From: Trichoplax sp. H2
Lineage: Eukaryota
Assembly (NCBI GenBank): GCA_003344405.1
Contig: NOWV01000176.1
Coordinates: 1-64,000 of the forward strand
Reading direction: 5' to 3'
Length of the DNA: 64,000 nucleotides
The first letter of the stretch is position 1. Each line of letters begins with the position of its first letter. The notes beneath the pieces were generated by a model. That model saw nothing but the letters and a program-made list of their open reading frames with translations, was not told where the DNA came from and did no database searches. The position numbers were made by a program, and so were the translations under genes. Of this stretch, positions 1 to 64,000 are shown piece by piece.

Positions 1-712
1 CAAAAATGTTAAAGAACTTTGCTACTCCCACGAATATTTCAATATTCGCTTCTAATTGTCCTGTTATACATGGACCGATAGTATAGGCAGACGACAATAT
101 AAACTAAAAGAAGCAGAAGCTTAAAATACATCAGCATTGCTAGTTTTGCAATACTATAAATCATGAATAAGAGAGTTTGATATAAGATGGATTAATTATG
201 TGGGTATAAATAGCACAGTCAGAATTACTTCAAAATTTCAACTCATACGCTACGCTAAATCGCTTGTTCTGGCATAAAATACATGACCTTAATTAATATT
301 GCATTTAATTATAGTTTGTAAACATCAACCTAATAAAATGATGAATAAGACAGATCCAATGCAGTAGTAAGATAAGCATAATTTTTATACTACTGTCTTA
401 GTGCCAAGTCTTAGAATTGATGTAACTAGCTAGTTATATTACTCGTGATTCATTTTTTAATTTAATTATAAATACCATGGTCATATTTTCGTCACGACAT
501 AAAATTGAATAATATGAAATGTAGTAATTAATGAAGAGCTTCTATCCCTGGCTAAAACTAGGATAGTCATAACTTGGCCAACTACGTTGATTTATAGCCA
601 GTAATTACATGTATAGATATCACACGTACAGTAGGTTTGAAAGCATAAATGGAATCGTTCAATTTTTGTGGTTAATAGAGGACTAGACAACCACTTAGGC
701 CAATGGCTAATT

Positions 713-1711
713 CTAGCGAATTGTGGACATTCGTGTCACGGTTTGGCTCTTTTTAGATTGGAATTTACCTCCAGAAAATGCATAGGCAATAGGATGCAAT
801 ACACTGCATGAATTAGCAAGACATACGACCCAAAACATTACCTCTTTTTCCTCCGTAGTAAATGTCTGTGGACGGGAATCAAAGACTATTTGCATAGTCC
901 ATAATGGCACCCAAAGTAGTAAAAATAAGATTGTCATAATTGTAATGGTGGTAATAGTTTTTTTCCTTGCATTATCGATTTTCGATGAACCCTGGCGTAC
1001 TTCATTGACCGGATATTTAATGGATTTCCATATGCGTAAAATAATTCTGCTGTAACAAAAAACTAATATAACCGATGGTACAACGCAAAGGATGAGATAG
1101 TTGAATATAATCATGAAAGTACGAAATTCTTCATTGCCATATTTACGTCGACAAAATTGGACATTAAAATTGTACAATTTAAATTCATCGCTTTGGATAA
1201 CGTATAAGTAGGGCGTCATGAGAGCTGCCGACAATATCCAAACGAATAATATTGTTTTTTTGGTCCTTGCTTTGGAGCTTTCAAACTGGAATGAACGACA
1301 AATCGCTCGATAACGATCAATTGCTAATGCAACCAAGGTGAAAGCTAATGCTGTCATGGCTGTGGTCCTTATATAATTGATTATTTTACATCCAGCTGCA
1401 CCAAAGACCCAAGCACCTCGTAAATAATCAGATAACAAATTAATTGGAACATACAGCGATGTAACAAGGAGATCAGCAAAAGCTAAAGCGGCAATGTAAT
1501 ATTCAGCAATTCCAATACGCTTACTCGATTGACGAAGCAAAACTCCAATCACCATAGCATTACCACCGAATGCACCAATAAAAATAATAAGACTAACGAT
1601 AGTTTTAGCTACCATTACATTAGCTGGTTTAACGAATATTTCTTCAAAGGTAAAATTTCTGGCCATTGGTATGGTGATATTTTGTAAAATGGGCGTTGGA
1701 GATGCCATCAT
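713..1711 (-). CDS. Intronless rhodopsin-family (class A) GPCR, peptide-receptor-like, 332 aa
   Basis: Seven hydrophobic segments. Motifs: GN in TM1, LAFADLL in TM2, W-V-F-G-x-x-x-C in ECL1, DRY in TM3, WVP in TM6, HPIAY (NPxxY variant) in TM7. N-terminal sequons NIT and NFT. Confidence 0.95.
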   Translation of the reverse strand: MMASPTPILQNITIPMARNFTFEEIFVKPANVMVAKTIVSLIIFIGAFGGNAMVIGVLLRQSSKRIGIAEYYIAALAFADLLVTSLYVPINLLSDYLRGAWVFGAAGCKIINYIRTTAMTALAFTLVALAIDRYRAICRSFQFESSKARTKKTILFVWILSAALMTPYLYVIQSDEFKLYNFNVQFCRRKYGNEEFRTFMIIFNYLILCVVPSVILVFCYSRIILRIWKSIKYPVNEVRQGSSKIDNARKKTITTITIMTILFLLLWVPLWTMQIVFDSRPQTFTTEEKEVMFWVVCLANSCSVLHPIAYAFSGGKFQSKKSQTVTRMSTIR

Positions 1712-4700
1712 ATACTGATTTACCTGCTATATACTTCCTTTTTTGCAGGAGGTAATTGAGGAATAATTCTATCAATGAGTAAGTAAATATTTTACGTTGA
1801 AAATGGTTGATTAATCAACAGTATTTTTGAACTATTTTGAACTATTCGCTTAATCTCTTGGATGAACTAGCCAAGGTGGATGAACTAGCCAAGGAAATGA
1901 TCAATATCGTGTCTTGTCTTCAATTTCTATCGAAAATAAATGAAATAGTATCCAAGGAAGTGATTTCTTTGATCAATAATTTGATTGACGTTGACTACAG
2001 TGTATAGTCTCGTTTACGATACGTCGATGTTAATGTTAGTAACTCTTCTTGTCCATATAGAAAGATTCTTTTTTCAATCGATACGTTCTCAAATTAATCG
2101 GCCACTCGTTAGAATATACAATTACTAGCACATTGTTAACATTCGTACGGTATAAAGGGCTGTCAAACTGATCAATTAAAGGTACGATGAGCAATGACGT
2201 GGAAAGCCAACTATAGATCGTTAATTGTTGACTAGACAACCTTGAAGAAAATGATAGGGTTAATTGGAATGCGCTGTTGATTCCAGCATAGGATCGAACT
2301 CAATCTAACTGGTAGAACAGCGTTGATAGTTGTCTGTAAGAAGGGAAATGGAGATAAAGATATTAATAAGCTACTACAATCCACAATTGAAGTAACAGAA
2401 TATGCCTATATAATGAAATATCCAAATCTAGTCTATTTACGCTAGAGTTAACGTGCACAATTCTAGTTCATCGTTTATGGGTTAATTTCAATCCGTGAAA
2501 AATGGATATCAACAATTTCTATGCATAATATACGTACAGTAGTCGTAGACTGTCTTTAATTCATAACAATGAAATCCATTCTAAAAGATAGAATAAACTA
2601 ACCAATAATAATCTGCTACCATAGCGATGTAAAAAGTTACAGGTTCTCTGCTGTTTTTTTCATATTTTTGATGGCATTTATTATTATCCCAGACAGAACT
2701 GATGTACGCCTTCTTCTTCGTCTTGTTTGTTCTACTACCAAACATAAGTCACAACGTGAGGTATTTTAATTATACCAAAGGGCTAACAATATTAAATTGT
2801 TAATGGATGGATATTATTGATCAACACTGTTGCATTAAAAAACAAGTGAATCAGCTGGGTAGTAAAATATTGAAAAGGTTGGAAGTAAGATTATTTATAG
2901 CCAGTGTTGTTGACCAATTTAGTCACGCTTTCAGCGTCATAAAAACTAGTCTATACTTTTATCATACATCAACCAATTGATCCAAAGCCTTCTCTTGACA
3001 ATTAAGTCAAAGCTGATCTTTGTAGGAGTCCAATTGTGTTGTGGTAACCGTATCATTTATTTATAACTACATTACAGCATCAATAAGATAGCTTAAATTG
3101 TTACCGACATAACTACTTCTATCCTACATAAACAATTAATCTCTATCCTAATTAATGACTTGGCTCAAGAACAATACATCAACTACTTTACAGAATGGCA
3201 AAATTAATTAATATACAGTATACTATTACGCTGTCTATTCCCTCTTGATGCAAGCAAATTTATCTTCTTCTCATACCTTCAATACGCAATCTCTTCAATG
3301 TAGACGTTATAGTCATTAAATACTAATTCATAAGTAAACACCTACCATCGCTACTGTATCCTATCGATCAATTACAGTCAACATAGACACAGATTCTATC
3401 AACGACGACAAAATTCCCTTTTTTTGTTATTGTAGCATACAATAAATTAACCTTTGATTAGTATTATGTAACATAAAAATGTTATTCATTTTCTCACGTG
3501 GGTTTATTTTCCACTTTACATTTAGTCTTGAAATTTTGGTGGATAAAAATCTAATTAACAACCCATTGTAGGTCGAGTAGGACGATTGCAAAATAGACTT
3601 CTTTATAGCGATGTTGGTCATCATCATTAATAATTAGTTCAGTTTGGATTAAAGCTAAATTGAACACTTTATAATACCCTTGTGTTGATAGTATTAACAA
3701 ATGAACTTCTAATGAATTGATATTGATAAAAAGTTTGAATGATACAAGTTTTCAAGTTGAATAATGTCTGATAAAGTGATGGTAAAGGTAACAGCAGTAC
3801 TGCTATTCGATTAAATTTCTATGTACTCGAATAGATATCACAACTATAAACATTAACCTTATTAAATTGATTATTCAATCAATTTATGAATTTCAAGAGC
3901 CAGTAGCGTAAGAAGTCCATGATGAGAAACGATTCATTACCCATCCTAAACAACATCGCTTTTAGTTACTTAAGTAAAGGTGTGCAGACGATCTTTTTTT
4001 TTAAAGCAACAACAATTCGAAAAGATAGATTATTATTCTGAGCAATAGGTAGACAGCCATTATATGGCATCTATTGATGTATTGAATATACGCATCGCTA
4101 TGAATAGTTGCGAATATTGTGATGAATATTGAAAAGAAAATCACGAGAATTGATGGAGTATAAAATGTGTTAATAAATACTATCGTTCTCTTCAACTTCA
4201 ATCGAATCGTTTATAATAATATTGACTTATATCAACATCTAATATAAAAGCTACTTCTAGCCTAAAGAATAATAGCAAAATATTTGAAAATGAACATAGG
4301 GTCAATCATAACTAAGTAAGAGTCGGATAATAAATAGGATCCAATTCTTTGTTATAACCTTTGAAATCAAAATTTCAAAGCCAATAATCAAATGATTGCT
4401 AAACAAACACTTACACAAGCGGAAGAGAGAAGACTTCTTCCTTTGGACATTCTTTAATCAATTTTCTAAGAAATACAGTTATTATTTAACGTGATTCATC
4501 GACTCTAATCTCGTCAATGAATATACCCAACTAAGTTTTATCACAAAATTGTTATTGCCGGGTAGTACACAGAAGGTAATCTCTGTCATTACTATATTCT
4601 TTTCTTAATGGTTATGCTAGAACATACTATTTATATTATAATATTAACCAGTTGAGCTAACATTATAGCAATGAAAGTGGAGTAAGGAAATAGTACTCAT

Positions 4701-5196
4701 AAAATTACTCTAAAAGATACATATTATCATTTTTGGAGCTATCAGCAATTCAAAAAATCTTCGAAATGAGCTTCAGTAAATGATGATACGATTTTAGTTT
4801 TAAATTCAAATGTCATTATTGAATACATTAGAATTAGAATGAAAAATACCTTAAAAATAATAGCCTACTGCGTACGGAGCATAACTAGAGAGAAGAGAAT
4901 GGGAATACGAGCTTTTCTGAGTTAGTAATAATATGATACATATACAGTATATTATAGCTAATCGTTATAGTATCTGAAGTGCATAAAGTAGCCGCTCTTT
5001 AACCTGGAATAGCGTTAATCAAGTTCAATTTCATAATTATAGCCATAAATTTCCGAGTCAAAAGTCAATAACAACCTAGTTGACTGTTAGTTATCTGAGA
5101 TATAGTATGGAAAGAAATTCCTTAATTAATTAAGCTTCATTAACTGTCGCTCATGCTCGCTGAAACACAATTATGCATCCTATTAATAAAAAGTGT

Positions 5197-6257
5197 ATAA
5201 TCTATAATTATATTATAATGACAGATTATGTTTACTTTCCCCTATCTTGGATGGAATTAATCTTCTTGAGATTACTGTAATCAATTTATTCTTAACAATT
5301 CTACCTTAGGATTCTATATTAAAACTCACGAATACTGATAATTACTAACGAAAATAGCTCAGCTTTGATGAACTACACTTATGAGTTATAACTAGTAGTA
5401 ATTTACATATCTAGTACTTATCTAAATCTATTGCCGAATATCGTAAAGAATATGGCAAAAAGTGTTTAACNNNNNNNNNNNNNNNNNNNNAAACACTAAG
5501 TTGGACAATTCTTTATTATTTCACGATATACTGCATTTATATACTATTCCTCAATAGTTCATGAGTCATAGTTAATACAATTAACATTAGAATCATTTAC
5601 TGAATTAGATATTAATTTTAGCTACTGCTCTCTTAATGCAGACAACAGTATTTACGAACATAGACATGTAATGACTATTACAGAATAGTCAGATTACGAT
5701 ATGTCCTATCACGGAACATTTCCATGATAATTTACAGTCTATCATAAGTAAATTACAATCACAATGATTCGAACTGTAAGCAGATGATTTGCATTCCCTA
5801 TTATAACTATTATAATTTCAGTATGTGTATAAGTGTCACTGTCATAAAAAGTCAGTGCTATATTAAAATACAGTATATCCAAATTAGAAGTTAACTAAAT
5901 AAGGATAGTCTAACAGAATTATCCTAACATAGTGATTTCTACTGTAATACAGTATTTAACACTGTAACAATAATCTATAATTATATTATAATGACAGATT
6001 ATGTTTACTTTCCCCTATCTTGGATGGAATTAATCTTCTTGCGATTACTGTAATCAATTTTTCGAATTCAATTTATTCTTAACAATTCTACCTTTGGATT
6101 CTATATTAAAACTCACGAATACTGATAATTGCTAACGAAAATAGCTCAGCTTTGATAAACTACACTTATGAATTACAACTAGTAGTAATTTACATATCTA
6201 GTACTTATCTAAATCTATTGCCGAATATCGTAAAGAATATGGCAAAAAGTGTTTAAC
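5197..6257. repeat. Near-identical ~275-bp direct duplicate (5197-5470 and 5970-6257) flanking an N gap
   Basis: taatctataattatattataatgacag...aaaaagtgtttaac occurs twice, with a few SNPs and a ~14-nt indel. The first copy abuts the 20-N gap at 5471-5490. Confidence 0.9.
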
Positions 6258-9200
6258 GCTCCGAGTCTCAATACTATCAGTAAAATCAACAAGAAATTTT
6301 TTCTCCCATTCCTTATTTAGGGACTTTTGCACATTGGACAGTGCTAATGGATTTTTTATGCTACTTTAAGTCATGGAGCCAAACGATATTATTTAAGAAA
6401 GGCTATTGCTAAAATTTTCTATGCTAGGAGAACGGTAAATCACTGCATCAGCGTTTATAAAGTGAAATTTTTGCATTCGTTCATAGATCACTACAAAGAG
6501 AAATCATCAACTATGAAGAATATCGAAGAAGATCTTAACCTGAAGAGAGCTTCTGAATTCAAGGTAATGGTTATCAAGCATTACCAATCATGAATGTTAC
6601 AAAATAAGCAAGTAAAAGTAGGATTAAAGCTATAAAAAATCTTCTTTTCAATAGTAGAACAAGAATTTTTACTATTGACCATTTACGATATAAAGCTGTA
6701 AGATAAACCTTTTTGTTAATAGTGTAGGCACTTATACTATACATAGAAATTTAGCATTAAACTTGAACCAAAAAGTCTCAGCAGTAGGCTTGGGTGTGTA
6801 TGAATTTTAATGTCAATACTGTAACTATTCTATTGGCTAACAAAACGATTTAGGATCCTACTGCGTGCGCCTTGCTGTCTCGAAGAATGGCCATTAATAT
6901 TCTTATTCTAGCGCCATGATGATTGTTCTAATACTCTTTCTGTAGCAATCGTGATTATAGATTTGGCTTACTAAATCTCCAGCCAATCCATTCTTTTATT
7001 CCTGGTAATCGTTACATTATACGCTATCATGATCGACTAATACCTATAATCCATATAGATCCTTTCCATTGCGGTAGGTAATGGGTGCCGCTACTCGATA
7101 ATCATGAATACTACATAAACTTCTGAACGTTCGATTGAAGCAGTTTTCCTCTAAGAAAAACGCAAATATTTCTATTTAAGAATAGATAAAAGTTTTAGCA
7201 GCACCGCAGCTATTGTATCAACTTGTTTATTATTGCGTCTATTTTAGTTATTTATTAACGTTTCCTTTAAATATTTTAATACTGAACAGCATTTCTATTG
7301 CAAAATACATATTCGCATTCGGTAGCTTCGTAGCTATCGTTTCGATAAACAATTCTTGTGGCCATTTTAGTAATTTCTCTTCCTGTGCATTCAATATTTT
7401 AGAATTGATAAAAGTATCAAATAAATCTTCACATCGTTTCACCGGAATGAGAACTATAATTAATTTGTAAATCGTTACTTAATGATCTTAGGAAGAGTAT
7501 TGGCTTCAAAGGTTTAAGAATCTAGCCACATGGTTGTGACGATGTTACTTTTTGCTACCTTCTAATGAGCGATTGGTAGTAACTTGTATTTGGGCGTTAA
7601 AAGCTGGTTAAAACATATACCGTATTAATTAATCTAAAGACAGATATTACTACCACAGAGAAGTCGATAACTCAAGGCTTAGTTGTAAAAAAAATATGGT
7701 AGATATTCTTATATGATTTTAACAGTACAAGAAGCGGAATAGCGATGAAATTTCGACATATTTTAGTACACTCATTTCCATAGCTGGGACAAAATACAAA
7801 ATAATAACAATTTATAAAAAAAAATTATTCACATCTACTAAAAGACAAACATCCCTATCTTTGAATATTAATTAAAAAAATTATCAGTTTACAAAGCCAG
7901 TCAGTAGACAAAAATACAAGCACATAAATTGATGAGTTAATAAATAAAGAAAGTGTTACTGTCGTTAAAAATACATTTTTATACGGTTTAACGGAAACAA
8001 TGTAATCATATGGGTTGTTGTTTGAATAATGTTGACGCAATTTATTACTGCCTGCTGTTACCTAATACCAATACTCCGGAATTTTAAAATATTTCAATGC
8101 GATTTTTTATTTGTCCATGTCGAGCTAAATTATATTAGTTGAAGGGCTTAGACATGGTCTTAATAGAATTGAATTTTTAGTTCAAAATTTCTGTTAGCTG
8201 CACTTAATTTTGCTTTACGTTTATTGAAGCTAAGGAAATAGAGGTGAATGACACTGCCTTGAAATACCTGTTATATCTTGTATCTAGTTCAATGCTTGTG
8301 TGATTACTGTAGTGCATTTAGAAAAGCAATAATTAAAGTACGTAGACTTTATCTTACTAAGCAATATTCTATTAATCTGTAAATATGATTACGTACAAGT
8401 TAAAGCCAAGCATTTCGGTAATATGTAAGAATGTTATTGTTATTTAGCAATTCATGCAAGTTGTTTTTCCCTTTCTTTTATTCATTAGTCTCACAACTTG
8501 GCGACGATATATCCAGCTTCGACGGAAGTAGCATCCATTTATTGAAAAACAATTCTGACAGAGGTGTTAGTAGAATTGTATGTAAAGTTAATTAGTATCT
8601 CTATAATACTTATATCGATGGTATTTAACAGATTAATAACGAGAATACTGCCCCTTTTTATATTCGAAAAGTAGCATTGCATTGTTAGGAACATCCCATA
8701 GAATTTTTCTCACTACATTCTATCAGACTAACATTAGCTTAGAAGGCCAAATATAGAATAGCAGCGTACAGTAATTTCCGTGAATAGGTATTAATTACAA
8801 AACTTAGGTAATATATTGCCTTAAAGTCACACTATTACATTATTTTCCGATATTATTAAAATCGAATCTATGTTGGAAAAGCAGTTATTAGAAATTTGTT
8901 ATTACTTTAAATAAGATGCGTTTATTAAATAAAGCATCAAGTATCAAATTCTTGACGTAATTAATGTACATCTAATAAAACCGACAAAAGGCTATCGAAT
9001 GTTTGCCAAGACTGATAAATGTTATTTTAACAAATAAATCATTAACACTAGATGCTCCCAGCCATATTCAGCCTGTAACACACTATAGAGCGCTTTTAAC
9101 ACCCACTACCGGTACCTAATTATAGCTGGTAATATGATATTTATTCATTTCACGAATAATGAATACATTAGCGTGGATTGAAAATAATATCGATCTCCAT

Positions 9201-12200
9201 AAAACTCCTGGTAGAATCAATATTATGATCAAATAGTGGACATAGCAATTAGTTTTAATCCAATATTCATATTGCAAGTTACAATTCTGCTGTAGAAATT
9301 AATTGGCTATATAGCATCTTATTAAGTACAGTAATACTAATTATCCTATTCCAGAATCCTTGTATTTTGTTCCTCAATTTTCTTTAAGGTGGCCGTGCAT
9401 TATTAGAAAGGAAGAATTTAAACGTGAGCAAACTATCGCTTTAATGATTATGTCATTCCATGAAATAGAGATAATTAGAATCGTAGTAACCTCTATGATA
9501 ACTTTGAATAAATTTATGATTCGGTTTATCCAATTTCTATTATAAGAATGTTTTGTATTCTATCATAACCGGTATCTTGTTAAAGAACTTCCTAATTAAT
9601 TATAGAACTGTAACAATCTCCATTACACGCTCTAATATTATTTATTGCTCTGCATTTTAAAAATGTGAAAAAAACGTAAAGGTGAAACATATGTAATAGA
9701 CTCACTTTTCATATACCGCTTACTGTACTGAAAAGGAGTAAATTGCGACAATAGTCGCCAGGAACTGCGTAAGACAGGTACAATCCTAAGCTATTCTAAC
9801 CACTATATTAATTCTAGTTCTTATAATTGCTTATTATCTTATCGGTTCCACCTGCTACAGTAACAATTATATTTCTGCTATATACTATATCATTCAAAGA
9901 GTAATTGTCTATACTTCTTATACAGTAAAATAAAAAGAATTTTTTTAAATTTGACAGAATACTCGTCACAAATGAATATAGCAACGTTTCACTCTGGGAA
10001 AAATTATAAAGAATGCATAAAGTTGAATAAATTCATATCACGTCAATGGAACCTCATTCGTTTTCTTAATATTTATCAAGCGAGTATAGCATACGAAGTA
10101 TAACGAGCAAAGGAGGAACTAGTGATTTATAAAGTGCCTACCAGCATATGGACTAGCATAGGCGAGAGCACATATGAGGGTTTTCAAACGCCGCTAACAG
10201 CAATTACTGTTCAATATGTGAAACAAATATGAAGTACCTAGCACTCAATGTTGATTAACCCACAGCCTTTAAACTCATTAAACTTCATCACTAACAATAA
10301 CTGATTCAATTAATTTATGTTGATACCGTGTATCAATTTAATATTGTCATTAATTTAAGAAATATATATAAAGTGAAACGATGCAATAGCTAAAAATAAA
10401 GAATTTTATGCATGACTATATGATAGTATTATTAAAATCCATGATTTAATTGTTGCCTAACAAAACGATCTTAACGTAATATTTCTGATCCATAGTCTAA
10501 ACGAATTCACTATAGTATTCAAGATATGTTTATGATGCAAGAATTCGGACAGCCACTTTTCCATCCACCTATTCAAATACTATGATCAGCTAATTTAAAT
10601 ATGATGACAGAGTATTACTGATCTCTAAAAAATACTTTCTAGACGTCCTTCGTACATAAAGCAATTTTTCAAATTTTATGATTAAAATTATTTATTTTAT
10701 CTATCTTTATGACCAAACAACGGTTCCTTTCATTACCATTCTCAGGATTATTCTATCAATAATACTGGACAATATTTACACTGGACACGAAACCGATACT
10801 GGAAGTATTTTTTTTATTATAGCTTTCGAAATTTAGAAACACTATTCGTAATATCTTCTTTACTATGCTTCTGGATATATTTGTGAAGGATGATCATTGA
10901 GTTAGACTACTGATAAAAGTTCTTGATTTAGGCTTTAGCCCTTTACTACTGGGATATTTTTTAAAGAATTTCCAGATTTTTATGACATATTTGACTATCT
11001 TAGATAGGACAACTCGTTGCAGATTGAGTTCAAACTGTGATTCCTCTAGTTATATAAACTGCGCGTCAATCGATGGAATAAGAAATTTTCAATGCAAATC
11101 GATTACGCTACCTAACTTGTCGTTACTGGAATACAAACGTTCTTGCCAGTAATTTAATGCAGATATAATAATTACAGCTAATAAACGTTAATATCATTCG
11201 CTTTTTGTTTAGGATAAAATTTTTCCTAACGCCTTGTCAGATTTATGAAATAGCAATGGCAGTAAAGTTATTGTTACGATAATGTTAATTTGGAAAAATG
11301 ATTACATCTCGACCGCAAGGCTGTTTATATTTTAACTCTATAAATTTAGTATAGTACTAAGTATATCGACTAATACATGAAAGTAACAAATAAGTTTCCG
11401 TTGTATGCATGTGATACCAAATGTATTTATAAAGAAATAAACAACATTGTCCGTATTGCGATGTTTTTTTCTACTGAATATATTTCCATGTCCTAGTAAG
11501 CATTAATATCAAGTTATACGATATTAACATTAAAAAACTGTATTGTAAGCTGCTACAGTAACATTTATTCATAAATGCCGCTAAGTCTAGTCAATAGGCA
11601 TGAATCATATTAATTCATGATAAAGCTATATTATTTATGATGCTTCAAGATAGTATATGTACGAGGTATTTTGTGCATTTTTTCTAATCTCGATATTTTA
11701 ACAGCAACCAAAAAATTATATCTGAAATTGTGTTATCATTTCTAATAAGAGCACAAGTAATGGTGTACAAGCTAAACAAACTGAATGATAAATTTTATAG
11801 TCATAGCCTAAATCATATCAGTTATAACTATAGATTTTGGCGAGCAATCAATCGATATAGAATATTTGTAAATGTATTCACTCATTGCAGAGTTCAAGTG
11901 AATTGTCTTGACACCTGGCGTTATTTCACTTTCTATGATAATCAGATTATTAATTTATCGTGGTTATTGTTGGTAGGATAGCGACATCATTTTGTGTACT
12001 GGCAGTTCAGTATTACCCTTAATATAAATAACTTGAATAAAAAAATGACAATGAAATACAAGTAAATCGATCGGCATAATAATCGCATCCATGTCTTCGT
12101 GATTATAGTATCAATAATTTAGTTAACAATCCCTTCTATATTTAATACATAATGAATAGCTAAACAATTGCAGTAACTTTTACCTAAGAATAATTAAAGA

Positions 12201-14728
12201 ATGATGATTAACTAAGTCGATTCTATCATAATCTACAAATATTGCTTACGCGCACTTGATTTCTCACTCTCACTCTGACTTCAATTGATATTTCCGAATT
12301 CGATACGTATATACGAATGTACACATCCTTTGCTGATTCCTTCATGGTAAAAATATTACAAAATCACGTTTACTGATGTTAAATCGTTATATACTACTTT
12401 GAAATTTTATGTGCCATTCGATCTGCAATCAATTTCTAAGCATTTTAACACGTTGACTGTTTTTAAATAAAAATTATGAAGGTAAGCTCACAAATATTAT
12501 CAAAAGTATTGAATTCTAATTTTAAGGATGAGCGGATAATCATACCGGTCTGAAAGTTTTAATATTGTGAACACTTTAAAAATTTTGTTATAGGCTAAAA
12601 AGTTTAATGCCGTCATCTAAAATTTATAATTTTTTATCCTGAAATTTATTCTATTAAATATTCCCGGGCTCATTTTAAAAAATTTTCATTAAAGGGAGCC
12701 TACATACTGTTGGTAAAATAGTTGAGATAGAGCAAGCTCATATTTTGTTCATACGCGCCAACATTTCTCTATTATGATACTAGCTCATTTGTTCATGATA
12801 TGCATGCATCTCTTTTATCATTTTCTTCGGCCTACTTATTTCAATTAATCTACGTATTGATAATTGTGACAGAATACGAAGTTACATTTATTAAATGTAG
12901 ATGATATGATGGTGATATTTATTATAATGTACATAGATATTCTATTACATTACTCATCACATTGATATACCGCTTCCCTTTTACATATAATGCATATTAT
13001 TTTTTACGAATCATAGTTATGCCGATTTCTCAAAGTTAGCTTTGTTTCAGACTCTTTACAATCTTCCATTAACCGATTAATGCTTCTACACTAGACGGTG
13101 TCTATTCTTTTATAAGGCATTACCTTGGACCATTACACTACTTGTTCGTATAGTTCGAAATATAACAGACAATTTCGTAGATCTTTTAGCTTAGTTAAGC
13201 ATTTTAGTCTAGAAATAGATTAAATATAGCGTTAGCATTTATTGATATAGCGAGTGTGAATTAAGAATTTGATTAATATAGTCAATTTTTAGTCTATTAT
13301 TAAGGTGGAGACAAACATTTTTTTTATATAATCTATTGATATCAGACAATATTACAGAAACTGCTAATAGGATATAATATAATACTTACCTTGATATAGT
13401 ACGATCTCATTACTTCCATCATGAAAGTCTATGAACTAAGGCCTACAGGATACGTATATATTGAAACTGATATATTGCTAGATTGATATAGCAAAAGTAA
13501 AGTTGATTTCTTTAAAAGCTAGAAATTATTTTTAACAGCTTATTTATTGATACTATGTTTTGTACATATCATAAATCACGAAATTAAACCGACCGTTTTA
13601 ACAGGATTAATGTTATAATTATAAATGATTAACGTTGTTGGAGATGATATAGTTTGTTTTATATGTTATATAACTTTCTCTCGTATGACATCAATAATAT
13701 CTTCATAAATAATAATTGGTCCAGTCTTGGCTAATTGTATCATTGTAGGATATCATAAAATATACATTCAAATAGTCATTTCATTAATGGCATGTGCGTA
13801 TTTTACTTTACATGTAGAAATTAATAACCTTGATAAGTTGTATGATACAAAGCTGTAACTAAGCATGATCTTATTTTGACAGCAATCTGAATTAGCTATT
13901 ATTTGGGAAAAGTTTAAATTAATCTAAATGTCATATTCGACCCTTTACAAAAAGAGATTAGATGGAACGCATCCTTTAATACAATCCGTGAATATGTAAT
14001 AATTTCATCTATAAAAATTGCATATCTTGTTTTGGAGCTGACAGTTCATTAATAGTTAGCGATTAATTAAAGCATCCAACTGTATCTCTTTTAATTAATT
14101 GGGTAACAGTTTCATTTAGAATAAAAGTATAAGTAATTTCTGGCTCCAGTTCGAAGGGGATACGTACAAAAATTTATCGTTACTTTTACCCTATGACAGT
14201 TTCTGTAAGAAGATTGTCTGAAAAATAGTTTTCTTTGAACCTAAAGGATTTTTTTATACATTTTATTCATTATCATATTTATATTAATTTATATGATTTG
14301 AGAATTCTATTTCCATGATAATTATAATTGCACAGATAAAATAAGCTAAAAGAAGTAGGAAATTAACAATTTAAATTCTGATTAAATTTAAAAATCATAA
14401 CTTGAAATAGAAATTGAAAACAAACTATCAATGATTCAACTAGAATTGTTTTCAAAATTCTCGAAAAATTCGGGTATTGTTTCTTTTCGTTTAAATTCTA
14501 TACGAATCTCTTATTACGTATTGATGTATCTCAATGCTATTAAATTGATATATATAATTGCTAGTTTTTGTAATATATACGAGATTTATATTGTACATTA
14601 AAGAAATTTTTTGCTATTCATCTTTCTGAGGAAGACAAAATATTTCTTCTCTTGAATTATATTTAATCTCTCATTGATATTCTGTTTTTGATATACGTAT
14701 GTTGTAGGAAAATCCAATTCTGCTTAAT

Positions 14729-15940
14729 ATGACATTGAAAAATTCATCCTTTAGTATTCCCAATCAAACAAGATCATGTATCGATGACGGCAATTTTGAA
14801 TCTACGCAAGGTATCATCCTCATTGTTAAAATTGTGGCATTTATTACAATCTATACAGTCTCCACAGTTGGAAATCTTATTATTGCTTACGTTATTGTTC
14901 GTACTCATCGATTGTGGACTTTTACTAATATTATGATGCTAAATTACAGTATTGTAACGTTGCTATTCTTAGCGTCAGGATTATTACAATTTATAACCGA
15001 TATAATCTATCGTGAATCATGGCCCTTTGGAGAGTTCCTTTGCAAGATTACATATTCTTCATTTGTTGTAACTGTAGTTGTGTCTGCATTTTCCATAACC
15101 TTTATGTGCTATGCACGCTATCGGGTTATCTGTTTACCGCTTAATATCCAGCCAAATCGAAGACAAGCACTCTATAGTATAATATTTTCTTGGGTTGTAG
15201 CTATTGCTTGTATGATTCCCTATGCTATAGTTTTAAAGATTACCCGCTATGGTAAGAATGATTATTGTGTCATCGATAGCTCGTGGGGAAATGGAGGGCA
15301 TCGACCTGTTTACGATTTTAGCATTTTTGCTATTACCTATTTTATGCCTATGCTGGTAGCAACTTATTATAATATTCGAGTAATAAAGGGCTTGAAAATA
15401 GGTCGAAGTTATCGTTCCAAAAGTCATCATAAATTAAGTGGCAATAGCTATTACCAACCAGATGAAAGTATTGATCAAGTTAAAGAGAAATTACGCCAAA
15501 TGTCAGTATTTATATTTACAGCTTATTTAATAGCTTGGTTACCTTATTGGATTTATGTTCTGTTAATTAATACTAAAATCTTAAACGCCATCATACTACA
15601 GGTTAAAAAATTCGATTGTCATATCATATCAAAAGTACTAATAGTTCGCACCTTTACCAAGTACATTGCTTACTTTTATAGCACTTCTAACGTCTTTGTT
15701 TGCTACTATTACAATCCTCATTTTAATGCTGCCTTCAAGTCCATCTTTTGCTGTAAACGATGTACAAAGGGTTCTGATTGTTCATTCGATCAAGATCAGC
15801 GTTTTTGCTCTATCTATAAATGTAGTTATCGAAGTGATACACCAATATATTCTTCACGCGGTTGCAACGAAGATAGGTTGGTTCACTCACGTAAAAGTTC
15901 TTCTCATTCCAGTATCACGCAACAAATTACATCGGTATAA
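14729..15940 (+). CDS. Intronless divergent class A GPCR, 403 aa
   Basis: Seven TM segments, GN in TM1, WPFGEFLCK, ARY in place of DRY, YFMP in TM5, AWLPY in TM6, helix 8 FNAAFKSIFCC. A splice acceptor (ttgtag, ~14707) just upstream suggests a 5'UTR intron. Confidence 0.95.
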   Translation: MTLKNSSFSIPNQTRSCIDDGNFESTQGIILIVKIVAFITIYTVSTVGNLIIAYVIVRTHRLWTFTNIMMLNYSIVTLLFLASGLLQFITDIIYRESWPFGEFLCKITYSSFVVTVVVSAFSITFMCYARYRVICLPLNIQPNRRQALYSIIFSWVVAIACMIPYAIVLKITRYGKNDYCVIDSSWGNGGHRPVYDFSIFAITYFMPMLVATYYNIRVIKGLKIGRSYRSKSHHKLSGNSYYQPDESIDQVKEKLRQMSVFIFTAYLIAWLPYWIYVLLINTKILNAIILQVKKFDCHIISKVLIVRTFTKYIAYFYSTSNVFVCYYYNPHFNAAFKSIFCCKRCTKGSDCSFDQDQRFCSIYKCSYRSDTPIYSSRGCNEDRLVHSRKSSSHSSITQQITSV

Positions 15941-17944
15941 GTTATAATGATCTAAGCTGAATTATGAAACAGAAATCTTATCATAGCGCTGATGAAAATT
16001 TTTTATTATACAAACTATTACTAATGCAATATCAAAATGATCATTCATAGTATGCGTATACCCATGATTTAAAAAAGAAGAATTTTACTCATGTATATCA
16101 ATTACGATATTTGCACCTTAAAAGAGACATTATTGTAAAGTAGTAAAATATCTCCGCTATCCGTTACTTCTGGCTACATCCTTAAAAAAGGTTCTACGTT
16201 ATTGCCTGTAGGTAAAAAATTCTTCTTATGATTATTGTAGTAATTATTGATGCAAGTTAGATAACCCTATACCCCAGTCGATGTCACATAGTTTAGACTA
16301 GATATCGATCTATAAGAGATAGTAATAGCGCGGAAGTGGTTATCAATTCTTTGTAATAGTAAAATAAAAGTCATTATACCATGAAATTTCGATGAATATC
16401 GTGATGTTGTTGACTTAAAAATCCAATTTTATGCGAATGGTAAATAATTCATAAATTGTTAGATTACGTATGTATGTAAATAATATGAATATTGTAACAT
16501 TAAACTTATTTTATATCATGAATTATCTAATCAATTTATTATGTTCACAATGAAAATCTTCGTTTGCTAGTCTAATTTTGAACTGCACTTGTTACTAACA
16601 TTAAAATGCTAGTCTGTTCTTAACTTCTCTATATAGTGGAAACAAGATTGAATTTTTTTGCCAAATCGTGATGATAACATTTTCATTATTTATCTTGTCC
16701 TTGCGTGATACCTAAGAATGGATAACACCTCTTTAAGAGTGTATAATATAATTATAAGAATAAAGTTAATCATCCTTATCGATATCAATCAAGGTATAAT
16801 ATATCTATAATTTGATCTACCTAATAAAATCACAATATTCAATAAAGAACTTGACAAAATCAACCATTTTTCCATTCTATGTGAAAGCAATGTGACTCGT
16901 TGAATCATTTACAATCCTTTTGTTTTTAATTGATATCTGGTTGACAGAAAGTCAGCAGGATATACGAGAACCATACGTATATGCTGAATGTCAAATATTA
17001 TAACGTAATAAAGTAAATGCTTTCAATGATAGCGTGATCAAAGTTTTAGTTGTTAATATTTTCCCATGAATCAACAACATAAAAGTAATTAAGTTACAAT
17101 GAAGATTGTGCAAAAATATTGGCATGTTTGGAAATCCCATTTGGACAATAGGTTCAGATCTCCATAACCTTATGAGGAAGATTTCCAAGCTAGAAGAAGA
17201 GATGATGACCTTCTCTACCAGGATATTGTTATTTGTCTACTGTATATATGTACAGTATATCTTCATATACTAGCCTATCTCGCAAATCCAGCAGCTTGTT
17301 GCAAATAATAAGCATAAATTATGTTACCTTTTCTTGTAGACGCATACGTAGATATACGACGTCAGCATATGCAGAGTATAATGAATAGAAATATTATAAT
17401 GTACCTGCTTTGAAAGTTTTAACGACATAATCGCCTCAGTAGAAAGGATTTTTAATTCGTTTTTGTTACATTTTTTAATTCATAAAGCTGGCTTTTAATT
17501 GATTTACTCATATCAACGTAGCTAGTAGTAATAGTACTGCATTTTTTAGTGACTTCATGTAAGTTGCTATGTCTTGATCTATTGACAACATTTTTAAATA
17601 GAAAAAAAACCAGATGATGGTTTTCTAACAGGATATACCGTACATGTATCGCTTGTACTTGAAGCAAATATGAAACAGTAATCATATTGTTGGGTTTATA
17701 CATATCTAAAACATATATTGAATATCATAATAGTCGTCATGGAGTGGCATGAGTTTAGTACTTGAGTTAAATTCTTAATTAAATATGGAATTACTAATAT
17801 GCACTACCGTAGGTTATAATACTTGCCTAGTTTAAGACGATTAATTGCTCGTAACCCGACAAAATATGGTAATTCAATGCCCGTGCTTAGCGCGTAGAAG
17901 CGTGATAATGTTGCTACCATTACTAAATAAGTCATGCGCTCGGA

Positions 17945-18271
17945 TTTCTAAGCGTCCACAGCGAGTAGATCGGGAAGTCTTCTTGTTCATAGTTTTTGTA
18001 AGTACAGTTACAGTTGGTTTTATTGCAATAAAGCTTGATTTGGGTTTTAAATCCAGATAGTCTGATTTATTGAAGACCCTTAAGAATTGGCTTTACTACA
18101 CGTCATGTTTCTAAGCGTCCACAACGAGTAGATCGGAAAGTCTTCTTGTTCATAGTTTTTATAAGTACAGTTACAGTTGGTTTTATTGCAATAAAGCTTG
18201 ATTTGGGTTTTAAATCCAGATAGTCTGATTTATTGAAGACCCTTAAGAGTTGGCTTTACTACACGTCATGT
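17945..18271. repeat. Tandem duplication, 2 x 163 bp
   Basis: tttctaagcgtccac...ctttactacacgtcatg starts at 17945 and again at 18108, with few substitutions. Confidence 0.92.
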
Positions 18272-19669
18272 TGAAAGATTCAATAGGTACTGACCTAGTT
18301 GACTAATATATTTCATTTCGCTATCGTATTACCGTAATATTGCAGTTAAATTAATCCAATGTTGAAAATCTATCTAATCTGTACCTAAAGTTTAGTTATT
18401 AATATCAAAGATGAAGTACAAAGTGCAACTGGTCTACAAGCTTAATGTCTACCCTTCATATTTTCAGTATTCAATGAAAAGAAGTTGCCACTATGATTTA
18501 GTGATAACGTTTATACCACATCTCGGTTCTTTGAATAAGATTACGAGAGTAATTGTTAATTTAATTATACTCGTATTCACTCATAGGTTGTCAAAATGAG
18601 TGGAAGGATTTTAACTAGCGCATTTACTTAGCCATAAATCGCTATGAGAGGGATTACAGTGTTAATATGACTGATAAAATCGCCGACATCTGTCGTAGCA
18701 TGGTAATTGTTTCTAAGCAAGACCACTTTCTCCATACTGTGTCGAATCTTTTGTTTGAATCATTCTCAGGCTTAACACAGGATCAATTGAGGACGTGGAA
18801 GTGATCACTGTTCTTGCTTGCATCTTTGATAGGATCGTCATTAATACACTTGCAATGAGATACATTGATTTCTCCGAATCTTTACAATACAAGGTAAAAT
18901 GTACTGTCCATTATATAGAGAAGATGTCGAAACGAATTGAATGAGTAAACACCAATGTAAGACATTGCATTGACTGAAAAATAAATGGACTAGCAAAAGA
19001 TCTCGTCGCAGCTTTTGAGTAATAATGCTCAGTTGGCAACTGCTACTTGCACCTGTTTGCACCCTACTCATTGACATCAGTGATAATGGAAGCAACGAAA
19101 AAAGTATTTTCTTCACCACTGTAGCTGATGTCCTTTACCGAGTAATTATTATCGTATTGGGATACAAAGTAGCAGCTCTTTTCGCTGTAGCAATAGTTGA
19201 TGTCGTTTACTAAGCAATTATTTCATAAGATCATCTACGCAATCAAAGTCGAAGTCCATTATCATTATCACTAAGCTATTATCATTGATAGTACAGTATA
19301 GTGTGCTGTAGTTGATTATATGCTTTCTTGACTGAATACACAACAGATGGAATTGAGCAATTACATAATTATTGAATCAGCATTTGATGCTTGGTAAAAT
19401 AATTATAGATTGACCGTAAACTGCATAGTTTATGTAGACTGTTTGGTTCTAGGACAAGTGCCACCCGGATGATCGCCATCTATAGTATAACTCAATCTTA
19501 AAGTCAATGTGTCTTACATTATAAAAAGCAACATATAAATGTAAATGATAGATAAATTAGAAAGGATTTTCCATTTATTACTAGCTAAATAGTTCTTCAT
19601 GAGTAGAAAATACCGGTGAAAGTCATGAGAGGCAATTGTCCTGATGCGACCTAATTATTATTATTACGC

Positions 19670-21030
19670 ATCGCTAGTGTAATAAGCTGAAATCATGATA
19701 TTAGACGCAAAGTCGGATTAACCACCAAAGCTATTCCTGCGTTCGACATGCATCTCCTGTTGTGCTGTACTTGATGATGTACAGAGACTAGTCATTGAAG
19801 GAAAGAGGGCCATTGGCCAGCTTCCTCATGACTCCACTTGCCTTATAAAAAAAGCATTACTACTGTCATGAGCTGAAATTATGATATTGGACTCCAATTC
19901 GGATTAACCATCAAAGTAGTTCTTGCGTTGGATGTGTATCCTGTTGTACGTGATGGCGTACATGGACTACTGTAGTCATTGAACAAAAGAGTACCATTGC
20001 CAGTCGGCCATCAGCTCACTCATAACTACATTTCTGTATAGCCTAAAATACATCGCTACTGTCATGAGCTGAAATTATGATATTGGACTCAAACTCGGAT
20101 TAGCTATCAAAGTAGTCAAAGTAGTTCCTGCGTTCAATGTGTATCCTATTGTACTTGACGGCGTCTATGGACTAGTCCTTGAACGAAAGGATACCATTGC
20201 CAGTCTGCCATCAGCTCATTCACGACTAGACTTCTGTATTGCCTTAAAAAAAACTTGGCTACTGTCATGAGCTGAAATCACGATATTTGACTCGAATTAG
20301 CTATCAAAGTAGTTCCTGCGCTCAATGTGTATCCTGCTGTACTTGATGGCGTACAGGGACTAGTCATTGAACGAAGAAGCTCATAAGCCAGCTCACTTCT
20401 GTATTGCCTTACTGTCATAAGCTGAAATCATGACATTGGACTTTAATTCGGATTAACCATTGTAGTGTAGGGGTTGTTAGCCCTAAATATTTGCCGTTTC
20501 ATCATACTGGCCTTATCCACACTTACTTTAAGACGTACAGTTAGTTCTACACTACATGCTATCACTCTATTGCCTACACAGAACTACTTTAATTAGCTGA
20601 AATCACTACAACCATCAAAGTAGTTCCTACGTTCAATGAGTATCCTGCTGTTCTTAATGGCGTATAGGGACTCGTCATTGAACGAAAGAAGGCCATAGGC
20701 CAGCTCACTTCTGCATTGCCTTACTGTCATGAGCTGAAATCATGACATTGGACTTTAATTCGGATTAACCATTGTAGTGTAGGGGTTGTTAGCCCTAAAT
20801 GTTTGCCATTTCATCATACTGGCCTTATCCACACTTACTTTAAGACGTACAGTTAGTTCTACACTACATGCTATCACTCTATTGCCTACACAAAACTACT
20901 TTAATAAGCTGAAATCACGACAACCATCAACGTTCAATGAAAATCCTGCTGTTCTTAATGGCGTATAGGGACTAGTCATTGAAGGAAAGAAGGCCATTAC
21001 CAGTCTGCCATAGCCAGCTAACTTGCCACT
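19670..21030. repeat. Diverged tandem array upstream of SLC35A3 (~8 units of ~140-200 bp, ending in a 312-bp higher-order doublet)
   Basis: Anchor agctgaaat recurs at ~19686, 19871, 20067, 20270, 20420, 20596, 20732 and 20907. Segments 20410-20721 and 20722-~21030 are near-identical composite units. Confidence 0.9.
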
Positions 21031-21828
21031 ACAGTCACTGGCTCACTGCGCCATCTTTCTCATCGCTAGTTGGGGTTGGCATGATTGACAACGTTGAAGG
21101 TGTCACAGGTGCGATCGATCGATCGCTGGATGCTACAGCTGCAGCCGGGATAGGACAATGGAGGAAAAGTAAACTCTGCTGAATGCGTTGTTGTAGTGTG
21201 CGCGTTCTACAAGCGATAGTCTCATGTTTGAAACATACAGTCTTGATATAGCCTAAAACAAGAGTTTTCCATGCCAGAATCAGTCCATTCTTGGCTATCC
21301 AGGGCAGTACAAAAGTTGGACATAAGCGTGTAGCACAGCCAGTCATTGGTCGTGGACAGAGGGACAGACAGACAAAGCCCACTGTCCAGACTGGACAGTG
21401 GGCAGGCGCATACTAATGACGAAACGATCCTTCCTTCCGTTTATTCCTCTTGTAATGGGACAAGAATGAAAGCAACCTTGACCAACTTGGCTCGTCTAGA
21501 AGTGGAGACATAGAATAAGAGATTATTAAGCTATAGAGTGGCTATTAGAATTACGAAAGGAAAGCCTTATTAATCATCCAATTGACGAAGCAATTACATC
21601 CTTGCTACCAAGGGGAAAATCACTGGATCCTACGCGTACTTGGACTGGCGTTGAGAGTCGCTATTTTGCCCTTGACTACAAATTGTAAACTGGCTGCAAC
21701 ATCGTTCAATAGTTTACCCTACTTTCTTCTTAGCCTATTGGCACACACAATCGATACGATTAGCAAAGTTTTCTATTACGCCTCTACAGCAATCTTACGC
21801 TAGTTTCAACCTATCGAATAGGATTATA

Positions 21829-24800
21829 ATGAAAGAAAATAAAAATAGCGATGGTAGAAGTAATAGCAATACGGATCCGACGATACGAATCGGTACCATC
21901 AATGTTTCGCTAAAATATATTAGTTTATTTACTTTAACGCTTCAAACAACCGCTTTGGTCTTGATCATGCGATATTCTAGAACTATACCTAGCAAGACGA
22001 TGTATCTGGTCACTACTGCAGTGGTTATTGCTGAAGCGATGAAAGTCATTACTTGCTTGTTCATCATCTTTCGACAAGTCGGCTTCAATTTTCATAAGTT
22101 TACTGCAGTCGTTCGCGATGAATGTATTGGACAATTCTCTGAGACGATTAAATTGGCTATTCCAGCTGGGCTTTATACGGTGCAAAATAATTTACTCTAC
22201 ATTGCTTTATCCAACCTGGACGCAGCTACATATCAAGTCACCTATCAGTTAAAAATTTTAACTACTGCTGTTTTCTCCGTCACCATGTTGAGTAGGAGAC
22301 TCAGCTCGACTAAGTGGATTGCATTAGTCTTACTCATGGCTGGTGTCTCATTGGTTCAGGTGAGTGTAGACAGTGCTCTACTTGTAAGAAAGTTGCCGTA
22401 AGCACACTTTCAACGCGTCCAGTGCTTGCAACATTATCAGCCATCGTAGCTGATTTACCAGTACAACTTACATGGTAACAAGTGGACTGCATTCAAGCAG
22501 CTACCTCATTGAAATTGGATAGATTTCATGTTATCCTCCAATAACGACCATTTCGTGCATGCTTAAAAGTAGCGTAAATGTTATAGAGAGTTATAAAGAT
22601 GTACAGGCAGTCCTCCAATTGGACAGTTTATCTACTGCAGTACTATGGATACAATCAAATATGACTTTGGATTTCTTGAGTACTCTTACAATAGTCGTAG
22701 ACTGCGGAGGTGATACATACAGTAGACGAATTTGTGCATCATTTATAGGTATAGACAACCACAACCTACCAATCGATGGATATGGACATCACTTCTGATT
22801 GACCTAATGTATTATTATCGATTTATATATTATTAGCATCATCAAATTACTAACTCACTTTCGAAATATTTAGATGCCAACGAAGGGGCCACATAGTTCC
22901 AAAGATTTATCTAAATCGAAGCAATTCTTGGGATTAGTTGCTGTCCTTACTGCTTGTTTATCAAGCGGATTTTCCGGAGTTTATTTTGAAAAAATTTTGA
23001 AAGGTAGGCTACAGTGTTCTAGAACGCGTATAATACTCTCAGCATTCTTTACGCTTCTGTTCCCTCCATAATGCGATATTATTGACACTAACGTTAATGT
23101 TTAGTACATCAGTCTATAATTAATTCTTATCCATTAATCAACCATCCCATTCATTCGCCATTCAGTGATTATTGCACTTTACTAGAGTTATATACTAATA
23201 TCAACAACAATTATTCATATCTGTAATGCATCGTACAGTACTGTGCATTCTGGCAAATAAGACTATAAGAACAATATGTATATAATATTCAAATTGCAAT
23301 AAAATACTTGCAGACTGTGTACGCTTAGACAATATCCAGGCTTATTAATGACATAATTAACAGGCAAGCTAGTTGAAAAAATGTGTCGTTATGGATAGTC
23401 TAGTTACTGTATTTTGTAAATTGTAAGAAAGTCAACGTTATATGACATCTCCATGAATAGATTGATGACATATAGTAGTAATATTAACTAATAATTTACT
23501 ATTTCGTGCATTACAAGTATTTTGGTACTAAAGAAATCAACTAGGTATGCTATACATTTTCATTATTCATTATGCGGATCTATGCAGTTGTACTTACTTT
23601 ACTGTACACTTTTCACGACCTCACTGGATTACATTATATAGTACAGTATGTCCCCATAGATAGTATCTACAAATATTATTTAGAAAGCATTAAATATAGA
23701 ATATTTCACAACTTGTGATGATACCGGTAATCAAATACCATACTCGGCCCATGTTGAAGATTTTTACTTGTACTTACTTACATACGATCAATATGGAGAC
23801 ACTCTTTCGCTTAGAGGTACCGATAATTCATTACTAATAAATGAAAAATTATAGCAATGATGTTACTCCTTGATATTTTTGACCTAATACTCTCCTATAG
23901 CAGACCTTACACATCATAACATTGTGTTATAGTGACCACGTAGTACAGTAGTATCTTGAAGGTATCACGATATTGCTTGAAAATTCAACGAAAGATGAGC
24001 CTTATTTATCTGTCAAAGTTAAGGTGTTTACTTAAAGGCAGATAGATATACTTTAATACTCTGATTGTTACTTTATCACCTACAAGAGACTGATCCCTAC
24101 TGTACATGCAACGGCATTGGCTTCTATTAAATCATTTGATTTCTCTGCTAACTCTATGGTTATCATCTATATTGCAGTTGCAGTTGTAATGGTGCCAAAC
24201 AGCTACCTTCTTGTCATAACGCCTATGCAGTACTGTAGGTTGCTAATTCTATTCAGACTCAACGAAACTGACTAAGGAGTTTATTACAACTGAAATTGCC
24301 CATTCGCCCTATGTTTTATAGTAATCTTCGATCACGAAAGTAGTAGTTTACACTTTGGTAGGGCTAGTATCATACTGTATTACTAAAGTAAGCCTGACTT
24401 TATCATTTACCAATATGTGTTGTCCATGACAATCTCCATAAATATTTTATTACCACTGACTTTTAGATCTCCAATCTGTGTAACCTGTTCATTTATACTG
24501 TAGGTACAAAGTCTTCCATTTGGGTTCGTAACGTACAGCTTGGTACATTTGGATTTATTTTCGGTTTAATGGGAATGTTGTACAAAGATTACGATGCACT
24601 TGTTAAAGATGGTTTTTTCCAAGGCTATAATAACATTACGTGGATCGTCGTAAGTTTACAGGTAATGCTACACTGCTTTAGTATGTTTTAAACGCAGGTT
24701 TAGATTATTCTTGCGCTCGATAGCAAGGCTGTACCGAATGTTGGGAATAGGATTATCATCAACTATGTATGCTGTCGTAATCATAACACAAATTTTTTTT

Positions 24801-25059
24801 TCAATCATCATTGCAGGCTATTGGGGGTTTGATAGTCGCCGTTGTTGTAAAATACGCTGACAACATCCTTAAAGGATTCGCTACATCGATCTCAATCATA
24901 ACATCTTCACTTTTATCTTATTACGTTTTACAAGACTTTATTCCATCTCAATTTTTTGTGTATGGAACTTGCATTGTACTTGTCGCCACTTATTTATATA
25001 GTAAGCCTGACGCCCCAGCTCCTAGTCCGCCGACTTCTTCAGCAAGTAACAAAGTCTGA
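21829..25059 (+). CDS. SLC35A3: UDP-N-acetylglucosamine (nucleotide-sugar) transporter, SLC35A family, 4 exons
   Basis: Exons 21829-22359, 22874-23003, 24504-24661, 24817-25059, with GT-AG and consistent phase. Motifs [64 protein letters not shown]. The tail YYVLQDFIP fits SLC35A3 better than SLC35A2. Confidence 0.92.
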
Positions 25060-26002
25060 ATAGACGTGAAATAGGATACTGGAGAAGCTGAACTATCGTC
25101 GAATTATCCAATTCATTTCAGCATAAATGACTATAATACGCTTTTAGCGTATCGCAAATGAGGCGAAGCAACGATATCGAACGAATTTAACTGGCGTTTT
25201 CTTAGGATAATCACTATATTATAGACTGATGTTCAAATTCATTTTAATCTATATTTAACTTACAACGTGTGCGTAAGGACTTGTCCATCATTATGATTTG
25301 GATATATACAGATATTACGTAGGTATGATATTATTATTATTTTATTACAATTTGATGATGAAACCGAGATTATACTAATTTGTGTACTCGTATTTTAATG
25401 TATTTGGTAGTTACCGTCTTAAGTTATTGTTGTTGTCTCCATTGGACATACACGTCCATTGTGTTTAATTAATGTGAAGACAATCTTAAACTATTGGCGT
25501 GTGATATAGCACAACTAAAGTTGCATAAGGGAAATCCATCGGAGAATTCTTGCTCAATTATTGAAACTGAACTCTTTCACGATATACAGACTCTTTAATC
25601 AAGAAAATTACAAAACGACATATACCTAGTCAGAAAATCATATACAACTAATTATATACAAACAGTAGCATAATGATTTAGATTGTTTACCGAAATAGGT
25701 ATACGGTATAATCAAAGCAAAAGTGAACGTATTGTTTTCAGAATCTTACTAAAATGGCACTAATTCAAGATAAATTAACTAACGATTCCTTCATTTATGT
25801 TATTAGTAAAATATCTCCAATACCGCTTACATAACAATTGAAAATTATCCGTAATCCATACGGAAAACAGAATAAAACTTGACGAAAAAGTACTTGTCAC
25901 TGTAGATGAGTAATTGCAGTGATAGGTAGTTACAATTGAAGATGAAGCAAGTGCATCCTTGATCAACGATAGTTTAAATTATAATTCTTGATTGGTAAAC
26001 TG

Positions 26003-26983
26003 TTAATCTTTGCCAGCAACGAGTATCCCTTGGCCAGACGACTTTGTTTCTTTGCTCTCTTCCTGATTGGATTCTCGTTCTCCTCTGACTTTAATGTTAT
26101 ACTTTTGCCTAAATTGATTTATCTCTTCTCCTTTGGTACCTAATCTCTCTTTTAGTTTTTCCGTTGCTTTAATGATCTGTAAGCATGGAAACAATCAAGT
26201 TAACTTTAAGAACCTAGCCGCAGTATGGCATTAAAAAGCGTAGGCTTTACCTTCTCGCTATACTACAGTATAAAGTAGACTGTATAGTATAAATTAACAT
26301 GCGTATCCGCTTTGGTGTCTCACTGAGAATAATATGAGATGATATCCAACGATTTTCATTTCATATATCACAAGTAAATGCTGGTACACAGCTCTACGGT
26401 ACTGTATAGCACTGTATTTGCAGTCCATGATAATACAGTAGTGTAATTCGATTAAAGTAATTCCAAAATTAAAGAAGACAACGTTAAGTGGGTTGCACGT
26501 TTCTACTACTATTACAATACCTGCTCTTGGTTATGTTGCAACGCTGGAAGGACTTCTCCAGCCGTCCTTTCAACCAAAATGCCTCCAATCAAACGGAAGC
26601 ATTTCCTCTTTGCGTCGACCTCTTGCAAGGTATCAATGACAATTCTGTATAAAAAGAAGTGAATGCATAGATTCATTGACGTAGCCAACATCATGACAAC
26701 AAGTAAGCATGTAACCGAAACAATCTATCTCCTTTAGCAGCTCGCTATGTGAAAGTGGATCCATTGCAATCGATGGATTTCATCTGCTAGAGCTGGACAA
26801 CAAGTCCATAGTATCCTGTTATTACTGCTTTACAAGTCTACAAACTCACTTGTGCTCATTTTTCTCTAATTCTAATTCGCCAATCTTGGAAGCAATCGCT
26901 CTCTGTTCCTGTCTTAAATGGTTAAACTGTGCAACAACTTGATCCTGTGTATATAACGTCTTCGTTTTCTTGCCAGTCGCCAT
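26003..26983 (-). CDS. PFDN2: Prefoldin subunit 2, 3 exons
   Basis: Exons 26983-26850, 26644-26521, 26176-26003. Protein MATGK...FNHLRQEQRAIASKIGELELEKNEHKIVIDTLQEVDAKRKCFRLIGGILVERT...GILV, typical of PFDN2. Confidence 0.95.
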
Positions 26984-27067
26984 GATGCCTTGTCCACTAT
27001 GAGAGCCTTTGAAAAAATCGATACGCTTGACTATACGCAAGAGTACTGTCCTGTGCTGTATACTCAC

Positions 27068-28066
27068 CTACAGTACCGGTCTAGACCAGCTCGGTTTCTC
27101 GGCCTTTAGTGCATGCGCAATGTTGACAGATCTCAGCCGTTTGCCACTTCCACCATACTCATTTCTGAAATTGAGCCGTTTATGACTGTTCAGTAGGGTA
27201 TATGAAATACTGTACTGTACAGTATAGTAGACTAGTGATGCGGGATGCTGATGCCGTACTTTGAGGTCTTGACGGTCTGGTCTGGTCTGGTCTGGTCCGG
27301 ACCCCGGTCTGCAGAAAACGGTACGCTCAAGGATACAGTGTACAGTACTGTACGTAGTGTACTGTACACTGTACAGTACACTGAGTAATAGTAGCTCCAA
27401 AATACCCTCTTTAGACGGACAGACATCTGGCCTCATTTCCTTCACAAATTGTTCTAAACACTGCGTTATGACTGTGCTGTACTTTAGTATGCTAACAGTC
27501 GATTGTGAATGAAGTGATTTTTTGCTAATGAAGTCATATTTCATTGCCTTCCATTACCTATTGCTAATCTCTGCTTNNNNNNNNNNNNNNNNNNNNTACA
27601 GTACCGGTCTAGACCAGCTCGGTTTCTCGGCCTTTAGTGCATGCGCAATGTTGACAGATCTCAGCCGTTTGCCACTTCCACCATACTCATTTCTGAAATT
27701 GAGCCGTTTATGACTGTTCAGTAGGGTATATGAAATACTGTACAGTATAGTAGACTAGTGATGCGGGATGGCAGAAAACGGTACGCTCAAGGATACAGTG
27801 TACAGTACTGTACTGTACGTAGTGTACTGTACACTGTACTGTACTGTACTGTACAGTACTGTACTGTACACTGAGTAATAGTAGCTCCAAAATACCCTCT
27901 TTAGACGGACAGACATCGAGCCTCATTTCCTTCACAAATTGTTCTAAACACTGCGTTATGACTTTACTGTACTTTAGTATGCTAACAGTCGATTGTGAAT
28001 GGAGTGATTTTTTGCTAATGAAGTCATATTTCATTGCCTTCCATTACCTATTGCTAATCTCTGCTT
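27068..28066. repeat. Duplicate of the PFDN2 promoter region on both sides of an N gap (27068-27576 vs 27597-28066)
   Basis: Near-identical copies. They differ in (ACTGT)n length and in a ~60-bp indel containing (CTGGT)n. Confidence 0.9.
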
Positions 28067-28200
28067 GCAAGCAGTAACTTCAGATCGTCAATGTTATTTC
28101 AAATTAATACGAGTGATTTAGAAAACAGATACGGAAAATCGATACTGAGCAACTCTTTTTCCACATTTCACTCTAATCAGATTTGAAAAAGTCCATCCAT
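27900..28200 (+). repeat. Dispersed promoter-associated ~300-bp element, homologous to 41392-41747
   Basis: Colinear shared blocks: gacggacagaca, gttatgac..gtactttagtatg, tcgatt, attacct..tgctaat.tct, agatcgtc, agtgatt.agaaaacaga, aaagtcc.tc. Confidence 0.8.
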
Positions 28201-28406
28201 CCGAGGAGAGCACCTAGTCCAAGTGTACTGGGTACTCTTCTCGGACGGACGGTCGTACACACTCCATTCGTGGCGGGCTTCAACACACACTTACGTCACC
28301 TTCCAATGATTACCATGGCAAACGAGTTCGTTTTGAAAGTGGAAATGAATTGGAAATAATGTCCAACAACATCTCGGCGTAAGATAGAAGCAACAGTAAA
28401 ACATTG

Positions 28407-31400
28407 ATGGCTTTGAGGACTATCAACAGCAATAAGGATTGGTGAGTGAAGAAATGATGAATTCACAGTACTGTATGAGTGTATAGAGCAACGTACTAGC
28501 TACATGTACAATTGTACAGCCATGATATAGGATAGTCAATTGTAGATGTTCAATGCTTGAGCATGATGGAAAGGTAGATTTTAGGCGAATTACCACTCAA
28601 TAGACTGCATGAAGTTGTTCTTATTAAGTAGTCCCTCATTATGACTGTAATAGCGACCGACAGTGATAATATGCTGCTAACGTGTACTCTTATTTTGGAT
28701 ACTTTTGTAGTGTATTTAGCACAGATGATCCATTTGCTGAAGAGGAACAACAATCTCGGCCTTTTTATTATCCTACTCCTGAGAAATACTTTGATCCAGA
28801 ACAACGACGTCAGGTTCATTCTACTCTACATAAATGATGATCATCCGCTCAATTTATTTTCATGCCATCATATGCAGTCAATTGAATATGGACTGATCAA
28901 ATGACCCCGCCATTCGGACATAATTTATTGTATTGCAAAGTGCTATACTAATACTCTATACTACGCTGTGTAGTAAGCTTCAATGGCTACTCACATCATT
29001 GCATCGGTTCTATACCTTCTTAGTACGCTGACAATGTCAATTCGTTATTTTGACTTATTTGAAACCTCCTTTGCCCTCTGTATTTCTGTATTTTTTGTAT
29101 TAACATACTATATCAATTTTACTGTGCATCATTTTGTCGATATTAGCTCATGATCTCAAAGATAGAATATCGTCTCAAATCCGTACCAAATTTACTGTTT
29201 CGATCAAACTCCTTGATTAAAATTCATGCCAATACAATAGTAGTAATAAACGACGTATAGTATTTCCTACGGAATAACATGGCGAAATACTGTATGCGTT
29301 TCACAACCTAGAGGAAGTAATTAAAACCTCCTGTAAAGGTCCACACTAGAATTTGCCAGTTAATTTGACGCTGAAGTTGATGCAATATTCCCAAATTAAT
29401 TAATTAACATTTCCGCCTGAAACATTGCTTAAACTGATACTTTTGGATTGATTGTAGCCTAATAATGTAGTGCCACTAGCCAGTATCCAATTTGTAAGGA
29501 TCATAAATGCAGTTCTGTTTATGCAAAAGGATATGATAACAGTTAAATACAATAACTTCTTTGTTATTACCATTGCATATTAAAATCTATTTCAATATGT
29601 TCTTGTGGTAATACGGTCGATGATTGTAATGACAAACCTACTTCATGACTGATTAGATATCGATAAAACCTCGACGGCTGGATAAGGAAGAGGAAAACTT
29701 GGAGCTCATCTCGAAGGCATTTATCGATCGTTCTCACGATTTGAAACCTATAGCAAATCAACAAGAATCATTATATGATGAAGAAACTTGGCCAACTACC
29801 AGCAGTGATCAGTCTATGGCAATGTCCACCCCAGAATCAACCTCAAATCAGCGACGCAGTAATGTCGCAAAAACTGCTGACAACAGCAATGGCAATAAGG
29901 ATTTTACATCAGCACAGTTAACTAGTCTCAACCGTAGCCTTAATGAACACAAATCGATCCCCTCAAGAGACCAAATCAATAACAATCAAACCAAATCTGA
30001 TAAAACTACAATTTCTTGGTTAGGGAAATGATATAATGTATACTATATTTATATCTTAATTGCCACATGCAAACTGTTACGTCTTTAGTTAGCAGCTGGC
30101 CTTATGAGATTCTTAGAGTAAGAGATAGGGATCCAAATTCAGGAATCAGTGAAATCTTTTATCACTTACTCAGTAACGTGGTTAAATATTGCAGGTATAT
30201 AGATAGATTTCGACAATCAAAACCAACTCCAAGGGATGAACGAAATCTTTCTACTGAAACATCTGACTTCTGGTGGAAAGACAACGACAACAAGACAGAA
30301 ATCACTAAAAGCCTGCAAGGTATCCATTATGAACGTGAGGCAATGAAAGAACACACTTCCAATGCCGATGGAAAGACAGTAATTTGATACATATTTATAT
30401 TTTTGGTTATAATTAAACTCTGTTCAAATGCTTATGATACAGTGTATTCATATTTTCAATAGAGTGATAGCGGTAACACAGCAACTAACCACGATGAAAG
30501 AAAATTAGATCCATTGAATGACATACACCAACGAGCCAATTTACTAATCAGTGAAAGGTATCGCTATCTCATTACGTAATAGTAGCAGTCCTGTAGAGCC
30601 ATTAGATTTATATGCCTTTACGTAAAAAGTTAAAAACGATTTATCTTTATGGTCAACGCAGTGCCAGATCCTGACAATGCTATTGCCTTCTTAGCTCATG
30701 TTATTACATTTTATTTTTAAACTCTCCAGCCAAAGCGTATTATCAGAATCCAGTTTGATGCCTCGTGTAAGCACCGACGGATTCTCGTCTGACCTGTCCG
30801 ATCGAAAAAGCGATCGTTATGTCTTAACAAGCGATAGTAAAACCATCTCCAAGCAAACCTCTAGAAGTCCTCCTCTAAGAGTAATAAAAAATTTCGATAC
30901 TACCACTCAAAATATTAAAAACAATTGTCCAGAAGAAATTAGTCATGCTCATAGTAACGATGACCTATTATATCAGTGGCGGATAGCACGAAAGATGGAA
31001 TTAGCTAGATTATCGAGGGCCAGATCAGGTTGGTGTTCAAATCTCAATTGGATAAGTATTAAATAAGTAAATGGACAAAATGTCATGCATGTATGTAGTT
31101 TAAAGGTACACGTTTCCGTTTTAGGGTACCTGAAAACTAAATCACAATTTATTCCACGTGTGGCTAGCAATCTGCATAGTTCAGAAATTAATTACTCAAA
31201 TACGATTAGCAATACTAAATATCGATTGAAGGATGCTGCTGTACAAACTGTTCATAATATTGACGCTAAGATGGTAGCGAAGACCATTTCCTTCGACGTT
31301 TATACCCAAACTAATGCTCACTTGGAACAGATTACTGGTGATAGACTCGTGGCTACCAATAAAACGGAAAATAGCACAAAGACATTAGTAAATCAATCCC

Positions 31401-31945
31401 TAATTACAAGCAGTGTACACACAGTTGGTGAAAAGGATGAAAGCTTATTGAAGCACAATAATTCTGAAATTACCTCAGATAAAGCCGTAAATGCTGATCT
31501 TTTGGTATCGGATTGCAACAACTATGAAAAGAACGTTAACATGAGTTTAGGAGATGTGAACGATATCGCTAAAGAAAGCGCTAGTGTACAAAAGAATTTA
31601 TCCAAAGGAAGTTCTGACCATAATATTGTGCCGCAAGAGAAAAACGATATGAAAGAGCCTGAAGACTACAATGTTGACTTGGATTCCATATCTAGCGACG
31701 AGGAATATCAAGATGAAATTTTACAAATTCTAGAAGCTAAAGCGAGTCAATGTCGTCAACAGTTGGCGTTAGTATATTTAGTCCAATGACTCTTTTATGC
31801 ATAGCTGAGCATATGCATTTGCGACATTGCGTACAGTCGTGCTGCGAATATTACTAAAGCGAATTGTATTTGCTTTACTTTTCTTTATAGATGGGTCGAT
31901 ACTTTATTGGAAGAACTTAGAGAGGAAAGGCAATTTCAAGACTAA
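28407..31945 (+). CDS. PROSER3: Proline and serine-rich protein 3-like, ~8 exons
   Basis: Inferred exons 28407-28441, 28720-28813, 29657-30018, 30195-30378, 30463-30557, 30730-31029, 31125-31768, 31891-31945. Conserved islands WYIDRFRQSKPTPRDER..SDFWW, HQRANLLISES, DDLLYQWRIARKMELA match PROSER3 motifs as I recall them. The start exon is uncertain. Confidence 0.75.
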
Positions 31946-34900
31946 CGAATGAATTGAAAGAATTTTAAAACCGTTGAGTTATTAATAATACAGTATATTT
32001 ATACTTCCTTTATGTATATAAGACTATACTTCAAGGATATAGGCAAATGTAAGGTAAAAATTTAAAAGTTACATGATCGAAAATGATGGCAATATTCAGA
32101 AGGAACCGCATGGATCGCTTATCGAAATCATCCTTTGTATTATATAGCTTTAGATCCGCCTTTAACTACTTTATATTCAATCGAATTTCGGAAAGAAATG
32201 ATTGCGATTCAAAAGGGCATAATGTAAAAATTAAATAATTATTTTGTTTTATAACTTCATATTCGTAACGACTGTAACCTAGGCAGGGTAGAACATGTAA
32301 ATTAAAATTACGGTTACAATTAACATGGACTATAGCTCATGGAGTTATAACACGGTGTTGATGTAGATAATAGACTTTTTATATATTGACATGCTTTATA
32401 GCAACTTTAGAAATAAAATTCAATCTTGATCGATTTGATCCAACTTTAGCTTTCGATAGCCTTTAAAGAAATGTTACGATAGCGGTATATTGTTAATACG
32501 TTCCTTGCTAAGTAAATATTAGATTGATAGTGTTGATTTTCAGAATAGGAAAGATATGTTTTATCTTGGCGTATGCTATTCTGTCTATTACTTTATTTCT
32601 CACGGCTACAAATTCGTTGTAAGTAAGGAACAATCTAATTTTATATCTCTCTAAAATACGGAAGATACAGCTAGGCGCTACAATAGAAATGTCAGTCAAC
32701 GGAGAAAGTGTCGAATGCAATAGAGTACAATATCATTAAAACAATACTTTTATGGCGATGCAATATTTATTCCGGTGTACATTATCTATAACAACATGAT
32801 CTGATTGTTAGTGTTCTACGCAGCATATTGATTTTACATAGTAAACCAATCATTACAATATTTCCACCCCTAGAGGTAAAGTTAAGAAACTTCTTGGTAA
32901 AATTGATTTTCGTTAGCTATGATTACTGTATTTGGAGAAGGCTAAAATACTACAAGTATACGAGTATTAAAAACTTACTAACTGTAAAACTACTCATATT
33001 GCGATTGTTAATCTACCAACATAATACACAGTAGACTCTACGATAGCGATAACTTAGAATCTATTTTTGATTAGAAATGATAAGAGCAACCATTTTGGGC
33101 AATGTTTAAGAAATGAATTACGTTATATAATTTTAGCTTTGCAATTTGCTGATAAAGTGAAAAGAAAGTCCAGCAATTCACATAGCCTCCTAACCGATCA
33201 TTTTGCAAAATTATAATACCCCAGATATTAAATACGTATGAATTGAAATTGTAATTGATTACTTCGGGAGTTTTTTATGCTAATTACTTTAATGCATTAG
33301 CTAATAAATCTGAATACAACATTGATTAATTTATAGGTAATAATTAAGATACCATCTGACATTTTATAATAATGATTCTATGTCGTATCACTACAACCCT
33401 TCTTTTGATGGGCAAGGTCTATTTCTATATAAACGTTGATAAAAGTAAAATTATGTACCAACATTACTATTCAGGCATTAATGGAGAAATTAAGGGTTTC
33501 CGCCTATGACGTTTCTTTTATTAAAAGGATCAAAGCGCTATTCCATTCCTTCATGCGAGACTAAATGGTTTTGCATGCTAGCTTTAGTATTTCACCTGTG
33601 ATCACAACAATGTTATATATAATAAGTTCTGTTAATTATAACCTTTAACTTGTAATCAATATAATTAATTGATTATGACAATATAAATAATAAGATTTTT
33701 TTCTTAAAAAAATTGGGACATCAGATGCATTTAAATGGATTGAAAAATTCATCTTCACCCTTGCATCTGTGCTGCCTATCTTGCTTGGTTAATTTTACAT
33801 ATCCCACTTTATAGAGTGTGCTACTGGATACCAATCGAAAAATATTACGCTAAAAAATTTATATTTTTTAATATAGAACTTTTTTGAGTAGTTCTTATCG
33901 ATGATAGCTAAAGTTATGACTATCTAAAGGATCTGTCTGCCCATCCTAGTATTCTTACAATCGTTTTCATTTCAATTCAGTAGTATACACGTAAAAATGA
34001 CGTAAATTATCGTTCATATAATTGAAAACGCAATTATATTCCGACTACTTGCTAGAATTACACTTTTGGAGGAAAGCAATCAATTAGAGAAAACATAGCC
34101 ATTAATTTTTTCTTTAATTTTAACAGAGTTTAAGCTATCGGCTACCTGGGGACTAACCACCAATCTTGACCAATTAATGATAAATTACGGACACTATCAG
34201 GTAAAGAAATATAGAATAATTACTATTGAGCTAAATTCAAAAGACATAAGACATCGAAGCCTTCTATTGAAAAATTATTTGTAAGTCTACTTAACTGAGA
34301 GTAATCATATCTAGCTAGTACATATATATGTAGCCACATCCATTTTATTTTCTATCGTCATGTTCAATGCAGTCTGTTTTAATATTTTATTCCAGTAACG
34401 ATACATTTTACTTCAGTTTTAATGTGGATTTTGATGCTTTCTGATTATTTTTAGCTTTCTATCAGAACTCCTAGGTTGATTCATAATTGCCTTTATTAAT
34501 TACTGGAAATGAGGGTAATTCTTCAAGACGAATAAGCCTCAAACTTTTAACCTATATCCTGCTCTACATTGTTGTACAATTAATCTGCAGGATTTCTTCT
34601 TAAAAGTAACATCTGTCAGTTTTTAAAGACGCTCCTAATAAATATAGTAAAAAATTTCCAATTTTTTATTTCAATACATTTCAATTCCAATACAAATTTC
34701 CGCAGTATCACTTACTTTACCAAAAAACATTGGAATAGCAATCGATATTTCATTTTTACACTGTATGATTGTATATATTCTTCTTTATTTCTAATTTAAT
34801 GATCACCTATCGTTCTTTCCTGTAATGAAGAAAGATCAAGATTACAATATATTCCTAGTTGTAATTAATCTGTAATAATACGCTAACATGAAAGTACCCA

Positions 34901-37900
34901 TTAATTTTAAAAGAAATGATGCTTAGAGGATATACACCTGGTTACTAGCATCATTAAAAAAATAAATTTAATTTAATAACAGTAATACTAGTATGAAAAA
35001 TCATGCTACGATTTTACTTCAGTATTATATTATTGTAAATGTCAATTGAATATGCAATCCATCGTATTTTAAAGTTACCAAATCGTAAAGACTTATTAAA
35101 TCTGCCTTTATTTAAATTTTTTTCTTTGATTATTTGAATACCAATTTTAATTTTAATTGAATAACTGCTTCGCACAGAGGTGTAAATCCACCCCTAACCT
35201 TCAATTTTCGAATAAATTATTAAACTATGAAACTTCCTATAAATTTTTTGTCACTCCTGTGTTAATACTGTTTATGATTGATTCCATTTTTACTATATCT
35301 AATTCTAAGACCGATACAATGCTAGTTAGAATTACCGGCAGATGTAACAGTCAGGATAATCATAACATAGAAATTATTTACTAGTAATTTTAAATATTCA
35401 AATAATATTAACGAATTATTCACATGGTTCGATTTAACGTCAATAAATACGTGCTGCATTTTTAAGTAAATTGCCACCAAGACAGTCTAAAACACTTGAA
35501 CACGTATCAAGCGGAAAAGACCACGTGCAAGCTAATTGATGGCAGCAAAATGATTATTCTAGGTTGATTACTAAAATTACAATGCCATATTTTGCCGTAA
35601 GTTAAAATCGCATGCTACTAAACTACGAAACTAATTCGTACATTATAATATGTGTACATCATTTATTATCGATTGTTTTATTGGTTATAGTAAATTTAAA
35701 ATGAAATGCAACATTTTTTTCATTTTTCGATTGATTCTTTCTAGTGCACTTGAGTAACTACAGCATAAATATTATTATGATAATTTGCCAACGTCATGCA
35801 AGGAAGTAATTATTGTTATTATTAAATTATTGTGGTTATTTTACTTAGCATCTTCACTACCTGATGGTAGAAATAGATGGTCAACTGTTACCTGACGTCG
35901 GAAGTTGATTACTAATAGACTGAATAGACAGTTGGCAATCATTAACTCAGTTCAGATCTCGAATTAATGACTAATATTTCGAATAATAACAATTACTGAA
36001 ACAACGACGGTAGTTATAACAACGCTATGAATGCAAACATAACATTAACTCATTGATTCTAATGATCAGGAAATAGTTAATGAATCTGTCAGTAATCGCT
36101 TATAATTTAAAGCAATCAAATTTAATGAAATGACAAGAATAAGAAGCAGGAAGTAGAGAAAGACTTAATTTACTTCATACTTAACTAGCGATTTACTACG
36201 TAGATTTTCCCAATCGATGCAATAAACGACCCAAATATGATTGCGTACATTTCGGGGTCAATTTTAGTTGTAGAGATTACTGTATATAAAATAAAGAGCA
36301 AAAAATTTGAAAATATACATAGGACTATTTTAATGATTTCTACAAAAAAAATTAATCCCTGCTGCATGTAGTACTATATAGCTTGACAGTACTGAAATAA
36401 TTATTAAATAATAACTTCCCTTTTTCTATTTTTATATACGGTGCAATTATAATCCCGACACACACTTACTACTTCCATAACTGCTGCTCTTTATTTTTAC
36501 ATGTCAATAAATACCGATATTGAGAGATATCGGTGGGGTCACATTTTTTAATTTTAGTGCATAAACTAATGAAAGAACTATAGTTCAGAGAAAAGTAATC
36601 ATTTCCTGCTATTTTTAACCTCTATTAAATTTTGGTTTATACGCTTTGAATATCGTAATGGCTTGTAGAGTATCATTAAAATAGAAAGCATTGATCATCA
36701 TCTGATAGAAAATTTCCATGATGATAACGCTAATTCAACTATCATGCTTAGGATTTTATATTTCATTCCATTTCAGTAATTAGAAATTGTTATTTGCAAA
36801 AACAAGTTACGATAATTGATTAACCTGCTTTGTTGATACAGAGAGCTAAGGTACTTCGTTATGATTTAGGACAATAGCAATTTTAATTTTTAATCTCTTT
36901 ACTAGTTGTTATATTTGCGGATATAATCATTAACAATACCAAAATTATTTTTATATATAGCCATTAACGGGATTAAAGGCATAATAGGTAGAATAAAGTA
37001 GTGAACCTTGAAGGTTATTTCCCCATAACCTTAACGATACGCTCGGAAATATGTGCAATATTACTTTTAAATTTACATTATGCTAATTATTTTGCATTTC
37101 ATATCAATTATAATTAATTAAGTTCAATTATAATCCAATTACCTATGTCATGAAAAGAACTTCACTATGGTGATAATCCAAGAAATAACATTAAACTACG
37201 CGTACAAGTAAAAGCATTAATTAGAGTTTATTATTCTTTTATTGGTTTAGACGGCTTTATTTCTATATTTATTGTGCTTAACCGATATTATTATTATTCA
37301 CTACTTCATTTCTATAATAGTGTTAACGTAAGAAAAAAAAGAAAGAAATTATTCTCTACGTAGTCATTGTATTTAAACTATATTAACAGTTGATTTATTC
37401 AAAAATTTCATTGAACTATTTTAAAGGATGGATTAAATTATTTGTCCAAGATATTGTACTATAAATTAATTACGTTTTCGAAAGTGCAAAACAATAGTTG
37501 CAAAAAGGTATAAGTACAGGTGCATCCTAGCACTGAGTAATTATCAACACAACTTCTTGATCGCTTGACAACTTTGAACTACTTCGCTATCAATATTCTT
37601 ACAAGGTTAGGAAAAAAATTGATTGTTATATATAGGCTTCGAATGCGTAGTATCTATTATTGTTGCTTTCCAGTAAAATTGTAGAAAAGAAAGTTAAATT
37701 ATCTTCCAAAAAATACCTACATTGAAGAGAAAATGAGCATGATTTTATGACTTAATATTGATAATTTTTTTTAACTTATTTAACAATTTAGACTAATTTT
37801 GCTGGTTTTAATTTTTCAATTGAACAGTAACAATTCAAATTTATGTTGACATATCCACTTATTTAATAAGAAATTTTAAACTGTACACATTGCTATTGTT

Positions 37901-37914
37901 TTTAATTAGGCAAC

Positions 37915-39076
37915 ATGCATATGCTTCACAAAATTGCCCTTCTCGCTCTCATTTGCTCTATTATGGTCTTACAAGCACATTCTTCGTCCATGTATTACGT
38001 GATGGTATGTCAATATTTAACTTTTTTAGATAGGACGGGTTCAATATCTTGCATTTGTATTTACAACGTGATTAGAAGGAGATGCTGTTTTTTTGATCAT
38101 TTATATTGTTAATTGGCTTCAATTTCCTCTGCAGAGAATCTGTTATTGGTAGTTACTATTTGATATACGAGAGTAGCAATGGTATAAATTCCTGTAAATT
38201 AGAATGATCATTGTATAGGTGCTAATAAATTAATAGGTGAACCTTCAATTCTAGCTAGGATTAGAAAAGTGGTCATAGTATTCCTGTTTTATATTGTTTA
38301 TTGGCTTTAGTTTCCTATACAAGAGCATCTATTGCTGATAGTTGCTATCAATGATATTCGGCAGCAGTAATGGTACAAATCCCCGTAAATTAGAATTACT
38401 ATTGTATAGGCATGTTGAATGAATAGTTTACCTACATTTTAGCTAAGATTGGACGAGTGGCCATAGTAATCCTATCTTATATTGTTCATTGATTTTATTT
38501 TCCTATAGAAGAGCATCTATTAGTAGTAGTTGCTATCAATACTATTCGACAGTTGTAATAGTACAAATCCATGTAAATTAGAATCATTATACTATAGGGC
38601 AACTTAAATTAATAGTTTCAATTCTAACTAGGATTGGATAAGTGGACATAGTACTGAACTCCTATTCAATGTTGTTCATCGACTACGTTTTACTTAACAA
38701 GAATATCAATTACTATTGATATTCTACAGTAATAATGCTTCAAATCCTTGCCAATAAGAATCATCATTGCTTAGTTTAATTAAATTCAGTAGTTTAAATT
38801 CGAATTAGGATTGGATAAGTGGCTATAGCTCTCCTATTTTTTATTTATTGATTATTGATTATTTCATTTTCGATCACGTTTGGCTACTATGTCATTTATT
38901 AAAGTCTGTAATACTCAAATCAATAATTTTAAAACGTCATTATTATTATATTATTCTAGAGGAGGGATAATTGCGCTATTGTCGGTGGACTTAATTGCAA
39001 AGATGATGTTGATTGCCAATTACAATGTGGGTTATCCTTCTGTGACGTTGATCGATGTAGCAATCCACCACTTTAA
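37915..39076 (+). CDS. Small secreted cysteine-rich peptide precursor (68 aa; 6-Cys mature peptide)
   Basis: Exon 37915-38004 encodes MHMLHKIALLALICSIMVLQAHSSSMYYVM and is followed by the donor gtatgt. Exon 38960-39076, after ttctag, encodes RRDNCAIVGGLNCKDDVDCQLQCGLSFCDVDRCSNPPL*. Both are phase 0. A probable 5'UTR exon ends ~37605, with an acceptor at ~37909. Confidence 0.8.
38020..38860. repeat. Intronic diverged tandem array, ~4.5 x ~185 bp
   Basis: Anchor gtaaattagaat at 38194, 38385, 38573 (variant ~38750). Anchor gatt(a/g)ga..agtgg..atag at ~38258, 38447, 38631, 38808. Confidence 0.85.
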
Positions 39077-39749
39077 GGCTGTATACATATCCATGCTGTC
39101 GGTTATTCTATGGTCTCTCTCCCGTGCGCAAGTCATCATTAATATTCTACTTTACTAAATTCAAGCTTGTACACTAAATGCGATTTGACATTGAAAGTTT
39201 GGATGGTTATGTAGAGACGATAGAATAATTGTAATGTGTACATGACTAGCGCTGTCTTATTCTTACATAGTTCAATATGATACTGTAGTATCTAACTTTC
39301 AATCTTCTCTAACAGTAAAAGGAAGAAAACACAATGCCATTTGAAAGTAATGATAAATCCGATAATTATGTTACTAAATTTAAACGAATAGTAAAAGTTA
39401 TTCACCTAGAATAGAAATAGCACAACTTTATTCCGATAGCTCTTGTCACGTACACGTATAATTGATTAAGCAGTCAATTAGAGGCGAAACAACAATAAAA
39501 TTATGTGAAATATTTTTCACTGTTACATTAATTCTATACGATTCTGGCATAGTCCATATTTTCTCTATTGATATGCGTATCCGTATACAAGTGGAACAAG
39601 AATGAAGCGTTAGCAATGGATTATTTCCCTATCATTCGCGTTGTGCAAGGCATTTTTACCATGTAGTAGCATCTCAATTATGCATGCAACAATCGCATCG
39701 TAAGATGTGATTAAAATCCTGATCTTTCCGCGTACTATTCAAAATCCGG

Positions 39750-39819
39750 ATCAACATCAATATCCGACTTCCCTACATTACATGTGTGAAATATAGGGGA
39801 GTCGCATATTGATGTAGAT
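39750..39819. other. 70-nt imperfect inverted repeat (hairpin)
   Basis: atcaacatcaatatccgacttccctacattaca-tgtg-tgaaatataggggagtcgcatattgatgtagat: 33-position stem with 4 symmetric mismatches and 1 G-U pair. Confidence 0.85.
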
Positions 39820-40966
39820 TTAAAAATCCAATTCAGATTTACAAAAGATTTGTCACTAAAGTTCGGTATCGCGAAATGGATTTAGAAATGCAAATTCTCC
39901 AATTTTGATACCAGCAGGCAGTATCGACACTTTGTACTTCCACTTACTATAATAGAATCAGAGTTATGCACTATGGTGGCTGATCTCAGCCCAACTGTAT
40001 GATACTGGTGATCAATCTGATCACACATGCTTACCAAAAATAAAAATAAATACAGTAAATTAATTCACACCAGCAGTGAAGATATTACTTGTACTGCAAT
40101 ATAGAAAGAAGAAGATTTGACGAGTATGTGGTATATATTCACTAGATGAACGTCCTGTCTCTTTGCTGACAGAGGTATCCTAGTTCATAGTGGGCTAAAT
40201 AATGCAAAATTACAGTACCACGCATGTTTTGAATGTCATGATTATAATAATAATAATGGTAAATCCTGGACTACTAATATATAATTAATTCAATAATAAA
40301 AGACATTCTGCAAAATTACCAAATTGACTTAGTATCGATCTTGAGTGTCGATTTTTTGGAATCATTTCTACTCATTTAAAAACATTGATGACGTTCTAGA
40401 ACTGCTTTTCAAGCAGAACTGAGTATAATTATGGACTTCTAGATAGCTAGAGAATATATTACTGTCACAAACTTATGTTGCGAACTACTACACTAAACTA
40501 ATAGATTACTTATGCCTTGCTCCACTACACCTGGAGATCTACTGTATGGTAGTTCTTTACTACTTTCGGTCACACAGGGAAAAGACTATTCTAAAAGATT
40601 AGTATAGTTTTTATTAGTAGAGTAGCCGAGTACCTTCTCGTACACGATCTAATAAGGAACTCTGGAACTGAGCATTCGCTCGTCCTTTTATACCATTCCA
40701 CTAAATTTATGGTATCGCCATTATTAAATCTACTGTATATAGGCTCTACTAATTAATTGCAAATACAATTATGCATTTTTGTCGTCTAGCAATCTAGACA
40801 TTAATATTCTTAATTTCAATTACGCTTACCAATATGATCCATTAGCTAAATACTGACAAAATCTATTTAATTAGCAAGTACGGTGCTTTGCTCCGTAGCA
40901 ATTACATTTAATTTAGCAAAATAAGTGAATAAGAGAACCGGCCATCCGCTTCAAGACCTATTCTGG

Positions 40967-41262
40967 CGAATAGACGTGTTTGCTGGGGCCGAATTGTCCG
41001 GCTTGTCCGAGTCAAGACTGAGTAGGAAGTCCATGATTCCAGCTGTCTGTAGTCATGGACTGCTCGAATAGACATGTTTGCTGGGGCCGAATTGTCCGAC
41101 CCGTCCGAGTCAAGGCTCAGCTGCAAGTCCATGATTCCAGTTGTCTGTAGTCATGGATCGCTCGAATAGACGTGTTTGCTGGGGCCGAATTGTCCGACCT
41201 GTCCGAGTCAAGAGTCAGGAGGAAGTCCATGATCCTGGCTGTCTGTAGTCATGGACCGCTCA
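40967..41262. repeat. GC-rich minisatellite, 3 x 98 bp, upstream of NDUFS2
   Basis: cgaatagac(g/a)tgtttgctggggccgaattgtccg starts at 40967, 41065 and 41163. Each unit carries the inverted repeat tccatga...tcatgga. Confidence 0.95.
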
Positions 41263-41391
41263 CAAGAAAACAGTCATTACAGTACTGTACTGTACACTAC
41301 ACTGAACTCATACAGTACAGTAGCCATATGCTCAATCAACCACGGCAGTAGAAGAAGACCGGGAACCAAGAGTCCTGGACTGATCCCTCTT

Positions 41392-41747
41392 GGACGGACA
41401 GACACTTTGGTCTCATCTGGTCAAGATATTGTGCCTGGTTATGACGGTACTTTAGTATGGAGATGATCGATTATAAATATTTGGTCTCATCTGGTCAAGA
41501 TATTGTGCCTGGTTATGATGGTACTTTAGTATGGAGATGATCGATTATAAATATATCGATTTTTTCTCAGTTAAGTAATATTAATTGAATCTTATTACCT
41601 GCTGCTAATTTCTGTTTGTAAGCCGTTCTATGAGATCGTCGATATCATTGAAATGAGTACCAGTGATTGAGAAAACAGACTGGGAAAGCTCCATACTAAG
41701 TGACCCTTTTTGGACGGTGTCATTGGATAAGAAAAGTCCGTCTGTCT
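41392..41747 (+). repeat. Second copy of the promoter-associated element, with an internal 2 x 74-bp tandem duplication (41406-41553)
   Basis: Begins ggacggacagac and ends gtccgtctgtc (imperfect inverted ends). Internal blocks are colinear with 27900-28200. Confidence 0.8.
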
Positions 41748-41923
41748 GGCAGTATCTATCCTATCAGCCGGCGGCGTCCGGTGGACTACACTGAGTCGTC
41801 GTAGTACTGGTGTCAGCTACCGTACCGAACCATACCGTACTGTACTGTACCCACCCCTGGCGTAGACTGCCAGTCAACAATCTGGTCCAGTTGTTGTAGA
41901 GCTTTATTTCAACCATCACCAAG

Positions 41924-44900
41924 ATGGCGTCGAGGTTGTTGAGTAGAATATCGCGAAGCAGTCAATCGTTAAGCTTTAGAAGACAAACACCAGTTGTATC
42001 TGCTTTTAGGTAAGTTAATAGAGCGTTGAAAACAAGTGACTTAACAGTGTATTAGGTTGTACACGGTAGAATGCAAGTATGAAGCGGCTTGTAGTGCTAT
42101 ACCGTATTGGCAAGTTACAGAAAACGTGAATTAAGCGATCCATGTTTGTCTTGTCAAGGTGTGGACGACTTAGTTCCAATCCATCTTGACTAAATCGCCC
42201 TATCATGCTATCTTATACTCATGACGATATCAATTAAACATCAACGATGATCTGATAATGCTACTAGATTGTGTTGATCATGCGATCGAAGCCGTATTAT
42301 TCATACGAGTAGATCAACTTTTCAACTCTATCCGGTAATATGGACGATGTTTGTTGGCTGGGTGGAGTACAGTCGAGATCGTTTTTGACTAGTCTATCGA
42401 TCCAACTTTGCTCTTTCACTTCATCAAAGTTCTTTAAACTGATTGATGTACTGTAGTGGTTCAAGCTGCCTTTTACATACAAGTGATGGTCAAAGATAAG
42501 CAGTCTTGAGTAACTTGTTGTAATAAGAGTTAGCTTATGATTGTAGTATTTCCAAAGTTTTTCGACTTTTTTTTCTTGCAGTACCATGGGCCTTCCCCAT
42601 GACATGAACAATGTTGCCTACAGTAGTGTGTTAATCACTTTGTATCAATATTAATCATACTACGTCTATAAATGAATTCCAGATACAATAGCGATTCAAT
42701 CAAGGAAAGCAAGCAATCACTGAAACCTAAGCCCTGGGAACCTCAGGGTGTTCAGCAACCACTTTCTGACTTACAAATGAGAGTCTTGCCGGGATATCTC
42801 AACGATGATGCAGGAAATGTTTTATATCCGAACGAAATAAGCGAAATATGGGATAAGGATGGAGTTTGTACGTCATTTTCCAAGTATCATGAACCAATCT
42901 TTGTCATTAATATATATATGGTGTATTAGCAACATCTTTTGGCATGATGTTATTCTAATAACCTTCAATAAACTAAATTTATATTTTAAGAGAAAACATC
43001 TCTACGTACACCTTTCGGATGACTAACGCAATGACCGTGTTCTATATATTGTATCTCATCGAATTATTTCATGTTATAGTATTTACGCCGGACCAAGACA
43101 TCGGTAGCTATACGGTCAATTTCGGCCCACAACATCCAGCTGCTCACGGCGTATTACGTCTTGTCATGGAATTAAACGGAGAGGTATGTTTGGAATAGGT
43201 TCTCTGATTCATGATTCGGTAACGTTAACAACATAGATTGTATATCTCCTTCTGTAATATTTTTCATCAAAGTTGATTTATATGCGGGTTTAATCAAATG
43301 TCTAACTTTCTATATTATCTATCCATATTGATAGACTGTAAAACGTTGCGATCCACATATTGGTTTGTTACATCGTGGAACAGAGAAATTATGCGAATAC
43401 AAAACATACCTTCAGGTAATGTACAGTAGCTGTAGCATAATATCTACTTGTATATTAGACTATTCCTAGTCCGATATGATAAGAGGCCGCTTTATTGCTA
43501 AATACAATCTAGTAATAAAATAACAACATAGTCGGCTACATGTGCAACATAATATTACCAGTCTGTCCTGTATTCATACCTTAATAGAGTATGGTACAGT
43601 TTGATAATAACTTGACTGCTGATACAGATTAAAACATTTGACATATTGAAATAATTAACTACAGAGTATTCCGTAGACTTGAAAACAAAGCTAATCTTTC
43701 ACTGGACTTTTACTAGGCTTTACCTTATTTTGATCGTTTGGACTATGTATCCATGATGTGTAATGAACAATGCTACTCCTTAGCCGTAGAGAAGTTACTA
43801 AATATTCAAATTCCAGAAAGAGCAAAGTTTATTAGAGGTACTAGAAATTTGTGAAATAGCGATATCTAAATTTCTCTCAGCCAGCAATAAAATATTAATT
43901 AATTCAATTTTTGCAGTCTTATTTGCCGAAATTAGTCGACTATTAAATCACATTATGGCTGTTACCACTCATGCGTTGGATGTTGGTGCTATGACGCCTT
44001 TCTTCTGGATGTTTGAAGAGCGTGAAAAGGTAAATTTGAACATAACAACTACTGGCAGATTTATAGCTTAAGGTTAAAGCATGGCTGCACTTGAATAATA
44101 CCACATGCCTTATAATGTCACTTCAGATGATGGAATTCTATGAGCGCGTCTCTGGAGCTAGATTGCACGCTGCTTATGTAAGACCTGGTGGAGTTGCACA
44201 GGTAGTTAAACTAGAACTAGAATTATAGTGTACAGTTGCTAATTCCGTTGAGAAAAACTTAACTTAAGTAACAACGGAATGTACAAACCGTCCTCTTCCA
44301 TTGTGTCGTTGTTTAGGACTTACCGTTAGGGCTGATGGATGACATTTATAGTTTCTGTAAGAATTTTTCGCAACGAATTGATGAATTGGAAGAGGTAACA
44401 TACAGTATTTGGAATAATTGATTGAAATCACATCTGCCTTCTCTCAGCTGGAATTATCTTGTATTGCTTTATTTTGGGCATAGATGTTAACAAACAATCG
44501 CATCTGGAGGGATAGAACCGTCGATATTGGGATAGTCACAGCTCAAGAGGCTCTTGATAATAGTTTCAGGTGACTGTTTAGTGACTTTTGCACCGATCAA
44601 TTTTAAAGTTGATAATAGTTCCTTTATACCTGATAGCGAGGGTTTAAGAAATTTAATAAAAATGTTGTTGCGCAAATTTTATATGATATTCCTTCACCAA
44701 ATTATCAGCGGTGTTATGCTACGAGGTTCTGGAATTAAATGGGATCTTCGAAAGGTGCAGCCATACGATGCTTACGATAAAGTTGAATTCGATATTCCAA
44801 TCGGTACTAATGGCGATTGCTATGATAGGTAAAACGATTAACTGGAACAGTGTATTAAGAATTGGCCGATTATTTTATCTCGTTCTCCTAATTTGCTTTG

Positions 44901-45735
44901 CATAAATCTCTACACTTCACAGATACTTATGTAGAGTGGAGGAAATGAGACAGAGCTTACGTATTATTATGCAGGTATATTTTGTTTGTCATGATAACTG
45001 CTATGATTGTAGTGGAAGACTATTTTTGTTCGCTTCGATTATTTTACTTACACTATAAATTCGCTATTATTAGTGTTTGAACCAAATGCCTGAAGGAGAA
45101 GTTAGAGTAGATGACGCTAAAATATCACCTCCACGACGAGCAGAAATGAAGGTCAGCTATGGATCGATAAATGCTTGTTTTGGTATTCTTGGATATTATG
45201 ATAGAAACTAAATTTCTTCATATTTTTATCGTATAGGATTCAATGGAATCTCTGATCCATCACTTTAAACTATTTACTGAGGGTTACAATGTTCCACCTG
45301 GGGCCACATACACTGCGACAGAATCACCAAAAGGTGAACTTGCCGTGTACGTTGTATCAGATGGAAGTAGTAAACCGTACCGCGTGCGCATCAGAGCCCC
45401 TGGATTTGCTCACTTGGTCAGTTTCAAAATCGTTATGTTAATTGTTTTTAATTTAATGTTATTCAGACGACAACTTAAACTAACTCTTAATCGTTAATAG
45501 GCTGCAGTTGACAAAGTCGCCAGAAATCATTTCTTAGCCGATGTCGTAGCTATCCTTGGTAATTATTATGTTTATTTCAATATACTTTTCTACTAGATAA
45601 TTGACATAATATACGCAGAATAACATTACTCATTGATATAGTTAAAAGTGGCTGATAAACCTGCTCATTGGCTTTCACTTTGATTATTATTAAATAGGTA
45701 CTATGGATGTTGTATTTGGAGAAGTTGATCGCTAA
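41924..45735 (+). CDS. NDUFS2: NADH:ubiquinone oxidoreductase 49-kDa subunit, 15 exons
   Basis: Approximate exons 41924-42009, 42683-42867, 43080-43183, 43335-43415, 43717-43837, 43917-44028, 44127-44201, 44317-44394, 44484-44569, 44709-44828, 44923-44974, 45074-45151, 45237-45416, 45501-45558, 45699-45735. Motifs [67 protein letters not shown]-rich mitochondrial presequence. Confidence 0.97.
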
Positions 45736-46724
45736 CTTTTAAAGCAACAATTCGGTTACATGTCTAGAATAAAACCGCTTAATGTGGCTTTGTTGTCTAA
45801 ATTTTCGAAGTACTTTAACTGCTTGAATACATTATTATTGTACACGAGTCACCAACTTTGTATAACATTACTCATATTCTGCCAAATTTAAAAAAATACT
45901 TTTATTAAGGTATTATTTAGGCAGTTCATAACTTCATACTAACACAGGTTTGATATGTGTCATGCTCTACTGTATGCGTCTGTAAAACAAATTTTGTAAG
46001 TAGCCATATTTGCGATGTATACCAACAAAATCAGCCAATAAAATTGTCTAAAATTGTCTAAACATTCAATCTTCGAGGTATCTTTTACCACGTGATGTTG
46101 CTACAAAATCTAGAAATCTCTAGTACCTATTTGTACTGCATTGGGTATCGATCGTTGCGTATTAAAATTAAAAATGTGGGATACGATAGCTGAGCGGGCG
46201 GATACCCACAACAAAATACTCCAATAGCAAATTGGCTAGAGGAAACAATAATTTACTACGTGTAGACTTTGCTCATAGCAGCGGGTGATCAAAACAATTT
46301 TAAAATATCGATCGGTTAATTTCAAATTTTAGTTACTCTGCATTGATCGCATAGACAAGACATTACAATATTCCACTTCACACTGATATACTGACGAAAA
46401 AGGAAATGGCAGTCTACCGTGAACGAATAATCGATAGGTATTTGATATTTATGACGATCTAAAATCGTGCATGAATATGGAATGAAGACAAATTCAAGTC
46501 GTTTGCTATGCGAGTATCTTTCGACTGTAAACTGATTCAATAATGGCTAGGATTAATTCTTATGATTGACATAATTAAGAGCCATCACCGAAAATTTGTT
46601 ATTCATACTCATTTTGTCCAACTACTATCCATTTGTCGTATATTATCTAATTCAGAATTATGAAGTTACTGCCACTAACGTTTTCTGTTAATAAATCCAT
46701 AGGCTTTACGACTGTGACGAAGAT

Positions 46725-47412
46725 ATGAATTCTATTGATAAAGAATTTAAGAATCACGCGAAAATTATTAGAAATGTCTTTCGAGATCCGAAGTTGCTAA
46801 ACTTAGATACTGATGACGACGTCGAAGAGCAGGAACTTCCAAATCCTCGTACGTATTTGACGTTCTGGCTGAAATTATAAAGTGTTGCATTTGTTTTACA
46901 CTTTTCTTTTTCAGCTTACGTACTATCCCGACAAAATCAGCTAATGTAATTCTACTTATGGGATTTTTACAGCTCCGATAGGATTTATTGGCATGGACGA
47001 TATATTTAAGACGGAAGAAGATAAAAAGAAAGAGCCAAAGAAGAAATCATCTTCAATCAATCGCGTTAAGGTTAAACTAAGTAACATCTACAAAAAGCCT
47101 GAGACATCACCTAAGAAAAAAGCTGTTAAGAACAAGGAAGAATCACCGAAGCCGCGTTACTCAGCTTATGTTAGTTGTTCATCTGTCGATAATGGCGATG
47201 GTAATTATCATATCGAGCAAAGGAGTGCCGTCCACAATCAGGATGGTGAAGAAGAATACTTAGTCACGAAATATGATAAAGATCGTAGTTATGCTATGCG
47301 TAAACACATTTATGCCGATGGCTACGAGGAAATACAACGCGATTACAGGCGAAAATCAGATGATAGAAAGATTCATTTTCGCGATATGTGCGGTATTAAA
47401 TGGGATGAATAA
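46725..47412 (+). CDS. Charged protein, tentatively HAX1-like (or MLF-like)
   Basis: Exon 46725-46848 (MNSIDKEFKNHAKIIRNVFRDPK..., donor gtacgt) joins in phase to 46973-47412. The C-terminal SCSSVDNGDGNYHIEQRSAVHNQDGEEEYLVTKYDKDRSY resembles the HAX1 C-terminal beta-rich pattern. The true start may lie in an upstream exon. Confidence 0.55.
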
Positions 47413-49014
47413 TTAGTAAAGATAAAAATTATCCATCTATATTGGTTTATGAAGTCTATTTTATTTATGATAACCGAATTTCGTTTATCAATAATTTTTT
47501 CAATAAATGTACGCCAATATTGAATGAATAAATTTATGGAGGTTTTTTATATTCATGCGAAACATGGCGACTAACTCAAAAACAGTATATAAAGATATCC
47601 TATCATCACCCTTAGGATCAAATTACAATTGTCAGGATAGATCTTAGTAGATGTAATTCTTATTCTAAGTAATAATTTTTCGTGTTACATAGTTCCTCGA
47701 CATTTTTGTTAATATTTCACGTTTGCTGATGTATTTTCTTCACATAAGTCTATTAGTTTAGTAGTACTATTACTCATTGAAAACCATTAACATTGTCGTA
47801 CACTATTCGTGTACTATTTTTAAATTTATTTTAGTTCATAGAAAATCAAGGCTGTTCTTTATTCTTGATATACCACCATCTCTCGTTTGTAATAAAGTTT
47901 AACACTACTAAACATTAAAAAGTGTATACTATGATATTCAATGGTTAGAAAACTGATTTTCCGCTGATAACGATTCATTGTCAGAATTTCGTCTATTTTG
48001 ATCACCTAAAGTAACTCAATAAACATAGTGTTAATCTTTTTAAAATTGTTATTTCGCAATGTAATCATACCTTTCACTGATAACATTACCATTTTTAATT
48101 TTAAAATAATAAATGTAAAATGATTTCTGAATCGAAAATCAATAAAGTAATCCTCAGTTAGTCAGCGAGAGTAAATGAGCAGTTTTTTGACATTTTTTAA
48201 AGTCCTGGCGATAATACAGTATATTCGCAAGAACTGCATAGTGTGGCAATGTATTGGTCTACGCTTCCCAGAAAACTTTACGAAGTACTAGTTTAATAGG
48301 CACACAATCCTTCATAGATATTAAAGATAGCACGATTAGATTACTTGTTCTGCAAATTTATATCACCAAGTTATAGAGAAGCTATATTGTAATTGTGGAA
48401 TGTAATTAAATCACTTAAATCGTAATAATTATAGATGTATATTAAAAATCCACTCAATCCATCATATGATAAAATTGGTCTCGTAGAATTTAGTCTTTTA
48501 ACAGAAAGCACGAAAAATATTGATAGTTTCATATAATTATATACGTTTGTGCGTTTGTATACGTATTACTATTAAAATATTCCTTAGCTCCACTTAAATT
48601 TAAATTCATATACGGGTCACTAGGTCTTCAGCATCAATTTGGTTTCTAAAATGACAAACTTAGATTCCATCTGCATTTACAATAATTAACGATATGCCAA
48701 CGTACATGCATTATTGTACTTGAAATAGCTTCTATACTTTTGATTAGTATTTAGAAAAAATTTACAGTTAATGAAAGGCTTCTTTCAGTCTCCTCACACC
48801 GCAAGTTACAAAAGCATCACACTTTAATGGATTCCATTTTGGTAACGTAACAGAAGCAATTGAATTACTTCTAAAGATGAATCTTGCTTTAGTACTAGTT
48901 TGGATCATTAGTAATAACAATTGGATATTATAAAATTTTTTATTTCGATAAAGGCCAGTAATTTGATAATTTTATACGATATTAGACATAATTTATGTAA
49001 TACTTTCTGAAAGA

Positions 49015-51947
49015 TTAGGATAACGGTAAGGAAGATACAACGATATATTGGCCATCATTATTCTTTTGCATCTTGCATAATTGAATATTGCTTAAATTAG
49101 TAGATCCAAAATTGAAATGATTCATATCCTGAAAATGACGATAAAAATACGATAGCACACACTATTAACTATTCGATATCAAATAGCTAAAATTATCAAA
49201 AATCAATACTACTGATAGATACTGATACCCTGTAGTCGACTATAAGATTATGACAGCATATAAAACTAATTACTCGATCTCACTGATACGATCAACACTA
49301 ATGACAGATGCCGGTATCAAGCAGTCTATAATAACACTTGGATAGTACTATGGTTCGTACCATTACTGTACTTATATACGGCTATCCTACAACCATATTT
49401 GTGCGAATGGTCGTGTTTCCTTCACGATATTATCAAGTAAGTATGCCGAACATTAGTTTGCAACCGATATAGCAAGTTAGGTTGCAATTAGTACGTTCAT
49501 GCAATGATAATTGTTTACTAAGAGCTTAATCATAGCACCAGATAGCAGTTTGTTTTAATTCTCACGTACCTGTAGTATATTTCTAGCATCAAAAGGTTCC
49601 GTTCCACCAGGTGTTGATGTTCTATACCTAGAATTCATCAGTGTAGCATGGAGTTTTAGACGTGGACCTTCTTTTCCAGTCAATCCTGATGCAACAAATC
49701 GATCAACTATATCTTCACCCAGTTCTTGTAATCTAAAAGGCGTAATGCAATTTATTTTGTTTCAAGGTAATGAACTTTAAACGTACAGTTCATAAATATT
49801 TTATACCCTACAGAGATAAAGTATACGAAATTGATCTACTTACATCGTATCATGGATTTCAGCATAGAGCACCTTTGCTGCTGAAGGATCATCACCCATT
49901 ATTTCCAATCCCTTGATGTCCACCTTTGCTTGTTTAATGGATTTAAGTCGTTTGCTTATATAAGAAAATTTGCTCATATCAGCTCATTCAATCATACAAT
50001 ATACATTCATATAATTTTTTCTTGCTATAAATCTAGAGTTAATGAAAATGTATTTAGCAATATTTACTACCTAACGACATCGGAACAATCGTCGAAAATT
50101 CGTTTAGCCTTATCCTAGAAAAACAACGAATGTTGTTCTTTTAACTTATAGATGTAATGCTTAATGTCAATCTTACACAAAACAATTTACCTCTTCTATT
50201 TTATCAAACAAGCGCAGAACTACTATTGTAATGTGTAGCCGTTGCGGCTCTTGCATGATTGATTCTTCAATACCTTTGCACTATGGATGACAAGGTGATG
50301 AGAGTAAATTAATACATTGAGATCAATTGCAATGATTCAAAATTATCAAGTTTCAGAAATATACCGTATGTGACGTCTCGGTTGAGATGAATATAAAATG
50401 GATATTATTTTACGTTTTAGTTTGAATGTAACGCAGTAGAGATATACTGTATCGTAACTGATACAATAATAAGTATTGATCTCTCACTCTAACAGTTATG
50501 ACGATAATTATAAGTAGATTGCATTTTACGCTTGATGAATAATACAACCATTTCTTGTCAACTTGTACTGCAGTTGTTAACATCACCAGTAATCATACCT
50601 GACTAAAGTCTTGTAAGACCATATCTTTAAATTGAATGTAGCTACTAATAACTTGTTTCGATAATAGCGGTACCATCACAAAATGTGTTGGTAGCGCTTT
50701 ACTGCGGCAACTATCCACCAATAGTTCGATTCTAACTTTAGCGGAAATGACACCCTTTTTTGATGATCCGGTAATACATGTCAGATCTAATGGAAAACAA
50801 GGTCATAGTCACACTCAAATAACAAGGTGACAATATAGATATTAATAAATCCTTGCATGCTGTATCAATATACAGTACTGTATTTATTGCATCATCATCG
50901 ATAGTTTTACTGCAGTAGCAAGCAATTAATACAGTTATTTTAAGGTACTAAAAATTGTATCTTCCTGCATGTAGACTGACAGTAGCATGAATACTACGGC
51001 TAGAGTTACTTTTTTAAAGTGATCATTTTATACGATAGGGTCCGTGATTGAGTTAACCCAAATACTATGGGATAGTGCTGATGTAAAATAACAATTCTAT
51101 AATTTTAACACAATCTTAGAACCTATCTACCTAATCATGACAGTTTCTATAGTGACCCGCAAATATCGAGACAACACTAGCCTAGATTCAGCGTAATCCA
51201 ATACTACGAACGATATATGTATTGTATCTTCATTACTATGCTGTAGGTCATCATTCAATCCTAGTGCTACTTATATGAATCTACGTTATCATAAACGGTG
51301 TTGCTATTGCAGTACATTGTTCAAATTTATTCTGCAGCCACGAATTAAACATAACCCTATAAAGTAAATTTACCATTCGAAGCATCAGAATTTCTTGAAG
51401 AAGGCAGCTTAATTTTCGTCCCAGTATCCTGTTGCAATTGTTTCATATTGCTACCTTTCTTACCAATAATCATGCCAAAGCATTTCTCAGGTACTCGTAA
51501 GGATAGTTTGTAACCGTTAGGAGTTTCTTCTATGCTTTCGTCCTCGTCTTGGTTATCATCATCGAAAAAGTCAGGTTGAATACCGTCGGCTGTAATAAGA
51601 AGATATTAAGATTTTTATAGCTGCTTATCCAATATAGCAGATTATAATAGGGTATAATACTAGTATCTACGACTGTAAACATACAAACTCTGCGTCTATG
51701 GCAACTCAAATTGTGTATACGCGTATCTAGATGATATGGTCAAAAATACTATAGTTGAGTCCATGCTAGGATTGACCAAAACATGTACAGAACATAGAGT
51801 GTGAGAGGAAATTTCTAAAGGTTTCGGGAACTGATCACTTACTTTACTTACACTTAGAATTTACAATCTTTATTTGTACACGTACGTGTGCATATCTCTT
51901 CGGTATAGTACGACATTATATGATATCTGCTGGACTGTATCCTTCAT
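49015..51947 (-). CDS. ASCC1: Activating signal cointegrator 1 complex subunit 1 (KH domain + 2H-phosphoesterase)
   Basis: Exons 51947-51886, 51695-51685 (micro), ~51590-51374 (KH: FGMIIGRKGSNMKQLQQDTGTKIKLP), 50786-50599 (PTHF), 50280-50191 (RLHITI), ~50114-50071, ~49955-49844 (GLEIMGDDPS..VLYA), ~49733-49570 (KLHATLMNSRY, FDA), 49128-49015 (FNFG). Two HxT motifs. Confidence 0.9.
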
Positions 51948-52684
51948 ACGTATATTACTACAGTATTTTAAGTATTATTATTAACACTGCAGGAACTAGA
52001 TATGAATAGGTCTACACTATTATTTAATACAGTATTATGGCTATACTGTCTTGAGATCGCTGTTAGCAATGTCGACGTTAAATTAATGCCCTTTAGTGGA
52101 TTAATCAATCTTTCCTTTGAGATTTAGATATTCAATCGTAATTATTCAATAACCTTTTACTAATTCACCGTCAAATTTGAAATTTTCTTCTAGCACACGA
52201 TAGCATCGACCATTAATGTTGACAATCTCCGGCATCATGATATCATTAGCGTTAGCCATGATGGGTTCTTGTGACACTACAGTACGTTCGTTGATCAATG
52301 TTAGTCCAATCCAGCAATACAACTTTATAAGCTAGGCAGGCTGTTCATCCTGACCTGAAAAGATGCACATGACAAAAAGGGTCATCACTTTCAAATTGCT
52401 AGCATACCAGAAACAGCCACAAGTTCAGGTCCTACTTACGTTATCTACCCAATACCCTGCCTAGATTAATTATTACTCTATCTGATGTTGATTGTAGTAT
52501 CCAAGTAATACAGTACGAAGAGCAGAGTGACTATCGATTGGCTTTTCTTGATCAGCGAGCAAATCAGCATGTACTGACCTATTAATGGAGAGATATTTTC
52601 AACGCATTGATAGGCTGTCGTTATGCTTATATCGTATTATAATACTGTATTATCATGACTGTTTCCTCTACACTACCGTGGGTT

Positions 52685-53452
52685 AGTCTACCGTGAGCTA
52701 AATGATTTCATTGATTTAGGCCGCTGCTCAATTTTACCTATTACACCCAGCAAATGATCACAACAAACAAGGCGCTGAGTCTTGTACTTGGATCTTGCTT
52801 CTAGTTGACCTGGTTTATGTATCAATGGAGAATGCAAGCTATTGATTATCGACCGAAAATAAGAAATGGTTTCTTACACAGAAACGATGCAATCTTGGTG
52901 ATTACCTTGACGATTGTGTACAAACAGCTACAATTGCTTCAAGAATGAATTAATTATAAAATGATTGGTATCTTGGACGCCTAAACCTTAGCAAGAGTTG
53001 GAATGTTTTGGATGATTGTAGTAGCCAGCAAAGCTGCAAGTGTACAATTGAGACGATCCAGTCTACAGTCTACCGTGAGCTAAATGATTTCATTGATTTA
53101 GGCTACTGCTCAATTTTACCTATTACACCCAGCAAATGATCACAACAAACAAGGCGCTGATTCTTGTACTTGGATCTTGCTTCTAGTTGACCTGGTTTAT
53201 GTATCAATGGAGAATGCAAGCTATTGATTATCGACCGAAAATAAGAAATGGTTTCTTACACAGAAACGATGCAATCTTGGTGATTACCTTGACGATTGTG
53301 CACAAACAGCTACAATTGCTTCAAGAATGAATTAATTATAAAATGATTGGTATCTTGGACGCCTAAACCTTAGCAAGATTTCGAATGTTTTGGATGATTG
53401 TAGCAGCCAGCAAAGCTGCAAAAGTGTACGATCGAGACTATCGAGTCTACAG
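52685..53452. repeat. Tandem duplication, 2 x 382 bp, upstream of the ASCC1 coding start
   Basis: agtctaccgtgagctaaatg starts at 52685 and 53067. The copies are nearly identical. Confidence 0.95.
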
Positions 53453-54200
53453 TGTACAGTGTACAGTATGAACGTTGTATTGTGTACTGTACACTCTTGC
53501 TTAGGACGGTCAAGAATTTACCCTACTGGACGCTGTTGAGCGACTTAGCTGCTCGTGTCGAGGTAAGAAAAAAGCCTGTTTTTGGACCTCGATGGCTGCT
53601 CGTCAGGAGAGCTATCTTCAACAGTGGTCGGTGCACTAGTGTAAACTATCGTATCCACTGGTATACACTGTTTGATGGGGATCCAAGAAAGAGAGACTAT
53701 CAAACTACCGCACCAAACCATGGGCAGAACTTGGACTGTCTTTGCCTGGTCAGTTTTACTTGACGGGTCGGCAAGGACAGACAGCCAACAGTGTAGTGGT
53801 CGGTTATAGAGGTAGAATACAGTTAAAATGGCTAGCAATCTGTCGGCCTTCCTGGTTCCACTACCATCATCCACCCTTCAGCGACTTGGATGACGGTGCA
53901 GTACCGTACCAGGGTCTTCTGAGCAGGCCCAACGTGCACGTGACCCACTCCAAGCCTTACCGTCGACATCAAGAGCAGTCAGGGTATTGTATCATACCAT
54001 CGGTCAAAAGCCCTATCACTCGTATTCACTTGCTTCTGACAGCGGTGCTAGTAGAGTCAGGGGCGGTGGTCAAGGTCCAGTGGACCAGGGTAATCCATTT
54101 TTAACCCGTACGCACACTTTTTACTGACTACAGTATAAAATCGCTTTTAACCCCTGGGCTGATTAACTTGACCGTTGCTGTGGAAGGGTCGGAAAACCAG
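53440..54200. promoter_or_regulatory. GC-enriched island, probable bidirectional promoter of ASCC1 (-) and RNF13/167 (+)
   Basis: Local GC rise between divergent genes, ACAGT-type tracts, palindrome ggtccagtggacc (54074-54086), and splice donors facing outward (+ at ~54201 gtaggt; - at ~53960 gtaagg). Confidence 0.6.
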
Positions 54201-56802
54201 GTAGGTAAAAGTTATCTATGCCTTTCTCCTTTTTTCAATCTTCTTCATCTCCAATCTTGTAGTTCTTCATTTCCAATGGACCATGATGCAGTTTTCATCA
54301 TGATCCATGATTAGATGTTGCACCTTTTTTTTGGGGGGGGGGGAGTTGAAATACGGTATTCGTCATTTATTTTCGTCGCCATCTTGGTTATGTTTACAAA
54401 TGAACAATAGCTTGGCCATCGCCTGTTCATCAACACTTTTTCTACACTAACTATTTCTACTTGATTTTGATCACTTGACCCATGCAATGCCTTGATCATC
54501 ATGATATGAAATGGAATCGATCGTATAGACTTCTTTTTTTCCTTGGATACTTTCTTCCAGTATCGAAAACCCTATCAACCATGTTTTGTTGTCCTCTATT
54601 GGATGATTAGACTCAGCGGGCCAACAAATGACGTTGAAACCACTGCCTTGTAAAATAGTTTTACCTTAGTCATAATAGTAATGGACTGATCAGGATATGG
54701 ATTACCTTCGTTTAAACAGTACGACTACAGTACTTGTATCTTTTTCTTCTAGTGACAGTAGAGAGTAGAAAAGAAAAAAGAACGCTCTGAAATGCAAACT
54801 AAAACTTGTCTAAAATTGCCCGTCCTCGTATATTATTTTATTTACAGTTGCTTACGGTAGTATTGCACCTGTGTTGATTGCCTTGACTTATTGCTCTTTA
54901 AAGAGAATTGGCGTTGCAGTCATTATTTAACGACGTTTAACAATGATGTACTTGGCACATAGACGGCGCTGATTTCTGAGAATTCTCCAGTCAATAATTC
55001 TCATTGAAAGTATTGACTTCAAAATCTACATTGCGTCAATATCAAGTAGAATATGAAAACATTCCTATCAATGTTCAAAATTTCCCCATCATGACGACAT
55101 GATTGTAGCATACATACTGGAATAGAACCGATGATGAGTTCATTTTCAATTCGTTCACAAATAGAAAGAATGCGCTACAGACTTTCACATTGACTCTTAG
55201 GTGAAAAAAACAAACTGAGAAAACCATATTAAACTTGCGTTGAAAATGGCTTTAGAACAAATGAAGTGAATAGGCATGATAAGCGCTGGCTTCTGTAGAA
55301 TTTTATTCCATGATGATAAATCCGTTAACAATTTATATGCATGTCATCATGTCTTCAGTACTGTATAACAGCGAATCGAGTAATGATATGTTTAAGACAA
55401 GGAAAACATTCAGTTTTACTTCTAGCTAGCAATGATTTTGCCCTTCGCCAAGGTTGGAAAAAAATCGCCTTATTATTATTATTTTTTAATCTCTAATTGG
55501 ATGCCTGGCCCAGAAAAAAGAAAGAATGAAATAATTATTTATATGTTTGTCTTCGCCTTTTGTCTTTTACATAGAGAAGCCTCGACGGTAAATGATAACT
55601 TAATTCAACAATACTCTTGTAGACCACCATATTCACCTTCATCAACCGCTCTCAGTTGATCTTCGATTATAGATTACTATAGTTATCAATCTTTGAGAAA
55701 ACCTATCCTCGTAATGATATGGCTTTATCTATTCAGTTAGAAGTAGAAATGGGGGGGGGGCCGTTTATTTCATATTTGTAAATTAATTTAACCTTATACG
55801 AGTAGGAATGACGTATGGTTGACCCATTTCCACTGGCTACCTTCAGTACTGTGCTCTGTATTAACAAGTAAAAGGATAACAAATATCGACATACGAGTTT
55901 GTAACTAGTACAGTCTTTACATGCTCTGTTTGCGATTCCAATATCATTGAACAGACGCATGAATTGATTGAGAATCGATTATAGTAACTCTTGCATTTAT
56001 GGTAGAATAGGGATTGAAGGCTAGAATATAGCAGAAGTAAAGATGATGTAACAAAGTTATTGTAGTCCACTTTGATGTAACATTTCTAGTCCAGCCTATA
56101 ATTAATTAGAAACCGTGATTACATCGGCAAACGTTATCTTGTCAAAGTAATACTGGAAGGATAACTAACAAGATAAAATAATCACTAATTTGTACAAGAT
56201 GGCTTTGATAAATACGTACTGGTAACATTGTACGCGTACTACTGGATAGCAGATCCTTCTAGCAATACCTTTTAATTTCTATAATTTGACTACAATCTTA
56301 TCTTCTCTACACGTATAGTGGATAGTATTTTATTGACGTTATGATGACGACAAAGAATTGCTATGCAAATCATTCCAAGATCAAACATTAGAAAATAGAT
56401 GCTTCAGTTTTGAGCAATCAAGCATTACTCACATAGCGTTCTATCTACGATAAAATGGCTGACATTTATTTCATTTTATTTTCAATATCAATCACATAGA
56501 ATCATAATTGCATATTTCATTGACAATGAATGTAAGCAATTGCAAGATTTTACATGCACACAGGATTGATTAACATGAAGATTTCTAAATTTATTCCATG
56601 TGTGGTACAACTTGTCATCAGACAACATGATGATTTGATACGTATTTGCTTGCTTTAATTCTATCTCAGCTCAGCAAGATAATAACCGATGCGCATATGC
56701 TTATATTGCTTCATTCTAGGTTGTTTACGATTGCCGGATTGTAATTTTAAGCGAAGATTAACACTTCTTTCTCGGTGGTGAAAGCGTTGCAAATTTTGCA
56801 AA

Positions 56803-59054
56803 ATGGCTTTCTCTCGTCCTTTATGGATGTTTTGTAATTGTATAATTCTTGCCACCTTAGCAGCAGCTGATGTCTCAGTGGTATGTACGCGTATACTGTT
56901 ATATTCATGATAGCAATTTGATCATTCAAGGCCTTAGGAGTGATTGACATTTCTACTGATCGACCCGCCATATAGGTATCTGGAAATTTTTCGCAATCGT
57001 TTAATGATATCAGAGCTGACTTTGGACCAAGTGTTTCGGAAGCTGGATTATCAGTAAGTTTTTAACCTAACCTATTTGTATCGCTTGCATGCAGTTATGC
57101 GTATGCAAGAATCTATCAATACCGATTGAAAATCGTATTTACAGTAAGAAAGTTACATTTCCATTATTGCCATTCAAACAATTTATGTAGCAAATGAGTC
57201 TTAATATACTGTATATCAATAAGAGTACGATATTATGATTCAAATGCCTGCTAGGTAAAAAGAAGAGTCTATTTTACTCTGCTTTGTTCTACTTTGCTAT
57301 ACTTTAAAAAGCTCATTTATGCCAGTAAAGCCAAGTAACCCATTCAAATTGAGTCGCTGATCTTGATTTTATAAACTAAGTACAGTAGTTGATATTGATA
57401 TATGCACTTTCATTGTCATTCGTGTAGTATCTCGGCAAGTTACCATACAGTAGCATCACATTTTTCTCGCTATTCCGTCGTACTTTCAATACATATTGCC
57501 CTGTGCGTAATAAAAAGAGACTGCATTTAATTTTGGTCACAAATCTATTTTAGGGTCGTGGCGTAATTGCACATCCATTAGATGGATGCTCGCCAATTCG
57601 AAGACCTCCGAATGATCTTACATTCTATTTTGCGATCATAAAGCGTGGTTCATGTCATTTCGACTTGAAGGTATGTTAAAATGGCTTGATCGTAATTGCT
57701 GTATCGAATGGGATTAAATGTTACACATCCACCTCTAGGTTTATCATGCTCAAAACGCAAATTATAAGGCTGTAATAGTGTACAATGATTTATCGGACCG
57801 CCTCGAGAAGATGGACGGAAAAAACTGTAAGACAGTCCTAAAATGCCACATTGTAATTTGTGTCAAGGATTAGAAAGCTTGGCATCAGTTTATGCCTTAT
57901 CTTGAACTCATAACAACTGGATTAAGTATCCGTTTGCCTAATTTTTTTGCAGATACAAATCGAATTAATATTCCTTCGGTATTTATTGGAAATGTAAGAA
58001 TTTGGATCTCATTTCTAAATTTTCTATACTGTATAATTACACTTTCACTCTGTCCAATAAAATACTGAAATAACTTGCTAAGCCTTATTGACGCTATGTT
58101 ATTACTATTTTCTGCAACAGGCATCTGGAGTTCAATTACTCAAGACTATTAAGCGTGATAGTGGGTAAGTTCTACAGACACGGCTTGTGGTATTAGTATT
58201 TTTTTCCAATCCATTATAAAGCTATCCTCTCATTTTGTATACCATGAGTGCAGTGTAGGGTTCAATATCCAGCCAAACTTCTTCTGTTATCTTGATCTGA
58301 GTAATTTTTGTGCTGTATTGACGTTATATCTAGTGCGTTAATCAACATTTACCCTGAATACAATTTCCCGTGGGACTTTTATTTCATACCCTTTGCTATC
58401 GTGATTTGCATTAGTTTCCTGATTATGTCATTGATATTGGTAAGATGGTTTATTTATTTTATTTTTGCCTATCAATCAACAATCTCTTGTATAGTAATAG
58501 TCCTATGTCATCCCGATTATTATATTATAGGTTTGCAAATGCCGTGAAATGTGTATAGCTCGTCGTGAGACTCGATTAGCTAGAGCTAACCTGAATCGCC
58601 TAAAAGTAGTAAAATTCAAGAAAGGTTTGTATACAATTACCTTCGTTCTTGCTTAATATGATATACTGTATATTTTCAATACCCTGATCAATGTTACTCT
58701 ATACGCGTGCTACAGGCGATGAATATGATGTTTGTGCAATTTGTTTGGACGAGTATAACGAAGGTGAAAAGTTGCGAATCTTGCCTTGCAAGCATGGTAA
58801 TTCACCTTGTAGATCAGAAATTTCTTGTAGAGTATTATTGCATTATCTTACTTTTTCAAAGCTATCAGCCAATATGATTGACCTATAATAATTTAACCTT
58901 TGTATATTTGATAGCTTATCATTGCAAGTGTATAGATCCTTGGTTAACAGACAATAAGCGAGAATGCCCTGTGTGTAAGCGTAGAGTCAACTTGTCTGCC
59001 CGAGATGACTGTGAAAATCCATCAGAAAACACACCGCTATTAGCAAATGCTTAA
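56803..59054 (+). CDS. RNF13: PA-domain transmembrane RING-H2 E3 ligase (RNF13/RNF167 family), ~10 coding exons
   Basis: Signal peptide [22 protein letters not shown] (56803-56880). Motifs [50 protein letters not shown] segment [63 protein letters not shown], and terminal SENTPLL dileucine motif. Confidence 0.93.
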
Positions 59055-61344
59055 TACCGCGACAGCACATCATTCTTATAGTGATCATGATTAATCTCAA
59101 AAATTTAGGGCTATTACTTATTGTGCACAACTAGAGGATGAATTTGTTAGCTGTAAATGTTTCTTCCATTAGAAAAATATTGGAGAGAGAATCATCAAAA
59201 AGAAACTTTAACTTTGTAAATGTAATGGTATAAAAAAAGATTTTGTATCTCTTATTCTTTAATATACTGTAATCTAGAATTACTTCTATGCTTAATTTAG
59301 CCCTTTGCGAGAGCTCAATAATTTTACATTATCGATGGAAACGGAGATTTTGATTACAACTTTACCAGTTAGTAGTTAATCTTATCTTACGAGCTCAGCA
59401 TATCAGACTACTTTGACTTTTCTAACACGATCAACTTTCCTCTCTATTCATGTATATTATGCATAGTGTAATCAACTAGGGGATAGGCTCCAAAATGACA
59501 ATATCGAATGTAATATCGGATACATTAGAATAGCGCTAGATGCATTGATATTATTAGCTAATTTCATAATGTACGTACTCGTATGCTGTAATATATGGTA
59601 GAGCATAATATCTGTAATTGATAAAATGATTTTTAAGCAATTATAAGGAGTACATGTATGAATCTGATTATATTCTTAAGAATATATCGACCAAAAGTTA
59701 ACATTGTCCTATTCTAATACTGTATGTCACCCAACGTTATACTGTACTGTAGTTGAAAACGACGTAACATAATATATGATATGTAGAAAAATATTCTCTG
59801 TAAACCTGATCAAATTAAAGTCGTAAAATAGATGTTTGTAATTTTAATAATAAAAGTCAAAGATTTATCATAACGTCGTTCATTATACTGTTTTTCTCAT
59901 TTAGCACTTGAAAATCATATCGTTCTGTGATAGAGTTACTTGACTGTTGCCAATTGAATCTTTGCTTGTGTTTAAAATTTCTTCCTTGCTCCTATAGACT
60001 GCACACTCTTTAGTCTAAAGTTGCTACCAGTGTCTTATGACGCAACGATAAGTTTATAGACGAAAGAAATTTCAAATTACTCTTAAAGTGCTTGAATATG
60101 CCTATACCTATGCATAAAGAATAGCCAATATGATTGATTTCTCCTCCACACACCACCATTGAATGAATCAATACCTGTCAGCTACATTATCATAACCTCA
60201 TCCTAGAGTAGCAGAACCCTTCTGTATTTCAAAATTACTAATTCTTACATTTGGTATGGATTACATGTGATTTTTTGCCAAGTCAATGATAATAGGAAAC
60301 TATTCAGCTTGAAGGAAATTCTTCCTAGATAACTAATCTATGCTGATGATTGAAAAAGCAAGTAGGAAACGAAACTCTTGTCCTATCACCCATATCTGAG
60401 TATGTTAACAGTCCAAGATTAGACGCTATGGTCATACGTGCATGTTACTACCACATCACAATGCATGTTACTAAATCTCTTGTAAGCGGATAATGGTTCC
60501 TTTTCAGTATTGATTCTATCTAATGATGATCGATTCCTTATTGGGAATGATACAAGCATTCAAGCAGTAATTCACAGAACTAAGAACAGTCAGTAGTTTG
60601 TTGCGAATTATAAACTGAAAGCTATCCACTAAGAATTGGAATTACTTTTTCTTCTGTCGGTGTATCCAAATAGTTCTTCATATTCTGTAAAATAAGATTG
60701 TGGAACCGTTGCCGTTCCCATCTTATGGTTGCTTTTGGATCAGACCTTTGTTAAATCTGATCAAATTCAATTATTCCTAGAACAAAGTGTCTGCATATAC
60801 AAGAATAATGCTTCTTCATTTCAATCACTATCCCAATACGTCATGTTGTTTTACAATCTTGGATAGAGACTAGGGAGTCGTAGTCGTCAGTCCTATCAAC
60901 ACCGATGGTGTATTCTGTATATCGACCTATCCCATCGTGATTGAATCCATATTTATTCTTATTGTTAATTAGCATGGACTTCTCGATAGTAAATAGAATT
61001 TTGGACCAGACACTGATTGATTACGATGGAGAAAAATCGGTGCATAATTTTACAACAAAATGCATCCAATTTTCTATGAGTGGATAGAGGGAGATGTAAT
61101 GAACATATCGATTTATATCTATATTACATCCAATTGATTCCTATTGAAGCCTTCCTTTCATATTTTATAATGGACTGTAGCACGAGAATAATCCCATGGT
61201 AGAGTCCAGCATAGGGAACGTATAACGTTGAATTTTGAAACATTACTTGACGTAAAGTACTCGACTGTGCACTGTATTAGGCAGCCTCATCGAATACAGT
61301 ATGGTACAGGAAATCTTTTTCTGTTTTGTTAATCTCAAGGCAAT

Positions 61345-62575
61345 TCTTACAGTATTTTGCCCACTTCTGTATTAGAATGGCGTTTCCTTTACCTCTACTA
61401 TCTAATCTCACTCTATTTTGGATTACCAAGTTTTAGCTCCGTCATTGCATATTACGAGGGACTATTACTGTACAGTGTACAATGTAAGTGAGTAAAAATG
61501 AGAGAAAAGCGGGACTGATTGGAAGTGTCTGTTGACTCTCTTCAGAGCAACAAATGACTGAACTGCGTCCATCTTACCGTATGTAGCCCACTTGTCTATT
61601 AGAATGACGTTTCCTTTACATCTTGTTCTGCCTAATCTCTCTCCATTTTTGTTGGCCGAGTTTTAGCTCATCATTGAATATTATTCTTGAATATTATTAT
61701 GAGGGAACTCTGCGAGTAATACTGTAGTGTAGTGTAGAATCTACATGAGTAAAACAGAAAGAGAATAGTGCGACTGATTGGAAGTGTTTCTTGACTCTCT
61801 TCAGTACATCAAATGGCTGTACTGCGTCCATCTTACAGTATATTGCCCACTTGTCTATTAAATGACGTTTCCTTTACCGCTTCTTCTGCCTAATCTCTCT
61901 CCATTTTTGTTGACCAAGTTTTAGCTCGTCATTGAATGTTATGAGGGAACTCTGCGAGTAATACTGTAGTGTAGTGTAGAACCTACATGAGTAAAACAGA
62001 AAGAGGATAGTTCGACTGATTGGAAGTGTTTCTTGACTCTCTTCAATACATCAATTGGCTGTACTGCGTCCATCTTACAGTATATTGCCCATTTGTCTAT
62101 TAAAATGACGTTTCCTTTACCTCTTGTTCTGCCTAATCTCTCTCCATTTTTGTTGACCGAGTTTTAGCTCATCATTGAATATTATTCTTGAATATTATTA
62201 TGAGGGAACTCTGCGAGTAATACTGTAGTGTAGTGTAGAATCTACATGAGTAAAACAGAAAGAGAATAGTGCGACTGATTGGAAGTGTTTCTTGACTCTC
62301 TTCAGTACATCAAATGGCTGTACTGCGTCCATCTTACAGTATATTGCCCATTTGTCTATTAAAATGACGTTTCCTTTACCTCTTGTTCTGCCTAATCTCC
62401 CTCCATTTTTGTTGACCAAGTTTTAGCTCGGTCATTGAATGTTATGATGAGGGAGCGGTCAGAGTAGTAGTGTCCAATCAACAGTACAGTGGTAGGGCAT
62501 CAGACAGAGAAACGCGAGACTGATTGCAAGTGATTGCAAGTGTCTCCTCTCAGTGTCAACAAATGACCGTCGGCC
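61345..62575. repeat. Tandem array of 5 units (227-259 bp) upstream of profilin
   Basis: Anchor tcttac(a/c)gtat at 61345, 61572, 61831, 62073 and 62332, giving periods of 227, 259, 242 and 259. Confidence 0.95.
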
Positions 62576-63265
62576 AGAGTGTACAGTGTACAGTACCAAA
62601 TACCCAAGACTACAGTACTTTTTCCTCCTTCGACTGGAAACGGCACTCTGCCAATGGATGCTGAATCGCTGATGCGTCAACTACTGACGTCATTGCTTCT
62701 CCTCCCCCTCCATCGCAAACATGCCTTGGCAGTTGGTACTATACAGTGTAGACGCATGCCGTCCAACTCAGCGAAGCATCGTCAGGCAGTCACGTCCCGG
62801 GTAGACAGTGCGCACTGGAGTGAAAAAGAAAAGCTGCAGAAATGGCTGTCTTGACGTAAAACTATACTGTACTGTATTGATGGACTACTCCATCCAATCT
62901 TCGACTCTCTCTCTTCATAGCCATGTACATTGTGCGATGACCGTGAATCCACAAAGAGTGGATTCACTGTGAATGCAGAGGTTGGAACGGCCGCTGGATA
63001 CAACTTGAGCGGTAGTATTCTACAGTACTGTGGAAAACCAACTGCACATGCGCACGCTTTACTCCAGGACTGGACTGGCCAGTCTACAGTACCTCTCAAG
63101 ATGGCTTGGTACTGTAGGGCGGACATGGACTGTAGGCATGGGACAAAAGCCGACCTGCGCCCTTTAGCATTTGCAAGTTTTTCGCTCGTGCCGTAGTACT
63201 GACTAGATTGGCTCGCCATCATCGTTCTTTCGCCATTTTTTCCACCTCAATTATTTTCCTTCATC

Positions 63266-63376
63266 ATGAGTTGGCAAACTTATATTGACTCTAACTTGCT
63301 GGGTACCGGTAAAGTGACACAAGCTGCTATTTGTGGCTTAGATGGAAACTTATGGGCATACAGCAAAGGCTTTCAG
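63266..63376 (+). CDS. PFN: Profilin, first coding exon (gene continues beyond the window)
   Basis: MSWQTYIDSNLLGTGKVTQAAICGLDGNLWAYSKGFQ followed by the donor gtaatg. Classic invertebrate profilin N-terminus. Confidence 0.95.
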
Positions 63377-64000
63377 GTAATGTTCAGTGAACTCATCCTC
63401 ATGTACCCCTAAAAAAGAACTTTCCATGTGGCCTTGATCAAGAGGCCTTCAAAAAAATCTCACTACAGCCTAATTTCCTCACCAGTCATGTTGCTTTCAT
63501 TCTTGACCAATGTTAAAAATGCTTGCAATAGGCCAAAAAAAGAATTTTATCCATACAGTCATGGTACACCTCTTGCGATACGAACTGGATGACGGAGGAA
63601 GAAACCTGTTTTCGATCATTCTCCTCTGGCGCTTTTTTCCAATCCTGGACTTGCTTTGCAGTCCAACATTTTCACATATCTCGTCCGTCATCCAATGCGT
63701 TAAGCTTCTTCAAAATCATTCAAATAGACAGGCTACTGTAGTGGCTCAATCTTGCTTTAAATAATCATGGGCAATATGGATCGATCGTTAGTATGGAATC
63801 ATGACAACTCAGCTATCCAATAGATACACGTTTTCTTCTTTTCAACTTTTAATTTCTTCCGAAGAATCAGTTTTGAAATATTCTATACTGTACTCTACTA
63901 GACCAAGACACGGTTGAACAGGGCCCAACCCTGTTCAACCTTCAAACTCTCTCATGCCTGTCATGTCTTTCTCTTGCTTGAAATAGCTCAAATCCAACCG

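What the first reader, a model, noticed from the sequence alone, without database searches (positions are those of the whole stretch)
19670..62575. One non-coding element family, single or tandemly amplified, sits at several housekeeping promoters
Seen: three colinear blocks recur. PFDN2/PROSER3 (+, ~28040-28150): ttacctattgctaatctct..ttcagatcgtca..aaaacaga..actga. NDUFS2 (+, ~41590-41700): ttacctgctgctaatttct..tgagatcgtcga..aaaacaga..actaa. Every profilin-array unit (+): ttacctcttg..ctaatctct..tttagctc(g/a)tca..aaaacagaaagagaatagtgcgactgattgg. SLC35A3-array units (- strand, e.g. 20104-20008): gctaatcc..ttcagctcatga..atacagaaatgtagttatgagtgagctgatgg. The spacing from ctaat to the second block is 20-25 nt in all four. 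I saw no copy near the GPCRs. Inference: a promoter-targeting or domesticated element, or a chromatin/regulatory module, that is prone to local tandem amplification. The SLC35A3 match is the weakest of the four.
Basis: partly seen in the sequence, partly recalled or inferred. Interest (0 to 1): 0.78.

Follow-up and report, generated by a model that had tools for sequence, protein, structure and literature searches.

The report
Promoter-resident repeat in Trichoplax, partly real

Summary
The window is Trichoplax adhaerens. One part of the finding is solid. The PFDN2-side element (A, 27895-28208) and the NDUFS2 element (B, 41385-41749) are homologous: 71.5% over 193 nt, E 3e-27, 195 of 300 aligned bases identical. 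A third, inverted half-copy C lies at 40318-40428.

A and B sit in the same orientation as the downstream gene, 205 and 177 nt before its ATG. Both are bounded by inverted (RGAC)n/(GTCY)n tracts.

This fits published work. Kim et al. 2025 report 'Mutator' TIR elements carrying a loop-anchor motif in placozoan housekeeping promoters. A later preprint describes that motif as repeating ACGG.

The unification with the tandem arrays is not supported:
- blastn and nhmmer profiles give no cross-family hit.
- The profilin array shows only a weak colinear likeness. One block has p of about 0.01, and the chain scores are tied with unrelated genomic decoys.
- The SLC35A3 array is at chance level.

Both arrays are ordinary minisatellites, which are common in this genome. 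I found no known RNA family. Genome-wide TSS enrichment could not be tested here.

The parts
27895..28208 (+). Copy A of the interspersed repeat. It lies between PFDN2 (minus strand) and the plus-strand gene homologous to TrispH2_009928. Left tract AGACGGACAGAC at 27903-27914, best-conserved core 27969-28160, right tract GTCCATCCATCC at 28191-28202. The right tract is 205 nt before the ATG at 28407.
27405..27576 (+). A2: the left part of A again (97% identity over 167 nt), cut off by the 20-N gap at 27577-27596. It belongs to a 509-nt duplication (27069-27576 versus 27597-28066, 85.7%). This is either an uncollapsed assembly overlap or a real tandem duplication; I could not tell which.
41385..41749 (+). 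Copy B, upstream of NDUFS2. Left tract GGACGGACAGAC at 41392-41403, internal 74-bp tandem duplication at 41406-41554, core 41521-41711. The core has a 17-bp inner inverted repeat (41520-41536 / 41689-41705). Right tract GTCCGTCTGTCT at 41736-41747, 177 nt before the ATG at 41924.
40318..40428 (-). Copy C: an inverted half-copy, from the central palindrome to the right inner terminus. It mixes A-like and B-like character states, so it is a third lineage. It has no flanking (RGAC)n tract and no gene start identified beside it.
61345..62575 (+). P array: 5 head-to-tail units of 227-259 bp. Units 2 and 4 are 98.8% alike; the edge units are about 71-72% alike. Each unit carries CTGATTGG (a CCAAT box on the other strand), degenerate in unit 5. 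The array ends 691 nt before the profilin ATG (63266). A relation to A/B is not demonstrated.
19668..21033 (.). S array: about 8 units of 135-312 bp, upstream of SLC35A3. It is a minisatellite of its own family, with no supported relation to A/B or P.
27795..27873 (.). (ACTGT)n/(ACAGT)n microsatellite just left of A. Similar runs occur at 27334-27390, 41278-41325, 41833-41850, 53455-53495 and 62575-62595. This is the known Trichoplax promoter microsatellite.
   Evidence: Wang 2010
21354..21373 (+). A further (RGAC)n tract in the SLC35A3 5' region, with no A/B core beside it. Others lie at 28243-28254 and 53775-53786.

Best explanation
A, B and the half-copy C are old, diverged copies of one short non-autonomous inverted-repeat DNA element, roughly 190-bp core inside a roughly 300-bp unit. 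This kind of element resides in the proximal promoters of broadly expressed Trichoplax genes.

Most likely they belong to the class that Kim et al. 2025 annotated with EDTA as 'Mutator'. The terminal repeats of that class carry the motif enriched at Micro-C loop anchors of housekeeping promoters. On this reading the functional part is the pair of inverted (RGAC)n/ACGG-type tracts at the ends. An unidentified architectural factor would bind them and bring such promoters together in hubs. The core between the tracts would be transposon remnant.

Shown here:
- homology of A, B and C;
- the same orientation as the downstream gene and a similar distance to its ATG;
- inverted tracts at both ends;
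- no copies at the GPCR genes.

Inferred, not shown: identity with the published family, mobility, factor binding and looping.

The profilin and SLC35A3 arrays are separate minisatellites, made by local unequal exchange or slippage in intergenic DNA. The (ACAGT)n runs beside them are the known promoter microsatellite of this genome.
For: Organism and genes
- Trichoplax adhaerens: a GPCR ORF is 100% identical to TRIADDRAFT_18468.
- Genes were placed by Pfam and tblastn: PFDN2 on the minus strand, NDUFS2, profilin, SLC35A3, and a TrispH2_009928 homologue.

Homology
- A-B: 71.5% over 193 nt, E 3e-27; z=39.9; 195 of 300 aligned bases identical over the full unit.
- C-B: 68.7% over 99 nt, E 1e-6.
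- C shares some states with A only and others with B only, as expected of three descendants of one source.

Inverted repeats
- B's core folds through a 17-bp terminal inverted repeat: -21.3 kcal/mol, z -2.70, with 3 of 200 shuffles folding as well.
- (RGAC)3 with at most 1 mismatch gives 9 matches against 0.45 expected. They flank A and B in inverted orientation or lie in 5' regions of three other genes.

Position
- The right tract lies 205 nt (A) and 177 nt (B) before the ATG of a same-strand gene.

Literature
- Kim et al. 2025: housekeeping (GP1) promoters often hold 'Mutator' insertions whose TIR contains the loop-anchor motif; repeat annotation was by EDTA (passages read).
[quoted passage not shown] (passages read).
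- Wang et al. 2010, PMC2871265: ACAGT is the major microsatellite, with 54% of copies within 1 kb upstream of genes; 9,208 minisatellites were counted (passages read).
Against: - No target-site duplication was found at either the inner or the outer boundary of A, B or C. This rests on my own reading.
- The outer tracts are inverted only as tetranucleotide runs; they are not colinear terminal repeats.
- A's core does not fold better than shuffles: z -0.37, with 67 of 200 shuffles folding as well.
- There are only three copies, all in one 64-kb window, and two of them lie 1.2 kb apart. Local duplication is therefore not excluded for B and C.
- No transposase was seen in the window.
- The published motif logo and TIR consensus exist only as figures or picture PDFs that I could not read. 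The link to Kim's family therefore rests on a second paper's one-sentence description of the motif.
- The 'Mutator' label comes from EDTA's structural annotation. I found no transposase-based support for it in the passages I read.
- Wang 2010 reported MITEs as rare in this genome: one family of about 20 copies.
Confidence: 0.6

Rival explanations
1. One reading: one element family, present once at the PFDN2-side and NDUFS2 promoters and tandemly amplified at profilin and SLC35A3. This would be a transposon-derived or regulatory module prone to local amplification.
For: - A block defined from A and B only (TTACCTNNTG, 0-10 nt, CTAATYTCT) recurs in P unit 4, where 0.01 matches are expected per window. 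A looser form is in 3 of 5 P units.
- With cheap gap extension, A against P units gives z 3.8-6.6 (0 of 300 shuffles) and B against P units gives z 0.9-3.2. All A/B-P reverse-complement controls stay between -1.3 and +1.0.
- With full-length A and B, z is 0.9-4.1.
- P units are the top-ranked of 1,874 genomic segments for the right halves of both A and B.
Against: - There is no cross hit by blastn at E<=1, or by nhmmer profiles at E<=10 or E<=50.
- With ordinary gap costs, no cross pair exceeds z 1.8.
- In the decoy test, unrelated segments score within 0.1-0.3 of the P units. With full-length A or B, no P unit is among the top 15.
- The second block with its spacing is at chance: 6 observed against 4.47 expected.
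- For the S array, reverse-complement controls score as high as the proposed orientation, up to z 3.5.
- The gap range in the block-1 pattern was chosen after seeing P.
Confidence: 0.15
2. A and B are not transposon copies. They are a conserved promoter module, meaning an ordered set of transcription-factor sites that has been selected in, or copied between, housekeeping promoters.
For: - Both copies have the same orientation and a similar distance to the ATG, 205 and 177 nt.
- Similarity runs past the inner inverted repeat into the flanks on both sides.
- No target-site duplication was found.
- Conserved short blocks are shared with P units.
Against: - Homology is continuous over about 300 bp at 65%, rather than confined to site-sized islands.
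- Copy C lies inverted with no gene start identified beside it.
- B has a 17-bp terminal inverted repeat.
- The two genes are unrelated in function and lie 13.5 kb apart.
Confidence: 0.15
3. A and B are small RNA genes, for example RNA polymerase III transcripts ending at the T5 run that follows the core in both copies (CTTTTTCC / CCTTTTTGG).
For: - A run of five T follows the conserved core in both A and B.
- The core is about 190 nt long.
Against: - No Rfam family matches at gathering thresholds or at E<=5. The only 3 weak hits lie in the microsatellite or at 63762-63842.
- No tRNA-like gene was found.
- The central palindrome in A and C is broken in B without compensation.
- A does not fold better than shuffles.
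- C lacks the T run.
Confidence: 0.04

Closest known systems
Placozoan promoter 'Mutator' TIR elements at loop-anchoring housekeeping (GP1) promoters (Kim et al. 2025, Nature, PMC12221973; passages read)
   Same: - Same species.
- Located in the proximal promoters of housekeeping-type genes (PFDN2 side, NDUFS2) and absent from cell-type-specific GPCR genes.
- Inverted terminal tracts of the ACGG/ACAG repeat type, which a citing preprint gives as the published motif.
- No coding capacity.
   Different: - Direct identity is untested, because the motif logo, TIR consensus and annotation were not readable here.
- No 9-11 bp target-site duplication was found.
- The outer tracts are microsatellite-like rather than colinear repeats.
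- Looping, ATAC and H3K4me3 status of these two promoters is unknown to me.
[quoted passage not shown]
   Same: - Short, non-coding and AT-rich, with multiple diverged copies.
- B's core has a 17-bp terminal inverted repeat.
- B carries an internal 74-bp tandem duplication.
   Different: - No target-site duplications.
- Copy number is known only as three.
- A's termini are degenerate.
- Homology extends beyond the inner inverted repeat.
Trichoplax (ACAGT)n promoter microsatellite and minisatellites (Wang et al. 2010, PMC2871265; passages read)
   Same: - (ACAGT)n/(ACTGT)n runs lie beside A, B, the P array and the 382-bp array (62 matches against 4.07 expected).
- The P and S arrays fit the reported class of low-copy minisatellites.
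   Different: The A/B/C family is interspersed, not tandem, and is not described in that paper.
Preference of maize Mu and other Mutator-like elements for the 5' ends of genes (recalled, not from a call)
   Same: Promoter-proximal location of an element that has been labelled Mutator.
   Different: There is no evidence here of a Mutator transposase, of 9-bp duplications, or of recent insertion.

Membership tests
Placozoan promoter 'Mutator' TIR elements (Kim et al. 2025) | Lies in the promoter of a housekeeping-type (GP1) gene | tested here: met
   A lies 205 nt and B 177 nt before the ATG of a same-strand gene. PFDN2 and NDUFS2 are housekeeping by identity. GP1 status itself (ATAC, H3K4me3, loops) was not checked.
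Placozoan promoter 'Mutator' TIR elements (Kim et al. 2025) | Terminal inverted repeats that contain the loop-anchor motif (given as repeating ACGG by the Chimaera preprint) | tested here: inconclusive
   Inverted (RGAC)3/(GTCY)3 tracts bound A and B: 9 matches against 0.45 expected. The published logo and TIR consensus could not be read, and the tracts are not colinear repeats.
Placozoan promoter 'Mutator' TIR elements (Kim et al. 2025) | Annotated by EDTA as Mutator in the T. adhaerens assembly | not testable with these tools
   No genome and no annotation file were available. EDTA use is confirmed in the Methods.
Placozoan promoter 'Mutator' TIR elements (Kim et al. 2025) | Family shared across four placozoan species, with the motif in orthologous GP1 promoters | not testable with these tools
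   No placozoan genome is in any searchable collection. Genome contigs holds prokaryotes only.
Mutator superfamily / MITE in general | Target-site duplication (9-11 bp for Mutator) flanking the termini | tested here: not met
   I found no direct repeat at either the inner or the outer boundary of A, B or C, by inspecting. The elements are old (65-72% identity), so decay is possible.
Mutator superfamily / MITE in general | Terminal inverted repeats | tested here: inconclusive
   B has 16 of 17 bases paired, with fold z -2.70. A is degenerate, z -0.37. C has the right end only.
Mutator superfamily / MITE in general | Many dispersed copies | tested here: inconclusive
   There are three independent copies in 64 kb, plus A2 at an assembly gap. 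The genome-wide number is unknown.
   - S: at chance.
- P: above shuffles only with cheap gaps, tied with real decoys, and no profile hit.
Minisatellite (P and S arrays) | Head-to-tail units with array-edge decay and no interspersed copies | tested here: met
   TRF, self-blast and profiles support this. P units 2 and 4 are 98.8% alike, and the edge units about 71-72%.
Known RNA families / tRNA-derived elements | Match to an Rfam covariance model or a tRNA-like fold | tested here: not met
   0 matches at gathering scores, 3 irrelevant matches at E<=5, and 0 ARAGORN genes.

The most novel reading that the evidence does not exclude
The profilin array would be a tandemly amplified, strongly diverged derivative of the right half of the same promoter-resident element family. 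If so, transposon-derived promoter modules in placozoans would be multiplied in place. These modules carry the TTACCT..CTAATCTCT block and a CCAAT box. The result would be copy-number-variable promoters or loop anchors. The shared orientation and the roughly 180-200 nt offset of A and B from the ATG would then reflect orientation-specific, promoter-targeted integration.
Probability: 0.15. Interest if true: 0.55.

Novelty: already known. Interest (0 to 1): 0.3.

Why it matters
If A and B are what they seem, they are two concrete sequence-level examples of the transposon-derived elements recently linked to promoter hubs in placozoans.

They show features that the published summary leaves open:
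- a roughly 190-bp core inside a roughly 300-bp unit;
- tetranucleotide tracts at both ends;
- a fixed orientation and distance to the start codon.

These features bear on the open choice between targeted integration and domestication. The work also warns that grouping promoter sequences by eye through short shared blocks over-extends. In this compact, repeat-poor genome, minisatellites and the ACAGT microsatellite crowd the same intergenic space and invite false family links.

Tried and rejected
- RNA gene: Rfam at gathering scores and at E<=5, plus ARAGORN, found nothing in the elements.
- Foldback or hairpin MITE for A: the fold is no better than shuffles. Left-versus-right-half inverted similarity is significant in only one of five pairings.
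- A/B as a dimer of two P-like subunits: this was suggested by one alignment. The internal direct repeat holds in A only (z 3.0) and not in B (z -1.4), so I dropped it.
- Large element with 100-bp terminal repeats formed by C and B (40325-41707): the arms are real, but I found no target-site duplication. C shares states with A that B lacks, so C is an independent copy rather than B's partner.
- S array membership: rejected.
- More copies near the other (RGAC)n tracts (21354, 53775) or elsewhere in the window: none at E<=50.
- Scan of prokaryotic genomes with an 18-mer shared by A and B: 117 or more loci. All match the profile over about 25-80 nt around the seed, at 11.3 bits or less, so they are chance hits.
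- Supplement of Kim et al.: the two files that might show the TIR tree or motif are picture-only PDFs, and the spreadsheets hold no TE or motif data.
- Gene names: 'PROSER3' could not be verified. The gene matches an unnamed 591-aa Trichoplax sp. H2 protein and has no Pfam hit in the local library.
- The Atlas search for the gene at 53676-54101 gave nothing usable.
- One protein search was poorly aimed and gave no taxonomic information ('longer' lengths for the SLC35A3 exon).


Full report
**Source and gene map**

A 337-aa GPCR ORF (713-1726, minus strand) is 100% identical to TRIADDRAFT_18468 of Trichoplax adhaerens, on a 13.26-Mb contig. Pfam scans of ORFs, plus one tblastn, place the following genes:

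| Gene | Strand | Position |
|---|---|---|
| GPCRs | - and + | 713-1726 and 14708-15940 |
| SLC35A3-like | + | from about 21.7 kb |
| PFDN2 | - | coding exons in 26849-27067 and 26515-26724 |
| Homologue of TrispH2_009928 (591 aa, unnamed) | + | ATG at 28407 |
| NDUFS2 | + | ATG at 41924 |
| ASCC1-like | - | about 48.9-52.3 kb |
| RING-finger gene | + | near 58.7 kb |
| Profilin | + | ATG at 63266 |

The name 'PROSER3' could not be verified.

**What is solid**

The element beside PFDN2 (A) and the one before NDUFS2 (B) are homologous.
- blastn gives 71.5% identity over 193 nt, E 3e-27.
- Smith-Waterman against 300 dinucleotide shuffles gives z=39.9.
- The alignment extends to about 310 bp, A 27895-28208 and B 41385-41749, with 195 of 300 aligned bases identical.
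- B carries an internal 74-bp tandem duplication at 41406-41554.

A third copy, C, lies inverted at 40318-40428. It matches B at 68.7% over 99 nt, E 1e-6. It covers only the half from a central palindrome to the right end. It shares some states with A only and others with B only, so it is a third descendant and not a copy of B.

A profile of A, B and C finds nothing else in the window at E<=50. The one exception is A2 (27418-27576), which repeats A's left part at 97% and is cut by a 20-N gap. The 509-nt duplication around that gap differs mainly by microsatellite-length indels. It may be an uncollapsed assembly overlap or a real tandem duplication.

**Anatomy of A and B**

- The best-conserved core is 27969-28160 in A and 41521-41711 in B.
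- In B the core ends in a 17-bp inverted repeat, 41520-41536 and 41689-41705. Folded as DNA it gives -21.3 kcal/mol, z -2.70, with 3 of 200 shuffles folding as well. In A this repeat has decayed: z -0.37.
- Outside the core, both copies are bounded by tetranucleotide tracts in opposite orientation. On the left these are AGACGGACAGAC (A) and GGACGGACAGAC (B). On the right they are GTCCATCCATCC (A) and GTCCGTCTGTCT (B).
- (RGAC)3 with at most one mismatch gives 9 matches in the window against 0.45 expected. All lie at A, A2 or B, or in the 5' regions of SLC35A3, the 28407 gene and the gene at about 53.7 kb.
- I found no target-site duplication at either boundary.
- Both copies point the same way as the downstream gene. 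Their right tract lies 205 nt (A) and 177 nt (B) before its ATG.
- Runs of (ACTGT)n/(ACAGT)n lie next to A, B, the P array and the 382-bp array. ACTGTACTGT with at most one mismatch gives 62 matches against 4.07 expected.

**The cross-family claim**

- With ordinary gap costs they do not. All A/B-P, A/B-S and P-S pairs have z between -0.9 and 1.8.
- blastn gives no cross hit at E<=1.
- nhmmer profiles of A/B, of the five P units and of six S units hit only their own family at E<=10.
- To be fair to a model of short colinear blocks, I repeated the test with cheap gap extension:

| Pair | Result |
|---|---|
| A versus three P units | z 5.3, 6.6 and 3.8 (0 of 300 shuffles each) |
| B versus the same units | z 2.7, 3.2 and 0.9 |
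| Reverse-complement controls for these pairs | z -1.3 to +1.0 |
| Full-length A and B versus P units | z 0.9 to 4.1 |

- Shuffles are a weak null, so I also scored the right halves of A and B against 1,874 real segments of the window. A P unit ranks first for both, at 27.6 and 23.6. Unrelated segments reach 27.3 and 23.5. With full-length A or B, no P unit is in the top 15.
- One block stands out. TTACCTNNTG, then 0-10 nt, then CTAATYTCT was defined from A and B alone. It recurs in P unit 4, against 0.01 matches expected per window. I chose the gap range after seeing P.
- The second block with its 19-25 nt spacing, also defined from A and B alone, is at chance: 6 observed including A and B, against 4.47 +/- 2.09.
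- For the S array, the proposed orientation does no better than reverse-complement controls, which reach z 3.5.

Conclusion: the P array's relation to A/B is unproven, and the S array's is rejected.

**What the arrays are**

- The P array (61345-62575) has five units of 227-259 bp. Units 2 and 4 are 98.8% alike and the edge units about 71-72%. This is the pattern expected of unequal exchange.
- Each P unit has CTGATTGG, a CCAAT box on the other strand. My reading of it as an NF-Y-type site is from general knowledge, not from a call.
- The P array ends 691 nt before the profilin ATG.
- The S array (19668-21033) has about eight units of 135-312 bp.
- Further arrays lie at 17945-18272, 38100-38950, 40967-41261 and 52685-53503.
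- Wang et al. 2010 counted 9,208 minisatellites, 2.4% of this genome. They also identified ACAGT as the major microsatellite, with 54% of copies within 1 kb upstream of genes (PMC2871265, passages read).
- Arrays in intergenic DNA of this compact genome are therefore expected, and they will usually lie near a promoter.

**Comparison with published work**

Kim et al. 2025 (PMC12221973, passages read) report the following.
- About one third of T. adhaerens genes form Micro-C promoter hubs. This GP1 class is housekeeping and highly expressed.
- A motif is enriched at the loop anchors.
- GP1 promoters often contain insertions of 'Mutator' DNA transposons, annotated with EDTA, whose terminal inverted repeat contains that motif.
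- The authors leave open whether this is domestication or targeted integration.

The logo and the TIR consensus are figures, and the two possibly relevant supplement files are picture-only. [quoted passage not shown] It says the former belongs to a transposable element already tied to insulation by Kim et al.

The tracts that bound A and B are of this ACGG/ACAG type. A and B therefore most likely are members of that published class, at about 0.6 confidence. Searches for other descriptions found nothing further.

**Limits**

- No placozoan genome, annotation or chromatin track was available.
- Genome contigs holds prokaryotes only, and its scan returned chance 18-mer hits.
- Genome-wide copy number, TSS enrichment, conservation in other placozoans and loop-anchor status were therefore not tested.
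- Supplements of bioRxiv preprints could not be seen.

Noticed in passing
window 27577-27596 and 5471-5490: Each of the two 20-N gaps is flanked by a near-duplicate of the neighbouring sequence: 27069-27576 versus 27597-28066 (85.7%), and 5197-5470 versus 5970-6257 (93%). The differences at the first gap are mostly microsatellite-length indels, including a (GGTCT)4 run present only in the first copy. These look like uncollapsed overlaps or haplotypes.
   Followed up: partly
window 27795-27873, 27334-27390, 41278-41325, 41833-41850, 53455-53495, 62575-62595: (ACTGT)n/(ACAGT)n runs, often switching strand within a run so that they form palindromes, lie within a few hundred bases of most non-GPCR gene starts. 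This is the known Trichoplax promoter microsatellite (Wang 2010). A structure-based TE finder could mistake these runs for terminal inverted repeats.
   Followed up: partly
window 40967-41261: Three tandem 98-bp units lie just upstream of the microsatellite that precedes B. Each unit holds an inverted repeat: GTCCATGA, about 16 nt, TCATGGAC.
   Followed up: no
window 52685-53503: Two 382-bp tandem units (92-96% alike) fill the space between the minus-strand ASCC1-like gene and a plus-strand gene of unknown family. Each unit contains TTTACCTATTAC, close to A's ATTACCTATTGC, but there is no wider similarity to A/B.
   Followed up: partly
window 21380-21404: A perfect 12-bp-stem palindrome (CCCACTGTCCAG A CTGGACAGTGGG) lies directly after the (RGAC)n tract in the SLC35A3 5' region.
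   Followed up: no
window 28044-28049, 41595-41600 and each P unit: On the opposite strand, the shared TTACCT reads AGGTAA, which resembles a 5' splice-site consensus (my own knowledge). I did not test whether divergent transcripts use it.
   Followed up: no
window 38100-38950 and 17945-18272: Two further minisatellites (188-bp units, about 4.5 copies at 66-77%; 163-bp units, 2 copies at 97%) lie in AT-rich intergenic DNA with no identified gene start beside them.
   Followed up: no
window 31067-31786: The translated ORF is 100% identical over 90% of its length to a protein of Trichoplax sp. H2 (TrispH2_009928), although the window's GPCR matches T. adhaerens H1. The two lineages are evidently very close at this locus.
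   Followed up: no

What the first reader, a model, noticed from the sequence alone, without database searches (positions are those of the whole stretch)
37915..39076. Hidden two-exon secreted 6-cysteine peptide with toxin/defensin-like precursor architecture
Seen: splicing 37915-38004 to 38960-39076 gives a signal peptide, a short pro-piece, a dibasic RR site, then DNCAIVGGLNCKDDVDCQLQCGLSFCDVDRCSNPPL, with spacing C-x7-C-x5-C-x3-C-x4-C-x4-C. The ORF track misses the second exon because it reports another frame. Known: signal/pro/mature organisation split by an intron, and the C-x5-C-x3-C core, are typical of CS-alpha-beta defensins and scorpion short toxins. This peptide differs in being acidic and lacking the terminal CxC. 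Inference: an undescribed disulfide-rich peptide (feeding toxin, antimicrobial, protease inhibitor or signalling ligand).
Basis: partly seen in the sequence, partly recalled or inferred. Interest (0 to 1): 0.85.

Follow-up and report, generated by a model that had tools for sequence, protein, structure and literature searches.

The report
Unannotated secreted six-cysteine Trichoplax peptide gene

Summary
37915-38004 and 38960-39076 translate as described. The GT..AG joint 38004/38960 is present in RNA-type contigs of 3 of 3 such runs laid, from three studies. It is absent from the one DNA-like run. The gene has three exons, not two: a non-coding exon (about 37543-37605) is spliced to 37910. 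The 68-codon frame starts at the first ATG of the 688-nt mRNA and is its longest ORF. The window is Trichoplax adhaerens.

No relative was found: Pfam, PDB sequences and phmmer against 1.84 billion representatives gave only one spurious repeat hit. The precursor itself is not in that collection, so it appears unannotated.

Two low-confidence AlphaFold models (pLDDT 67-68) give a helix over CxxxC followed by a beta-hairpin. Weak structural matches lean towards knottins (EETI-II Z 3.0) over scorpion CS-alpha-beta toxins (Z 2.5). The defining CxC of CS-alpha-beta peptides is absent.

Best reading: a lineage-restricted prepropeptide giving a 36-residue peptide (pI about 4) with three disulfides, which acts outside the cell on a protein target. 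Function, cell type and conservation across placozoans are untested. Interest is moderate.

The parts
37509..37514 (+). TATA-like box (TATAAG), 29-34 bases upstream of the 5'-most base covered by an RNA contig (37543)
   Evidence: Motif scan; contig start table 8 (X6 record 7). That it acts as a promoter element is inferred.
37543..37605 (+). Exon 1, non-coding 5' UTR. The 5' end is approximate: X6 contig starts at 37543, X7 contig at 37569 next to adapter sequence.
   Evidence: tables 5, 7 and 8. No ATG in this exon: the first ATG of the mRNA is the CDS start.
37606..37909 (+). Intron 1, 304 bases, GT..AG
   Evidence: table 5 (X7 joint 37603/37908, cut +2); splice-site context. X6 uses an upstream duplicated acceptor in an 18-base insertion allele (tables 4, 5, 5c).
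37910..38004 (+). Exon 2: 5 bases of UTR plus codons 1-30 (37915-38004). These encode the signal-like segment MHMLHKIALLALICSIMVLQAHS and the short pro-piece SSMYYVM.
   Evidence: Nine-residue Kyte-Doolittle mean reaches 2.9 over residues 7-19. The signal cleavage near AHS|SS is inferred from the -3/-1 rule; no SignalP was available.
38005..38959 (+). Intron 2, 955 bases, phase 0, GTATGT...TCTAG. It contains a 188-base tandem repeat x3 at 38101-38653.
   Evidence: Joint in X6, X7 and X8 (table 5); repeat.
38960..39076 (+). Coding part of exon 3: RR dibasic site, then the 36-residue 6-Cys peptide DNC...NPPL, then TAA stop.
   Evidence: Mature peptide: 3831 Da reduced, pI 4.05, charge -4.3.
39077..39489 (+). 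3' UTR up to the last base covered by RNA contigs (X8 ends at 39483, X6 at 39489)
   Evidence: table 8
39494..39499 (+). AATAAA, the likely poly(A) signal, just beyond the contig ends
   Evidence: Its use is inferred.

Best explanation
A genuine, lineage-restricted three-exon gene of Trichoplax adhaerens encodes a 68-residue prepropeptide.

Shown: the transcript, both splice joints, and the reading frame.

Inferred:
- The hydrophobic N-terminus directs the protein into the ER and is removed near AHS|SS.
- A proprotein convertase cuts after the RR that opens the last exon.
- This releases a 36-residue acidic peptide (pI about 4) whose six cysteines form three disulfides.
- The fold is a compact helix plus beta-hairpin mini-protein, closer to a knottin than to a CS-alpha-beta peptide.
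- It is secreted and acts outside the cell by binding a protein target (receptor, channel or protease), most likely as a diffusible regulatory or defensive ligand, and not by disrupting membranes.
For: - Translation and splice signals.
- The 38004/38960 joint is in contigs of 3 of 3 RNA-type runs laid (three studies) and absent from the DNA-like run. Exon word depths are 47-958 against 2.5-9 over intron pieces.
- The ORF begins at the first ATG of the 688-nt mRNA and is its longest ORF.
- Hydrophobic core at residues 7-19. The RR lies exactly at the exon 3 start, and the Cys count is even.
- Only 6 of 1415 stop-free segments in the window are this Cys-rich.
- Two independent AlphaFold runs give the same topology: a helix over DVDCQLQC, then a hairpin.
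- Structural matches: EETI-II Z 3.0, rmsd 2.4, 30 residues aligned, 30% identity. Six of nine matches are knottin-type.
- The same gene layout (non-coding first exon; signal and pro region; last exon starting at the dibasic site and carrying the Cys-rich part) is described for mussel MgCRP-I peptides (PMC4558851, passages).
- 0 of 207 CDS positions vary among the four runs, against 35 of 2794 non-coding positions (table 3).
Against: - No homologue or paralogue was found, so cysteine conservation is untested.
- The variant contrast (0/207 against 35/2794) has P about 0.07 and is not significant.
- The models are low-confidence (pLDDT 67-68; the other models in each run score 45-66). All structural Z scores are 3.0 or lower, and the tool notes that such scores are common for unrelated chains.
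- There is no peptide-level evidence. A 17-residue string of the peptide is absent from the five supplement files of the placozoan peptidomics paper. That table lists 6-18-residue fragments, so this is inconclusive.
- Neither SignalP nor ProP could be run.
- Contig depth cannot rank expression.
- The function is pure inference from charge and size.
Confidence: 0.6

Rival explanations
1. It is a CS-alpha-beta type peptide (defensin or scorpion short-toxin-like) that blocks an ion channel or kills microbes.
For: Both models place CxxxC on a helix followed by a two-stranded sheet. Scorpion K+ channel toxins are among the weak matches: discrepin, BeKm-1 and others at Foldseek E 1-8; BmP07 at Z 2.3 and 2.5; ToPI1 at Z 2.2.
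Against: The defining C-x-C partner of the CxxxC is absent; the sequence has C-x4-C. Net charge is -4.3 and pI 4.05, unlike the basic channel blockers and defensins (their basic character is recalled). Only 2 of 9 matches at Z of 2 or more are CS-alpha-beta, against 6 knottin-type. No Pfam defensin or toxin family appears at E up to 10.
Confidence: 0.12
2. It is a knottin-type protease inhibitor that regulates the enzymes Trichoplax releases for external digestion.
For: The best structural matches are the squash trypsin inhibitor EETI-II (Z 3.0, 30% identity over 30 residues) and the MCoTI-derived elastase inhibitor MCoHNE-I (Z 2.3). A plant carboxypeptidase inhibitor also appears (Z 2.1). Ventral cells of Trichoplax express trypsin, chymotrypsin and other secreted enzymes (PMC12013895, passages).
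Against: Z values are at noise level for this tool. The loop lengths 7-5-3-4-4 differ from the squash pattern 6-5-3-1-5 (recalled). The first loop (AIVGGLN) has no basic P1 residue. No Pfam Squash match at E up to 10.
Confidence: 0.12
3. The transcript is real, but the small ORF is a young orphan that makes no stable or functional peptide, so the RNA is effectively non-coding.
For: No relative among 1.84 billion representative proteins apart from one spurious hit. No paralogue in the 64-kb window. No significant constraint shown (P about 0.07).
Against: A chance ORF is unlikely to combine all of these: the first ATG, a signal-like hydrophobic core, a dibasic site placed exactly at an exon boundary, and six evenly spread cysteines. 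Only 6 of 1415 segments are this Cys-rich. Word depth of the spliced contigs is high relative to the intron pieces.
Confidence: 0.1

Closest known systems
Knottins / inhibitor cystine knot mini-proteins (e.g. squash trypsin inhibitor EETI-II, PDB 1w7z)
   Same: About 30-36 residues, six Cys, and a C-terminal beta-hairpin carrying the last two Cys. Best structural match to the model: Z 3.0, rmsd 2.4, 30 aligned, 30% identity. There is an acidic C-K-x-D-x-D-C stretch like that of EETI-II (recalled).
   Different: No sequence or profile match. Loop lengths fit no named knottin family. The knotted I-IV/II-V/III-VI connectivity is not shown. The model is low-confidence.
CS-alpha-beta peptides (invertebrate defensins, scorpion short K+ channel toxins, e.g. 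BmP07, PDB 1pvz)
   Same: Signal/pro/mature precursor. CxxxC on a predicted helix followed by a beta-hairpin. Weak structural matches at Z 2.3-2.5.
   Different: It lacks the CxC that bridges to the helix. It is acidic, not basic. No profile match.
Mussel MgCRP-I cysteine-rich peptides (PMC4558851, passages read)
   Same: Taxon-restricted secreted 6-Cys peptides. Non-coding first exon, signal peptide, short pro-region ending in KR/RR. The last exon carries the dibasic site, the whole Cys-rich part and the 3' UTR.
   Different: The MgCRP-I array is C-C-CC-C-C; here no two Cys are adjacent. MgCRP-I genes have four exons and form a large family; here there are three exons and no paralogue was seen. 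There is no sequence similarity, so this is an analogy and not kinship.
Known placozoan secreted peptides (SIFGamide, FFNPamide, PWN, ELPE, insulin-like peptides; arminin-like putative AMPs; cysteine-rich repeats of the PLys lysozyme)
   Same: Same organism group; secretory precursors with signal peptide and proteolytic maturation (passages).
   Different: Those regulatory peptides are short, linear and often amidated or repeated. The arminin-like AMPs are 150-250 aa with basic C-termini. The PLys repeat reads C-x6-C-x5-C-x9-C-x8-CC (sequence seen). None has this framework.

Membership tests
CS-alpha-beta defensins / scorpion short toxins | CxxxC motif on an alpha-helix | tested here: met
   The sequence has C-QLQ-C. 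Both models put a helix over DVDCQLQC (pLDDT about 75 there).
CS-alpha-beta defensins / scorpion short toxins | CxC in the last strand, bridged to the CxxxC | tested here: not met
   The last two Cys are spaced C-x4-C (CDVDRC). There is no CxC anywhere in the peptide.
CS-alpha-beta defensins / scorpion short toxins | Profile or structural match to family members | tested here: inconclusive
   No Pfam family at E up to 10. PDB sequence search gave 0 hits at E up to 10. Structural Z 2.3-2.5 to BmP07 and 2.2 to ToPI1.
Knottin / inhibitor cystine knot | Six Cys with inter-Cys loops within knottin ranges | tested here: met
   Spacing 7-5-3-4-4 falls in the broad ranges I recall for knottins. This test is permissive.
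Knottin / inhibitor cystine knot | Knotted disulfide connectivity I-IV, II-V, III-VI | not testable with these tools
   Model coordinates are not returned. Disulfide mapping or NMR is needed.
Knottin / inhibitor cystine knot | Structural or profile similarity to solved knottins | tested here: inconclusive
   EETI-II Z 2.2 and 3.0, MCoHNE-I 2.3, conotoxin GXIA 2.2, Lycium carboxypeptidase inhibitor 2.1, theraphotoxin 2.1, tomato peptide 2.0. All are far below the Z of 8 that the tool calls meaningful. No Pfam hit.
Calcium-binding EGF (the only phmmer hit, P0004) | EGF Cys framework with CxC; all six Cys aligned | tested here: not met
   BLASTP aligns only 3 of the 6 Cys, across a boundary between an InlB-type repeat and an EGF_CA domain. 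The E of 4.5e-7 comes from 20 near-identical repeats.
Dickkopf_N / DUF7107 / EB small Cys modules | Profile match to PF04706, PF23416 or PF01683 | tested here: inconclusive
   The language-model neighbours score only 0.78-0.84, a level the tool says a third of shuffled proteins reach. Pfam lists none of these at E up to 10. Dkk4 N-terminal region is Foldseek rank 8, E 5.9.
Amidated or repeated neuropeptide precursors of placozoans | Multiple peptide copies, and/or a C-terminal Gly for amidation next to basic sites | tested here: not met
   Single copy. The C-terminus is ...SNPPL-stop with no Gly. Only the signal peptide and one RR site are shared.
Mussel MgCRP-I | C(X3-6)C(X1-7)CC(X3-4)C(X3-5)C array | tested here: not met
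   No adjacent CC. The consensus is taken from PMC4558851.

The most novel reading that the evidence does not exclude
Placozoans make a disulfide-knotted, acidic secreted mini-protein of a fold family of their own. It has been missed by genome annotation, and therefore probably by analyses that depend on gene models. It serves either as a stable water-borne effector in external feeding or defence (acting on prey or predator channels or proteases), or as a long-lived diffusible signal coordinating behaviour in an animal without neurons. Apart from the insulin-like peptides, that would be the first structured, cystine-stabilised regulatory or toxin-like peptide found in this phylum.
Probability: 0.2. 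Interest if true: 0.7.

Novelty: new variant of a known kind. Interest (0 to 1): 0.4.

Why it matters
Trichoplax coordinates feeding and movement with secreted peptides and has no neurons. It lyses and digests prey outside its body with factors that are only partly known. A spliced transcript for a secreted three-disulfide peptide that is missing from the public protein sets suggests the placozoan secretome is still incomplete. Work that relies on gene models, such as single-cell atlases or database-driven peptidomics, may have missed it. The peptide is small enough to synthesise and test directly. Orphan cysteine-rich secreted peptides are, however, common in animals, and nothing here shows what this one does.

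Tried and rejected
- Whole genome: none is held, so paralogues elsewhere in the genome and orthologues in other placozoans could not be sought.
- phmmer against 1.84 billion representatives: one hit, P0004, rejected as spurious.
- Pfam at E up to 10: only PIP49_C at E 0.33, which is noise.
- PDB sequence search: 0 hits at E up to 10.
- Foldseek against PDB: 0 matches at E of 0.001 or lower, 14 at E up to 10.
- ESM Atlas: best scores 0.84 and 0.82, to Myxococcota Cys-rich clusters; a lead only.
- tblastn and Cys-pattern scan of the window: no second copy.
- Degenerate Cys-core pattern over the metagenome contigs: one locus, L001. It is a very Cys-rich repeat protein (CCKDGCDCCGGCEDGTC...) in a bacterial-looking contig, a chance match.
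- Earlier notes of this scan: nothing on this locus or on similar sequence.
- Literature: a 17-residue string of the peptide occurs in no paper text, nor in the 5 supplement files of PMC10580291. Two of those files were cut when stored, and the peptide table lists short fragments. Word searches and passages read describe no such peptide.
- PLys cysteine-rich repeats were considered and rejected on Cys spacing.
- Parts of the laid stretch without RNA-contig cover, and contig depths, were not used to rank expression.
- The 3' end could not be fixed: contigs stop at 39483/39489, just before the AATAAA at 39494.

Full report
**What is in the sequence**

The window is AT-rich (GC 0.28-0.43). It carries intronless rhodopsin-type GPCR genes. 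One of them, 713-1726 on the minus strand, is 100% identical to 'uncharacterized protein TRIADDRAFT_18468 [Trichoplax adhaerens]'. The window is therefore from the placozoan T. adhaerens; two earlier notes of this scan on other pieces of the genome say the same.

At the reported place, 37915-38004 translates to MHMLHKIALLALICSIMVLQAHSSSMYYVM and is followed by GTATGT. After an AG at 38958-38959, 38960-39076 translates to RRDNCAIVGGLNCKDDVDCQLQCGLSFCDVDRCSNPPL and a stop. The intron is phase 0, 955 bases long, and holds a 188-base tandem repeat in three copies (38101-38653) that occurs nowhere else in the window.

**Is it a real gene?**

A search of public sequencing runs listed 22 runs. Twenty hold part of the stretch and three are on record as RNA. 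I laid 4 of the 22: X6 (RNA on record), X7 and X8 (RNA by guess), and X1.

- X1 behaves like DNA. Its contigs cover all 30 bins at even depth, introns included, and it has no joint.
- X6, X7 and X8 come from three different studies. Each has a contig that joins 38004 to 38960 (955 bases skipped, GT..AG), with 30, 96 and 85 letters on the shorter side.
- These three runs have no cover over 37101-37504 or 39525-40000. Over intron pieces they have only thin cover (word depth 2.5-9), against 47-958 over the exons.

It is covered from 37543 in X6 and from 37569 in X7, ends at 37605, and is spliced to 37910 (304 bases skipped, GT..AG). The gene therefore has three exons.

In X6 the joint lands 13 bases earlier, with four extra letters. 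This fits the 18-base insertion behind 37896 seen in X1, which duplicates the acceptor and the first bases of exon 2. That allele lengthens the 5' UTR by 18 bases and leaves the reading frame untouched.

A TATAAG lies at 37509-37514, about 30 bases upstream of the 5'-most covered base. An AATAAA lies at 39494, just past the last covered bases 39483/39489.

In the 688-base spliced mRNA, the 68-codon frame starts at the first ATG and is the longest ORF.

**More than chance?**

Only 6 of 1415 stop-free six-frame segments of at least 25 residues in the window reach six Cys within 40 residues. Two of these are in a GPCR gene, and one is the read-through of exon 2 into the intron.

Among the four laid runs, 35 variable sites fall in the 2794 non-coding positions of the stretch and none in the 207 coding positions (table 3). 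That is the expected direction for constraint. With about 2.6 sites expected, P is about 0.07, so it is not significant. Coverage of the introns comes mostly from X1.

**The product**

- The nine-residue hydropathy mean peaks at 2.9 over residues 7-19, after a short segment that includes Lys. This is the shape of a signal peptide.
- By the -3/-1 rule, cleavage after AHS is the most likely. This is my inference, since no SignalP was available.
- That leaves the pro-piece SSMYYVM, followed by RR, which is encoded by the first two codons of the last exon.
- Cutting there gives a 36-residue peptide of 3831 Da (reduced), pI 4.05, charge -4.3, with six acidic and two basic residues.
- There is no C-terminal Gly for amidation and no N-glycosylation sequon.

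The layout is a non-coding first exon, then signal and pro region, then a last exon that begins at the dibasic site and carries the whole Cys-rich part and the 3' UTR. This is what is described for the mussel MgCRP-I peptides (PMC4558851, passages), whose cysteine array (C-C-CC-C-C) is nevertheless different.

**Relatives**

None were found.

- Pfam gives nothing at E of 0.01 or lower, and only a noise hit (PIP49_C, E 0.33) at E up to 10.
- The PDB sequence search gives 0 hits at E up to 10.
- phmmer against 1.84 billion representative proteins gives one hit, P0004: a 4275-residue protein of calcium-binding EGF and InlB-type repeats. BLASTP shows the same 31-residue match repeated some 20 times. 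It aligns only three of the six cysteines and spans a domain boundary, so I reject it.
- The same search did not return the precursor itself. That collection does hold the annotated T. adhaerens GPCR from this window, so the peptide gene appears to be absent from the public protein sets.
- There is no second copy in the window.
- The language-model atlas offers only weak neighbours: 0.78-0.84, Myxococcota clusters with Dickkopf_N/DUF7107/EB modules. The tool says a third of shuffled proteins reach that level.
- A degenerate pattern of the Cys core found one metagenome locus, an unrelated very Cys-rich repeat protein.

**Fold**

No alignment could be built, so both AlphaFold runs were single-sequence. 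The 38-residue form gave pLDDT 66.9 (other models 46-52). The 36-residue form gave 67.8 (others 45-66). Both show the same elements: a helix over DVDCQLQC and a hairpin carrying the last two Cys.

Foldseek against the PDB found nothing at E of 0.001 or lower. The 14 rows at E 1-8 are scorpion toxins, designed cystine-dense peptides, plant defensins, the Dkk4 N-terminal region and an EETI-II variant.

For the second model it gave nine:

| Chain | Z |
|---|---|
| EETI-II | 3.0 |
| BmP07 | 2.5 |
| MCoHNE-I | 2.3 |
| conotoxin GXIA | 2.2 |
| ToPI1 | 2.2 |
| Lycium carboxypeptidase inhibitor | 2.1 |
| a theraphotoxin | 2.1 |
| a cystine-dense peptide | 2.1 |
| a tomato peptide | 2.0 |

By their titles and my recall, six of the nine are knottins and two are scorpion CS-alpha-beta peptides. 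All these scores are in the range the tool calls uninformative. The fold is therefore a lean towards knottin-like and not a result.

The CS-alpha-beta reading fails one defining feature that the sequence itself decides: there is no CxC.

**Literature**

The peptide string occurs in no paper text.

Word searches led to the following, of which I read passages only:
- the placozoan secretory-cell paper PMC12013895;
- the Cnidaria/Placozoa peptide review PMC9545775;
- the preprint 10.1101/360925;
- the cell-atlas and peptidomics paper PMC10580291;
- the innate-immunity survey PMC6321704;
- the lysozyme paper PMC12855814 (passages; section 18).

They describe linear, often amidated peptides, insulin-like peptides, arminin-like putative AMPs of 150-250 residues, and a lysozyme pro-domain made of C-x6-C-x5-C-x9-C-x8-CC repeats. 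None has this framework.

The supplement files of PMC10580291 do not contain the 17-residue string. Two of the five files were cut when stored, and the peptide table lists 6-18-residue fragments. A shorter fragment of this peptide could therefore be there unseen.

**How it most likely works**

Shown: transcription, splicing and the frame.

Inferred: ER entry, signal cleavage, convertase cleavage at RR, oxidative folding to three disulfides, and secretion.

The strong negative charge argues against the membrane-disrupting mode of cationic antimicrobial peptides, and against the basic pore-plugging surface of scorpion K+ channel toxins (both recalled). A rigid acidic mini-protein is better suited to binding a protein target. 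I therefore favour a diffusible ligand or inhibitor. The specific roles remain open: a behavioural or regulatory signal, a regulator of the secreted digestive proteases, or an anti-predator or anti-prey factor.

**Verdict**

The peptide is a new, apparently lineage-restricted variant of a very common kind of molecule, the small secreted disulfide-rich peptide. It is worth a bench follow-up by placozoan biologists, but without data on function, cell type or conservation its interest is moderate.

Noticed in passing
window 38101-38653: A 188-base tandem repeat in three copies (about 76% identity between copies) fills most of intron 2. blastn finds it nowhere else in the 64-kb window.
   Followed up: partly
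window 37896-37914: An 18-base insertion allele (seen in X1, and implied by the X6 RNA contig) duplicates the intron-1 acceptor and the first bases of exon 2. In X6 the upstream copy is used as acceptor, which lengthens the 5' UTR by 18 bases without touching the CDS (tables 4, 5, 5c).
   Followed up: partly
window 713-1726 (-) and 14708-15940 (+): Two intronless rhodopsin-family GPCR ORFs (7tm_1, E 5.5e-46 and 1.2e-30). The first is 100% identical to TRIADDRAFT_18468.
   Followed up: partly
window 21676-22401 (+): An exon-sized ORF of a nucleotide-sugar transporter (Nuc_sug_transp, E 2.1e-58).
   Followed up: no
window 43802-45497 (+): Three ORF pieces match the complex I 49-kDa subunit (NDUFS2-type; Complex1_49kDa, E down to 9e-25). 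This is the next recognisable gene downstream. No Pfam-recognisable ORF lies between about 32 kb and 43 kb apart from the peptide gene.
   Followed up: no
L001 189-785 (-): A metagenome contig encodes a 198-residue protein with a signal-like start and tandem, extremely Cys-rich repeats (CCKDGCDCCGGCEDGTC...). It was hit by chance with the Cys-core pattern.
   Followed up: no
window 37061-37082: A 2987-base contig of run X7 (depth 33.6) touches only these 22 bases and then runs on unlike the window (tables 7, 8). It may be an exon end of a neighbouring transcript or a short repeat.
   Followed up: no
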